Below, one piece after another: positions 1-64,000 of a stretch of DNA of 64,000 bases (within the stretch, counting starts at the first letter, position 1; every line of letters starts with the position of its first letter). Position numbers and translations under genes: made by a program. Source of the DNA: Tubiluchus corallicola (Eukaryota > Animalia > Priapulida); contig JAQGDQ010000929.1 in NCBI GenBank assembly GCA_030141605.1, forward strand, positions 1 through 64,000, given 5' to 3'. The notes under the pieces were generated by a model. That model had not been told where the DNA came from, made no database searches, and saw only the letters and a list, made by a program, of their open reading frames with translations.

Positions 1-213
1 TTGAGAAAAAAGTATCATTGTTCATACAAAACTTACAAAATTTAGCTTATAAGAACTGCTTAACAAAGTTTAGTATGCTGTACCAGCCAATGGCAGGGTA
101 GATAAGTCTAACCCTGCTGATTAATATTAATTATAAATTCAGATATTCTGGCATGATAATGTTATGGTAACCCATCTAAAAATTTTGTTTGAGATTAAAT
201 ACAGGGAAAAATC

Positions 214-356
214 TTAGCTAACTATGTAGCCTTTGAATGTGCTGGCATAACTAGCTGTTGAAATGGAGGCACCAGTGTAGTATGTGACATAAACTTCATC
301 TCCTGTTTCGAGATGAAGAATAGCAGAGTTTGATATCGTTTGCCACTCGCCACCAC
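214..356 (-). CDS. Copy B exon 8: gC1q C-terminal part and stop
   Basis: GGGEWQTISNSAILHLETGDEVYVTYYTGASISTASYASTFKGYIVS*; ttgcag acceptor; TAA at 216-214. Confidence 0.88.
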
Positions 357-3300
357 CTGCAACAAAATAATATTAATTTTAAGTACAACTTGTGTAAGAG
401 CGAATACTAGTCACAAGGATGCATCAGTTTATCTTAATGTCAGGATTATTGTTAACATCACAAACTGAAAATTTATAAAAGTTAGATACCAAACTTGAAA
501 AATAGGAAATACGAAAAAGTTATATGCAGGATGGATTTGAACTAACACCCTTTTGCTTGCAAGGCAAACGCACAGCACCACGTTCCCTGGTGATCATGGT
601 TATCCAGTGTAGCTGACTAACTGAACTAGTACTTCTAAAGTGAAAGCACTCAACCTAGACAGACTGATTTTAAGTAATTTCATCAATTCTGATTCCGAAT
701 CTGAAAATTCCATGTAGTCTTTCTTTCCTGTCCTTGCACTGCTTGTTCTGCGACCTAAGATGTCCATTCCTAAACGATGTGACTTCCTACGACCATTGAC
801 ATTAAAAGCAAAACCGGACTGAATCTTAAACTGTAGGACAAAATAGTTTACTTTTTATAATATTGAAAGAAGGCTTACTATTTTTTCCAAAAATGACTTA
901 CGTGAAAGAATTATTACCACGCAGGTATTTTGTTATATGCTAGATATGTTAGTTTGTGACGAACTTCACACATTCGACAGCTCATGCGTGAGCACAGCAG
1001 TAAATTTAAATTTCGAATTTTTATCTTATAACTTGCCTAGTTTTAGTACAACACACTGAATATCTAACAGCAGCACTGTACTTCAATTTTCGCCTAGATC
1101 CCAGGAAATAAACAAAGCAAATGATATTTGATTGGTAGGTAGGCTGCCGGGTAGCCCAAAGTTCTCCTCTTGCCCAAAAATGGCTAAAATAAATTGGCCC
1201 TGCTAGGGTTAACTTGAAGATGAGAGAGCCAATTACAAATTTGCAAAATTCTCTGCCATCTCCTGCCTGGGGTGACCAATTTGAGAGAAATCAGTAGACA
1301 ATGTTACCGAAGCAATCAGTTTTACCTGCATTAACCTACCTGATATCTCAACCGATGACAACCTCGACGAATCATTTTGAATGTCATTTCTGTTGTGAAA
1401 CTGAAAAACGTACTTACCACCTTAAACGGCATTCCTCCTTTGATTTATCTTGGCAGCAGTTTTTACTGAGTGAAATTACTTCAGCTGTGTAATATCATTT
1501 AAACAACATTAATTTACCATGGCTTTGTCTGTTCTAACGAGCAAGAGTCATTACCTAGTAGCACAAATGATTTCAGTGATACTTCTTCGTAGCTCTAAGT
1601 TGTAAATATTTGTAAAATTTCATGATGCTGCTCACAAGCTTAATTTTCCAGACCTGCTTCTATTTGCAGATCTCGAAAGAGCAAAATTCGCGAAAAAACT
1701 TCATTTTTTCTACAGGTCGGTTTTTGTATTAAAATGATTTCTTGTTTTTTTGCATAATCGCAGTTTTTTAATAATTGTTAATTAGTAAGTTTATAAAGTT
1801 TACATGCCAGCATTTCATCACAGCATTGAGCATTAGCTGAAATAATTGAAATAATTGAAATAATGATAAACCCAGCATGATGATGATGTTTATTGTACAG
1901 GTCCTGTGCTCTGCTCACTGCCTTGTTCTTCTTTAGGCTGTATGGTTATTTTATCGATTAATTGATTTTTTACTTAAACACTTACCTGTTTTTGATTCCT
2001 TGTGTTCAGGGGTTACTGGTATTAGTTTGAGCACCAAACAGGACAAGCCTGATTCCGCCCTTCCTGATATTGTCTCCCAATTTGGGTGCCAATGTGAGGT
2101 AACCCCTCAAGGGTAGATTCCTTTTTTATGTTTTGTGTTTAGCCAGCTAGTTGTTCATTTCGATTACAAAAATTCTTTCTTACATTAACATTTTAATTTC
2201 ACAAAATCACTAAATTATGGGCGGGGCTTATGCCACTGAATCAATGCTAATTAATGTGTCCCAGGCATTTGGTTCACTAATCTCGTTTCAAGATGAGGTA
2301 CTCAAACCATGGCGTCTCGCCCACCGATAGCTCTGGTTCAAACCATCAAGGAGCTATTACAACTACCCTGGTGGCAAGTAGCGACGACAGAACAGTATTT
2401 ATAGCTGTTTTATGTGTTTCAATTTTTGATTAAGTATAACAATACTTCTTTTACAAATTATCATTACCAAACGAATTGAAATGAAGAAAACATAATTATG
2501 TTAATGAATAATTAAACTAGAATTGTAAATAAGGTGAGTGAGCTTTAAACAATCAATAAGTAATTGACAAACGGGATTGACAGTCACCAACTTGTGAATG
2601 AATGAACAAATGAACGAATGAAATTTAATGAATATGACATTATTGTAGAAAATTAGTTTATGTAAAAATTGTTTAGTTAAAACTCTTGAGTAATGAATTT
2701 GTTAGCATGGATGTAGACACGGTGCTTCGTTGCAAATAGTTTACTATACAAGCTTACCTGGATGATAGGGATATGCAACATTATACCCATTATGTAGAAG
2801 CTCGGCAACACCACCGTATGAACTTCTCTGCGCCCATAGATTCAGTTCAAATGAGTAAGTGCCTGATATAGGCGCTGTGAATTTTCCTGTAAAGTAAAAA
2901 AACCAAGTTAATGTTTACGTCTTTATCTAGTGTTTAAATTTAATTAAAAAAGTACCCAAAAGTTAATCCAAAGGTGCACATATGTGATCTTTGTTCTTTT
3001 GTTGTGTAACGTAACGTAAAATTTATTCATACTATGTAGTATGGTACATAAAATCTTAGCGCTAAAGAAAAAATGCATTTAAAAATCAAAATATTGAACT
3101 GCTGTCTATTTGCAACAGAGGCAGGGAGGATGATACTGCAGCCCTAACAGAGTTGCGTTGCAGGTTTATGCTTAAGCTAACAAATGTTTAAGCTGAAACA
3201 AAATTATTGATTCATATAATTGAATTAAATTGAATTATCGATTTATTATTAAGCATATTGCATACACAGCTTACCGAAAAAATGACCCTGTTGGCTCGTT

Positions 3301-6300
3301 TGTTGCAAAGCCTGTGAGTGTAAATAGAGCTGGATAAGAGAACACCACTGACCACTGACAAGGGTCTACAGTACACCTTCCCATTTCATAAGCTCCCTTT
3401 GTGCACGTGATTAGCTGTTTTACTACTAGACAGTCAGACTTTCAATCTGTTCCAGATAAAGGCACATTCACATGCACATCTGAGATGTTTACTGCATTCC
3501 CTTGACTGCATTTACGTTTAACCACATTTAATTTCATTTTTTTAAATTTAATTTTAATTTTTTCATTAGGCTACTCCAGCACTGAGTTCAATGACCGTCC
3601 ACGCCCCCTGAATCCAGACAAAGAAGTTCCCTCTTTGATTGGGAAGAAGTAAGAAGCTCCACCCTCAGAGACTAAAATGCAAAACCGACTGAAAAACTTA
3701 GTCTTAGAGAAAAACAATTATGCGAAACGATTACCGAATTCGAAATTAAAAGTTGAAAATAATCTCATTTCCTTGTTCAATTAAGTTAAAGTCAATCGTC
3801 GTATTTCACATAACAGTTTTTTTATAACGGCGAAACGACTTAGAAAACTACCAACAAAGTATGTCTCAGCTGTTTCTGTAGAGTATGTAAAAATAAATGT
3901 AATAAATGTAATTAGATCATCCATTATCTGTTAAGCAATTCATACGCTCTGCATTACGTAATGGTTCATCAGTATGAATCATTAATAGACAGGCAACTGT
4001 GCATCAACTGCAATGGTAAAGTGTGAACTAGCCTTTAGCCAGTCAATGCAGCTTTAATGCTACGACTACAACGCCTTGGCTAGGTTGCTTCTCTGTTAAA
4101 TACGAATGCTAGTGTTCTTGTCAAATACCTGGGGAATTCCACGATTTTTCGTAACAAATTCAGCATAAAATTTATTCAACATAAGTATTGACTTCTGTGA
4201 TGAAAAATGGTGCAACAGATGGAAAAGGTAGTAAGTATTGTATTTGTAAGGCCATCTTAATTTGTACCGAGAACAAACATTTTTGCAAGACAAATCTGCA
4301 TCATTGATAAAAATCAGCATCTTTGATAACTTCGTTTGTAAAGTTCACATGCAAATGTCACTTAGCGCCCCGTGATCAGTAACAACATTGACAACTTTCA
4401 CTTGTAAAAGAATAATTTTAACACCTTGCTGTGTTTGACTGAACTTAGGATTGGTCAGTGGTCAAAGTCACTCCAATTCACAAGGTTCAAAAAGCCTTGT
4501 TGTGAAGCTAAAAATAGGACCACGAAAGAAAGCAAATTAAGCAAAACAAATAAAATGAATCTGATAACAAATCGTTTTCATACGTTGATATACAGGGATT
4601 GCGATTATCTCCTGTAAATAATTATATGAATTTAAGCATTTCTGTGATTGTAAACTGAAGGGTTGTCTTCCAAAAAAGTTCCTGGAATGTTAATATAGGA
4701 CGTAGCTAGGGGCGGATTATGTCCCTTTGGAGCACCTAGGCTAAATAACTTCTAAATATTTTGCAAATCAAGTTCACGCGTAGGCCTATCTAAAGGCAAC
4801 CATGGTGAAAATTTTTATAACCAGCATTATGACAATAAAACAATAAAAATAAATAAGTTTGTCATATTGATATCATTTCAGTTTATGAAACAATTTAAAA
4901 GCTTTAACATTTGGAAAATTAAAATCGTTGTTTTATAAAAATCCTAAGATTCAAACATGCTGAACTAAGATCAATCATGCTGTTTATATTTGAAACATAG
5001 TAAGTCAATGGACTGGGGTGCCATGATTTACAGTTAGGGTCCCACATGCATGCACGCATCAAAACACACTCACACACACACACATGTGCGCGTGCGTGTG
5101 CACGTGCGCACGCATGCACAAACAGCGTGCGTGCAAGCACGTATGTTCCGTTAATTTACAGCATTCTCAAATCAAAACAATGATGAAGCTCTTAGTAGGC
5201 TGAAGCACGTCTAGAGTGATAATAAAAATAATAAAAATGCTAGAGAAATCTTATCATGCCGAAAATACAAGTAATTGTTTTGTATTCTGTCTGCTTTCAT
5301 TAAGTATAACGTTATTTTACGATTATATGAAAGTAACAATGTTCTAGGGAGGATCAGTGCTCCCACATCTGAGACGCCATTTCCTTGTAACTTTGTTATT
5401 GTTTCAATAAAACCTTTTCTGAGACTGAAAATGGGTAATAATGATAATCAATACAACAGATTATGAGAATTCCACACAGTTAGAGCAAGGAATGTGAGGT
5501 GAGTTTTTCCTGTGGGATTTTCCAATAAATCCTGCTAGGACGTTAATGTTGTGTGGAATGAAATGTCAGCCAGAAAATTTCAATAATGTTGAGATGTTAT
5601 GATGATAGAAGCAAATATTATATTATTTTCTTGTTGGGATGCATTGTTAACTTATAGCAAATCACATACCAGTAGAAGACGAATAAACATTTCCATGATT
5701 GATTTGGCTCTCTGTGAATTTTATAATAACTCCTGTGTTTCCATAGTGGCTTTCTGGGTAATAAACAGAGAAAGCAAAGGCTGAAATGAAAATATTACTT
5801 GTCATCATTATCATCAGGAGATGGTCAATATTATTATGTCATCACAGTCAAAGATGTTTCAACAATTATCATCATCCTTTCCATTCTCCAGGGTAATTTG
5901 GTACCAACAACATGGATTAGCCACAATCTATTCAGTACATCAATCATTGTGAACTCATATCAATACATTCTTAAACACCATTGTGCCATCAATGGTAGCT
6001 CAACATGAAGGACTGAACTTTGTAACCCAGGATGGTTTGCCCCAAAAATGGGACAGGAATAGGAGGAGGCATAAACAAAACTACAAGTAAGAAAGAATTA
6101 AAACTAAATGAAATTGGTCAATGAGGAACAAGATCAGTGAATTATGGTGGATATTGAAATTGTTTTTTTTAATTTACAGCTGACATGTTTGCATTAATGT
6201 TATTCTGCTACGTCTTGCTGTATTTGTTTGTATTTACGGGATCAGGATGAACAAATGGGCTGATAAAGTCCTCTGTTGTTCTACGAACAGTTTCGCACTA

Positions 6301-9300
6301 TCGAGTTGCTCACATCAACCTTCAGCGACTCAAGCCAGTTATTCCGGATATTGCTAGATTTGTTCATAGCATGCATTGAAAGTGAAGCACAAAGGGGAAA
6401 GTAAAACACATTAGCCAACCCAAGTCAGAGGCTTAGAGACCCTTTGCATGATAAGGAAGTAAGACAACAATGTTTGTTGCACTAGAGAGAACTAAAAATG
6501 AATTTACGAAAATGAAAATATAAATTAAAGTAATTAGATTGTAAGCTAAGAAACGGGTTAACACAAAGTTTTGAGTTGTAGTTTTTAGTGGATACTTTCT
6601 GGAAGCATTACTGTGTAATTGTGGTACCCCCACGAGACCTTCAAAACAACAAGGCTAGTGACACTAAAACTCTTATAGATAACAAAGTGATGTGAAAATA
6701 AGAATAATAAAAATTATCTCAAGGAAGAATTACTCATTTGTATATTGATGATTTGTGAAAGATCAGTGCCCTGGCTTCATTTAAAATCGCAGGTAAATAT
6801 TAAAAAATTCTACATATTCAGTGGTGCTAAAAGTATCAGATTCTATAGAGAGAAACGTAAAACTTACTCTTCACAGAAATATCTATTATCTTTGACGTTA
6901 CTGAGCCAAGAGCATTTGTTGCCAAACACTCGTATTCTCCAGTATCCCGGGTTCTTACTTTATATCTTGTAAGTACATCACCTGTGTCAGGTAAAATATT
7001 GCGATCCAGTTTCCAGGTGACGGTTGGTGGTGGATTAGCATCAGCTTCACATTTCAGCTCCAATGTTGATAACATTACAATCTCTGAACTTCCAGTAATA
7101 ATGCTGAGATTTGCAGTGCGTGGTTTGTCTAATAAAAATGTACCATAAAATTTTACTCAGGGTATTAAACACAGAGCTTTACATAAAAACACGTATATAG
7201 AGTCTTATATGAAAAACAGGTACTTCTACTCAAAACGTTTCTTAACTGCACATTAAAAATTCTCTTACGTTTGAAGTGCAAAACCGTTACATTTTATTAT
7301 GCGATACCATAGATTAAAAAGCCATGCATATATAAATACCCATTTTAGAATACTCACCTAATGTCAACATAACAACTCATTTTATTAACTAATGCTTATG
7401 TCAGTAGAGTAAAGTCAGCTACATCAGTAGAGTTATATCAGTAAAGCCCACAGTCTTTGGTAACATAAATTATCCAAGTGCTCACAAATTATTATTTTAA
7501 CCACCCATATCATATGCTTTCCCAGGAATTAAGTAATTAAATCTCTTGTTTGTTGAGGGATTATATCTTTAAAAGTCAACAACCCAGGAAAGTATAACCA
7601 GGAGAATGAAATGGTTGAAACAGGTTTTCAACGAGTCACAGCAAATTCAAAGGTTTTATTTTTAATTTGTAGCTAATGTATAGGCGATTTAGAAAGTACT
7701 TTTATAGTACAAAACTATGTAGTGATAAATAGAGATATTAGTTCTAACATTTATGACTGTAAATCAATACGACGTATAACAAAGAACAATTGTTGTAAAT
7801 AAGTAATTGCACCACAATCTTTATTGCTTTTTCTTCTTTCTTTCTTTTATTCATCTCTACCTAGAAACTGCAGTGAAGATTAACAAGGTACTAATAATAT
7901 GCTTTTCGTGAACTTCAGTCTGATAACTTGAAAAGCTCCCACACTTTAAGAGCAAACAAAAATAAGTAGAATGTTTACAAGTTTGTGACATAGTGCCAAA
8001 GCCACTGTGTCCATTTAAAGGTTCGTGACAAACACATTGCTCTGTACCGAATTTTCCCAATGCTAGATTTTCGCACTGCTAAAAATTTCTAGAAGTAACT
8101 TTTCCCGGTACCAAAATTTCCTCATACCAAACTTACTGTAATGCCAAATTTTTCAATATTTTTCAGTTTGTTTACAGTTGCATGCACTTGCAGCAGGGGA
8201 GTTTGTGAGAATGTTCGTTACTCATCAAGTTTGGCTTGGCTAAACGCTGCTTGCGATCTGTTTGTTAATAAATCAATTGCATTGACAGAAGCCAAGTTTT
8301 GATCAAAAATTGAGTTGTTTTCACGTTTAGAAGTAATGACTGGGTAATTAGCATAATAACAGTTATTTACATACGGTATAACAAAAGTATGTTTCAGTGC
8401 CTTTTCCTAGCGAAAAGTGTCAAAAGAAACAGCGTCTGCGCATGCGAGTGTAAATAACACTGTCGAAGTATCTCTGCAGTACTTTCTATTATCGTAAACC
8501 CAAAATTATATCTGTGCTTATACATATCTCTCCCGCCTAGTTGTTTAAGTCAGCCTAATTGCTCAGTTAACCTGGGTTAGGACTCGCCATCTGTTACGTT
8601 TATTTAATACAGATTAGTTCAGCTGAGTTAGGAACAATTAAATACAACAAACAAATAAAAGGATCTCTATGTTAATGGTATTTTGCATATCTTTATATGT
8701 TAACAAGCTGCTGTCAGTTCTTAATCTAATTCATCACTGCAGGGAAGAACTGCTACTGACTCAATCTTGATGTCTATGGACTGGGGAAAGATCAGATTCT
8801 TCTTGGATAACAAGGCTATAATTCCTGTAATAAATGATGCAGCGACAGCGGTATCACAACCACAGTTTAATGTGATTTGTTCATGCATCCCTTCACAGCA
8901 GAAAGCAGCTAAAATGAGCATGGTGAATGAAACCACCAGCTGGTTTCTAACACTGGTGTTCGTCACCCATCCAGTAACAAACATGCACAAGGCCAAATTT
9001 ATACAAGTCAAATATAAGACATTTTAGAAAAGTTTCTAGATTACTTACAAAGAACATTTAGAGAAATATCCGGAAAAGAAACTTTCAGGGTACGATCTGT
9101 TAGGCAACACCTGATAATCTTGTTATTATCACCCTCCATGCCAGGTGAAAATACATGTCTCAAGGTACTAGTTGAAGTCACAAGTTGTGTTGTACTATTA
9201 GTCCAATTGTCTTGTTCAGCAGAAGAAGTTATGTCTTCTTCACCTAAAAGACACAAAACAGGCAGAATGATAACATTAACGTTGGAAGCGGATCTGGATC

Positions 9301-12300
9301 ATCAGTCAATTTGACTTCTGACAGGGTTAGAAAATTTGGCTAAACGTTTTAAGTCTGACAGGGCTAGAAAATTCAGCTAAACATCATAGGTCTGACAGGG
9401 CTAGAAAATTCAGCTAATTATTCTAAGTCTGACAGGGCTAGAAAATTCAGCTAATTATTCTAATTCTGACAGGGCTAGAAAATTCAGCTAAACATTCTAA
9501 GTCTGACAGGGCTAGGAAATTCAGCTAATTATTCTAATTCTGACAGGGCTAGAAAATTCAGCTAAACATTCTAAGTCTGACAGGGCTAGAAAATTCAGTT
9601 AAACATTCTAAGTCTGACAGGGCTAGAAAATTCAGCTAATTATTCTAATTCTGACAGGGCTAGAAAATTCAGCTAAACATTCTAAGTCTGACAGGGCTAG
9701 AAAATTCAGCTAAACATTCTTAGTCTGACAGGGCTAGAAAATTCAGTTAAACATTCTAAGTCTAACAGGGCTAGAAAATTCAGCTAAACATTCTAAGTCT
9801 AACAGGGCTAGAAAATTCAGCTAAACATTCTAAGTCTGACAGGGCTAGGAAAATTCAGCTAAACATTCTTAGTCTAACAGGGCTAGAAAATTCAGTTAAA
9901 CATTCTAAGTCTGACAGGGCTAGAAAATTCAGTTAAACATTCTTAGTCTGACAGGGCTAGAAAATTCAGTTAAACATCATAGGTCTGACTGGCTAGAAAA
10001 TTCAGCTAAACATTCTAATTCTGACAGGGCTCACAAAGTTAGATAAACATTTTAAGTTTAACAGAAAATTCAATTAAACATTGACAAGTTTTAATATCAT
10101 CGTGTATCATCATGTATCATCGTGTATTGCGCCTCTCGTCTTATGCCTCCCATATGTTATAAATGACAAAAATGCACACACATTTGGCACACTGCTTTGA
10201 GTTTCTTTCTTGACAACCAATATGAAATCTCCCTTACTACTGGTGGTTATTTAAACTATAGTCTTATAAGGTTGTGAATTCCCGTGAAAGCATCACTCCT
10301 TAGACTTCAGCAAAGTAGGATGGTTTCGATGGAAACACGGTAACTAGCTGGCAGTGCTTATGTGTGCACTATAATAACATGCTAAAGATTAAATAGAAAA
10401 TGTCTCTGCAGATAAGAATGTGAATTGATAATTGTTAACTAACTGATGAGACAATGCCTGTTTCACTATGCACTGAACAAGAACTCCATGCACAGTTGCT
10501 GTAGGTCAAAGGTTAAGTGTACCAGAGCAATGCATAATAACTACAGCCATCATGTGACATGTGGGTAAAGTTTCAGTTCTTTTTGCTTTCCCGATCCTAA
10601 ATCTTTTTCAATAACTTTATTTCAATAAAAAAATTCACACACAAGTATTCCCCTGCCATCGCCTAATTTATAATGTAGATTTGTATTAGTTCAGAATTAT
10701 TACTAAGGCCAGCAGTGAAAAAAATTTAGCAATTTTTCAAAATAAATCAGTTTTATACTAGAAGATACTTCCATTCCATTAACTCATTTCAAATAATCTG
10801 TAATGAATTTATCCTGTACAGTATAAACCTGCTACCTACATAAGCTAATGAAAGATATTGGGGAATGTCTGATATATTTCTGGGAGGTTTAGTAATTTTT
10901 GCCTTTTATAAGCAAGCAGAAAAGATTCTGGTTTGTCTAGTTTGTAATAAAACTGGGCCTATAACAGCAAATACAGAAATGTTGAACATAATTCACTTAC
11001 CCAAGTACCACTTAATTTCAGGAGTTGGATTGGCCTCTGCAATGATACACTTGAAAGTTTCCTCTGAATTGTTGGCCCTGACAGTAACCTGATTTGTTAA
11101 TATTTCTTCATCATTTAACAACATCTTTACTTCTTGTGGTTCCACTGTTAAACAAGAAAAACAAAATGATGATATCCTTTTAACAATTGGACGAAAATTA
11201 TAGTGAGTCAAAGTCAATTAGTTAGAAGCATACTAAGGTCCGTTTGTAGTATGATGAGTGGAAATGGGGGATTGAGTAATTGCCAGTTTCAATGGTAAAA
11301 ATTATGATTTTATTTTTAGGTAAAACATCTATGATACTAGAATTGCCAAGCCACAAAAAATCATTACAGAATCAAAAGAGCGAGAATCAAGTTACAAGTT
11401 GAGTAACGCATCAGAGATTGATTCGTTTACAATGAGTGAATTTTTTCTTGCACTAGAATGCTTGCTCCTTGCTGTGGTTATGTTTATTTGCCAATGCAGA
11501 AGAGAACAAAAATCAGTTTTTGTAGACTCTATCTCATAGGTATTTCAAGTTGTATACTAATGACTTAACTTTTGCTCTTTTGACCTTGTAGTGGTTTTTT
11601 GTGTCTTGGTAATTTTAGAGTCATAAATGTACTGACTCTTTGTCTGAAACTTTAGCATGAAAATTGACAAACTTGTTGATTCCTGGTGGTTCACATTCTG
11701 TCACGTATTTAATGTCAATTTCACATGAAAAGGGAAAAATAATTGGGCTCTATGAAAACTGAAATACCCACATTATAATCTCAAAAATTTGCCTAATACT
11801 GTCAAAGTGCTTTATACAATGTTAGAACACTAGCAGTCGTAAAACATATGACTCCTACAAACTAAAACACTTTCGTTTAAAGTATTTTCTTTACACCAAA
11901 AGGTTAGCTTATATTTTCTCTATACATTTGTGCTTTTTCTGTTTTTCTTATAAGTACAGCAACATTTGAGCAAACACATTTTTCTCATAATTATATTCCT
12001 CTTCTTTATTACAGTTTAAATTTGTTGCTACACAAGGAAGAATTGTCAGAAATGGTACAACGGCAATTCTTTGTCATACTATTACATTGATTTCTCGTTG
12101 TTCCTAGCAGAGATATATTTATTACTGTGTTCACTTTTACCATTAAATACGTCTATTCGTTTATAATTACTTTTATATCTTTTATCAGTTGTATAAACTG
12201 AAGCAAATTCTAACTAAACTACACTAGGTCATGTCCTTACTAGTAATTTAGATTACTGTTAAACTTTATAGAATGCTGCTGCCTCTCTCTGTTACTTTCA

Positions 12301-14360
12301 CGCTGAAGTACCCTGGCTTCCAGTGAAATTCATAACTCAGTAATATATTTTAGTTTTTACTTTTTAGGCACTAAATGAAATGTCACTAGATATGGTTACT
12401 GACTATAAGCCAACTCGTTTTCTCAGCGGATCTGGTACCCACTCACATGTAGTGCCAAGACGCACAACCAAAATTGGATTAACAGCATCATCCTACAAAC
12501 TGCAACGAATGTGAAATTCGTTGCCAATTCACATTTGATCTGAAACGTCTTTTACTTATTTCAGATATCATATTATTCTACAAATTTTTCGGCATCAATT
12601 TTGACATTTTCACTTTTACTTGTAACAGTTTGCCAATTTCAAGTTTCTTAGCTATAATATTTTACATGAATCTGTCACGTTTTATTAATAATTGCCAATT
12701 TTTGTTCATTGTGCAACATAAAGTTGTAGCAGGCTTTACATATTAAGAAGGTTAAAAACTTATTACAGCAGTTCCATATTTCTGTGCAATTAAGTTACAG
12801 CCACATCATTGAATACATTTCATAAAATATGTTTATATGTATTATTGACTTACCTATTACAGTCAATTTTGCTTCATATGAATCTTCCAGAATGTCAGGA
12901 TATTTGAAAAATTGACACACGTAGATTCCATCGTCTTCTGGCACTCCCACGGCATCAATTTTAATACTATGCAGGCCATTTATTACTGGATTCTCATACA
13001 TGTAAGATATTCGACCAGAGATATTAAGAAATTTCCCGTCTTTAAGCCATGTCACGTTATAGCTAAGAACAGGGACGAATGCCATATTAATTCTACATTC
13101 AAGTTCTGCTGTTGCACCTTGTAAAACTCCCAGGCTGGATGGCTGCATGTCAAAATATTCGCATCTGGCATCTGTAACTATAAATAGCAACAACACATGT
13201 TTTTGGCCGACTTTTTGTGAACTAGCGTATCATTTCTATTAAGTAAAAACAACAAAGACAAAAGCTTGATCCCTGATGTGTACCTACACTAGCTAGAACA
13301 GCCAACAATAGTACAAATATTCAGTGTTCAAAGCGACAGCCATCAAATAATTGTCACCCAAACTAAAAATTTTGGGTAACACAATTTTATCTTAGAACAC
13401 CAAACACCTTCCATAAATTGAGATACGATATGACAGCTAGTGTTGGGTTTTAAACTTGAGTATTCCAGCTATTAAAAAAATCTGTTTAAGGTGTTTTAAG
13501 CAAATAAAAATGTCAAAACTTGGTGGTAGATACGCCTTTCATAAAATTAGGAAAAACTATGGCAATCCAATGGTTAGTCAGAAATAGTTATTATTTAGGC
13601 ACACAACATAATAAAAAGCCTTTATATCTCTATAAGTAAACAATTTAAAATCTCGAATAATAATTTATCTGATTCTTTGCCAGTAAATGTCGGCGTTAAA
13701 CAGGGATGTGTATAGGGTCCAGTTTTGTTTAATTTGTTATTAAATGACATCACAAAGGTGCGACCCACCCATATTAAATCTCAATTACTTGCAGTTACTA
13801 TTGTGCGCCGACAAAATTGTTGTCTTAACTACTTCTCAGGAAGGCTTACAGATGGGTTAAATCAGTACCGTGACGACAAGTTGCTAAATAATTACATTGT
13901 ACAAAAGTATTTGTTTTCAACAAAGGAGCTTACAGATTATCAAAGTAAAACTTTACTTAGGCCATTATTTGATTACATGTTTGAATGACGTATCCATGAA
14001 ACATATATGCAAGAATCATATGACCAGTCTTTTTCACAAACACATCACTTTTCATTTCTCAAAAAACCATATGTGTTGATCTGAACATTACTTTTAAAAA
14101 CTATCGTACTTTAAAAGAAAACTGAGAAGTATTTAAATACCCCTATTTATTACGTATGTAAAAAGCAAGTATTACATATAATCCTTAAACAGCTAGAGTC
14201 AGCAACAGCTCTACTGTTATTCCATGCAATATCTTAATCTACAAATTCTAATGAGATTAATTATAAAATAAAAATTAGTTTTTCAAAGAAGATAACAGAA
14301 TATTCCCTTACCATTTACTGCAAATATCAGTAGAATGGCTACTTTCGCAGTGAGTGACAT
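214..14360 (-). CDS. Secreted Ig(V)-Ig(C2)-Ig(I)-gC1q protein, copy B (8 coding exons, ~451 aa)
   Basis: Exons 14360-14312, 13177(or 13171)-12854, 11144-11001, 9243-9049, 7128-6868, 5780-5670, 2886-2758 and 356-214. All introns are GT..AG and phase 1, all internal exons are multiples of 3, and the frame is open from ATG (MSLTAKVAILLIFAVN) to TAA. Ig Cys/Trp/DxGxYxC motifs and C1q motifs (FAFSV, TGKFTAP..GTYSF, L.LETGDEVYV, STFKGY) are present. Confidence 0.88.
525..590 (-). mobile_element. Degenerate tRNA-like (SINE head) relic; paralog at ~20088-20153
   Basis: The minus strand has an anticodon-arm-like tttgccttgcaagcaaa and a B-box-like gttcaaatcc, but no intact cloverleaf. Confidence 0.3.
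2758..2886 (-). CDS. Copy B exon 7: gC1q middle part
   Basis: GKFTAPISGTYSFELNLWAQRSSYGGVAELLHNGYNVAYPYHP; tttacag / gtaagc; 129 nt. Confidence 0.88.
5040..5142. repeat. Alternating purine-pyrimidine (CA/GT/GC) tract; shorter paralog at ~23830-23900
   Basis: cacacacacatgtgcgcgtgcgtgtgcacgtgcgcacgcatgcaca. Confidence 0.7.
5670..5780 (-). CDS. Copy B exon 6: gC1q N-terminal part
   Basis: TFAFSVYYPESHYGNTGVIIKFTESQINHGNVYSSST; catttcag / gtatgt; 111 nt; not in the ORF track. Confidence 0.87.
6868..7128 (-). CDS. Copy B exon 5: I-set Ig domain
   Basis: YKP...LKCEADANPPPTVTWK...DTGEYECLATNALGS; ttattag / gtaagt; 261 nt. Confidence 0.92.
9049..9243 (-). CDS. Copy B exon 4: C-half of C2 Ig domain
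   Basis: GEEDIT...TSTSTLRH...DNNKIIRCC...SLNVL; ttttag / gtaagt; 195 nt. Confidence 0.88.
9317..10035. repeat. 37-bp minisatellite (~19 copies) in intron 3 of copy B
   Basis: Unit tctgacagggctagaaaattcagctaaacattctaag; period 37 (9317, 9354...). Confidence 0.95.
11001..11144 (-). CDS. Copy B exon 3: N-half of CD80-like C2 Ig domain
   Basis: VEPQEVKM...FKCIIAEANPTPEIKWYLG; ttaacag / gtaagt; 144 nt. Confidence 0.88.
11331..11623. mobile_element. MITE/foldback-like element with long imperfect inverted arms
   Basis: atgatactagaattgccaagccacaaaaaatcattacagaatcaaaagagc (11331-) is the imperfect reverse complement of gctcttttgaccttgtagtggttttttgtgtcttggtaattttagagtcat (-11623). Confidence 0.65.
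12854..13177 (-). CDS. Copy B exon 2: V-set Ig domain
   Basis: GATAELEC...VTWLKDG...HSIKI..V..EDDGIYVC...AKLTV; acceptor tttatag (or the in-frame ttacag), donor gtaagt. Confidence 0.9.
14312..14360 (-). CDS. Copy B exon 1: signal peptide MSLTAKVAILLIFAVN
   Basis: ATG at 14360, hydrophobic core, G|gtaagg phase-1 donor. An upstream acceptor (tattttcag) implies a 5' UTR intron. Confidence 0.75.
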
Positions 14361-14682
14361 CTTACTTCTGGATCTGACGCCTGCTGAAAACTGAAAATAG
14401 TAATTTCAATTTATTTACTTCACTTCAATGGCACATAGTAGTAGCATACATTTTACATACACGTACATCATGATTCAATTTTAAGCTGTTTTAGTCTCAA
14501 AGTAAACAAATCACCTGTTTTTGCATCTTTATTTTAACTAACAAATAATAAACAGATAGCTAACATTAATTAATCAGCTAACATTTGCATAGAAATGAAC
14601 TGAAGTAGGTTTAGAACGTGGAGATAGATCTGATTCTTCTTGAACTGCTGGGTGGACTTTACTTTGCGTTCTTTTATATTGT

Positions 14683-15073
14683 GCGCACAGAATTGTGGGC
14701 ATGATTCGGATTTTGCACACAGGATTACTCTACTCTATTTTTAAGAAGTCTTAATATGGCCTTGGTGATCGGGTTTCGCGTTGAGCGCACAGAATTGTGG
14801 GCATGATTTGGATTTTGCACACAGGACTACTCTACTCTATTTTTAAGAAGTCTTAATATGGCCTTGGTGATCGGGTTTCGCGTTGAGCGCACAGAATTGT
14901 GGGCATGATTCGGATTTTGCACACAGGATTACTCTACTCTATTTTTAAGAAGTCTTAATATGGCCTTGGTGATCGGGTTTCGCGTTGAGCGCACAGAATT
15001 GTGGGCATGATTCGGATTTTGCACACAGGACTACTCTACTCTATTTTTAAGGAGTCTTAATTTGGCCTTGGTG
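14683..15073. repeat. 102-bp tandem repeat (~3.8 copies) upstream of copy B exon 1
   Basis: gcgcacagaattgtgggcatg... at 14683, 14785, 14887 and 14989. Confidence 0.95.
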
Positions 15074-15353
15074 AGCAAATTATGCAAACACTACTTAACA
15101 GATTTCCACGAAACTTTGTGTCTTTTCGGCATTTTTTTTGCAAAACTTAACCGAACACCACATACAAAAAATATTCATGAAGCACCTCATGGAGGTCTCA
15201 GAGGGCGTGTTTAGTACTTTTTTATATTTCCACCAGGACAAACAACTACGAATTTGTTCCAGATACCATTTTGAGAAATTCTTGCTTGGAAAACTGAGAA
15301 ATACTGTCTATAACCTTGGCTTATTAATGTGTATAAACTGGATTGATGTATAA

Positions 15354-15500
15354 ACTTGTCACTGGCTTCTTTGGATGAGTTGTCACTATGTTCTTGGAAT
15401 GGCTTATCACTGGCTTATTTATAAGGCTTGTTACTGGCTTCTTTGAAAGGCTTGTCACTGGCTTCTTTGAAAGGCTTGTTACTGGCTTCTTTGAATGGCT
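15354..15500. repeat. Degenerate 24-bp tandem repeat
   Basis: ggcttgtcactggcttctttgaaa-like units. Confidence 0.75.
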
Positions 15501-17330
15501 GCATCTTGTTTCAAGTATGTGGGGGATATGTTGACATCTTTGACATAACTATCATTTTTTCAGTCGGGAATGTTAGCTTCTGGAAAATCTGCGTTAAAAA
15601 TATGCCAACGTACTGAAACAGCAAGTTAGTTTTGTGTAGCATTGGAGGGCACTAATAATGTTTGTTCTGCCCCTGGTCAGTGGTCAGAGAATAAATGAGA
15701 TTGTCCAGCATATAAGAATCATTGATTAGTTTGCTAAGCTGCTCAATTAGTTACTTTTCAAAGGTTTCATCTTTTTTCTATCCACAGGAAAACTGCAAAT
15801 GACCAAAACTTTGTTTACTACTTTCCAATTGTCAGCTATTTAGTATCAAATTCTGACTAGTACACCATCTTGTATCAGTTTCTCCACATGATAGTTGTAC
15901 AGAGGCCATTTTCAGCGTCCTTTGCACAGAGGCGTGGCAGAGGTAGGGGGCAGGGGGCAATCATCCCTGGAAGCTAAATTTTCAGGCAGCTTTTAAACTG
16001 CAAGAATAAAATGCATGACAGTTAAATACGTTCTAGGCGTTCATTGTAGGGTAAAATAATCGTTTTATCATAAAATTATTGTGAGTTACAGAAACGTAAT
16101 AAATGAGTATTTCAAATTCACGTTAATGTAACAGCCTCGTGTCTTCAAACATTCTCAACTCTTGGCTACGTCTCATGATTTTCTTTGTTTATTGTACAAC
16201 TTGCATCTTACTGCAGACAAGATCAAGCTAAATAATCATGTTATGCTTCAGTAGTTGTTCCATGTTGAATTTTAACAGTTTAACATACAAATAGCAAGGC
16301 GTTAGGTTGTTGCTGTGAAAGTTTCGTCTGATGGACTCGCACAATCATACAGTGTAAAAACAAGTGAACTGCCAATGTGGCAAACTCGAAGATTTCTTTA
16401 ATTTGATATGTTATCGATTTCTTTTTTAGTAATATAACACATGTTTAGCAATGCTAACACAATTCTTTGCTATGAGAGCTCAAATGGCAGTAATCTTGAT
16501 TGATCTTAATTCATACTGATGTGTGCATTTCATATGTAAATTTGTTTTGCTTGTTGGTACCTTACATCTGTACAAATATCACAGTTTTTATGTAACCTTA
16601 ACTATCAGTCTCATTCGTTATGTCATCTGCATTTCAGCATAATGGAAAATTAACACACTAAAGGTATATAAGTGTATTTTTCATTTTCAAAATTTAATTT
16701 CAAAATTTTCAAAGACCACATATTTGAATTCGCTGAATGCAATCAGCATGTTTTTGTTGCATTTTCACTTTCATTCATAAAACTGATTTAAGGATTTTAT
16801 ATGCAATTTTAAGTTTAAAACTGAACTGGGGGGATGTATAATTCGAAGACTGATGCAGCTGACGGTGCCTCGATTAGTTTTAAGATTTTGTCAATTGCAT
16901 TACTATTATTGGTTTTCTAAGACGTGCGAGGGTGCTTGGCAGTACTCCTTTCATTTTTTTGTATAATATAATCATATAGATAAATTCTGATTAAAAGGAT
17001 TGCAGTTGCAATTGCAAATCATTCAAGGTGATTTGAGTAAAAATGATTTCGCGCATCAATCACAATTTTTCAGGATTATATTTTCACATTGTTTAAAGTT
17101 AATTTTCATATAAATTTTATTTTAGTTTAAAGAGTAACAAATAAATCACAAATAAGATCAAAATAAGCTGTGAGACTTTCTTAAATTTTTACTCTCAAAG
17201 AAATTAACAAAATTAAAAGTGGTCGCTTTTGCTTATTCCATTTTTAGTAAAAAAACAACAACAAAAAATGATGCTACACTGTAGCAGCTACAGGTATGGT
17301 TGAGCAAATTTTGTAGCTCCTCTTCATCTG

Positions 17331-19530
17331 AGCATCAACCCACAGGTCCTTCCTGTGGCCTCCAGTTACTTGTTTCATTTGATTCGTCCAGCATCAACCC
17401 ACAGGTCCTTCCTGTGGCCTCCAGTTACTTGTTTCATTTGATTCGTCCAGCATCAACCCACAGGTCCTTCCTGTGGCCTCCAGTTACTTGTTTCATTTGA
17501 TTCGTCCAGCATCAACCCACAGGTCCTTCCTGTGGCCTCCAGTTACTTGTTTCATTTGATTCGTTCAGCATCAACACACAGGTCCTTCCTGTGGCCTCCA
17601 GTTACTTGTTTCATTTGATTCGTCCAGCATCAACCCACAGGTCCTTCCTGTGGCCTCCAGTTACTTGTTTCATTTGATTCGTCCAGCATCAACCCACAGG
17701 TCTTTCCTGTGGCCTCCAGTTACTTGTTTCATTTGATTCGTTCAGCATCAACACACAGGTCCATCCTGTGGCCTCCAGTTACTTGTTTCATTTGATTCGT
17801 CCAGCATCAACCCACAGGTCCTTCCTGTGGCCTCCAGTTACTTGTTTCATTTGATTCGTCCAGCATCAACACACAGGTCCTTCCTGTGGCCTCCAGTTAC
17901 TTGTTTCATTTGATTCGTCCAGCATCAACACACAGGTCCTTCCTGTGGCCTCCAGTTACTTGTTTCATTTGATTCGTCCAGCATCAACCCACAGGTCCTT
18001 CCTGTGGCCTCCAGTTACTTGTTTCATTTGATTCGTTCAGCATCAACACACAGGTCCTTCCTGTGGCCTCCAGTTACTTGTTTCATTTGATTCGTCCAGC
18101 ATCAACCCACAGGTCCTTCCTGTGGCCTCCAGTTACTTGTTTCATTTGATTCGTCCAGCATCAACCCACAGGTCCTTCCTGTGGCCTCCAGTTACTTGTT
18201 TCATTTGATTCGTCCAGCATCAACCCACAGGTCCTTCCTGTGGCCTCCAGTTACTTGTTTCATTTGATTCGTCCAGCATCAACCCACAGGTCCTTCCTGT
18301 GGCCTCCAGTTACTTGTTTCATTTGATTCGTTCAGCATCAACCCACAGGTCCTTCCTGTGGCCTCCAGTTACTTGTTTCATTTGATTCGTTCAGCATCAA
18401 CACACAGGTCCTTCCTGTGGCCTCCAGTTACTTGTTTCATTTGATTCGTCCAGCATCAACCCACAGGTCCTTCCTGTGGCCTCCAGTTACTTGTTTCATT
18501 TGATTCGTCCAGCATCAACACACAGGTCCTTCCTGTGGCCTCCAGCTACTTGTTTCATTTGATTCGTTCAGCATCAACCCACAGGTCCTTCCTGTGGCCT
18601 CCAGTTACTTGTTTCATTTGATTCGTCCAGCATCAACCCACAGGTCCATCCTGTGGCCTCCAGTTACTTGTTTCATTTGATTCGTTCAGCATCAACACAC
18701 AGGTCCATCCTGTGGCCTCCAGTTACTTGTTTCATTTGATTCGTCCAGCATCAACCCACAGGTCCTTCCTGTGGCCTCCAGCTACTTGTTTCATTTGATT
18801 CGTCCAGCATCAACCCACAGGTCCTTCCTGTGGCCTCCAGTTACTTGTTTCATTTGATTCGTCCAGCATCAACCCACAGGTCCTTCCTGTGGCCTCCAGT
18901 TACTTGTTTCATTTGATTCGTCGAGCATCAACCCACAGGTCCTTCCTGTGGCCTCCAGTTACTTGTTTCATTTGATTCGTCCAGCATCAACACACAGGTC
19001 CTTCCTGTGGCCTCCAGTTACTTGTTTCATTTGATTCGTCGAGCATCAACCCACAGGTCCTTCCTGTGGCCTCCAGTTACTTGTTTCATTTGATTCGTCC
19101 AGCATCAACACACAGGTCCTTCCTGTGGCCTCCAGTTACTTGTTTCATTTGATTCGTCCAGCATCAACACACAGGTCCTTCCTGTGGCCTCCAGTTACTT
19201 GTTTCATTTGATTCGTTCAGCATCAACACACAGGTCTTTCCTGTGGCCTCCAGTTACTTGTTTCATTTGATTCGTCCAGCATCAACCCACAGGTCTTAAC
19301 TGTGGCCTCCAGTTACTTGTTTCATTTGATTCGTTCAGCATCAACCCACAGGTCCTTCCTGTGGCCTCCAGTTACTTGTTTCATTTGATTCGTTCAGCAT
19401 CAACCCACAGGTCCTTCCTGTGGCCTCCAGTTACTTGTTTCATTTGATTCGTCTCAGCATCAACCCACAGGTCCTTCCTGTGGCCTCCAGTTACTTGTTT
19501 CATTTGATTCGTCCAGCATCAACACACAGG
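17331..19530. repeat. 59-bp satellite array (~37 copies) between the two Ig-C1q paralogs
   Basis: Unit agcatcaacccacaggtccttcctgtggcctccagttacttgtttcatttgattcgtcc; internal hairpin ccacagg-tcctt-cctgtgg. Confidence 0.97.
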
Positions 19531-19581
19531 TACACATATTATACAATCCACGTATTATTTAGGAAAACTACAAACAAAGTA

Positions 19582-19587
19582 TTTATT
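19582..19587 (-). terminator. Candidate polyadenylation signal (AATAAA) of copy A
   Basis: tttatt on the plus strand, about 180 nt downstream of the stop codon and just before the 59-bp satellite. Confidence 0.45.
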
Positions 19588-19768
19588 CCCATGAACATTT
19601 TATGAACATATCTAAAAATTAGCATAAATAATTAGCATAGAATTTTCGGCACATGCTACGTCAAAAGGTGATTTTCGGTGCCTGTGGCCCTTCTGACCCA
19701 AACCATCACAATGTACGTTGTTGTTGGCTAAATGTTGTTTGTGATTAAGTCCAAGTTGGTAAAAAACC

Positions 19769-19917
19769 CTAGCCAATCATATATCCATTGAAATTGCTGG
19801 AAGAAGTTCTGTAAATGGTGGCAACGTCATCGTCATTATAATATGTGACATAAACTTCGTCACCCATTTCTAGACGAAGAATAACAGAGTTTGATATCGT
19901 ATGCGTGCAATCATCAC
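19769..19917 (-). CDS. Copy A exon 8: gC1q C-terminal part and stop
   Basis: GDDCTHTISNSVILRLEMGDEVYVTYYNDDDVATIYRTSSSNFNGYMIG*; TAG at 19771-19769. Confidence 0.88.
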
Positions 19918-22900
19918 CTGCAATAAAATAATATTATTTTTAAGCACAACTGTTGAACAGAGAGTGAGTAATATTCACATGAATACACCAGTTAATTTTA
20001 ATGTTAGGATTATTCATTACTTTGCAAACCCAAAATTTATAAAATTTAGATACCAAACTTGAAAAATAGGAAATACGAAAAAGTTATATGCAGCATGGAT
20101 TTGAACTAGCACCCTTTTGCTTGCAAGGCAAACGCTCAGCACCACATTCCCTGGTGATCATGGTTATCTAGTATAGCTGACTAACTGAACTAGTACTTCT
20201 AAAGTTAAAGCACTCAACCTAGACAGACTGATTTTAAGTAATTTGATTATTTTTTGTTTAATTTGATCAATTCTAATTCCGAATCTGAAAATTCCACATA
20301 GTCTTCACCTCCTGACCTTACACTGCTTGTACTGTGACCTAAGATGTCCATTCCTAAATGATATGACTTCCTACGACCATCGACACTAAAAGCAAAACCG
20401 GACTGAATCTTAAACTGTAGGTCAAAATAATTTACTTTTTAGAATATTGAAAGAAGGCTTACTATTTTTTCCAAAAATGACTTACGTGAAAGAATTATTA
20501 CCACACAGGTATTTTGTTATATGCTAGATATGTTAGTTTGTGACGAACTTCATACATTCGACAGCTCATGCGTGAGAATTTTTATCATATAACTTGCCTA
20601 GTTTTAGTAAAACACACTGAATATCTAACAGCAGCACTGTACTTCAATTTTCGCCTGGATCCCAGGAAATAAACAAAGCAAATGATATTTGATTGGTAGG
20701 TAGGCTGCCAGGTAGCCCAAAGTTCTCCTCTTGCCCAAAAATGGCTAAAATAAATTGGCCCTGCTAGAGTTAGCTCGAAGATGAGGGAGCCAATTACAAA
20801 TTTGCGGAAGTCTCTGCCATCTCCTGTCTGGGCTGACCAATTTGAGAGAAATCAGTAGACAATGTTACCTGAGCAATCAGTTTTACCTGCATTCACCTAC
20901 CTGATATCACAACCGATGACAACCTCGACGAATCACTTTTAATGTCATTTCTGTTGTGAAACTGAAAAACGTACTTACCACCTTAAACAGCATTCCTCCT
21001 TCGATTCCTGTTGGCAGCAGTTTTTACTCAGTGAAATTACTTCAGCTGTGTAATGTCATTTAAAGAACATTAATTTACTATGGCTTTGTCTGTTCTAACG
21101 AGCAAGAGTCACTACCTAATAGCACGAATGATTTCAGTGATACTTCTTCATAGCTCTATGTTGTAAATATTTGTAAAATTTCATGATGATGCTCACAAGC
21201 TTGATTTTCCAGACCTGCTTCAATTTGCAGATCTCGAGTGAAGATCTTGAGTAAAGACACAAAATTCGCGGAAACAAAACTTCGTTTTCTACAGCTTGTT
21301 TTTGTACTGAGATGATTTGTTGTTTGTTTTTGCACTTTTTTAATAATTGCTAATTGGTAAATTTATAATGTGTACATGCCAGCATTTCATCACAGCATTG
21401 AGCATTAGCTTAGTGGTGTACCGACTTCTGTATTGCTAATTATCTTTTTTAAGTTTTGATAAATGAAGTAATTTGCATTTAATCGTTGAAATGATGATAA
21501 ACACAGTATGATGATGATGTTTATTGTACAGGTTCCGGGCTCTGCTCACTCCCTTGTTCTTCTTTAGGCTGTATGGTTATTTTATCGAGTAATTGATTCT
21601 TTTACCTTATCTGTGGCTGTAACCTTTTGTTGCTCAGGTAATAAACAGATTAACATTTTATGTTTCAGCTTTTCACTTCGGCTACCAGCAGTCAACTTAC
21701 CGACCTCTGCCCGCTTTTCAAATGTAAATTTTGGCCTTGGCTTCTTATTTCAGTAAACTTTCTACTTATAATTTAGCTTACACCTGTAGAATGTACCTGC
21801 TATTTTATTGCATTAGAAATTCTGAGTATAAAATTTTTCAGAAACATAACGAGAAGTTTCAGTGACTTGTGGCAGACATTTTATCCTCTGCTGAACGATA
21901 GTCTTACACAGTTGGAATTGAAACTTGCATGCTGGCAAACATTCCACTGAAGTCTTGCCAGTTAGTTGTACCACTGGAATCGTTAGCTGTTGCCTAAGGC
22001 TGAACAATTAAGCCTACAGATGGGACTGGTTGCAGCCCGTATTTTTCTGTATTAACTTAAAATGCTCTTGCTCCACAAATAAATAAATAAATCTCTCTTT
22101 ACAGCACTTTAGGTTCGCAAAATCGTAATTAAGGGTGCACCAATAAAACCTGCCAATAAAGTAAAACTTAAACGAATCAATATTTCATCTAAAGTCAACC
22201 GACTAAAAGAAAATCTTTAACTCTACTAAATAATTTTGTAGCCTCGTGCACAGACTAATGATATTTAAAATTATGCAACAAAAACTGTTATCTTCCTTTT
22301 GCGCTGCATTTGAAAATCTTGTTGTCACGTTGCAGAAGGCATGATTCAACTTTCCTTTATTGTGTTAACTCCATTCAAAGTGGGAGCTTTGATTTTAAAG
22401 GGAGGGGGGCGGAGCTTTTGCCCTATTATGTGTTTAAACTTTCATTCACTAAAGGACACAGAACATGTTACGTGAATGTTATTTTAAAGACTCTTCAAAA
22501 TAAAAACATCTATAAATCGAAATTCAATCATCTTACCTGAACAAAATTCACAAATCCTACCTTGTGATTGGCTGAAATTTAAATACTCACCTATTTCACC
22601 TGTGCAAAATCTATAAAAACAAGTGCCGCATTCTTATTCCTTGAGTTCAGGGGTTACTGGTACTAGTTTGAGTGCCAAACAGGACAAGCCTGATCCCTTC
22701 ATGATCCTGTCTCCTAACTGCTTGGGTGCTGCCAATATGAAGTAACCCCTCAAGGGTAGATTCTTTTTTATGTTTTGTGTTTAGCCAGCTAGTTGTTCAT
22801 TCCAATTACAAAAATTCTTTCTTACATTAACATTTTAATTTTACAAAATCACTAAATTAGTCAAGATTATGGGCTTATGCCACTCATTCAATGCTAATTA

Positions 22901-25900
22901 ATGTCTCCCAGGCATTTGGTTCACTGATCTCGTTTCAGGATGAGGTACTCAAACCATGGCGTCTTGCCCACCGATAGCTCTGGTTCAAACCATCCAGGAG
23001 CTATTAAAACTACCCTGGTGGCAAGTATCGACAACAGAACAGTATTTATAGCTATTTTATGTGATTCACTTATGCATTTTTGATTAAGAATATCAGTACT
23101 TCTTTTACAAATTATTATTACCAGACGAATTAAAATGAAGAAAACATAATTATATGACATTATTGTTGAAAATTAGTTTAAGTAAAAAATTGTTTAGTTA
23201 AAGCTCTTAAGTAATGAATGTGTTAGCATGGATGTAGAGGCGGTGCCTCATTGCAAATAGTTTACTGAACAAGCTTACCTGGATGACGGAGATATGTAAC
23301 AAGATTGCCATCATGCCTAAGACGGGCAACATCATCTGACGAGCTACTTTTCGCCCGTAAATTCAGTTCAAATGAGTAAGTACCTATAACAGGTGCAGTA
23401 AATTTTCCTGTGAAGCAAAAAACCAAATTAATGTTTATGTCTTTATCTAACGTTTCTAAATTTAATAAAAAGCATCCAAAAGTTAATCCAAAAGTTAGTC
23501 CAAAGGTGCACACATGTGATCTTTGTTTTTTTATTGTGTAACGTAATGTAAAATTTATTCATACTACGTACTATGGTACATAAAATTTTAGCGCTGAAGA
23601 AAAAAATGCATTTAGAAATCAAAATATTGAACTGCTGTCAATATCATTTCTGTTGATATCATTTCTGTTTGTGATACAATTTAAAAGCTTTAACATTTGG
23701 AAAATTAAAATTGTTGTTTTATAAAAATTCTAAGATTCAAACATGCTGAACTAAGATCAATCATGCTGTCTATATTTAAAACATAGTAAGTCAATGGACT
23801 GGGGTTCCATGATTTACAGTTAGGGCTCCCCATGCATGCACGCATCAAAACACACACATACACACACACACACACACACAGTGTGCGGGCGTGTAAGCAT
23901 GTATGTTCTGTTAATTTACAGCATTCTCAAATCAAAACCCTATTGAAGCTCTTAGTAGGCTGAAACTCGTCTAGAACGATAATAAAAATTAAAAAAATGC
24001 TAGAGAAATCTTATCATGCCAAAAATACAAGCAGTTGTTTTGTATTCTGTCTGCTTTCATTAAGTATAACGTTATTTTACAATTATATGAAAGTAACAAT
24101 GTTCTAGGGAGGATCAGTGCACCCACATCTGAGACGCTGTTTCCTTGTAACTTTGTTATTGTTCCAATAAAACCTTTTTTGAGACAGAAAATAGGGAGTA
24201 ATGATAATAAATACAACAGATTATCAGAATTCCACACAGTTATAGCAGGGAATGTGAGGTGAGTTTTTCCTGTGGGGTTTTCCAATAAATCCTGCTAGGA
24301 CGTTAATGTTGCGTGGAATGAAATGTCAGCCAGACAATTTCAATAATGTTTAGATGTTATGATGATAGAAGCAAATATTGTATTATTTTCTTGTTGGGAC
24401 GCATTGTTAACTTATAGCAAATCACATACCCGTGGACGACGAATATACGTTTCCATGATTTACGTTTGTCTTGGTAAATTTTATAATTTCTCCTGTGCTT
24501 CCAGTCTCGTTTTGTGGCGTCGTAACAGAGAAAGCAAAAGCTGAAATGAAAATATTACTTGTCATCATTATCATCACGAGCTGGTCAATATTATTATGTA
24601 ATCACAGTCAAAGATGTTTCCACAATTATCACCATCCTTTCCATAATCCAGGTTTTTCTACGAACAGTTTCACTCTGTCGAGTTGCTCACATCAACCCTC
24701 AGTGACTCATGCCTGCAATTCCGGATATTGCTAGATTTGTTCATAACATGCATTGAAAGTGAAGCACAAAGGGGAAAGTAAAACATATTAGCCAACCCAA
24801 TTCAGAGACTTAGAGACCCTTTGCATGATAAGGAAGTAAGACAGCAAAAGCTTGTTGCACTAGAGAGAATTAAAAATGGATTTGCGAAAATGAAAACATA
24901 AATTATAGTAATCAGATTGTAAGCTAAGAAAAGGGTTAACACAAACTTTTGAGTTGTAGTTTTTTAGTGGATACTTTCTGAAGCATTACTGAATAATCGA
25001 GGTACCCCCACGAGACCTTCAAAACAACAAGACTAGTGACACTAAAACTCTTATAGATAACAAACTGATGTGAAAATAAGAATAATAAAAATTATCTCAA
25101 GGAAGAATTACTCATTTGGATATTGATGATTTGTGAAAGATCAGTGCACTGGCTTCATTTAAAATCAAAGGTAAATATTAAAAAATTCTACATATTCAGT
25201 GATGATAAAAGTATCAGATTCTATATAGAGAAACATAAAACTTACTCTTCACTTCTACATCTGTTATGCTTGACGTGACTGAGCCAAGAGCGTTTGTTGC
25301 CACACACTGGTATTCTCCATCATCCCGAGACTTTACAATGGATCTTTTAAGAACATCACCTGTGTCAGGTAAAATATTGCGATCCAGTTTCCAGGTGAAG
25401 GTTGGTGGTGGATTAGCATCAGCTTCACATTTCAGCTCCAATGTTGATAACATTACAATCTCTGAACTTCCAGTAATAATGCTCAGATTTGCAGTGCGTG
25501 GTTTGTCTAATAAAAATGTACCATAAAATTTTACTCAGGATATTAAACACAGAGCTTTACATAAAAACACGTATATAGAGTCTTATATGAAAAACAGGTA
25601 CTTCTACTCAAACGTTTTTTAACTGCACATTAAAAACTCTCCTACGTTTGAAGTGCAAAACCAATACATTTTATTATGCGATACCATATATTAAAAAGCC
25701 ATGCATATATAAATACCCATTTCAGAATACTCACCTAATGTCAACATAACAACTCATTTTATTAACTAATGTTTGTCAGTAGAGTAAAGTCAGCTACATC
25801 AGTAGAGTTATATCAGTAAAGTCTACAGTCTTTGCTAACTTCATTTATCCAAGTGCTCACAAATTATTATTTTAACCACCCATATCATAAGCTTAGCCAG

Positions 25901-28900
25901 GAATGAAGTTATTAAGTCTCTTGTTTGTTGAGGGATTATATCTTTAAAAGTCAACAACCCAGGCTAGTATAACCAGGCGAGTGAAATGGTTGAAACAGTT
26001 TTTCCCCGAGTCACAGCAAATTCAAACGTTTTATGTTTAATTTGTAGCTAATGTATAGATTTAGAGAGTACTTTTATAGAACAAAACTGTGTAGTGATAA
26101 ATAGAGAAATTAGTTCTGACAATTCTGACTGTAACTCAATATCACGTCTAACAAATAACAAATGTTGTAAATAAGTAATTGCACCACCATCTTCTTTCTT
26201 CTTTGTTTTTCCATTCTTTGCTTTTATTTATATCTAGCTAGGAACTACAATGAAGATTGACAAAATACTAATAATGCTTTTCGTGAACCTTTATACACAA
26301 AACTCCTACATTTTAAGAGCAAATATAAAATAACTAGAACTTGTTTAAGTTTGCAACATGGTGCAGAAAAGCATTGTGTCTATTTTACGTGCTCGTAACA
26401 ACTACATTTTCCCCATAAGCAATTTTCCCAGTTCTAAAATTTCGCTGTACCAAAAATTTCTAACAGCAAATTTTCTTCACGCCAAAAAAATTATTTGCAT
26501 CACATTTATCAAAAACCAAACTCACTAAAATACCACATTTTTCTACTTTTTTTAGTTTGTTTAAATGCTGTATGAAAGTTTGTGAAAATGTGTGTTACGT
26601 CATCTGGGCTGATCTCTGCAGCACTTTCTATTATTGTAAACCCAAAATGAAATCTGAGCTTATACATATCTCCCCCCATTGCTCCTTCACACGCAAGTCA
26701 TTTAAGTCATCCTGGTTGTTCAGAATAACCTAGGTTTTGGCTCGCCACTTGTTACACTAATTTAATATAGATTTGTTAAGCTTAATTAAGAACAATTAAG
26801 TACAATATATAAATAAAAGCTCCTCCTTATTAATGGTGCTTGTATATCGTTATAAATCTATGTGAACAACATATTGCCCTGTCTTTATCTAATTCAAGCA
26901 CTGCAGTAAAGAAATGCTACTGATCCAGATGTCTATGAACTGTGAAAAGACAGAATTCTTCTTCATTAATAAGGCTATAATTCTTATAAGAAACTAGGGT
27001 TAGCGTTAAGGAAGAACTGCTACTGATCCAGATGTCTATGGACTGTGAAAAGACAGAATTCTTCTTCATTAATAAGGCAATAATTCTTATAAGAAACTAG
27101 GGTTAGGGTTAAGAAAGAACTGCTACTTATCCTGATGTCTATGGACTGTGACAAGACAAAATTCTTCTTCATTAATAAGGCTATAATTCTTATAAGAAAC
27201 TAGGGTTAGGGTTAAGAAAGAACTGCTACTTATCCAGATGTCTATGGACTGTGACAAGACAGAATTCTTCTTCATTAATAAGGCTATAATTCTTATAAGA
27301 AACTAGGCAGCGTGAGAGGTATCACAACCACATCTTGATGAGAATTGTTCATACATCCCTTCACAGCAGAAAGCAGCTAGAATGAGCATAGCGAATGAAA
27401 CCACTAAAACCAGCTGGTTTCTAACACTGGTGCTTCATCACCCATCCAGCAGCAAACATGCACAAGGCCAAATTTGTACACGTCAAATATAAAACATTTT
27501 ATAAAAGTTTCTAGATTACTTACAAAGAACATTTAGAGAAATATCCGGAATAGAAACATTCAGGGTACGATCTGTTAGGTAACATCTGATGATCTTTCCA
27601 TTGTCACCCTCCGTGCCAGGTGAAAATACATGTCTCAACGTGCTAGTTGAGGTCACAAGTTGTGTTGTGCTATTAGTCAAGTTTTCTTGGCCAGCAGAAG
27701 ACGTTATGTCTTTTTTACCTAATTGACGTAAAAGAAGCAAAATAATAACATTAATGTTGGCAGTAGATTATTAGTCAATTTGACTTCTGACAGGACTAGA
27801 AAAATTCAGCTAAACATTTTAGGTCTGACTGGCTAGAAAATTCAGCGAATTATTCTAATTCTGACAGGGTTAGAAAATTCAGCGAATTATTCTAATTCTG
27901 ACAGGGTTAGAAAATTCAGCGAATTATTCTAATTCTGACAGGGCTCAAAAAGTTAGATAAACATTCTAAGTCTGACAGGGCTAGAAAATTCAGCTAATTA
28001 TTCTAATTATGACAGGGTTAGAAAATTCAGCGAATTATTCTAATTCTGACAGGGCTCAAAAAGTTAGATAAACATTCTAAGTCTGACAGGGCTAGAAAAT
28101 TCAGTTAATTATTCTAATTCTGACAAGACTCAAAAAGTTAGATAAACATTTTAAGTTTAACAGAAAATTCAATTAAACATTGACAACTTGTAATATCATC
28201 GTGTATCATCATGTATCATCGTGTATTGAGCCTCTCGCCTTATGTCTCCCATATGTTATAAATGACAAAAATGCACACACATTTGACACACTGCTTTGAG
28301 TCTCTTTCTTGACAGCCAATATGAAATCTTCCTTACTACTGGTGGTTATTTAAACTATAGTCTTATAAGGCTGTGAATTCCCTTGACAGCATCACTACTA
28401 AGATTTCTGTAAACTAGGGTTTCGATGGAACCGCAAAAAAATTATATGATTAAAGACAAAATTTCATAAGCTTCCTAAGTGTCTCTAATGCAATAAATCT
28501 TATTTCATTCTCGCTTGCAACAATCACTAAAATTTCAGGTTACCAGGTGTGCGTAAGAAAAGACATTGCAGGTGACAGATTGTAAGTGAATTTTGTTGAC
28601 TGTTTCAGCTACAGTTAATTTAACATTAATGTTGATAGTTATTTTGCTGTAGTTGATACTAATGCAAAGAATAGGCAGAATTGTTCTACCTTCAGAACCA
28701 TCATAAACGATATGCCTACATGAGTGCTCTAAGAATGGTAATAAGACGTCAGTGCTTAGGTGTGCATTATAAGAGCATGCTAAAGATCAAACAGAAAATG
28801 CCTCTGCAGATAAGAAAGTGAATTGATAATTGTTAAGTAACTGATGAGACAATGCCAGTCTCACTATGCACTGAACGACAACTTTAATTTTTTAAATCTT

Positions 28901-31900
28901 TTGTTTCTTTTTGACAGCTTTTTACATTATGAGCCTTTTCTCAGTTTCATAGTCTTCATATGCAGTTGCTGTAGGTCAAAGGTTAAGTGTACCACTGCTG
29001 TACAACTGTCATATCTACAGCAGTCAGGTGATGTGTGGGTAATGCAAATCCGTCTGTCGTGTCAGTTTAGTACCTTTAGTTATTTCACCTGGCAAGATCT
29101 TGCTTGAGAACAAGAAAAATGAATTAGGTAAGGTTCTAGTTAGCTGTTAAAACGTTTACTACAGTATTAACATAACATGGACTGCGAGATGTTGTCAAGT
29201 GTACACAAATGCGTTGTCTGGTATACTCATCCTTTGACGTTTTCATAATCATCATCAATCATTGAAACTGTGAAAAGGCTTATTAATTTCAAACAATGAC
29301 GAGTATTTGTATTTGTGTGTGTGGGGGCGGAGGGTGTGATGCATACATGCGTGCATCTGAGTATTTTCAAAATTTGTTTATGAAATATGCAAGTTTTAAT
29401 TGCTAAACGAAACCAAATTGATAACTAGGACAGTCTCAATCATTTTAAAAACCAAATAAATTCAGAGCAATTAGTTATTCTCTGCCTCCAGTGCACGTGA
29501 TAAAAATAATGACTCCGAAATTGTTTTGATTATCATAATTGCAAAAAGTTTGGCGGCTAAAAATGGCTGATAAGTTTCTGTCTTCTTGCTTTTCCCCTCC
29601 TAATATATTTTTGCCTTAAAAAAATCCTAGCACAAGTATTCAAAAACCATCATCTCAACTGTAATGTACATTTGTATCAGAGAAATCAAAGAAAGTTTGT
29701 GTTTGCAATTCTATTAACTCATTTCAAATAATTGTAGTAAACTGATCCTGTACAGTATAAAATACAACAACCAGCTAACGAAAAATAAAGTCACAATTGA
29801 CTAGAGGGAATTCCTGACATGTTTCTGTGAATTTTAGTAATTTTTGCCTTTTATAAACAAGGACAAAGGTTTCTGATTTGACTAGTTTGTGAGAATACCA
29901 GAAATATAACAGTAAATAAGTGATATAGGACAATGCTGAACATAATTCACTTACCCAAGTACCACTTAATTTCAGGAGTTGGATTGACCTCTGCAATGAC
30001 ACATTTGAATATTTCATCTGGACTGCTGGCCCTGACAGTGACCTGATTCGTCAATATTTCTTCGTCATTTAACAGCATCTTTACTTCCTTTGGTTTTACT
30101 GTTAAACAAGAAAAATAAAATATAAATATAAGATTATAATAAATCAAAATAAATTAATTGAAGGTGGGTTAATTAACGTCAAATTGTAATTTGTTCAATG
30201 TGAACGACCATTTTAGCATCAACCCAATTTTTAATGCACAAAAATTATGAATTTCACTTTTTGATAAGATATGCATGATACTATCATTACCAAAATACTA
30301 GACAACAAACTGACTGATTTCTTTTGATTAATATTTACCAATGAAAATGGCATTTGTTCCAAACAATTATTTGCATTGAATAAACAACATGTTGGAACAG
30401 AAGCTATTTAATGTAAATTTGACATTAAGTATATGCATACATAGCTGCATTTTATGAATGCAGAAATATGTACATTGTAAAATCAAAAATCTGAATAACA
30501 TTAGCATCTAACCAATTCTGTGTTTCTTAGAGCCCAATGTGAATTAGTGACTTGAGGAAAGATTTATGATTTTAGTTTTAAAATTTATCAAGTATTTCAT
30601 ATAAAGACTGCAAGCTGATCTTCAAAATGAGGCAGGGATTAACCATAAATGTGAATACTATTAAAAATATTTCTAGCTAAAATTTAGCACTTAATTTCTT
30701 ACATTTATTTTGTGCATTTTATGTTAACCAAATTAGTCATAATTTACCATCTTGATTCTTGATAATTTATCAAAAATGCAAACCTGATTAATAATGTTAG
30801 GAATCTTCATATGCCCAATGTGAATGTCCACTATTGACATAAAGAGTAATCGTCATGACCTTTCATACATTCTACAAAATATGTCTACTATCTACAATAT
30901 TATCTTACCAGTTACAGTTAGTTTTGCTGGATCAGAATTTCGCACAAGGTCAGGTAATTTCCATAACTGGCACATGTAGGTTCCATCATCTAAGACACTG
31001 ACATCATTAATTCGAATACTGTGTAATCCTTGTAACTGTGGGTTGTAGCTGTACTTGTAAGATATTCTTCCAGTAATAGGAAGAACTTTCTCATCTTTGA
31101 ACCAGGTAACTTTGTAACCCTGCACAGGTACCAGAGTCATGTTGATTCTGCATTCAAATTCTGCTGTTAAACCTTGCAATACTTGCGTACTGGAAGGCTG
31201 CATAGTGAAATATTCACTTGCACCTGTAAATAACGGGAACAATAATATTAGTACTAGCAAAGGCCACGAAAAAGATTTTGCGTATAAATACACGTGTAAT
31301 CAATAATACGCAAACGTCCTACCAAGTCCTCATTTATAACACAAAGCCCGTAACATCCTGCCTACTTACCTGTAGCAGCGTTTACTCGTGCCTACTGTAT
31401 GTTTAACTAACGCAAAGCCAGCAGGCAGCTTTTTGCTGAATTAAAGCTATAAGCAAAAATGGATGACGTCAGAAAAATGGAATGCGGTCAGCACAGTTTT
31501 CTAAGCGAAAATTGTCGAAATTTGCGGAAAATTGAACATCTAATTAACTCGTTGATACTCCTCTCGGTGGACCTGCCCTAAAATATAGCCCACATCATCG
31601 TGTAGCCCTGTCCTTCCTCTCTGTAAAGAGCCCCATATCTCCTTCCGAGAGTCCCACCGGGCGACGCTAGAACGTTTTTCCCGCATGCTGTTTGGTCAAA
31701 ATTTCGAAAAAATCGCGAGTTGGGTCCGGGAAAACGCCCGTTGCGGGGCGCCCTGGCCCTCTCGGGAATTATAAATATGCCTACTACACCCACCGCTGAA
31801 CTGGCTAGCTATCCATACCCAGTACCCCCCTCGGCCCGTTCCCGTTCTCTAGATCTCAGCCGTATAACTTTTGCAATTTTTTGCAAAAAACGGCCGTTCC

Positions 31901-33623
31901 GCCCGGTGGGCCCGATTCGAAAAATAAACCATCAATGGCATGACACTAGATCGAGACCTTTCGTTTGATATATAGATCGCCGCAAATGGTGGCTTCGTCC
32001 GGGCTGTAGCCTCGAATCTTATATATATATATATAAATATACCAAGAATATTAATATAAAAGTATAGATTCAGTGCTAAATTCAGAAGTCATCCTAAAAT
32101 TATGCAGGCATAGAAATTGTTTTTTGTTAATTATCCCTAGACTCAAATTAATGGATTGCAACGCCACAGATAGTTATCTCGGAAAGAAATTGAAAACATG
32201 AAAATTTTGAAAAAATGTTTTGAGAGGAGTAAGTGCTTCCCTCTTAACGCAGCGATGTAATTAGTGGATAAAAGGTTGGCAATACAGCATAATTATAAAT
32301 ATTCACCGTCATCTTACAAAAGCCAACGTCTTCTGAAACATTGACGTCATCAATTCTAATACTGTAAAAACTGTCTCTGTTTGGTTGTTGTCTTTCGATT
32401 TTTGAACCTGATGATCGGCAGCTACTTCTTCGATGTTGTAATACCTGACATTGGCCTACGTCACATATACATATATATATATATGGCAAATTTATAGTTT
32501 ACCTGTTGTAGATCTGTTACTTGCAGACGATGACATTTCTAATGATGGTGAGAATACTGAAGCTGATTCCTTAGGAACTTCTTTTGACACTTGGTAAAAG
32601 GTGCTGATGAGACAGTAGCTGATGTTTATTTATCCGAGTGGCTCAGGTCAAGATGTTCACTTGTTGCTGCTAAAGAAAAACAAGTAAAAATTACAAGAAA
32701 AAAGTTACATGGGGTACAACTAGAACTTTTTGACAGCGTTCTGTACCACTGCTGCAATTTACAAAAAGATTGCAGTTATGTGACGTTATGTATCGAAAAG
32801 TGATATTATTTGAATTTCTGCTATGCGCTAATAACTTGATATTATCTTTTTACATTTTATCAGTATGTTACTCTAGTCACAATCATTTTTAATTCATGTT
32901 TCAGTGTTTTGTTTGGAGCGGGACTACAATCATCACTTAGTCTTTACACCAAGCACTAGTCTAACATACCTTGGTCTACCTAATCTAGGCACAAGACTCA
33001 TTCTGCTGCAAGTGAAAATTCGGAAGATTTAAATTAAAGAAAATTTGCAGAATGATGCAAAATTTAAAACACATTTGCATCGGTGCCAAATTAGCAGTGC
33101 ACACAAAGTTTCTGCCATCATTGTTGCTGATGATATTGTTGTTGATGATTATGATGATAATGTTAATGATAATTATAATGTTAATGATTATTTACATTTA
33201 TAACTAATGAAATAAAAAATTTCATAGCAAAACTTAAAAAATAAAAAAAATCATTTTAGAATATGGAGTAAAGGATGTGGAAAAAAGAAACTCCTAGTCA
33301 ATGGATTAAAAAATAATAGTAGCCAAAAAATACTTTCTTCAAATTTTTGGCAATGCACCTTTAACTGTTTTTATTAATTAGAAAATAATTTGAAAAATAA
33401 CGACAATAATTCTTCTGTGAAAATTCATAAACAGTAAACAATAAAAAATTAGTTTCAGTTATCATTCAACTATTATTCTGTATATTGTTCTAATCTATAA
33501 GTAGTCATGAGACAAAAAAGGAAGTTTTTAAAGAAACCAATAAAAATCTTTTTTTAACTTACCGTTTATTGCAAACACCATTTGAATGGCTTTTTCGTTG
33601 TGAATTACGTGTTTGCTACACAT
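19769..33623 (-). CDS. Secreted Ig(V)-Ig(C2)-Ig(I)-gC1q protein, copy A (~454-464 aa; 5' exon uncertain)
   Basis: Exons 33623-33563 (tentative), 31223(or 31253)-30909, 30098-29955, 27718-27524, 25506-25246, 24540-24430, 23407-23279 and 19917-19769. Exon 3-7 lengths (144/195/261/111/129) and phases match copy B, and there are no stops from exon 2 to TAG. Confidence 0.8.
23279..23407 (-). CDS. Copy A exon 7: gC1q middle part
   Basis: GKFTAPVIGTYSFELNLRAKSSSSDDVARLRHDGNLVTYLRHP; 129 nt. Confidence 0.88.
24430..24540 (-). CDS. Copy A exon 6: gC1q N-terminal part
   Basis: TFAFSVTTPQNETGSTGEIIKFTKTNVNHGNVYSSST; 111 nt; catttcag / gtatgt. Confidence 0.87.
25246..25506 (-). CDS. Copy A exon 5: I-set Ig domain
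   Basis: LKCEADANPPPTFTWK...DDGEYQCVATNALGS; 261 nt. Confidence 0.92.
26908..27307. repeat. 103-bp tandem repeat (~4 copies) with TAGGGTTAGGG junctions, copy A intron 4
   Basis: Period 103 (26921, 27024, 27127, 27230); single-copy homolog in copy B at ~8745-8835. Confidence 0.9.
27524..27718 (-). CDS. Copy A exon 4: C-half of C2 Ig domain
   Basis: GKKDIT...TSTSTLRH...DNGKIIRCY...SLNVL; 195 nt. Confidence 0.88.
27787..28160. repeat. 37-bp minisatellite (~10 copies), paralogous array in copy A intron 3
   Basis: Same unit family at the equivalent position. Confidence 0.93.
29955..30098 (-). CDS. Copy A exon 3: N-half of C2 Ig domain
   Basis: VKPKEVKM...FKCVIAEVNPTPEIKWYLG; 144 nt; canonical sites. 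Confidence 0.88.
30909..31223 (-). CDS. Copy A exon 2: V-set Ig domain
   Basis: GLTAEFEC...VTWFKD...HSIRINDV..LDDGTYMC...AKLTV; tttacag / gtaaga; alternative in-frame acceptor 30 nt upstream (exon start 31253). Confidence 0.9.
31254..32068 (-). mobile_element. Non-autonomous Helitron-like element (~815 bp)
   Basis: The minus strand starts A|TCTATACT...(TA)n and ends ...CTTTGCTAG|T, so it sits between A and T with no TSD. An imperfect hairpin (acgcaaaa-tc-tttttcgt) lies 12 nt before the end, and the body is GC/CpG-rich, unlike its flanks. Confidence 0.7.
32280..32400 (-). pseudogene. Decayed V-set Ig exon fragment
   Basis: SFYSIRIDDVNVSED, then frameshifted DDGEYL*; the DNA aligns to the copy A V exon (acagtatt.gaatt.atga.gtca.tgt). 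Confidence 0.7.
32503..32669 (-). pseudogene. Candidate decayed Ser/Thr-rich exon
   Basis: Strong acceptor (tttttctttag) and phase-1 donor (ACA G|gtaaac). The 3' frame reads QVSKEVPKESASVFSPSLEMSSSASNRSTT; the 5' part has a stop and a frameshift. Confidence 0.35.
33563..33623 (-). CDS. Copy A candidate exon 1 (leader MCSKHVIHNEKAIQMVFAIN)
   Basis: The 3' end aligns with copy B exon 1 (AIQMVFAIN-G vs AILLIFAVN-G), with the same phase-1 gtaagt donor. Hydrophobicity is weakened; there is a second ATG at 33581. Confidence 0.5.
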
Positions 33624-35396
33624 ACGAAGACTATTCCACTCTGTGAGAGTTGTAATTTTTCTAATTTTGTCAACAGAAAAACCGGGTATTCATAAGAGTC
33701 ACAAAAAACAGGAGCACAGCACGGTACTTTACCTGCTAGTCAAATGGTAAGCCTGTACAAGAGAAAATTACAGTCAATGATTTTAGAACAAAATCAGAAT
33801 AATAACATTTCTTCAGCAAATAAGACAATCACAAAAATCTTCTAGTAAAGCGGGGTTTATAGTCGTGAATGAAACTTAATAAACATAAAAATGAAGGCAA
33901 GGTGATAATGTTAGTGTTCTAATCCATCTGTTCATTGCTTTCGTATAAATTCCATAATGGGCTAATATCAGCAGATGCTCAGTAAGTGATTTATATTCAT
34001 GCAAGAAAGAACTGAATAACGTTGATATTTGTAAAAAAAAATGGCCAGGTCGATCAATTAAATTTACACTAATGCAGTGTAATGTGAGTCAATTAATGTG
34101 ATCTACGTTGATCTAATGCAGAAGGAATAACAACCACTTGTTAAATGTTCTAAGACAGTTATAAATCATTTTTTGATTGCAGAACGAAATAGGGGACAAC
34201 CAAAACTTGAAAATTATCTAGGACTTTACCTTTTAGAAGTTTTTAACATACGCACTGAAATTTTAAAAGCAGATAAGACAGAGCATTTGCACAGGCTGTA
34301 AGAGATTCCAATATTTAACTTTCCCCAATGAGACATTCTAAATAATGTGCTTAAATTTATTCCGCCTGGTAAAATCAAGTTTTTATCAATTAATTGGTTT
34401 TTCAGCTCGCTTTATCCGTATTTTAAATTTTCTTGATAATTTCGGTGACTGTTTTAATGCTATAGAAAACAAGGTGCAGAAACGGAAGAGAAAAACACCA
34501 TTTCCGGATTTCTGTTTAAGTGTTTTCAAACATAAAGTTTAAAAAGATCACCACGAAAACACTTTAAAAATTGTGTTTTGCACCAGCCATGCATTCGACT
34601 TGTGTTACATGGAGTAAAAAATGGGGTCAGTTAATTGTCTCAAACATTTTCCCAGATTTAACTAAGAGCTGCTTGTTTTACATCAAATAAAAGTTTCATC
34701 AATGAGGCACGAGAGTGAGACAAATTGAATGATGTAAGTTGAGCTGTAATTGGGCCACAGCTAAATCGAAAATGTGACGAGGTCGAATTTGAATGAAACA
34801 AAATTCAGTTATTATATAAACAATGCGGCAAATTCAGTGAAGGCAACATTAAGGTCTTCAGATCAATGACTCAAGCAGCTGCACTTACAGAAACGTGGCT
34901 TATGGAACAAGACTATTTCTCATCATGAAATAAATCCATTGTTAAAATAGTGCAAACATCCTGAGTAATGTTGGATTTCAGGAAGTTCTTGGCAAGATCT
35001 TCAAGTCCACGAGTTCTATACTTTTAGCAACATACAATGAAGCAAATACAGTTTCACCAATGAGTATGCATAATTAGTACAAATATACTCTAGAAGTAAG
35101 AAAAATACGCTTGGATCTACATCAGGTATTTCTGTTTCATCATCAGGCTCATGACGCGTAGGTCTAAAAAGCATTTTTTGAAAGAGTTACTCCTCAAACT
35201 AGTAATACACCAGTTAGAGTTAAAAAGAGTTTTCCCCAGATGAAATGTCACAGTCGCCACTGCTGTACACGTTTAAACCTTTGCCCCCAATCTCGCTTTG
35301 CATCCAGGATGTTTGCGCTATTTCAACTGAATATAGCCATTTTGAATATTGTAAAACTCAGTAAGCGAATTTATAGATAATCTAGTAACGACTTAC

Positions 35397-35460
35397 CTTG
35401 TTAGCAATCGCTTCTAACTGCAACGTAGATCACCACTGCGTGCACTCTACAGCTTATATA
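35397..35460 (-). promoter_or_regulatory. Candidate TATA box and short non-coding first exon for copy A
   Basis: TATATAA at 35460-35454, an Inr-like gcagtt about 35 nt downstream, and a consensus donor AAG|gtaagt at 35397. Confidence 0.4.
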
Positions 35461-36930
35461 CAAGGCAGATTGTCTACAGTACACCCACAGCAAAGTTCAC
35501 TTCTTATCATGCCGTTTTTACACACAAAAAGAATCACATGATTTTGGTCGTATGACTGCTGAGAGTTCAAATACAGTTCAAACTTCAGGTCCAACTACAC
35601 CATAGGCCCTTCAAAATTGGGGAGATCGTGCTTAAAGATTTTTACGTATATTTTTTTATTTCAGGAGGATATTGTAACATTTTGTATTGATCTTTTGATT
35701 CATTTAAAACTAAACTAAAATATAAAAAGGAAGAAGACTGAAAATGTAATTTTAAATATAAGCAACTATTTACACTACTGCCGTGTTGAAATATGTGCTA
35801 ATATGGTTTACTATAAATAGCAAAATAGTGATGAATTTGTATAGAATATTTTCATTGACAAACAAAGGATAGCTCTTCTGGTTTATTTAGAAAGTCTGCA
35901 ACAAGTTTACTTGAAGCTTTGTACATGCCACTAAAACATATGATGAGCAAAAATATATTCAAGATGGGTGCAGACGAGTTAGTGGGTGGCTCTGTCCGAG
36001 GAGGGCCCAACAATTTCGTTAGCCTTCTGCCCCAAGAAGGTCGTGAGTATTGTTAAAAAGGGGATTTATTGTCAATAATGAAAAAACGAAATAATAACAT
36101 GTTACATAGCACAAAGTCATGCCTATTTTACACATAGATTTATACATATGTTAGCAAGAACAATGTGGAACATTGGTATGTCGTATGCTTCGTATATCTA
36201 GTCACTGCATCGTTTTTAGCTATAAGCTCAGTGCCGGAGGCTCTATTATAGGTAGTTTTACCCTAATCAAAAATATTTTAACGCCCTTCCTCAACCTCAT
36301 CCACACAGGGGCGTATTTAGAAAAAGGGCGTTTATGGAAAGCACTAGCACTGAAATTGCACCACATTGCAAACACATGACATCAATCTTTTTTTAGTTTA
36401 ATTTATTCTTTTCAAATATAACCAGAGAGTATTGTATTAAGACATAGAACGAACTATTGAAAAAAGAAGAAGAAGTGGAAAAGCGAATTGAGGAATAAAT
36501 TTGTGAGGTAAATGTGTGATAAGAATGAGATGATATACAACCAAATGCAACTCCCCTTGTTTAAATAACAGTTTTATTGGCGTTTTTATAACCATTGTTC
36601 AAGTTTATATGTATAAGATTAAGTATTAAAGTGTTATGCTTCTCACACACATAAAAGGGCGGATCATCCATTTGAAGAATTGCTGAGTGGTGCCCTTTTT
36701 CAAGTGGTGCCCGTGGTACCTGCCAAAGCTGCCATTCCCTAGATGCCGCCGCCTTCACAACCTCTCCCACCTCGGGTCAACCCTTGCCCTCGAAGTCTTT
36801 GATCTTTTATTATAAGCTAATAAGCTTATAACTAGATAATTAAGCAAATTTGACTGCAAGCAACTTGTTTATTAGTAGTGAAATAATGGAAGGATTTGCT
36901 GTTTTCAACAGTTAGTTCAATTTTAAAGAG

Positions 36931-37600
36931 TTACTGCTGTGCAGCTGTTTTTACCTGTAATTTCCCAGCTAATATTTTTTCTAAAAAACTCGTTTCACAG
37001 AGAAAACAATATGCCAGATATATTTTTTTAAAAAGAAGTAGAAAAATTTCGGTTTCGTTTTCAATGCTCTGCTCTGATATTATCTCGGTAAATTTCCACT
37101 GCTGTTTTTCCACTAGGAATGTCTGATGTTTACCCCTATTGTGTACTAATGAGATAAAAGAGTAAACTCTTAGTAAACCCAATAATTTCTTGGTCTTGGC
37201 TGAGAGTTTGACTGTCAATGATGCGACTGTCTTGGTCAGCGTCTGAACTGAATTTTGTATGTTACTTAAAATGTGACCTTGTTGTAGCAGTGAACCTGCA
37301 AATAGTCGTAGCGTATTTCGAGTCATTTCTGGCAAGTTTTCCGGTAATTCTTGTGAAATTAAACCAATTTCCATAGGTTCAGAATTATCTGGGAAACTAT
37401 TAGCTGCCTCACTTATCGCTAAAGTTAAAGTTGTGGGAGGCTCTCTAAGCAAATATTGTCTGACTTGGTCTCCACGTATACCCAATGTAAATAATTGGAC
37501 TAAAAATGACTGAAATGCCGGTTGTGTAATTTCATCTTCTGATTTAGCAATATGCGCTAATTTCATTATTCGATCTCCGAAGGCTTGAAGTTTCTCCTTT
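36931..37600 (-). mobile_element. Ty3/Gypsy-like gag fragment
   Basis: EKLQAFGDRIMKLA...QLFTLGIRGDQVRQYLLREPPTTLTLAISEA...EPMEIG resembles a retrotransposon gag capsid C-terminus with the PME motif. No pol or LTR was seen. Confidence 0.65.
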
Positions 37601-38046
37601 TTGCTGTCTGGCTCGAGTTAACCCTATAAAAGCTTTATTAAGCGAATTTAAGAAATTTATAAAAAGCTGCGCAATTTACAGTAGTATAGTAAATGATGTT
37701 TACGACCCCCCAAAATGTTCAATATACAATTTGAAGTTTATTTACAACCCACCAAAATAAGCATGATTTAACATACAAACAACGGTTTTCTAACACTCTC
37801 TAACACAAACAGGAAGAGGTTTATCGAGCAAAAATAGGATGGAAGAAAACGTGCATTACTTACAGTCGGTACTTCAGTGTTGGAGATCAGTTTAAACAGC
37901 AATAAACAGCTTAGTAATAAAACCAGGTTTTGAAAAACTGTTTCCTGTAAAGGAACTGGTCAGGTTACCAGTAAAATAAATCGTTGTATTGGTTGTATAA
38001 AGCTGATTATTGGTGTTTTAGGGATGGCAAAACTATGAAGAGTCAG

Positions 38047-38205
38047 ACTATAAAACTACACGTTTATTGAACATCAAACACAATAAATATAACAGATAGT
38101 AATGCCAAGCCCACTGATCTAGTCTGCTTATAAAACTACACGTTAATTGAACATCAAACACAATAAACATAGCACATAGTAATGCCAAGCCCACTGACCT
38201 AGTCT
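38047..38205. repeat. ~80-bp direct duplication
   Basis: tataaaactacacgtt.attgaacatcaaacacaataaa...gtaatgccaagcccactga.ctagtctgct occurs twice. Confidence 0.8.
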
Positions 38206-38545
38206 GCTCTCCTTCAGCTCCCAGACTCAATCCCCTGAGCTGGGCGCATCATAAGGTTTATATATCACGCACCGAGCTTCGATACCACGATTCTGAATCA
38301 CTTGCTCACGTGACAAAAAGTTTAATTTTAATAAAGTATTGATACACTGAAATGAATTTTAAAATACTCATTAGTTACAGTGAGGTGCAATGCAGCTGAA
38401 ATGTGATCAATTCATACAGCTGACCTTATAAAGTCGTTAGTCTGCAGCACGAAAACTGATTCACGATACATATTCTTGCTCCGCCTAAAGACCTCACATG
38501 AAGTTTACAGGCCTAGCTAACTTACATCAACGCTAAATATAGCAA

Positions 38546-39026
<481 letters not shown>

Positions 39027-40318
39027 AATGCTGCTACAAATGCTACACTGAGTTACAATAGCGAAGTTATGAACGCAGTTTATATGCTGTACCTGTGGTC
39101 TCTCTCCCCGTCTCCCTTGTAACTTTTGTAAGTTTGTGCGCGTGCTTCTCTTACTTCATCTCTCCCTTTTCTTTTTACATATAAAACAAAGCACGAATAA
39201 ATGAATAAAAAAATCATTTTCTAACCGTTCATCTCTCATACAAACATCATAAGACTTCGACATTTTTCTCTGATGTTTACACTAAACTGTATTAAAGTGG
39301 AGTTTAAAAGAATCTAGGTAATAAAGTCACAGGTAACCCTGCGAATTCAAGTAAATCAGTTGCTTCGTTGAAGAAAGGTATAAATGTAAAATGTAAAAAA
39401 TTACGCACATAGTTTAATGGTGAAGTTATTTCAAAGCAATCATTGAATGATATGAAGTTCTAAAGGTTCTAAACGATAGTTTAACAGGCTATGAACACTG
39501 AATTTATTTCTTTGAAGATTGTTTGAAACCTTTTTATGTGACAAGTGTGCATCTTCCTTGCTCTCTTTTTATTTCATATTAAAATATAACACCCAGTGTA
39601 ATATCACATTAACTTAAACTCAAATTACTATTGTATATAAAGGAACAATTTTCTGTGTGGTTGCTAGGTTTCTTGTTTCTTTTTTAAAAAAATGTTACCT
39701 TGGAAATACGCCGAAATGGTTTTAATTGTGGCTAATACCTGGCTATGTTACGGCGCTTAGGGTTTTGTATTCAATTATACTTCAGTGAATTTTGATGAAT
39801 GTAAAATTGTATAGGTGAAGCGTGTTTCCACACTTGTGACAAACAACAAACTTACAATTGATCTTACTCAAGTGAAACCATTATGCCCTAAGAATGTCCA
39901 ATGTTTCGTATACAAAATGAAGAAGAAAAAGCAAACGTATACTGGTTGACAAGAAGATTACTAATAAATTTGATTTATTATTATACATGAACAAAAATCC
40001 AAAATAATAATATCGTAAAAAAAGCCTTACATGTGTTGTAAGTCTACTCCGTGTATCACTCTACTACGATCAGATTATTATGTATACCTTTATTACATCA
40101 ACTTACGGATATCAGAAGAATCGGACAAAATCTAGACCGTTAAAAAATCTCATAGCAGACAACGAACACAGTCCGTTGTTTCACAATCTGACCGCTAGTT
40201 GGCGGGCCGTCACTTGTTTTACAAAGCTTATGTTAATCTTCAGAAGAAATACAAACAATATTTATGTACATATTTACTCTGCTTAGCAATATATTCATTA
40301 ATCAATATTGATATTACC

Positions 40319-40786
40319 ACATTCTTGACGCTTTTTCACATAATGCAAATGAATGTATGATTGTACATAAGGATACCTGCCATTTTCAATAAACTCTGGC
40401 AACATTCTTGACGCTTTGTCACCTAATGCATATAAATGTATGATTGTACATAAGGATACCTGCCATTTTCAATAAACTCTGGCAACATTCTTGACGCTTT
40501 GTCGCCTAATGCATATAAATGTATGATTGTACATAAGGATACCTGCCATTTTCAATAAACTCTGGCAACATTTTTGACGCTTTGTCGCCTAATGCATATA
40601 AATGTATGATTGTACATAAGGATACCTGCCATTTTCAATAAACTCTGGCAACATTCTTGACGCTTTGTCGCCTAATGCATATAAATGTATGATTGTACAT
40701 AAGGATACCTGCCATTTTCAATAAACTCTGGCAACATTCTTGACGCTTTTTCACCTAATGCATATGAATGTATGATTGTACATAAG
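40319..40786. repeat. 83-bp tandem repeat (~5.6 copies)
   Basis: acattcttgacgctttgtcgcctaatgcatataaatgtatgattgtacataaggatacctgcc...; period 83. Confidence 0.95.
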
Positions 40787-42253
40787 TACATGTATGTAGT
40801 GATTCCCAGAGTGGGTATTGTGCCTATAGTAAAGGTACTGAGAATACTATAATGGCACTATTTTTGTCTTAAATGAAACTGCACAAGAGTGACATAGAAT
40901 ATTGCAGCGATGTTTACGTTAAACTTCTGTGATCACTTTAGCTTGAATGATACCCTTAGCACTTACAGGCGACAATAATGTACTTGGTACGACTGTGTAT
41001 ATTTCTAATAGTTCAGGTAAATTAATAACTGACAGTTGTTTCATGCTGGTGATGTATTTATGTAGGACCTCAAACTTCTTACATGCCTCAAATTTACAGA
41101 TGTATTTTAATATTATGAGGCTAACCTGTTCTTATTTCGACTTGCTCATTAATAAGCTACCTTAGTTAATTACTTACGTAAAGAAATTAAGAACGTAAAT
41201 TATCATCATGCTCAACTGATATACAGAAGCATACTAAAAAGTGTTGTATATCAGATACATAATTATGAACTGATGATACTTTTCATAATTATTGTTACAA
41301 TTATATTGTATTAATTTGTAACTTCAGTTTTTTGCACTTCTTTGTCATATTGATAATGTGCTTTTCAGAAAATCTGTTATATTTTAGTGCTAGCTACAAA
41401 TGGGGGCTATATTTAGAGTCTAAAGCGATGTAAGTTAAATTTTATTACATTTCCATTTGCACAGAGTAGTAAGTACTCTTGATATTCTTGAATGTTATTT
41501 TTATGATAACGCTGTAAGTGCCAGAGACAAAAGTAATTAATTTGCTTCGTAGTAATATGCCCACAATTATATTATTATATGCACAACATTGTTGATGTTG
41601 GTGGAGAAAAATCCACTTTATTGATATAAATTTCTAGATAATAAAAATTTAGTTATGAATCTTAAAGTACATTGGTATAGAATTTGACAACAGAAAGCGG
41701 TGTTTTTAAAATTATTATATTACACTTGTAATCATATTGTATGAGATTCATTGTGTGAATTGGAACTCGAGGCTATTTTTATTTTGACATTAGAGTGCTG
41801 TAATTTATTGTATATTGCATGCTTTTAATAATTTATGAGATTTTAAGCCAGGGCAAAGAAACTTTACTTATGACAAGTTGTTTAAATGAATCTGGCGAAA
41901 GTTTTGTAAACATAAAAATTACTAGTGTGAGTGTTATGATAAAAACGCTTGCTGAGATGAGTGAGTTAACGTCAATATTTTTGTTAAGTAAACAAAAATT
42001 GCAAAAAATTGTTATTGTTATTACCAGCAAAGAAAACATTATTGATCCATGTGTTGTTGATTGTTGTAATGGTGATTTTTGTGTCACTTTAGTGGTCCTG
42101 TTTGTTTTATCCTTTGGAAAATACATAATGTTGTCAGAAAATGGAGATTGTTTTTTTTAATTTTTTGTGTTCTAAGACTAACAATGATAGTTTGAAGTAA
42201 ACTAAATCATTTTGCCTATCATGTGTTTTTAAAATGGCAAATAAAGATTTTAG

Positions 42254-42408
42254 TACTACTACAACTACTACTATTACTACTACTACTACAACTACTACTA
42301 CTACTTCAACTACTACTATTACTACTACTACTACGACTACTACTATTACTACTACTACTACAACTACTACTACTACTTCTACTACTACTACTACTACTAC
42401 TACTACTG

Positions 42409-42473
<65 letters not shown>

Positions 42474-42481
42474 GCTGCTGC

Positions 42482-42542
<61 letters not shown>

Positions 42543-42562
42543 GCTGCTGCTACTGCTACTGC
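42254..42562 (+). repeat. Compound (CTA)n-(CTG)n microsatellite at a LINE 3' tail
   Basis: Directly follows tgtttttaaaatggcaaataaagatttta, which recurs at 43332-43360. Confidence 0.95.
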
Positions 42563-42869
42563 ATAAACAATATTTTTGGGCAGTAAAATGAAACATTGCC
42601 AGTTTGTTACATAGAGGTAAAAATTGTGTGATTTGTCGAGATGGTAAAATTTTTAAGTGATAATACTTTGCATGGGAATGCAAGCAATTTTGAAAGAAAC
42701 CGCATATCTTAAAATTACTTTAAATTTTAAGTTAACATCTGTTTTGAAACTTTGCAAGAAAGCTAGTTTATGTATGAGCTTAAAAGCATTACCAATTTTT
42801 AATGTGTGATAATGATGTCCCACGGCGCTAGATGACACCACCATGTAGGCAGTTGCACTAATAATTGTT

Positions 42870-43365
42870 TAACGTCTGTTTTTCTATAAATATATCAACA
42901 ATATTAATTCTCCGTTCAAAACCAATAAGCTCCCACTTCATAAAAACCCCAGTATGAATAACAGAACACTAAATTTAAGAAACATTAGAACGAACAATCA
43001 ATATGGAAAGAATTCCATTACTAACTAAGCAATACAACTTTGGGATTTATTACCGACATCACTAAAACACAGCAGCTCTTTATCAATATTCAAGTCTAAA
43101 TTAAAAAAACATTTAATGACTCGTTTTGAATATCCGACATACGAACACGATGATACTCACTCAAATCATAATTTCATTTTTCCTAGACCTTGCTAAACTA
43201 GTTTATATTTTATTTATGAATTTCTAGTTGCACTTATAGTTTAGCTTTCACCAGACGCATTTGTCCAGAACAGTGTATGTTTTTATATGAACTAACACTG
43301 ATTGTCTGTCTTTTTTAGTAAGATGGTAAAATGTTTTTAAAATGGCAAATAAAGATTTTACTACT
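42870..43365 (+). mobile_element. 5'-truncated CR1/L2-type LINE 3' end
   Basis: Translates as RTNNQYGKNSITN*AIQLWDLLPTSLKHSSSLSIFKSKLKKHL, a typical ORF2 C-terminus, followed by a 3' UTR ending aataaagattttactact. Confidence 0.7.
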
Positions 43366-46300
43366 GACTAGGGTCGGTTCTAAAAATCTGCTTTGGTGTT
43401 TGCGTACTAGTCCTTGTACTTGGCCGCACTTATTGTGGGAATGTCTTTGACGACCAAGTGGCAATTTCACACAAATCTACGAATTTCGAATGTAGCAAAG
43501 TTGTGAGGATTGATGACCTTATGGGAGAACTTGCTGAGGTAACCAAATCGCAAGATTTTCTAAGCCACGAATTTGGTGGTTTTCAAGAACAACTGAACAA
43601 ATATCAACAAGACATGGGACATTTGAGAAACGAAAGCAAGGTACTGAAAACCACTGTTAAAACATTACAAAACAGAATAAAAACTACCGAGAGTGAACTA
43701 GACAAACTAGAACAATATGAGCGTAGAGACACATTGGAGATAGCTGGAATTCCTGTAATTCCTCATGAAGTTACAAATGACATAGTGCTAAGTGTAGCCA
43801 GAAATATGGGAGTGGAAGTGCACCTGCAAGATATTAGTACATCACATAGACTGGCAGCACCTAAAAATGGAGGGCCTGCACGAATTATTGTAAAGTTCAC
43901 AAGATGTGACAAACGGGATGAACTTTATGGTACTAGAAGAAATGCCGGAAGCACTAAAAATCTTGACTATGCATCGTATACTGATAACCGGATCTATATC
44001 AACGAATCCTTCACTTAAACAAGGAGAAAACTACACAAACAATGTAGGGACTATGCTAAGGACCTGAAAATGAAGTACTGCTTGACAAAGTACGGGAAAA
44101 TGTTCTTGCGAAGCGATGATTCAAGCCAAGTCATTGAAATTCAATGTGAGGAGGACCTAGGTAAACTTTAAAAATCAATACAAGGTGTTATTGCACCACA
44201 AAATTTATTTCCATGTGTAACCTGTTGTAAACCTTGTAAAAATAACCAAAATTGTATCTGTTGTGACGTTTGTAACATGTGGGTACACCTCAAGTGTACC
44301 ATGCTGAATGTGAATGAATTTAATCACTATGCTCTGTCTTCTGATAATTACTTTTGTTTAAAATGTATAAATGAATCTTTGCCTTTTCAGTGTACTGATG
44401 ATGCTGATTTATGCGAATTGTTTTCAAATCTAACAAATGTATACTGTCTGTCTTCTTTACTTGATTTTCCTTCACTCGCAAAACCAAAATGGGATGATGC
44501 TGATCCTGATGCACATCTTACCAGGTTTGATAGTAAATACTATAGTTTGCATGCACTAGAGACAAATTCTAATCTAAAAAAGTCTAACAATGATTTATTA
44601 ATAGTACATTTTAATCTCAATAGTATTCAGAAGAGATTTTCTAATATGCCAGATGTACTCATGCACTTTACTGTTCCTCCTGATATTATTGGAATATTGG
44701 AAACAAGATTGAACGAAATTAATCAATCTTTTATAACGAGTTTACCTAACTATACTTTCTTGCATGTTGATTCTAAAACTTGCGCAGGTGGAGTAGCTAT
44801 ATATCTTAAATCGGGTTTGAGGTATACAGTAAATTAATCAAATATTGGCAACTTGATAGTTAAAAAGAAAATTAAAATCAGGGATAAACGGAATTTTAAC
44901 ATGATTTCATTTCTGGAGGATTTGCAAAATAAGATCGATGCTGTTGACTTTTCCGAGGTGCCAACTAATTCTGCCTTCTCTACTCTTTTCCAAATATATG
45001 AAGAAGTTCTTAATAAACATGCCCCACTTAAGACATTGACAAGAACTGAAAAAGTAACTTTCTCCAAGCCATGGTTAACTAAAGGTATTCTTGTATCAAT
45101 AAAAACTAAAAGTAGATTATACAAGGACTGTACGACAACAACTAGTATCTTAAAAATTAATCAATATAAACAATTTTCTAATAAACTTAATCATCTCATA
45201 AATTTAGCCAAAAGAAATTATTATTGTACTTTACTACATGATAATAAAACTAATATTAAAAAGACTTGGGCAGCATTGAATGATTTGATCAATAGACAAA
45301 ACAAGGAGCGCATAACTCCAACCAAACTAGTAATAAATCATGCTGAGATTACGGAACCCCCTGCTATCTGTGAATTCAGGAATAATTATTTTGCATCGGT
45401 TGGTTCTGATATGGTAAAAAAAGTACCACCTACTCCAATAACATTTCATTCTTTCCTTAGAATGCCTAATCAGAATTCCTTCTTTCTTACGTCAATTATC
45501 GAATACGAAGTTTATTCTGCTATTGCTGCATTAAAAATCAATAAATCAGCAGGACCCGAAAACATCTGGAATAATTTTTTTAAAATTTTACGGTCCATTA
45601 TTACTCCATTATTAACTATGCTGTTCAATAAATATGTAGAAGAGGGCATCTATCCTGACGTCTTGAAAATTGCAAAAATAATCCCGATTTACAAATCTGA
45701 TTCTCCCATTAATCCCTCTAATTATAGACCAATATCTCTCTTATCTCCCATATCAACGATTTTTGAAAAATTAATTTACTCTAGGCTAGCTAAATTTCTT
45801 TAAAAAGAACAAATTTTAACTACATTCCAATTTGGATTCAGAAAAATCATTCTACATCTTTAGCTGTGTCAGAAATAATTGAAAACGTTCTAGCGAATAT
45901 TGATAAGGGGAAAACTACTTGTGCTATATTTTTAGATTTATTGAAAGCATTCGACACGGTACAACATGACATTTTGTTATATAAGTTATCTTACTATGGT
46001 ATCAGGGGACGTCCTCTAGCACTTATCACGTCTTACCTTACTAATAGGAAACAGTTTACGTCTATTGACTCATCGGAGTCTAAACTTGCTGATATAACCT
46101 GTGGTGTCCCACAGGGTTCTACATTGGGTCCATTGTTATTTCTTTTATATATTAATGATCTGCCATCTTGTTCGCAATTTAACACCAGATTGTTTGCCAA
46201 TCACACCAACATATCAAAACATTCGAACATTCAGTAAATGTGGAACTGGAGAATATTAATAAATGGATGCAAGCAAATAAGCTATCGATAAATTATAAAA

Positions 46301-47240
46301 AACAAAATATATGTTAATTGGAAACAAGGAACATAACAATAGTTTAAACATAAATATGGGAGAAATCAAATATCTTGGCATATTTATAGATAGTAGAATT
46401 ACTTCGAAAACACATGTACAGCATATAGTCAACAAAATTAGCAAATTAAGTGGAGTATTAGCTAGAATACGACACTACATAAATGTAGATGCACTACGGC
46501 TCTTATATTCTTCTCTTGTCATGCCATATCTGAGTTGTGGCATTCTCGCCTGGGGTAGTGCTTCAGCATCGGTCTTAAAATTATTGGTTTCTAAACAAAA
46601 CAAGATTATCAAACTTATAGCATTTACTAGAAAAGGGAACATATAACACCTTTGTATTTGCAATTAAATCTACTAAAAGTATATGATCTGTATAAATTAG
46701 AATTGCTCAAGTTTGTATATAAATTCAAAAATAATTCACTTCCGGATCTCTTCAGCAATTATTATACTTTAGCATGTCACATGCATCACCATTCTACTAG
46801 GTTTGCTACAACCCAATCTTATTTTATTGAAAGATTTAACTCATCTAAAGGCCAGAATTCTTTAAAACACCAAGGATCTTTGCTGTGGAATTCATTATCG
46901 GATCAATTAAAGTCAAGTAACTACAAAAAGTTAATTCTAAACTATAAAAAACAACTTATTGCAGGATACAAATGAATGAGAATTTTACTTATGTACTTGT
47001 AATACCTATACATATTTTTTTCATTGTTACGACACTTTAAGTTTTTGCTATATTTTGATTTCATTTTTTTCTGATTTACAGTTGATATAGTTTTTCGATG
47101 GTTTAATTTATTATATTTTCTTTCTCGACAACTTTAGTCATTGATGCTATTATTACAACATTTCAGTTTTGTTTTTTCTTATTTACCTCTGTTTTTTTGC
47201 TTTGTTTTGAATGATTTATATTTGCCTTATAAACTAGAAA
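43366..47240 (+). mobile_element. Decayed near-full-length CR1/L2-group LINE (ORF1; PHD-APE-RT ORF2)
   Basis: ORF1 has a coiled coil plus LEQYERRDTLEIAGIP and IYINESFT. ORF2 has a PHD (C..C...CDVCNMWVHLKC), an APE start (HFNLNS, ILETRL, GGVAIY) truncated by a deletion at ~44835, and RT motifs NYRPISLL, FLDLLKAFDTV and GVPQGSTLGPLLF; YADD has decayed to FANH. Several stops and frameshifts; ends approximate. Confidence 0.92.
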
Positions 47241-48680
47241 ATAAACTTGTGGTTTCACTAACCAAGTGTGCCGTGGCAATTTCGTCATTGCTTACGTCAG
47301 AAAGTAACCATAGTTTGTGCAATGACAGGCATCTTATCTTGCGAGTCAAGCACGTTTGCATAAGTGTTACTGCCTAAACGCATGATATCGTGAAAATGGG
47401 CTCTATGTCATACGACATCAGAAACTAACATTACAGTTCATGATCATGGTTATCACGGTACAGCTTTCTATTTGTCGGCCACGCGAATGTGACAAAAAAG
47501 GCGCCATTGCCAGTCTTAGTAGATTCACAAAGCCGCACGTAGCTTTGAAAGTTTAACGAAATTTGAGTATCCGAGGTAATTATTATTTAATCTAAGCTTT
47601 GATTTAAAAAAAGCTAATAAAAGTTTTCAATATTTTAGAACATTCTTTATTCTGAACTCGTGTTTACACAATCAGCTGGTTTTCCTTTAAATCTGCCAGT
47701 TTCATACTTTAATGAAACCAGACATATATGCCAGGCAAATAGTCATGTGCAGTCTTATTACTTCCAGGCCTGTTACAATTCATTTCCAGGTGCTGCCACC
47801 TATATCCAAATTTATGAAAGCCTGCCTACACTTTTTAGACGTATCTAAAAACGGCTCGTGCTTCTCAGATATCATTAGAAACCGGAGCACATTTTTCATA
47901 CACTATCAGGCACTTGCTTTTACTTCTCAAGTGTCACGTCACCAGTAAGAATTTTTTGAGTTGTTGTTGTTAGCCAATCGCTAGAACTACTGTTGTTCAA
48001 CTATTACACTGCATCATATATTGCTGAACATAAAAATGACATCTTTGTTATAGTTGTTGTAATCTAAACACATGTGGGGCATCGTGGCTATCAATTTTAT
48101 TTGATGTGAGAAATGGACTTTTCATTTTCTACTCTTGTTGCAAGCTTTAGGCAGGGCAAAATGTTCATTCTAAGAAAGTTTGACCTCGTTCATACGACAG
48201 AAATGGCGTTTTTCGTTGCTTTGATATGCCATGTATTTAACTCAGTTGATTGAATCCAGAAGTGTCAATCTAAACGTTGGAAGCTCAGAATCTTTCAAGG
48301 GTTTTTCTGATTTGTTTAATGGGGGATCCATGTTTAAATTAGTTAATGGGGGTAGCCCAAGCCTTTATTTTCCTTTGTACCAACTAACTCCCTGTTAGTG
48401 ATTGAATTAGAGAATGGATGGTAATCATGGATGAATATTCAATACGTTAAAACGAAGATATATGTTTCCTCGTATAAACTTCACTTGTTTTGCACATCTG
48501 CGTGGAGATGTAATTTTAGATATGCCATACAGATACACCTTGACAGTGTACATGTATAGTCACCTAGAAAAGTTAGTTCAGGTAGAGAGCTGCTTACATT
48601 TGGATGTTAAAAGCAGCCATGTTAATAAAAAGCAGTGAATAAATGTTGGTAACAACATAAAAGTGATTGTGGAGCCGACA

Positions 48681-51438
48681 ATGGTTAGCTTGGTGTTCAA
48701 CTGCGGAGGCAACTTTGGCGGCGGATTTGGTGGTGGAGGAGGAAACATGAGTGGCAGATTTGGCGGCGGAGGTGGAAACATGGGTGGACAGATGGGGATG
48801 GGCGGTGGACAAGGTAGGTTTTATTAAATCATAATTTCGTGTACTGGGTGCTACATTAGTCGCTGTTTTTAACATGTTAATAACTTAAGCTTCATGCAAG
48901 AACTAGAAATGTGCTGACTCCCTAATTTATCTTCGACTCAAAACTTGTAAAATGAAATTTTATCCTGGCTTCTCGTAAAACGTTTCAGTTTTTTTATAAT
49001 CTAACTGTTCTGTGAAGAACCAATGCAAAGACGTGCTGATACTGTGAAGAACCAATGCAAAGACGTGCTGATACTGTGAAGAACCAATGCAAAGACGTGC
49101 TGATACTGTGAAGAACCAATGCAAAGACGTGCTGATACTGTGAAGAACCAATGCAAAGACGTGCTGATACTGTGAAGAACCAATGCAAAGACGTGCTGAT
49201 ACTGTGAAGAACCAATGCAAAGACGTGCTGATACTGTGAAGAACCAATGCAAAGACGTGCTGATACTGTGAAGAACCAATGCAAAGACGTGCTGATACTG
49301 TGAAGAACCAATGCAAAGACGTGCTGATACTGTGAAGAACCAATGCAAAGACGTGCTGATACTGTGAAGAACCAATGCAAAGACGTGCTGATACTGTAAG
49401 AACCAATGCAAAGACGGCTGATACTGTGAAGAACCAATGCAAAGACGTGCTGATACGTGAAGAACCGCAAAGACGCTGATACTGTGAAGAACCAATGCAA
49501 AGACGCTGATACTGTGAAGAACCAATGCAAAGACGCTGATACTGTGAAGAACCAATGCAAAGACGTGCTGATACTGTGAAGAACCAATGCAAAGACGTGC
49601 TGATACTGTGAAGAACCAATGCAAAGACGTGCTGATACTGTGAAGAACCAATGCAAAGACGTGCTGATACTGTGAAGAACCAATGCAAAGACGTGCTGAT
49701 ACTGTGAAGAACCAATGCAAAGACGTGCTGATACTGTGAAGAACCAATGCAAAGACGTGCTGATACTGTGAAGAACCAATGCAAAGACGTGCTGATACTG
49801 TGAAGAACCAATGCAAAGACGTGCTGATACTGTGAAGAACCAATGCAAAGACGTGCTGATACTGTGAAGAACCAATGCAAAGACGTGCTGATACTGTGAA
49901 GAACCAATGCAAAGACGTGCTGATACTGTGAAGAACCAATGCAAAGACGTGCTGATACTGTGAAGAACCAATGCAAAGACGTGCTGATACTGTGAAGAAC
50001 CAATGCAAAGACGTGCTGATACTGTGAAGAACCAATGCAAAGACGTGCTGATACTGTGAAGAACCAATGCAAAGATGTGTTGATACTGTGAAGAACCAAT
50101 GCAAAGACGTGCTGATACTGTGAAGAACCAATGCAAAGATGTGTTGATACTGTGAAGAACCAACGTAAAGACATGGTGATGATTGGCCAGAAGAACCTTA
50201 GTTAAACCTTTGTGTTGATAATGCCACTAAAGTTTAGTTACCACCTCACACTTTGAACCTTTACTCCAACTCTGCATTATTGTGGAAACAAGAGACAAAT
50301 GGGTTTCTGCATTTTTATTGCCTGAAAAATATTAAATTTCCTGAATAATAAGTCGGTATAAATCACAATTCAGTGGCTCGTATGTAAGTTACATTTGTCA
50401 AACTAGTGACTTGGTACTGAAAGGAAATTATTACCTCTGGCTAGTTACATTTGTCAAACTAGTGACTTGGTACTGAAAGGAATTTATTACAACTGGCTAG
50501 TTACATTTGTCAAACTAGTGACTTAGTATTGAAAGGAAATTATTACAACTGGCTAGTTACATTTGTCAAACTAGTGACTTGGAATTGAAAGGAATTTATT
50601 ACAACTGGCTATGTTACATTTGTCAAACTAGTAACTTGGTATTGAAAGGAAATTATTACAACTGACCACTGGCTAGCTATGTAGTGACGCTTTGCTTGCT
50701 GTGCTCCCGCTAAGCAGAAGTTTTTTTCCATTTCTAGGAGTTGGAAATTGGGGCGGCAGCGGTGGCGGTGGAGGCAACTTTGGAAACGACTATCAAAGTA
50801 ATTTTAGTGGCGGTCCAATGAGGTCATCTGGATATTCACAACGATCTACACCGTACGGCGGCGGTAGTGGTAACTGTAAGTTGAACACGATTGAATTCAA
50901 AAGTGAACCTTGTTGTGATTTTTCAGTTTCTCATTCAAGTTAGTTAGTAAGTTATTGATTTTTGAAAATATGCATTAATTATAGTAGGCGGTAGTTTTTT
51001 TTTCTGCTAAAAATGTAAAGTAATGTGGGATCTTCTGTTCTCCTGTAAGTGTAAGAACTGTCATGCTCTATCTTCTATTCTCTTGTAACTGTAAGAACTG
51101 TCATGCTCTATCTTCTATTCTCTTGTAACTGTAAGAACTGTCATGCTCTATCTTGTATTCTTCTGTAACTGTAAGAACTGTTGTGCTCTATCTTGTATTC
51201 TTCTGTAACTGTAAGAACTGTTGTGCTCTATCTTGATTTCTTCTGTAACTGTAAGAACTGTCGTGCTCTATCTTCTATTCTTCTGTAACTGTTAGCTGTA
51301 GAACTGTCATGTTCTATCTTCTATGTTTCTAAAGCCTCTTGTATTTCTTATGTCTTTTACAGTATTCTTTATGAGCATTAATAAACGTATTTTTACTCTT
51401 TAGTTGGCAGTGGTGGTGGTGGTAGCTATCGCAGATAA
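48681..51438 (+). CDS. hnRNP A/B (A1/A2-like) Gly-rich C-terminal exons; RRM exons not found (partial gene or pseudogene)
   Basis: Exons ~48704(ATG 48681)-48813, 50738-50875 and 51404-51438(TAA), phase-1 introns. They encode GGNFGGGFGG...GNDYQSNFSGGPMRSSGYSQRSTPYGGGSGNFGSGGGGSYRR*, which resembles the M9/PY-NLS of hnRNP A1. Confidence 0.75.
49010..50175. repeat. 32-bp minisatellite (~36 copies), intronic
   Basis: Unit ctgtgaagaaccaatgcaaagacgtgctgata; a small patch of indel variants at ~49390-49540. Confidence 0.97.
50387..50663. repeat. 56-bp tandem repeat (~5 copies)
   Basis: gttacatttgtcaaactagtgacttggtactgaaaggaaattattacaactggcta. Confidence 0.93.
51045..51325. repeat. 40-bp tandem repeat (~7 copies)
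   Basis: gtaagaactgtcatgctctatcttctattctcttgtaact. Confidence 0.93.
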
Positions 51439-53230
51439 ACTGCTTCAAGCAAGTCTTTTTCCATCTTATCTAAAAGGTAAGTTTCTGCTTTGGTTGACAT
51501 ACTTTTAGCAGTTGGTCCTAGAGGTGACTTCATTTGAAAAATGTAAAATCTAATGTGTATTTTTGTTATTAACGTCTTTAGTACCAAACTATTTTGCCAA
51601 ACTTTTACATCTCTGAGTCCAGTAGAAAACGAAATTTAACTCATTTTCTTACCCTTTTGTCTAAGAATAAAAACAGAAATTATTACAATAATTTGAACAG
51701 CATAAACAATCCTATCAGTTTTTAAGAACTTTAGTTTCACATTTGCGCCAGATTGGATCAAGTAACTAAACAGGGAGAAATGCTGTTTGCAGATATTAAA
51801 CAGGTTCAATAAACGATTAGAAAGTACCAATCTTGGGAGTTACTGAAGTTTTAAAATGTGTTTTAGTGTGTGTGTGTGTGTGCATGTGCGTGCATGCGTA
51901 TGGGCAGGGCGGGTGTGTGTGTGTGTGTGTGTGTGTGCGTGCGTGCCTGTGGGCGGATGTGTGTGTGTGACTCAGATCAATTTTAAATTCCTTGCTGACA
52001 ATTGAAATGAACCTGTCATATTTTACATTGAATTTTTTCCCTACGTCCAAATTATTTCCTACTTTAAAGTGTTCTATGTTCTGTCTAGATAAACGTTCAT
52101 ATTTATTTTCCCCTGGCCTATCTGTAGTCACTCGTTATTGCACTAAACCGATCATTTTCATTGCGCTTATATACATGTTTTTATATTCTCTACACCGCGC
52201 TTAGTTGAGTATATTTTGAGTTTTGTCTTAATCACAAAGGTAAGCTATGCCCACCGTGAAGTCAACCGGTGTTAAAGCTTGAGATAAACAACCTTAATTT
52301 TGTATTGACAAAATATCATCAGCATCACGGCAGTAATACTCAGTAGCATGTTTGGGCATAGGTTGCTGTAGTTAGGCAGTCTAGTATTTATGTTTTTGAC
52401 AGTCAAACATTCTGACGTGCAAATTGGTTACACGGATTTGTTCAAAATTGTTTAGCTCACCAATGCATGTGAATAATGAATATATTTCTTTTAGGAATCT
52501 TGTTTAAAAGTGTCCATGTTCAGTGAAGAAAGCTAAGGCAGCACACAAATAAACCTGCACAGATTATAAGGCTGCAAGGAAATAATGTAGTACAGATACT
52601 TTAGACTACAGCAATGAATTCTAGAATTCTAGCCAGTGACAGACAAATATAAGAAGTGTGGTTGGTCTACATCTACATAAATTTGCTTGATTCCATAGCA
52701 GAGATAAGCAGTGTAAATACTTATCAGTTATGGAGGAGAGAAAAACTACAAAAACGAGGCAAAATTCGCAAGCAGATGCCTGTGTTAGACGATTTTCAAG
52801 CCTTATTGTCTTCAAGTTCCGTTAGTTTCTTAAGCCAAGCCAGTGAAGAGGTAGAACTTCAGAATACAAACGTGAAAACGATGTGAAATAGTTTTACATA
52901 CAAGGTTGAAAATGTGGACAAATTGTAATTTAGAACAAGTGGAAACAAGTGTATATTTGATTAGATTACGACATTTTATTGCATTGTATACGTGTAGTTT
53001 ATTCTTTGTTGTACATATTACTCATTATTAATTAAGCTATATTTCAATTCCACTACTGAGTTGTACGAGGTGTTGTAAAAAGTTTAGTGTGTTGTAGTGT
53101 CCTACCAATGCTGTTAATTGGATTCATGAGGATCAGTTTTACCTGAATTTGGTAGTTTTTGCTCGACAGAATTAGTGAAGTGTAACATCATTTATGCTTC
53201 TTCGTTCACAGTATTTTCAGCAATAAACTG
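51439..53230 (+). other. hnRNP-like 3' UTR with an intron (51477-52494) and AATAAA at ~53222
   Basis: AAG|gtaagt 38 nt after the stop, a ttcttttag acceptor at ~52494, then an AU-rich exon. Confidence 0.55.
51866..51970. repeat. (GT)n-rich microsatellite
   Basis: Interrupted gtgtgt tracts. Confidence 0.85.
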
Positions 53231-54796
53231 AATTAAAAAGAATTCATTTTCAAGAAAGACTGTTCTATTCCTTTCAGCATGTAAATTAGCATTTTTAGTC
53301 GTTGTGAGAGTTTAGTCAGGCGAGTTCTGGTTGCTGGCGTATCTAGATTGACAACAGTTTATGGAAAATAGTGATTTGTTTTATAATACAATCACTTTTA
53401 GGTAATAATGTAATATTGTCCTAAAGCTAATTTTCAGGTCTTGTTTGTTCATTAAAGTTAATAAGTCAGTTTTATCTGTTAAAGACAAGTGTACATTTGT
53501 TAGGTGGTTCTGCAAGAAGTTATAATGTGGAGGAGGCAGCAATGAACCATTAGATATTAATCGTGCAACGTATAAGCATTATTTATATCTGATTTTTTTA
53601 TACAGTACACTTAAGAAAAACTAGCTTTGGTGAAGCAAAATTAGAAAGAGGTGGAAATGTTTCACTTAGTTTCTGTTCAAGCAATGAAGTAGTCATAGTT
53701 AAGCTAACATTACTTGTAGTAGAAATGCGGATGGTTTAATGAAGTTGATTTAGTAATTTCTTCACTATACTAAGGTAACTTCAAGGTAGTGTGTGGTAAA
53801 ACCTTGTTATTACGAAGTGAGAAATGCTATGACAAGACGAGCCAAGTAGTTACAGCGCAGTGGTAATCTTCTATTCTTACGAAGTTTTTAAGTAGCTAAA
53901 ATTTCTGTCTATGCTAGCCAATCAGTGAGAAGCTTACGCAACGGTTTTGGGAGAAATTCTTGAAGAACAGCTACTTAAGTTCTGGTCATGCGCAGTTGTT
54001 AGACACCGTATGAAGCATAGTGTTTGCTAAGGCAAGCAAGTTTGGTTAGAAAGTTACGTAGAATGCGCATTATAAACCAGGTAACATTTTTAACCTTTAT
54101 CTAGATATAGTTAAGAGAATTGTATTAGTCTAAGATGGGTTAAATGTGGTACACGTTTGGTTACACATAAAGTTTCGTATGATATTATGTCATTTTAGAA
54201 GCCACTTTATTATTTATTATGAGGGCTGGGGCAATAACTCCTGTTTGTGATATGTTAAGAAAGCCGAATTGTAAAACGTTGCAAGCTTGTTACTATGCCA
54301 GTGAAGGTTAGTATCTTCTGATTACTGCAACCGAGTCCTCTTTAGGCAATAAGTCAGACATGTTTTTTTGCAAAAATGACAATCTTTCTGCCATTTATTT
54401 CCTCTGTGAAGGATCAAACTGCTATTGGGGGTGTTCAAGCTGCTAGAAATCTGGTTTTCAAAGCTGTGTTTTCAAGTTGAAGTAATGAGTATTGCTTGAT
54501 CTTATATAGTTTATATAAAGAGTTCTTTTTTTGCAGGTCTCACAGCTTTCGATCAGCTGATTAAAAATAACGCCTTGCTGGCCCAGTAGATGTTTGGACA
54601 GGTAAATAATTTTTTATGTATTCTTCAATCAATCAATCAATGTATTTCACTCCAGGAATACATACAATACATCAACATACAATATTATTGAAAAAAAAGA
54701 AACAGTATAGGTAAAAAACGTTGATGAAGTCAAATTAACCAAATAAAAGAGTTGCTGTATGATAACTTGGAAGCTTGACTTGTTAAGGTGGCAGAA

Positions 54797-55155
54797 ATGA
54801 GTGAATGAAAGAATGGTTAGGGTTAGTAGACATGATGGAATGGAAAAAATAGTAAGATTAGGGAGAGGAAGAAGGAAGGGAGGGGAGGATGAGTGAATGA
54901 AAGATTGGTTAGGGTTAGTAGACATGGTGGAATGGAAAAAATAGTAAGATTAGGGAGAGGAAGAAGGAAGGGAGGGGAGGATGAGTGAATGAAAGAATGG
55001 TTAGGGTTAGTAGACTTGATGGAATGAAAAAAAATAGTAAGATTAGAGATAAGAAGAAGGAAGGGAGGGGAGGATGAGTGAATGAAAGAATGGTTAGGGT
55101 TAGTAGAAATGATGGAATGGAAAAAATAGTAAGATTAGGGATAGGAAGAAGGAAA
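54797..55155. repeat. 92-bp purine-rich tandem repeat (~4 copies) containing GGTTAGGGTTAG
   Basis: atgagtgaatgaaagaatggttagggttagtaga... at 54797, 54889, 54981 and 55073. Confidence 0.93.
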
Positions 55156-55627
55156 AGAGGAGAAGAAACGACCACAGTGTATGTTTAATTTACATAGAGG
55201 TATATTAAAATAGCATTATAATTGATTGGAGGCCATATAATGCGACTGCATGAGACATGGAACCATTAAAATTTGTATTATAAGTATGAATCAAAAATGG
55301 TACTTTTCAAGTACTTTTTGAAACTATAAATAGTTTTGTGTATTTTTACTTGGGCACTTATTCCAGTTGTTGGGGGGCTGTGAATTTAACAAAGTATTGT
55401 ATTAGAAGCTTTGTTTAAAACTTTCTATGCTTCAAATAACATTTTGGTCTTACGTCAGATAATGCAGGGATTAATTAAGTGGTCATTTACAGGTGTCACA
55501 GTCACCAAGCCACTTACTGACTGATCTAATGAGTGTTTAAGCAGGTAAGTTAAAACTTTTTCAAGTGGTTTGTTTAACGATATCAGTGCAATGCTTTGAT
55601 GTTACAAAACGTGATGTGGAAGTTGAA

Positions 55628-55995
55628 ATTGTACATTGTAGTTAAGTGCTGCCATCTATGCACTAATCCTGTTACATTCTACCAGCTGACTTACCTTCAG
55701 TGTAATTGTATGGTCCAGTGACTACATACACACTGGTCCTCTCTCTATCTTAAATTAATGGTTGTTGTGAAGCCTGTGCAACTCTGCATAGGTCAAGTTT
55801 ATTGTACATTGTAGTTAGGTGCTGCCATCTATGTGCTAGTCTTGTTACTTTCTACCAGCTGACTTACCTTCAGTATAATTGTATGGTCCAGTGACTACAT
55901 ACACACTGGTCCTCTCCCTATCTAAAATTAATGGTTGTTGTGAAGCCTGTGCAACTCTGCATAGGTCAAGTTTATTGTACATTGTAGTTAGGTGT
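55628..55995. repeat. 173-bp tandem duplication (~2.1 copies)
   Basis: attgtacattgtagtta.gtg at 55628, 55801 and 55974. Confidence 0.9.
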
Positions 55996-56247
55996 AAAAT
56001 CTATTCAGGAAACGTGTTTTGAATTAGATGAAATTAAACATGATTAGTGAGCAGATACGTGTATCATACATAGTTTGTTGTGCATCATTTACTTGCACCT
56101 ACATGTAGTATTTGCAGAATTTTTCGCCATTGTAAATACTTTGCGAACAGTAGGTTTCAGTGTAGTAAATGGTCTCGCTGATTTTATTAGCAATTGACTG
56201 TGGTGTTATGAAAGTAATTCTTAGTGTCTTTAATTGCAGGTTTTGCG

Positions 56248-56980
56248 AGTGTGATCAGTGAGACGTAACGGAAGCAAGTATTACTCATTGAGATAGAGCA
56301 CTTTGAAAAACTCTGCTCTTCACTCTCAGGGATTTCTGACACTGATGTTAGACTAGGATGTCTAATGCACCTGTGTTGCAGTGTCCATTCTGCCAGTGTG
56401 ATCAGTGAGACGTAACGGAAGCAAGTATTACTTATTGAGATAGAGCACTTTGAAAAACTCTGCTCTTCACTCTCAGGGATTTCTGACACTGATGTTAGAC
56501 TAGGATGTCTAATGCACCTGTGTTGCAGTGTCCATTCTGCCAGTGTGATCAGTGAGACATAACGGAAGCAAGTATTACTCATTGAGATAGAGCACTTTGA
56601 AAAACTCTGCTCTTCACACTCAAGGATTTCTGACACTGATGTTAGACTAGGATTTCTAATGCACCTGTGTTGCAGTGTCCATTCTGCCAGTGTGATCAGT
56701 GAGACGTAACGGAAGCAAGTATTACTCATTGAGATAGAGCACTTTGAAAAACTCTGCTCTTCACTCTCAGGGATTTCTGACACTGATATTAGACTGGGAT
56801 GTCTAATACACCTGTATTGCAGTGTCCATTCTGCCAGTGTGATCAGTGAGACTTAACGGAAGCAAGTATTACTCATTGAGATAGAGCACTTTGAAAAAAC
56901 TCTGCTCTTCACACTCAAGGATTTCTAACACTGGTATTACACTGGGATGTCTAATGCACCTGTGTTGCAGAGTCCATTGA
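56248..56980. repeat. 147-bp tandem repeat (5 copies) with internal hairpins
   Basis: Period 147; stems agagca..tgctct and ttagac-taggat-gtctaa. Confidence 0.95.
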
Positions 56981-57052
56981 TCGTCATGGTGACGGCACAT
57001 TGTTGTCCGATCGCAGCTGTTTCCGATGTAATGAAGAAGCTTTAAGAGTCGG

Positions 57053-57172
57053 TTCCACGGCCAAGTTACTTTGAAAACACAGGTTCTCGTCTGATCACCG
57101 AAGTTAAGCAACGTAGAGCCTGGTTAGTACTTGGATGGGTGACTGCCGAGGAATACCAGGTGCTGCTGGCTT
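57053..57172 (+). rRNA. 5S rRNA-like sequence (pseudogene or head of a 5S-derived retroposon)
   Basis: 120 nt matching metazoan 5S (ACGGCCA...TTGAAAACACAGGTTCTCGTCTGATCACCGAAGTTAAGCAACG...GGTTAGTACTTGGATGGGTGAC...GAATACCAGGTGCTG..GGCTT). Box A and box C are intact, helix I is mismatched, and there is no oligo-T terminator. Confidence 0.85.
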
Positions 57173-57555
57173 GCGGGATGCCCACACTGTATCTCGACAC
57201 TAGGCGGAGGAGCTGCACAAGCAGCCAACGGCTAGAGGGCGGAGGAGGTCAACTGACCCAATGGCCGTGTGTAGAGGAGTAAACCTTCCAAATCGGGAGT
57301 GGAGTCCCAAAGGCGGACCAGTGCAGCATGCTCACTGACTCCGGCAGCTCCTGCAACCAACCTGGTGCCAAACGTATCGCTCCGCTTTCCTTTGGACTAC
57401 ACCAGGGAGGAAGAGAGGGGTTCCTGTTGTCTGGGCAACTCAGGATGTCCATACACCTTGCCCAGGCGTGCGCCCTAGAGAGGCCACTCCAGTGGTTCAA
57501 GGATCGCACTGCTCAGCCACAGTCGACGCTGCAGCTCCATGAATGTGATCAATAA
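57053..57555 (+). mobile_element. Probable 5S-derived SINE (SINE3-type) or 5S-headed non-LTR fragment
   Basis: The 5S head runs without a terminator into a ~380-bp GC-rich body in an AT-rich background. Confidence 0.55.
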
Positions 57556-58175
57556 CTGACTCTCTTAGCGCACACTCTATTGTCTTCCGAGACAGAAGGA
57601 TGACAACAACAGCAAGAGTCGGCAGCAAGCATTCTCTAAACTGTATGTGATGAAACCAAGGGACATAAAAAACTGAAGTGTGGTGTAAAAAGCTGCGTGG
57701 GTACAGTAAGTGCATGAGATTGCTGCTGTTGTGAAAATAGCAGTTGTCTTTTCAAAAACGCACAAGTATAAACTTGTAGATATTGGTCAAATCCTGGCAG
57801 CACAGATTTGTGACCAGCTGATCGTGTTGAGTGAAAAATTGCAAGTGTTCATTTTTGCATTTTATAACTTGAATCAACATGTTGAAATGAGGAACTAATG
57901 TCGTGTATAAAATTAAACAAATTTCAGCTGTTGTATTTCCACTTGTTTGAGATGTTCTGCCTTCGTAATGTGTGAAATTGTCACATTTTGTGAACTGGAT
58001 ATCAAATATGCATGTAGTTATTTACTTCAGTGGAAAATTACTTATAAAATAAAATATTTTCTGGGCTGACAACCAGGCATATTTTCAGAGTAATGACTTT
58101 CGTGATTAATAGTGCATCTTCATTTTAAACATTTATACAACTTGCATACATTACTAATATGAAGAAATTCATTAG

Positions 58176-58440
58176 TAATAATAATAATAATAATAATCTT
58201 TATTTAAAGTCGGCTTTTGGATCAACAATTAACATTAGCTCAAAGAGCTATTATCGCCGACTGTAAATAACAACCTACAACTACATAACAGAGACTATTA
58301 TTATCCTACTTTTACCGTAAATATCACGCGTCAGGCAGGGCAACAGCAGATACCATTTTTAAAGTGTTTGGTATTACCCGGCTGCTGGTTCGAACTCACG
58401 ACCTCCCAGACGGAAAGCATTACCACTAGACTAAACTGTC
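58176..58440 (-). mobile_element. tRNA-derived SINE
   Basis: A box TAGTCTAGTGG and B box GTTCGAACC; central cgggtaataccaaacactttaaaaatggtatctgctg (recalled as Meta-domain-like); 3' stem gtcggc..gccgac, AATAAA and an (ATT)n tail. Confidence 0.8.
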
Positions 58441-59509
58441 TGGTCCTTCGAGGTCAAAAATTAAGCTCTGAATATTAAGATGGCAAGGACACCTAAGATT
58501 ACTAAATGAAACACCATTAAGAATCGCCTTAAAGGAATCATTAAAACCTTGCAAACAACAGCAGACTTAGATAGCTAAGATAAAGATATTCAATAACTTC
58601 AGGAGCAGAAAAACTTATGCCGTTAGCTGCGGATACGAGTGGGTGGAATACTCTTAATGTCTACAACAGATGGAATAACTACGCAAACGTAAATCAGGGG
58701 AACAAAAGGTTATGTTAAATTATGTACCAAAAAACCTTCAGTGTAAATCTATGTTACTTAGCATTTCGCGATTATGTAACCAGAAATAATTTAAATGTTT
58801 GTGCCAATTGGTAAAATGTCGCTGACTCACCTTCCAGGGTGCGCCACTCACTAATCAATGTTTATTTTTATTAACAAAATGCAGTGAATTAATCACTTGT
58901 TTAGTTAGTGACTTGTGCGCTAAGAATGCTCTGATTATTTTTTCAAACTTTACTTAATGTTACCAAAAGTTGTTTCAAACGACCTACCATTAAAATGGCT
59001 GCGCCTAACGGTCATCGCGGGAGTTTAAATTTACACGTTTTATACAGCGTTACTGTCGATGCAAGACCTGCACACAAAAAGGTAGTGTATAAGTGGTATA
59101 AAATTTCAAGACAAATTTTTAGAGGTTTGCGTAAGTAGAAGGTTTTCTTGTGCTTTAAGCTTTATTTTGCCACAGGCAGAGTAAGTTGTTAGTGTGTGAA
59201 TGTCAGGGGTTAATAAACAATTGCAGTTTATTCCACAACTAAGTGTTGGTTTTATGCTTCTAAAATTCATTAATAGTTGACAAATATAGCAACTACAAAT
59301 TGTATCGTGTATTTAAATAATTATTAAAAAATTTTTAATAACAACAAATAGTTAAATAACAGTATGAAATTAATAGATCTGTTCCAGGTCTCAGACAAAC
59401 AAATGTTTTTGCATTCATGTAGAAGAATAAGCGTCCTGTAATTACGCTTATCCTATTCCTGAGCTAGTAATAACGCAATGCATTGGAACAGAACTTAATG
59501 CATTGTTAA

Positions 59510-59969
59510 CCCTTTCATACCTGTTGTATCCCATGGGATACGAGAATATTTTCTGCCTTTAAAATTAATAAAATTTTAAAACTGACAGTTATTTGATCTG
59601 TTAATAGTTATTTTGATTTAAGCCAATAACAATAGACTAAAATAGTGATAAAATGGCAAACTAGAAAATCTACATAACATAAAAAACTGCGCAAGGTACA
59701 GTACTTTAGAGACGACTTTGTACAGATCAGCATAGCATGCATGCTAAATGTCTGAAATACTTTAAAAAATTATCAGCAGTAGCAAAATGAAGCACATTTT
59801 ATGCTACCATTGAATCTCAATGTATCCTGTGGGATTCACGCTATATTTAGCACGCGGGCACAGGTAGAAAAAAATATTTGTAAACAAGCTGGATATACTA
59901 AACAAAAGTACCAAGCCAAAAAAGCCAAAAAATTTTTTCTTATTAAAAAATAATTTGGGACTGAAAGGG
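59510..59969. mobile_element. piggyBac-type MITE (460 bp)
   Basis: TTAA|CCCTTTCA ... TGAAAGGG|TTAA (TTAA target site, CCC termini); internal tgtatcc..tgggat repeat at 59525 and 59821. Confidence 0.8.
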
Positions 59970-60164
59970 TTAAGATGTAATTTAAGGTTTTTAGCTGATC
60001 TGTAACAATCATACTTTCTTATTTTTTGATGACGAAAGTTTATAGCGAAACCATTCTATTCCAGCGTTATCAGTAACTCAAGGTAATTAGGAGTTGCAGT
60101 TTGGAATGTTCTGTCTCTCTACTGTGTTGCTCTTTTCAGATAGTTTGATTCTTTCATTCCGGGT

Positions 60165-61925
60165 TTACTCTGTATTCTGTTGGTCTGGCGTGAGATCAAT
60201 GACTGGCATTGTTCTCACATCGCTGTTATGATTGCTTCCTTCGATGTAGAAACTTGGATAGTTAAGCCACGGAACTGCAGCAAAAGCGTGCAGGTCTCTT
60301 GGATAAAATTTGGCTTTCCAGTTTTCATCCGGGTGCTTATCATACATGATCGGTAGGTACTCGTCAACAGGTGTGAGTTTTTCTAGCGGTTTTCCGTTCA
60401 ACAGTTTTGTTGCACCGCGAAGCGTTACGGCATATGATGCGGTCCAGTAAGTATAACCTGGTCTCACCAGCAATTTTGAACCTTCCACTAGAGTAACATC
60501 AACTGGAGGATCATTGACATATTTTCCGGCAAGGTAAATCAGATCCCAATCTACCTTCTCCGCGTCGGTCATAACCGCTTTCAATTTCTGTCTGTAGTTA
60601 CTTACGAATAGTACATCGTCTTCGAATACAAGTACTTTCTCATAGCCTTTGTTCACAATTTCCATCCAGACGCCATGATGAGACATCGCGCATCCTATTT
60701 CCCCCAGATTTATCGGTCGTTTTGCGAAACGATCTTTGTACGCTTCAAGCACTTTCACCCCAGCTTTGTCTAGCCACGTTGCATTTAATTCAAATCCGTC
60801 TACTGCTTCAAAGATATCGGCTTTCACTCCGATTATGTCCAAGTATGTCAGCATGCGTTCTTTTCTGTTTGTCCGCCTCCGCAAATTTATTACGAACACT
60901 CTGTCGAAACCCAGCATGTCCTTTTCTTTAGTTTGTGGTGATACGAACATTGACTTTGTCAACTTTTTGTTGTACCTCTTCTTTGTCATGTTGTAATGAA
61001 ACTCGTGGGGCGAATACGATTCCATTGCATTTAGTTTTAGATTTGCAAGTGCCTGAACTTCATCCTCTAGTGTCTGGATGTCAGCTACTGGCATAGTAAG
61101 AACACCAAACTCTTTGTGATTGCAAACAAACATTTCTATTTGAGCAGTTTGTGCAGATTTAGCAAACGCAAGGACGTCGTTAAACGAGCTGTTGTAGTCA
61201 TGGACCTTTTCGTCTTCAAACGTCAATGTTTTTGAGTCGTCGTGACGAAGATCAACGAGAAAAGTCGAATGGACAATTGGAACCTGAAAACAACCGAGTT
61301 TCTGCTTCTGCCGGATGGATAAATACTCTGAAGCTTCGGAGTAACTATTCAGGTCTTTGGAACACCAGAAGTTTGAATAAAAGCCTTGCGATTCCATCAG
61401 AGGAGCAACAATGGTTTTCTGCATGTCCATTAGTATCTGCAATGTGTTTCTGTTTTCTACAAAGTTATCACTGTCCACGAAAAATATATAATCCGCTTTC
61501 ATACCTCGTGCAACGGCTAAAGCTTCTTCGCGGATTTTGGAAATGTGTCGACCTCTCGACTCCCGCCAAGACGACGTTCTTTTCTCCTCTGGAATAGTTT
61601 GTGGCTCGTCAACAGATCGGAAGTCAGCCGAGTGGTAACTGGTTCCAACGTTATCCAACCATTCCTCCAAGATTCCAGATGTATTGTCTACATTATGATC
61701 AGTCCTTACCCACAATGCAATTCTGCTCTTGGGATAGTTTAACTCATCAATGTAGCCTAGGTAGTGAGGCAATGTATGGGCTTTGTTATGTGCGAGGATT
61801 GGCAGCAGCACTAATGGAAATTTGTTGTCGTCTATGCTGTTAGCACTTTCTTTGAAATACTTTCCTGCAACAGCTGCTATAATATAAAGAACAATGCTTG
61901 CAGATGTTAGTCTTTCACCTTCCAT
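60165..61925 (-). CDS. COLGALT: Procollagen galactosyltransferase-like (COLGALT/GLT25D, GT25 family), intronless CDS, 586 aa
   Basis: N-terminal hydrophobic leader; ILAHNKAHTLP, LNYPKSRI, TDHNVDNT, FVDSD, YSNFWC, PIVHSTFLVDL; GT25 domain INLRRRTNRK, GEIGCAMSH, LVFEDD, WDLIYL, YWTASY, PVDEYLP. An acceptor at ~62023 suggests a 5' UTR intron. Confidence 0.95.
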   Translation of the reverse strand: MEGERLTSASIVLYIIAAVAGKYFKESANSIDDNKFPLVLLPILAHNKAHTLPHYLGYIDELNYPKSRIALWVRTDHNVDNTSGILEEWLDNVGTSYHSADFRSVDEPQTIPEEKRTSSWRESRGRHISKIREEALAVARGMKADYIFFVDSDNFVENRNTLQILMDMQKTIVAPLMESQGFYSNFWCSKDLNSYSEASEYLSIRQKQKLGCFQVPIVHSTFLVDLRHDDSKTLTFEDEKVHDYNSSFNDVLAFAKSAQTAQIEMFVCNHKEFGVLTMPVADIQTLEDEVQALANLKLNAMESYSPHEFHYNMTKKRYNKKLTKSMFVSPQTKEKDMLGFDRVFVINLRRRTNRKERMLTYLDIIGVKADIFEAVDGFELNATWLDKAGVKVLEAYKDRFAKRPINLGEIGCAMSHHGVWMEIVNKGYEKVLVFEDDVLFVSNYRQKLKAVMTDAEKVDWDLIYLAGKYVNDPPVDVTLVEGSKLLVRPGYTYWTASYAVTLRGATKLLNGKPLEKLTPVDEYLPIMYDKHPDENWKAKFYPRDLHAFAAVPWLNYPSFYIEGSNHNSDVRTMPVIDLTPDQQNTE

Positions 61926-62080
61926 TTTTCTTGCTGTGTTTACTGTTTGTAGTTTCTTATTTCCTTTGCTGTTTATAATAAGCCATCTTCAAAGGCAAGC
62001 CAACACAACGGCTTTTACACGTCCTACAAAAAACACAATTTATTTAAGAAGTTAAGTAAGCTATATGAAAAACATGAAAA

Positions 62081-62132
<52 letters not shown>
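62081..62132. repeat. (CT)n microsatellite
   Basis: Direct reading. Confidence 0.9.
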
Positions 62133-62134
<2 letters not shown>

Positions 62135-62557
62135 TTCTGCGAAATAGAAACATTTATCCTTTTGTAGAAAAATGTTAAAAATTAATTCAGATGATGGTGA
62201 TCATCATAATAATGATGACGATTATAAAATTCTTAGGTTTACTCACATTTTATGGGACAACGTAATCCACATAGAATGCCCTAGCCAGCACAGCATTGTG
62301 CACAAACACGCAGTTCATAGCTGACCTAAGAACCATACGCCTAGCTTTCATTCACTGGCCCATATTTAACTACAGAGAAAAGATAATCCCTGCACTTCGT
62401 TCCTTGCTTCGTATAAGATAAAGCAAACAGAGTGAAGTCATGAGTGAAATTTGACCAACTGACTGAAATTAGGCTAGCGTAAAAAACGACAAAATGTGCA
62501 GTGAAATCAAAAGTTTTACTTTCTCCCAGTTTTAGAACCAATGAAACTCTTCCTCAG

Positions 62558-62712
62558 TAATTATCGTTTAAAAATTATAGAATATACATTGGCAACTTTC
62601 AAGCATTTCAATCGAAAAATAAATTTGTTTTAGTAATAATTATCGTTTAAAAATTATAGAATATACATTGGCAACTTTCAAGCATTTCAGTCGAAAAATA
62701 AATTTGTTTTAG
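62558..62712. repeat. ~78-bp tandem duplication
   Basis: taattatcgtttaaaaattatagaatatacattggcaactttcaagcatttca.tcgaaaaataaatttgttttag occurs twice. Confidence 0.9.
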
Positions 62713-63273
62713 GGCTCCTAATCTACCATACATTTAATTCAATAAACGAAGTCACTAAGATTGTACAGGCGCACGTGTTGACATGAAATCACTGTGAGCA
62801 AAATTATTTCGACGTTTTTGATCTGACCTTGACATTTGACTTCTGAACCAAGAAGCATTTGGTTTCCAGGTTTTTCTGAGGCCCATTCCTACGCCAAGTT
62901 TGGTGCTTATAGCTTCATCTGCAAACAGACAGACCTGGCTAGTGTTCAAGCTACTGTTATGTGGATAATAACTAGATTTTTTTGAGATTGTAAACTAGTA
63001 TAAAATATCATGACCTTATTACAGTGTTGGTATTCTTATGTTATTCGAAATGGTGTGATTATTTCAAATATATTTACATGCATAAAACTTTATTATAGTT
63101 TCTTAATTTTTCGTAAAAATTACAAAAATCTCGATTTTGTCAAATTCGTCAGTAGGCATCAGCGTTGCTTTGATTTTTTCGGATTATAAGACCAACTTTT
63201 TTATTATTTTTTACATAATAATAAGTTAGTAAGTCAATGAATGTTTTGTTTTGAATTTGCTGCAAACACATTT

Positions 63274-63275
<2 letters not shown>

Positions 63276-63318
<43 letters not shown>
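63276..63318. repeat. (TA)n microsatellite
   Basis: Direct reading. Confidence 0.9.
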
Positions 63319-63321
<3 letters not shown>

Positions 63322-63649
63322 GAATAATGCATCAATGACAAAATTCATGACTAAAGTGAAATTATTAATCATTTAAACGGAAGACATAAATTGAATTTGA
63401 AGAACTTTGAAGTTTTTTTCAGCATTGTTTTATTTCTTGATACACAGATTCTAGTGGAAATTTGTAGGGCAGAATTGCCACAAACTATTGCGCAAATGAA
63501 TAATAATTATATGTTGTAATGATAATAGACAATTAAACAAATACAAGATGCAAAGACAATTAAGTCAGCGGTTATGATGGCACATCATCAGGTCTCGGTA
63601 CAAACCACCACCAAGCTAAGTCATTTTATTAGAACTGAAGAGTTGGTAC

Positions 63650-63930
63650 CCTTCATTCAGTAGCAGGACCAGCTCGGTAAGGTTGTTGCAGCAACACCGG
63701 AACCCGTCTCAGTAATTGTTAATAGTGAAGTTTTTAATGATAACCTAGCCACTGGGGGGGGGGGGGGGGAGCAAGCCAGCACAAGCCCGGATAAATAGGG
63801 AGGGTTAGGGTCAGGAAGGGCATCCGCCTGTAAAAACTGCGCCAAAACCTTCTATGAATGAGTCGGTGAGACTTAAAGGGAAAGTCCACAAAGATAGTGG
63901 TCAGACCCGCTCTAATCTATAGAAAATGGG
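63650..63930 (+). mobile_element. RTE-related SINE/5' UTR fragment
   Basis: caagcccggataaatagggagggttagggtcaggaagggcatccgcctgtaaaaac is recalled from RTE-clade 5' UTRs and derived SINEs; boundaries approximate. Confidence 0.5.
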
Positions 63931-64000
63931 TGTGGTGGAGATGAGGATGTTGAGATGAATGGTAATCACAAGAAGAGATAAAATTAGAAATAATAATATC

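What the first reader, a model, noticed from the sequence alone, without database searches (positions are those of the whole stretch)
214..33623. Tandem family of secreted IgV-IgC2-IgI-gC1q proteins: a candidate invertebrate soluble immune-recognition system
Seen: eight phase-1 exons splice into one open frame in each paralog. The I-set exon ends 'VK A|' and joins the C1q exon 'CC TTT GCT TTC' (T-FAFSV), with no TM, collagen or coiled-coil exon evident between them. Most C1q exons are absent from the ORF track, so the fusion is easy to miss. Established: V-C2-I is a nectin/CADM-like ectodomain layout; gC1q is a trimerizing ligand-binding module; Ig-plus-recognition-domain chimeras are invertebrate immune families (FREPs, CREPs, GREPs, VCBPs; Ig+C1q 'QREPs' are, as I recall, reported from gastropods). 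Inference: a trimeric, two-ended molecule with three V tips and a C1q head, acting as an opsonin or bridging factor and built by phase-1 exon shuffling. This three-Ig, linker-less form may be undescribed.
Basis: partly seen in the sequence, partly recalled or inferred. Interest (0 to 1): 0.92.

Follow-up and report, generated by a model that had tools for sequence, protein, structure and literature searches.

The report
Tandem three-Ig C1q-head genes, QREP-like
Two neighbouring genes in an invertebrate genome are predicted to splice into proteins with three antibody-like domains on a C1q head, a layout confirmed in one intron-free relative and close to the known snail "QREP" immune proteins; they likely form secreted three-armed recognition molecules, but no function has been tested.

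Summary
Two minus-strand paralogs each have eight exons with phase-1 GT-AG introns. These give open frames of 449 and 454 aa, laid out as leader, V, C2 (two exons), I-set, gC1q (three exons).

An unnamed 512-aa protein, P0125, on a 2,122-nt contig matches them along all domains (50% and 48%). It carries Ig and C1q in one intron-free frame, so the fusion is real in this family. P0125 has a 62-aa, likely coiled-coil, insert exactly at intron 5. The window genes show no trace of it, so the family has forms with and without a linker.

Between the paralogs, the C2/I scaffold and introns 4-7 are nearly homogenised. The V exon and two of the three C1q exons stay far more diverged, even at silent sites.

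Ig plus C1q is not new: gastropod QREPs carry one or several Ig domains, and a 54-member molluscan cluster of 533 aa is the nearest look-alike.

Still open: transcripts of these two genes, secretion of gene B (degenerate leader), host phylum and function. Verdict: a new variant of a known kind, likely a trimeric recognition protein.

The parts
14312..14360 (-). Gene A exon 1: ATG and signal-peptide-like leader (16 codons)
   Evidence: best 8-residue hydropathy 3.4, GTAAGG donor, phase 1
12854..13171 (-). Gene A exon 2: N-terminal V-type Ig domain
   Evidence: I-set 32.1 bits, V-set 20.5 bits; 48% to P0125
11001..11144 (-). Gene A exon 3: first half of C2-set domain
   Evidence: C2-set_2 positions 2-36
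9049..9243 (-). Gene A exon 4: second half of C2-set domain
   Evidence: C2-set_2 positions 44-86 (weak); P0125 whole C2 48.5 bits
6868..7128 (-). Gene A exon 5: I-set/Ig_3 domain
   Evidence: 43.9 bits
5670..5780 (-). Gene A exon 6: gC1q first third
   Evidence: no Pfam hit alone; aligns to P0125 383-420
2758..2886 (-). Gene A exon 7: gC1q middle third
   Evidence: C1q 38-76, weak
214..356 (-). Gene A exon 8: gC1q last third and stop
   Evidence: C1q 28.6 bits; PDB C1QL/adiponectin matches
33563..33623 (-). Gene B exon 1: degenerate leader, homologous to A's; A's ATG aligns to ACG with a 1-nt gap, so an upstream ATG is used
   Evidence: alignment score 91.5 vs maximum 60 in 200 shuffles; best 8-residue hydropathy 2.25
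32261..32579 (-). Decayed V-exon-like remnant inside gene B intron 1
   Evidence: score 90.5 vs maximum 73.5 in 200 shuffles; no Pfam hit
30909..31223 (-). Gene B exon 2: V-type Ig domain
   Evidence: V-set 31.8, I-set 38.5 bits
29955..30098 (-). Gene B exon 3: C2 first half
   Evidence: 81% aa identity to A exon 3
27524..27718 (-). Gene B exon 4: C2 second half
   Evidence: 85% aa identity to A exon 4
25246..25506 (-). Gene B exon 5: I-set domain; first 48 codons almost identical to A
24430..24540 (-). Gene B exon 6: gC1q first third
   Evidence: C1q 1-36, E 0.009
23279..23407 (-). Gene B exon 7: gC1q middle third
   Evidence: 63% aa identity to A exon 7; aligns to P0125
19769..19917 (-). Gene B exon 8: gC1q last third and stop; an AATAAA follows in the 3' flank
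6483..6545 (-). Weak candidate hydrophobic 21-codon phase-1 cassette in A intron 5 (probably chance)
   Evidence: TAG acceptor, non-consensus GTGCAA donor
24861..24923 (-). Homologous weak cassette candidate in B intron 5
   Evidence: 5 non-synonymous and 1 synonymous difference to A, by my count from the printed sequences

Best explanation
These are two tandem paralogs with intact phase-1 exon sets that are predicted to splice into leader-V-C2-I-gC1q proteins, which likely act as secreted (gene A; uncertain for B), trimeric, QREP-like pattern-recognition molecules. Mechanism, step by step. (1) Shown: the exon structure, the open frames, and a relative with the same domains in one intron-free frame. 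(2) Predicted: the gC1q heads form a homotrimer, so three V-C2-I arms project from the base and the head's apex faces the other way. (3) Inferred: the C1q apex binds foreign surface patterns such as glycans, while the V tips bind a second partner (a hemocyte receptor, a second epitope or each other), giving agglutination or opsonisation by avidity. (4) Inferred: gene conversion keeps the C2/I scaffold and introns alike, while selection keeps different V and C1q versions, so each copy would have its own specificity. (5) Inferred: the neck is modular, with a coiled-coil exon gained or lost at intron 5.
For: Splice model: 14 of 14 introns phase-1 GT-AG, and dN below dS in all eight exons. Fusion: P0125 was found with the C1q exon-8 profile (E 6.9e-7; 1 of 16 hits, and the only one of the 16 with both eukaryotic Ig domains and C1q). 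It has a hydrophobic N-terminus, V-set, C2-set_2, I-set and C1q, sits on a 2,122-nt Logan contig, and is 45-56% identical to A and B in each of the four domains. Its C1q part folds like C1QL1/C1QL3/cerebellin (Foldseek E 1e-7 to 1e-6). Trimer: three copies of P0125 383-512 scored 0.94 against a best control of 0.00, runs agreeing in 100% of contacts, pLDDT 92 or more. That mark was reached by 21 of 30 solved pairs and 0 of 23 single chains (microbes), and by 17 of 29 eukaryotic pairs (animals 7 of 16; 1 of 7 without an older solved relative) and 0 of 30 single chains. gC1q trimers are solved, so the pass may be from memory. Divergence pattern: A vs B aa identity is V 62%, C2 83%, I 85%, C1q 60%. 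Introns 5-7 differ at 6.5-7.6% of aligned sites, whereas four-fold sites in C1q exons 6+7 differ at 11 of 31, against 120 of 1703 in introns 5+6 (p 7e-6). Second codon positions differ at 31 of 127 in C1q against 17 of 200 in C2+I (p 1e-4). Literature context: QREPs are Ig+C1q proteins, upregulated on trematode infection in Littorina (PMC8878817, passages). Bivalve C1qDC genes expand by tandem duplication with episodic positive selection and act as opsonins (PMC6835236, passages).
Against: No functional data of any kind. Classical dN/dS is below 1 in the V and C1q exons (0.262/1.344 and 0.281/0.625), so positive selection is not shown; the excess divergence is relative to introns only, and C1q exon 8 is not different from its flanks (p 0.62). 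Differences between A and B are not depleted at the predicted trimer interface (identical 24 of 46 at the interface vs 51 of 80 elsewhere, p 0.26). The trimer was modelled on P0125's C1q domain (45-48% identical), not on A or B, and without the Ig arms; whether three I-set domains fit with about 2 residues of linker was not tested. The closest solved C1q domains are the synaptic organisers C1QL and cerebellin, and the Ig part alone resembles Fasciclin-3/ALCAM/CADM-type adhesion proteins. Gene B's leader looks degenerate. P0125 is a single unnamed sequence of unknown host. One review suggests many invertebrate secreted gC1q proteins work as monomers (PMC10672478 section 2).
Confidence: 0.55

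Rival explanations
1. The same secreted trimer works as an adhesion or tissue-organising bridge rather than in immunity. The V-C2-I arms would bind cell-surface Ig adhesion proteins and the C1q head a receptor on another cell or the matrix, as cerebellins and C1QL do at synapses.
For: Best structural matches of the head are C1QL1/C1QL3 and cerebellin. The Ig part alone is nearest to Fasciclin-3-like, ALCAM and CADM2-like clusters. PDB sequence hits of the V exon include SYG-1, Kirrel3 and CADM2, all weak. Nemertean C1q-1 is expressed in the nervous system (PMC9835746, passages).
Against: Synaptic organisers are typically conserved and low-copy (recalled). Here the paralogs are tandem, and the two presumed binding ends are the most diverged parts. 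No close relative of P0125 was found among 7,865 candidates.
Confidence: 0.22
2. The genes encode a polymorphic self/non-self or gamete-recognition factor, in which the V tip and the C1q head act as matched specificity determinants that must stay different between copies or alleles.
For: Mosaic divergence with a homogenised scaffold. V exon flanks are unalignable between paralogs. Allorecognition proteins with hypervariable V domains exist in colonial invertebrates (recalled, no call).
Against: No population data. Known allorecognition Ig proteins are mostly membrane-bound (recalled). The host phylum is unknown.
Confidence: 0.1
3. The main products are not the soluble fusion. Either the hydrophobic 63-nt cassette in intron 5 is spliced in, giving a membrane-anchored V-C2-I receptor, or Ig and C1q exons go to separate mRNAs.
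For: The cassette is the only YAG..GT-bounded, stop-free phase-1 segment of 45 nt or more in intron 5 of either gene. It is in frame in both paralogs. The in-frame open stretch that starts at this acceptor has a best 19-residue hydropathy of 2.1-2.2.
Against: Its donor GTGCAA is unlike all 14 true donors. It differs between paralogs at 6 of 63 bases (5 non-synonymous), like the intron average. A similar hydrophobic segment arose in 15-19% of 500 block shuffles of intron 5. There is no AATAAA in intron 5 and no ATG-plus-phase-1-donor leader for a separate C1q gene. P0125 has no transmembrane segment between Ig and C1q.
Confidence: 0.07
4. Gene B is a decaying or non-secreted copy (not exclusive of the best explanation, which would then apply to A only).
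For: A's start codon aligns to ACG in B with a 1-nt gap, the h-region carries a Gln, and a decayed V remnant sits in intron 1.
Against: All seven downstream exons of B keep an open frame and canonical splice sites, and dN is below dS in every exon comparison.
Confidence: 0.3

Closest known systems
QREPs (C1q-related proteins; VIgL subfamily; Gorbushin 2019, PMID 30682446, not held; described in PMC10672478, PMC8878817, PMC6835236)
   Same: N-terminal Ig domain(s) plus C-terminal gC1q in a secreted invertebrate protein. Caenogastropod QREPs have 'one or several' Ig domains and are expanded. The Atlas top hit for P0125 is a 533-aa 'C1q/Immunoglobulin' cluster of 54 members, commonest Mollusca (0.94, 213 of 256 features).
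   Different: QREPs are reported only from Heterobranchia and Caenogastropoda, and this host is not placed. The passages I saw cite one or two Ig domains for Littorina. The Ig module here is V-C2-I and by itself resembles adhesion proteins rather than the molluscan cluster. A and B lack any neck. No QREP sequence could be compared directly.
FREPs and other VIgLs (CREP, GREP, HREP) of gastropods (PMC7588048, passages)
   Same: Ig domains plus a recognition domain. A variable interceding region, with coiled coils in some members and not others (FREP4 multimerises, FREP2 does not), parallels P0125 versus A/B. Gene conversion contributes to diversity.
   Different: The C-terminal domain is fibrinogen or a lectin, not C1q. 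FREP IgSF1 and IgSF2 are both V-type, whereas here only domain 1 is V-type.
Vertebrate C1QL1-3 and cerebellins
   Same: Closest solved gC1q folds (26-37% identity in Foldseek alignments); trimeric heads; secreted.
   Different: They have no Ig domains, and their described function is synaptic organisation.
Nectin/CADM/Fasciclin-3/ALCAM-type Ig adhesion proteins
   Same: V-C2-(C2/I) ectodomain layout.
   Different: They are membrane-anchored; here gC1q takes the place of the transmembrane and cytoplasmic part.
Ig + TNF-domain proteins (Atlas ranks 2-3, 743 and 1031 aa, commonest Chordata on one record)
   Same: Ig stalk on a trimeric C1q/TNF-superfamily head.
   Different: TNF rather than C1q, C1-set domains, longer; scores 0.77-0.81 make this a lead only.

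Membership tests
C1q-domain-containing (C1qDC) proteins | C-terminal globular C1q domain (PF00386, jelly-roll fold) | tested here: met
   Exons 6-8 cover the Pfam profile in order; P0125 C1q 70.5 bits; fold matches C1QL
C1q-domain-containing (C1qDC) proteins | gC1q trimer formation | tested here: inconclusive
   Model of P0125 head: 0.94 vs best control 0.00, possibly from memory of solved trimers; A and B themselves not modelled
QREP (VIgL subfamily) | N-terminal Ig-like domain(s) joined to C-terminal C1q in one protein | tested here: met
   Splice models and intron-free P0125
QREP (VIgL subfamily) | Secreted (signal peptide, no transmembrane segment) | tested here: inconclusive
   A and P0125 have hydrophobic leaders; A and B have no internal hydrophobic 19-mer above 1.1; B leader degenerate; SignalP not available
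QREP (VIgL subfamily) | Occurrence in Heterobranchia or Caenogastropoda | tested here: inconclusive
   Host not placed. The window's COLGALT has no named mollusc among its best 120 of 273 hits (111 vertebrates, 1 scorpion, 8 unnamed; best 44% over the full length), a weak hint against a gastropod
QREP (VIgL subfamily) | Ig domains homologous to those of gastropod QREPs/VIgLs | tested here: inconclusive
   Full-length P0125 is nearest to a molluscan C1q/Ig cluster, but its Ig part alone did not list that cluster among 10 rows, and no near-length homolog passed E 0.001. No QREP sequence was in hand
QREP (VIgL subfamily) | Immune-tissue expression, induction by parasites, ligand binding | not testable with these tools
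   No expression or binding data
FREP | C-terminal fibrinogen domain | tested here: not met
   C-terminal domain is C1q
C1q-like type I (collagen-tailed) | Gly-X-Y collagen stalk before C1q | tested here: not met
   No (GXY)4 stretch in phase-1 candidates of intron 5; no collagen hit in P0125
Nectin/CADM-type adhesion receptors | Transmembrane segment after the third Ig domain | tested here: not met
   None in the splice models or P0125; only a weak intronic cassette candidate

The most novel reading that the evidence does not exclude
An independent origin of the QREP design outside gastropods. A nectin/CADM-type V-C2-I ectodomain was captured onto a gC1q head by phase-1 exon shuffling, with an optional coiled-coil exon, and diversifies at both ends while gene conversion holds the stalk constant: a soluble, trivalent, two-ended 'antibody-like' recognition family in a little-studied invertebrate lineage.
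Probability: 0.35. Interest if true: 0.68.

Novelty: new variant of a known kind. Interest (0 to 1): 0.47.

Why it matters
Invertebrate Ig-plus-lectin chimeras (FREPs, QREPs) are the main examples of diversified soluble recognition outside vertebrates, and reviews treat QREPs as gastropod-only. If this host is not a gastropod, the same design either arose twice or is older than reported. The intact gene structure also shows how such chimeras are built and tuned: all-phase-1 exons, an optional neck, a homogenised stalk and retained divergent ends. It gives two natural paralogs whose binding can be compared directly. If the host is a gastropod, this is a new three-Ig QREP with a documented gene structure, useful but ordinary.

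Tried and rejected
- Expression: no RNA holder listed for window 1-9300. The laid contigs of X1 and X2 gave no joint at an exon junction among the rows shown. The tool marks such blanks as no evidence. Exons 1-3 could not be examined against reads, so the leader-V-C2 junctions remain unexamined in runs.
- No whole genome is held, so paralogs could not be counted genome-wide.
- Word-based homolog search with exon 5 found nothing (0 of 54 candidates). With P0125 it found only itself.
- Single-sequence AlphaFold of the B V exon failed (pLDDT 34). The P0125 model was confident only for C1q, so V versus I-set for domain 1 rests on Pfam and length.
- Alignment A3 was visibly wrong and was not used.
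- A remnant of P0125's 62-aa insert in intron 5 was sought by tblastn and by local alignment against 300 shuffles (P 0.96 for A, 0.69 for B): none found.
- A private leader for a separate C1q gene in intron 5: none.
- Enrichment of conservation at the predicted trimer interface: not found.
- The X1 contig that matches both ends of exon 6 but not its middle was not counted as a third paralog, because gene B would give the same pattern. Depths were not used as copy numbers.
- The primary QREP paper (PMID 30682446), the VIgL paper (PMC4255472) and a recalled amphioxus paper id were not held, so Ig types and counts in QREPs are known here only from reviews. Their supplements may bear on novelty.
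- Literature searches listed no paper on a V-C2-I-C1q protein by title or abstract start; only the papers cited were opened. The library lacks most subscription journals. A search on intron homogenisation found 0 papers.
- Earlier scan notes: nothing on this genome or on P0125.

Full report
1. What is in the window. The sequence is animal-like (about 35% GC, minisatellites, a broken LINE, a 5S copy). Self-comparison shows that 180-11,200 and 19,700-30,100 are duplicates. On the minus strand each copy holds eight exons. Joining them by coordinates in a script gives stop-free frames of 449 aa (gene A, 14360-214) and 454 aa (gene B, 33623-19769), with 14 of 14 introns GT..AG and phase 1. Exons 2-5 and 7 are open only in the frame that this phase requires, in both genes. 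Pfam on the separate exons gives V-set/I-set, C2-set_2 in two halves, Ig_3/I-set, and C1q in three consecutive thirds; exons 6 and 7 alone are weak, and A exon 6 and B exon 7 have no hit. dN is below dS in all eight exon comparisons.

2. Is the fusion real? A HMMER search of 1.84 billion representatives with the two exon-8 peptides gave 16 hits. One of the 16, P0125, is a 512-aa protein with a hydrophobic N-terminus, V-set, C2-set_2, I-set and C1q. It is unnamed, a singleton, and lies on a 2,122-nt Logan contig, so its 1.5-kb frame has no room for the kilobase introns of the window genes. It is a transcript or a retrocopy of one (inference). It matches every coding exon from V to the end, with 48-49% identity in V, 49-53% in C2, 55-56% in I and 45-48% in C1q. 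This is independent support that Ig and C1q exons of this family form one mRNA. It is not a transcript of A or B themselves. Run X2 (RNA is a guess; same species label as the DNA holder X1) has two short contigs on exon 5 that differ from A at 12 of 67 and 15 of 101 letters, where A and B differ at only 3 of 101. This suggests further, more distant paralogs.

3. The neck. P0125 carries 62 extra residues exactly at the exon 5/6 junction. AlphaFold places a helix at 341-373 with low confidence (about 50), and residues 366-371 fit the RhxxhE coiled-coil trimer motif (meaning recalled; one search is a search listing only). No trace of this insert is in intron 5 of A or B. So A and B are linker-less, but the family is not. 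This parallels FREPs, where some members have a coiled-coil interceding region and multimerise and others do not (PMC7588048, passages).

4. A possible membrane exon. Intron 5 holds one YAG..GT-bounded phase-1 segment of 45 nt or more, a hydrophobic 21-codon stretch in frame in both genes. Against it: the donor is GTGCAA; the paralogs differ at 6 of 63 bases, 5 of them non-synonymous; a comparable hydrophobic segment arises in 15-19% of block shuffles; P0125 lacks it. A looser count (any AG) finds two hydrophobic stretches per intron 5, against 6 in 55.8 kb of other non-coding DNA, and two or more in 1-2% of shuffles; the second has a GAG acceptor. I rate this probably chance but worth a primer pair.

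5. Secretion. A has a short hydrophobic leader (8-residue hydropathy 3.4). B's exon 1 is homologous to it (91.5 vs at most 60 in 200 shuffles), but A's ATG aligns to ACG with a 1-nt gap, the core carries a Gln (2.25), and a decayed V-like piece lies between it and B's V exon. B may be poorly secreted or decaying at its 5' end.

6. How the copies diverge. Protein identity is 62% in V, 83% in C2, 85% in I and 60% in C1q. Introns 4-7 differ at only 6.5-11.4% of aligned sites, while introns 1-2 do not align apart from 23 nt. C1q exons 6 and 7 are less alike than their 150-nt flanks (p 6e-4 and 2e-5); exon 8 is not (p 0.62). Even four-fold silent sites in exons 6+7 differ at 11 of 31, against 120 of 1703 intron sites (p 7e-6). 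The first 48 codons of exon 5 have no second-position change, while the last 39 have 8. The simplest reading is that these exons are older than the introns around them: gene conversion has homogenised the stalk and introns but not the V and C1q exons, or those exons were imported from other paralogs. That is what selection for different specificities at both ends would leave. It is an inference from two sequences, dN/dS itself is below 1, and the changes are not depleted at the predicted trimer interface.

7. How it likely works. The C1q part of P0125 folds like C1QL1/3 and cerebellin. Three copies model as a trimer (0.94 vs best control 0.00, contacts agreeing 100%, pLDDT 92 or more). The mark was reached by 21 of 30 solved microbial pairs and 0 of 23 single chains, and by 17 of 29 eukaryotic pairs and 0 of 30 single chains; solved gC1q trimers exist, so this may be memory. 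A review states that solved C1q domains are trimers, yet suggests many invertebrate secreted gC1q act as monomers (PMC10672478, section 2 part 1). The most likely product is a secreted trimer with three V-tipped arms on one side and a C1q apex on the other, bridging a foreign surface to a host cell or agglutinating it (confidence 0.55). An adhesion or neural bridging role (0.22) and self/non-self or gamete recognition (0.10) remain open.

8. Comparison with what is known. Ig+C1q proteins are described as QREPs. They are reported only from Heterobranchia (one Ig) and Caenogastropoda (expanded, one or several Ig) (PMC10672478, passages), and are induced by trematode infection in Littorina (PMC8878817); Biomphalaria QREPs appear among differentially expressed genes (PMC13619432). 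I could not see the primary paper. The ESM Atlas ranks a 533-aa, 54-member, mainly molluscan C1q/Ig cluster first for P0125 (0.94), so multi-Ig C1q proteins of this size are already in databases. With the Ig part alone, the ten rows are generic V/C2/I proteins such as Fasciclin-3-like, ALCAM and CADM2-like, and that cluster is not shown. The host is unplaced: the neighbouring COLGALT has 111 vertebrates, 1 scorpion and 8 unnamed sequences among its best 120 of 273 hits, none a named mollusc, at about 39-44%. That leans weakly against a gastropod, but an intronless copy may simply have evolved fast. It therefore 'works like' a QREP in design, and membership by descent is undecided.

9. Verdict. 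A real, well-formed gene pair with an independently supported Ig-C1q fusion. It is a new variant (V-C2-I stalk, optional neck, possibly a new lineage) of a known kind, not a new system. Interest 0.47; up to about 0.68 if an independent origin outside gastropods is shown (probability about 0.35).

Noticed in passing
window 60168-61988 (-): Intronless 607-codon ORF for a procollagen galactosyltransferase (COLGALT, GT25); best database matches only about 44%, nearly all vertebrate. Possibly a retrocopy or a poorly sampled lineage.
   Followed up: partly
window 48700-51480 (+): Three Gly-rich exons resembling the C-terminal part of an hnRNP A/B protein (label recalled, no Pfam hit), followed by what look like several 3' non-coding exons. 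My motif scan found no RRM exons in the window.
   Followed up: partly
window 43368-46972 (+): Broken LINE: coiled-coil ORF1-like frame, PHD finger, endonuclease and RVT_1 pieces.
   Followed up: partly
window 57053-57171 (+): Single 5S rRNA copy with several mismatched stem pairs (Rfam 80.9 bits), next to a 147-bp tandem repeat; may be a pseudogene or 5S-derived element.
   Followed up: no
window 35019-35186 (-): Decayed BTB/POZ-like fragment (E 0.014) just upstream of gene B.
   Followed up: no
window 17331-19531, 9316-10082, 49010-50180, 56241-56978, 40319-40786: Several long minisatellites with units of about 59, 37, 32, 147 and 83 bp; the 59-bp array separates gene B's 3' end from gene A.
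   Followed up: no
window 880-1100 and the copy near 20450-20650: High-copy interspersed repeat inside intron 7, with depth in the thousands in X1 and present in X2.
   Followed up: no
window exons 7-8; P0125 464-471: All three proteins keep a His-Pro-Gly at the exon 7/8 junction. They have Gln or His where the other C1q proteins in alignment A2 mostly have an acidic residue before the Ser-Asn-Ser motif. That residue is a calcium ligand in C1QL/adiponectin (recalled), so the canonical calcium site may be altered.
   Followed up: no
ESM Atlas ranks 2-3 for P0125: Clusters of Ig (C1/C2-set) plus TNF-domain proteins of 743 and 1031 aa, labelled Chordata on one record: a possible parallel Ig-on-trimer-head design.
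   Followed up: no

Follow-up and report, generated by a model that had tools for sequence, protein, structure and literature searches.

Deeply diverged C1q exons between probably homogenised introns in a tandem pair of Ig-C1q genes of the priapulid Tubiluchus corallicola

How can the exons of two paralogous genes be more diverged than the introns that lie between them? This question is raised by a tandem gene pair in a stretch of 64,000 nucleotides from the priapulid Tubiluchus corallicola, the whole of which is called the window below. Both genes lie on the minus strand and each encodes three Ig domains and a C1q head; the lower copy (copy B of the initial annotation) occupies positions 214-14360 and the upper copy positions 19769-33623. 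They are separated by a 2.2 kb tandem array, and a third copy of the gene was not found within the window. The head exons are about four times more diverged than the introns between them, silent letters included, a contrast that the initial annotation explained by diversifying selection on the binding head. The features are as follows:

14312..14360, minus strand: lower copy exon 1, coding part; ATG and GT donor, likely signal peptide
12854..13171, minus strand: lower copy exon 2, Ig domain 1; Pfam I-set E 1.2e-7
11001..11144, minus strand: lower copy exon 3, Ig domain 2 (first half); 62% identity to the C2-set-like domain of the related protein P0018
9049..9243, minus strand: lower copy exon 4, Ig domain 2 (second half); together with exon 3 alignable to the C2-set-like domain of P0018
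6868..7128, minus strand: lower copy exon 5, Ig domain 3; Pfam Ig_3 E 3.4e-11
5670..5780, minus strand: lower copy exon 6, C1q head (start) with the first variable loop; 27% DNA divergence
2758..2886, minus strand: lower copy exon 7, C1q head (middle) with the second variable loop; 26% DNA divergence
214..356, minus strand: lower copy exon 8, C1q head (end) with variable loops 3 and 4 and the stop codon
357..6867, unstranded: lower copy introns 5-7, without the exons between them; identity to the upper copy 92-93.5% where alignable
6975..7235, unstranded: near-identical tract across the border of intron 4 and exon 5; 3 differences in 260 columns
33563..33623, minus strand: upper copy, likely exon 1; 47-base match at 79%, E 7.6e-4, same donor
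30909..31223, minus strand: upper copy exon 2, Ig domain 1; Pfam I-set E 1.2e-9
29955..30098, minus strand: upper copy exon 3
27524..27718, minus strand: upper copy exon 4
25246..25506, minus strand: upper copy exon 5, Ig domain 3
24430..24540, minus strand: upper copy exon 6, C1q head; weak match to Pfam C1q positions 1-36
23279..23407, minus strand: upper copy exon 7, C1q head
19769..19917, minus strand: upper copy exon 8, C1q head with acidic loops and the stop codon; Pfam C1q E 1.1e-5

The inner borders of all 15 exons carry GT-AG and the frames are open in both copies. Pfam Ig domains were matched by exon 2 of both copies and by exon 5 of the lower copy. Exon 8 exceeds the Pfam C1q cut-off in both copies (E 1.8e-6 in the lower one) and can be aligned to the solved C1q heads of C1QL3, cerebellin-1 and the adiponectin chains; of the four exons 6 and 7 scanned, two match the profile weakly (upper copy exon 6 at positions 1-36 and lower copy exon 7 at positions 38-76, E 0.087), and PDB searches with exon 7 and upper copy exon 6 returned chance matches only. 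The upper copy has one extra cysteine in exon 8 and, in its exon 6 loop, an N-glycosylation sequon that the lower copy lacks. A signal peptide in the lower copy is plausible by hydropathy only, the best eight-residue Kyte-Doolittle mean of the hydrophobic core of exon 1 being 3.4. In the putative first exon of the upper copy one base is missing and ACG stands where the lower copy starts with ATG, while an in-frame ATG further upstream gives a weak signal peptide; with this start codon lost, the upper copy may be neither secreted nor functional.

DNA identity between the copies is 0.73 in exon 6, 0.74 in exon 7 and 0.70 in exon 8, which corresponds to a divergence of 26-30%, against 6.5-8.4% in introns 5-7, where 46 of 704, 79 of 999 and 185 of 2214 columns differ, respectively (310 of 3917 pooled); these intron figures comprise substitutions only, over all alignable columns, and introns 5-7 also carry large indels. 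The amino acid identities given in the initial annotation proved exact for exons 3, 4 and 5 (39/48, 55/65 and 74/87) as well as for exons 6 and 7 (25/37 and 27/43), and its "about half" for exon 8 is 24/47. Its estimate of about 95% identity for the introns applies to patches of 95-99%, for example in the 100 columns adjoining exons 5 and 6, and not to introns 5-7 as a whole. The main observation that the exons are more diverged than the introns holds even for fourfold-degenerate sites, of which 15 of 43 differ in the head compared with the 310 of 3917 intron columns (p = 7e-7). The peaks of divergence are very sharp, as the intron columns located 7-30 bases off the exon edges differ at background level (11/143). 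Divergence of exon 2 and of the last third of exon 5 had been overlooked earlier. Exon 2 retains 65 of 103 identical amino acids, with dS of 0.9-1.6 and an adjoining intron that cannot be aligned between the copies, and exon 5 exhibits 2 differences in its first 51 codons versus 24 in the last 36. Alignment between the copies likewise fails for the DNA that precedes exon 2 and for that which follows the stop codon.

For the head exons, we obtained dS of 0.50-0.73, dN of 0.29 and dN/dS of 0.39-0.60, significantly below 1 (LRT p = 4e-4). Silent divergence of 0.5-0.7 is about five-fold higher than the 0.07-0.09 in the introns, and forcing the head dS to the intron value of 0.085 is rejected (LRT 70, p = 6e-17). 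The same excess is found in core codons that encode the same amino acid in both copies (21 of about 54.5 synonymous sites differ versus 0.079 in introns, p = 3e-10), for transversions alone (10 of 43 fourfold sites in the head versus 135 of 3917 intron columns, p = 2e-6) and at non-CpG sites (10/34 versus 265/3752, p = 1e-4). The latter two comparisons exclude decay or hypermutation of CpG as the source of the raised dS, and multi-base changes are excluded by codons whose neighbours are unchanged as well, which still differ at 11 of 39 (p = 2e-4). In exons 3-5, which serve as an internal control, fourfold sites (9/82) match their own introns (269/2097, p = 0.74). The dN/dS is 0.22 in the core, which implies long purifying selection on both heads, and in four variable loops it is 0.93 by likelihood (p = 0.82 against 1) or 1.1-1.3 by counting, indistinguishable from 1, although estimates from two sequences only have little power. 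No dN/dS was thus shown to exceed 1 and dS is raised as well, the very combination that the initial annotation had named as refuting its claim, so that the signature of diversifying selection proposed initially is not borne out.

The part of that proposal which concerns the position and chemistry of the changes fares better. Replacements cluster in the four loops (29 of 41 loop codons versus 22 of 86 core codons, p = 2e-6, a value flattered by loop limits drawn after viewing the alignment). The loops of the lower copy are indeed rich in aromatic residues (7 aromatic and 2 acidic among 41), and those of the upper copy are charged (1 aromatic and 9 acidic among 43), a contrast with p of 0.03 for aromatic and 0.05 for acidic residues. 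We consider it fair to infer from these compositions that the two heads bind different ligands. The loop dN/dS of 0.93, on the other hand, fits relaxed constraint as well as selection.

The age of the two copies can be judged with the help of P0018, a relative with both Ig and C1q domains that was found in a HMMER search with upper copy exon 2 and serves as an outgroup; it was the only one with this combination among the six proteins inspected for domains, among the matches listed (150 of 281). It is identical to the lower copy at 61 of 126 head residues, 48 of 102 in exon 2 and 107 of 197 in exons 3-5. These similar values indicate that the head does not evolve much faster than the Ig domains, hence it is the similarity of exons 3-5 between the copies (84%) that needs explanation. 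The head and exon 2 differ to the same degree between the copies (51/127 versus 38/103 amino acids, p = 0.68). P0018 differs from the pair in the variable loops too, and it contains a helical neck of about 60 residues that both copies lack; a neck exon was not found in intron 5 of either copy. Its nearest Atlas cluster is a C1q/Ig protein cluster in which Mollusca are the commonest phylum (score 0.94, 213/256 features), an assignment flagged as weak, with the family common to only 4 of the ten best matches, and its AlphaFold model, built from a 10-row alignment, has a mean pLDDT of 38. Used as a query against 7994 scored candidates, P0018 yielded 4 matches, namely its own sequence, two proteins with Ig domains and one with C1q, a set too small for site models. 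None of the 54 candidates among longer proteins was homologous to an exon 5 query, and a query with the exon 7 frame gave no homolog candidate.

The explanation that we prefer, and regard as probable, is that the two genes are old paralogs in which repeated gene conversion has overwritten introns 3-7 and the middle Ig exons, while the C1q exons have been selected apart for different predicted binding surfaces. Selection would remove any conversion tract that covers a selected loop residue, and the silent sites nearby would thereby retain their old divergence; once the exons had become about 27% different, the mismatch itself would probably help to stop the tracts, and the 5' end would have escaped conversion altogether. 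The proteins would be secreted pattern-recognition lectins of the QREP type, with aromatic loops at the top of the trimer in the lower copy and acidic ones in the upper copy, and would bind different ligands. An island of old divergence within homogenised DNA has been read as a sign of selection keeping copies different (PMC3924837), and by this analogy the island described here would still imply selection on the head.

Several signals in the two genomic copies, both from one assembly, are consistent with conversion. The tract at 6975..7235 is likely to be a recent conversion tract, its 3 differences in 260 columns having p = 3e-6 at a background of 7.5%, in a window picked after the fact. Divergence among the introns is overdispersed, the observed value being reached in 0 of 5000 permutations, which may in part stem from misalignment at indels; a Sawyer-type run test of the introns alone was not significant (p = 0.84 for the longest run and 0.27 for squared runs). 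The divergence is a patchwork, with a switch from alike to diverged inside exon 5, off any exon edge, and at neutral sites it falls with the distance from the nearest replacement on a scale of about 24-35 bases. In a toy simulation (6 replicates, a hand-set rate and protected sites derived from the data) the observed profile was reproduced when short tracts were combined with protection, and no peak arose without it; mean tracts of only about 15-60 bases were required, tracts of at least 150 giving wide shoulders that the data do not exhibit.

A considerably less likely alternative is that the 3' halves represent a fairly recent duplicate, about 8% diverged, in which the C1q exons of one copy were imported from distant members of the family, conversion halting where homology ends, i.e. 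at the exon edges. Divergence does fall to background right at these edges, and at matched distance from a replacement more exon silent sites (8/30) than intron sites (11/111) differ (p = 0.03), an excess that hints at exon-limited exchange. Public DNA runs, moreover, suggest more than two copies: at one intron position up to 15 contigs of one run share the same letter, different from that of the window, and at some positions every aligned contig of a run disagrees with the window. However, exons 6, 7 and 8 as well as the terminal part of exon 5 would each need an import of its own, all of similar age, these ages would also have to match exon 2, the switch in exon 5 lies away from any exon edge, the distance model gains nothing from an exon term (p = 0.37), and both copies are equidistant from P0018 (12 versus 8 sites, p = 0.50). 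A further idea, which we regard as improbable, is that the homogenised introns act as hinges of germline shuffling, so that whole head exons are swapped between old and strongly diverged head types across a multi-copy family to produce a combinatorial repertoire. Each head exon would bring its own loop or loops, and crossovers or conversions in the alike introns would build new combinations of them.

It is rather improbable that old paralogs subject to conversion diverged neutrally, relaxed loops drifting until mismatch blocked conversion, with no selection for ligands. The loop dN/dS of 0.93 is what neutrality predicts, clustered differences have been reported to suppress conversion (PMC3728101) and the upper copy may be losing function, yet such an escape should begin in the introns, which change faster and carry large indels, and not peak in three head exons; besides, the difference in loop chemistry appears directed (p = 0.03-0.05), and the core has been under long purifying selection. 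The initial version, in which the genes duplicated recently and the head then changed fast under positive selection, fits the clustering of replacements in the loops, and with dS set to the intron value the core would have a dN/dS of about 2 and the loops one of about 10, but as the sole cause it is refuted by the raised dS, which multi-base changes do not explain, and we deem it very unlikely. An assembly artefact, the tandem placement of two haplotypes that belong to a single locus and carry old balanced alleles in their exons, is favoured by the intervening 2.2 kb array and because ancient balanced alleles, such as those of the MHC, also yield exon-deep and intron-shallow divergence, but has a similarly slight chance, as the flanks are unalignable, unlike in a haplotig duplication, and public read data suggest a multi-copy family.

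If old paralogs were indeed homogenised around selected heads, the closest known parallel is provided by the red and green opsins of primates, also tandem paralogs with alike introns and a divergence peak in a functional exon, which has been explained by the model of Teshima and Innan of divergence under gene conversion, as reviewed in PMC3924837. Unlike in the opsins, the peaks here span three successive exons plus a portion of one more, with dS of 0.5-0.7, and the 5' end would have escaped conversion altogether. Among invertebrates, the copepod genes GOT1p1 and GOT1p2 likewise exhibit islands of coding divergence amid converted DNA, and occasional transfer yields chimeric proteins; they are, however, intronless enzyme genes studied in population samples, while we deal with an intron-rich recognition protein in one assembly (PMC3728101). 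The C1qDC clusters of oyster resemble our pair as tandem C1q paralogs with a core under purifying selection, and a few variable sites have been suggested to alter their ligand range; positive selection was found there by site models on at least 15 genes, divergence in the intron exceeds that in the exons, which is reversed here, and the term gene conversion is absent from the main text of that paper (PMC6835236). With respect to architecture, the two proteins resemble QREPs, whose N-terminal Ig domains and C-terminal C1q domain follow the same order (PMC10672478, PMC8878817); two of the defining features, a C-terminal globular C1q domain and at least one N-terminal Ig domain, are present. QREPs with several Ig domains and an expansion of the family have been reported for Caenogastropoda, and according to a review QREPs occur in gastropods only (PMC10672478, PMC8878817). 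The likeness is one of architecture, with three Ig domains and without the neck seen in P0018, and a named QREP sequence was not among the matches of the homolog searches run. A study of conversion in C1qDC or QREP genes was not among the matches listed in our literature search.

The contrast between head exons and introns is a clean new example of an already known divergence-island pattern, of the opsin type, in an immune-type receptor of an invertebrate. It marks exons that selection likely keeps different without any dN/dS above 1, and it serves as a warning that paralogs of this kind look far younger by the identity of their introns than they are: taking the introns as a neutral yardstick would yield a false loop dN/dS of about 10. 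The binding sites of bivalve C1qDC proteins are hardly known (PMC6835236), and the two heads constitute a ready pair for a ligand test. If exons were indeed shuffled across the family, this would provide a germline route to the diversification of innate receptors.

The window is AT-rich animal DNA and carries two tandem paralogs on the minus strand, referred to as the lower and the upper copy, together with the other features listed below.

Features of the window
214-14360, minus: lower copy, eight coding exons
19769-31223, minus: upper copy, seven exons found, with a likely first exon at 33563-33623
3109-4867 and 5892-6275: large intron segments specific to the lower copy
21605-22636: large copy-specific intron segment
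9316-10082 and 27785-28176: intron 3 minisatellite in both copies, unit of ~37 bases, copy numbers differing
~800-1105 and ~20420-20650: high-copy interspersed element in intron 7, at the same place in both copies and nearly identical
17330-19531, between the two genes: tandem array of a 59-base unit, ~37 copies, 97% identity
36934-37617, minus: 228-codon frame
60168-61988, minus: intron-free 607-codon stop-to-stop frame, homolog of procollagen galactosyltransferase (COLGALT)

The COLGALT frame was identified by the Pfam family Glyco_transf_25 and by a match to procollagen galactosyltransferase 1 in the PDB (E 1e-146), and the 228-codon frame, for which a Pfam scan returned no match, may represent a retrotransposon gag-like fragment. 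In both paralogs every inner exon border follows the GT-AG rule and every intron is in phase 1, and splicing by coordinates yields open frames of 449 residues for the lower copy and 433 residues for the upper copy without exon 1. Pfam places Ig domains in exons 2 and 5 and the C1q head in exons 6-8, and the middle Ig domain was assigned to exons 3-4 by alignment to P0018, a distant full-length relative comprising a signal, three Ig domains, a helical neck and C1q. The domain architecture is the same as in QREPs, C1q-related proteins with N-terminal Ig and C-terminal C1q domains described from gastropods (PMC10672478, PMC8878817 and PMC6835236); both copies are called QREP-like by architecture rather than by descent. 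No exon matching the neck of P0018 (~60 residues between the third Ig domain and C1q) was found in intron 5 of either copy (5781-6867; 24541-25245), hence both lack the usual trimer-forming stalk. In the likely exon 1 of the upper copy (minus strand), the ATG of the lower copy reads ACG and one base is missing, which puts secretion in doubt; an upstream ATG gives a weak signal peptide, and the remaining seven exons are intact. The upper copy may be losing secretion or using an alternative first exon.

The head exons are indeed more diverged than their own introns. The amino-acid identities reported in the initial annotation proved exact, both for exons 6, 7 and 8 (25/37, 27/43 and 24/47) and for exons 3-5 (39/48, 55/65 and 74/87), and the DNA identity between copies in the head exons is 70-74%. 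The introns are far more alike, but slightly less so than the 95% first given: introns 5-7 are 92-93.5% identical by intron (310 of 3917 alignable columns differ), and in introns 3-4 differences occupy 269 of 2097 columns. Intron 2 does not align between the copies, and their similarity stops ~30 bases past the stop codon. Exon 2, with dS of 0.9-1.6, differs at the protein level as much as the head (38/103 vs 51/127, p 0.68). Exon 5 switches internally, its first 51 codons holding 2 differences and its last 36 holding 24, and the 260 columns spanning its upstream border contain three. Identity to P0018 is similar across parts (head 61/126, exon 2 48/102, exons 3-5 107/197), and neither copy is faster relative to it (12 vs 8, p 0.50).

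Diversifying selection on the binding head, as originally proposed, is partly supported. Positive selection on the head does not by itself explain the contrast: an alignment of 127 head codons gives a dN of 0.29 and a dS of 0.50-0.56 by counting or 0.73 by likelihood, with dN/dS of 0.39-0.60, below 1 (p 4e-4). The ratio is 0.93 in the four variable loops and 0.22 in the core; the loop value is indistinguishable from 1 (p 0.82), and pN exceeds pS there in only 81% of bootstraps. A model in which head dS equals that of the introns is rejected (LRT 70), and 15 of the 43 fourfold sites of the head differ. This elevation is robust to counting transversions alone (10/43), sites outside CpG (10/34) and codons with unchanged neighbours (11/39). 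Fourfold sites of exons 3-5 match the local introns (9/82 differ, p 0.74). Since silent divergence is raised in the head and stays at the local intron value in exons 3-5, the head exons predate the introns that separate them, and are not simply fast at replacement sites.

Most simply, the duplication would be old, and conversion would later have made the copies alike from exon 3 through to the stop, except in the head exons and in the closing 36 codons of exon 5. At 7-30 bases from the six relevant exon edges 11 of 143 intron columns differ, and a clear divergence shoulder is seen only in the intron before exon 8 (22/90 columns at 31-120 bases). A decay of divergence over ~24-35 bases from the nearest replacement site fits, with no gain from an added exon term (p 0.37), whereas counts at matched distance point in the opposite direction (exon vs intron, 8/30 vs 11/111, p 0.03). 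In a toy simulation (6 replicates per setting), protected sites and mean tracts of ~30 bases gave 0.31-0.34 at fourfold sites and 0.09-0.10, 0.06-0.07 and 0.06-0.07 in introns by distance, matching the observed 0.34 and 0.09, 0.08 and 0.07; omitting protected sites left no peak, and tracts of at least 150 bases produced shoulders of 0.25-0.46. With few replicates, a rate set by hand and protected sites drawn from the data, the simulation demonstrates sufficiency only. For this reason, and given the sharpness of the edges and run tests on introns alone that gave no significant conversion signal, import of the head exons from distant family members is a possible, though less likely, alternative. 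Under conversion, the age of the intron 7 element, in which no clear terminal inverted repeat was seen and over which contig depth is hundreds of times that elsewhere, could date the last homogenisation.

Four of six public DNA runs were compared over 150-7300; three derive from a single sample, possibly the source, and one from a second study. The upper copy's letter was present at 19 of 20 variant places checked (among 40 of 1019 variant rows), six of them within exon 6; the run of the second study has it at all six, so the upper exon 6 type is no assembly error. As many as 15 contigs from a single run share the same variant at one place, contig depth not being equal to copy number, and the data suggest more than two genes in the family. 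Public contigs with variant letters also cover the lower-copy segments 3109-4867 and 5892-6275, which are therefore common to other family members.

As first noticed, replacements cluster in four loops (29/41 loop vs 22/86 core codons, with loop limits drawn post hoc from the alignment) whose chemistry differs, aromatic residues numbering 7/41 in the lower and 1/43 in the upper copy and acidic ones 2/41 and 9/43 (p 0.03 and 0.05). From gC1q topology we take these loops to be grouped at the top of the trimer, their placement being supported by Pfam positions and, for exon 8 only, by alignment to C1QL3 and cerebellin-1. The upper head has an N-glycosylation sequon in the first loop (exon 6, 24430-24540) and one unpaired Cys in the third (exon 8, 19769-19917), both absent from the lower head. 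According to PMC12749725, the calcium ions at the top of C1ql1 sit in the strand 5-6 loop, and its strand 7-8 loop touches the receptor; by analogy, we infer that these loops correspond to the third and fourth loops here. Judging from their sequences, the two heads likely bind different ligands.

In oyster C1qDC paralogs (PMC6835236) the ordinary pattern holds, with introns more diverged than exons, opposite to that found here. A literature search for the present pattern in C1q genes found no such study among the papers listed, which is no proof of absence. The same peak of divergence appears in primate opsins (PMC3924837) and copepod GOT1 (PMC3728101), and an evolutionary pattern already known from those genes is found here in an Ig-C1q gene pair.
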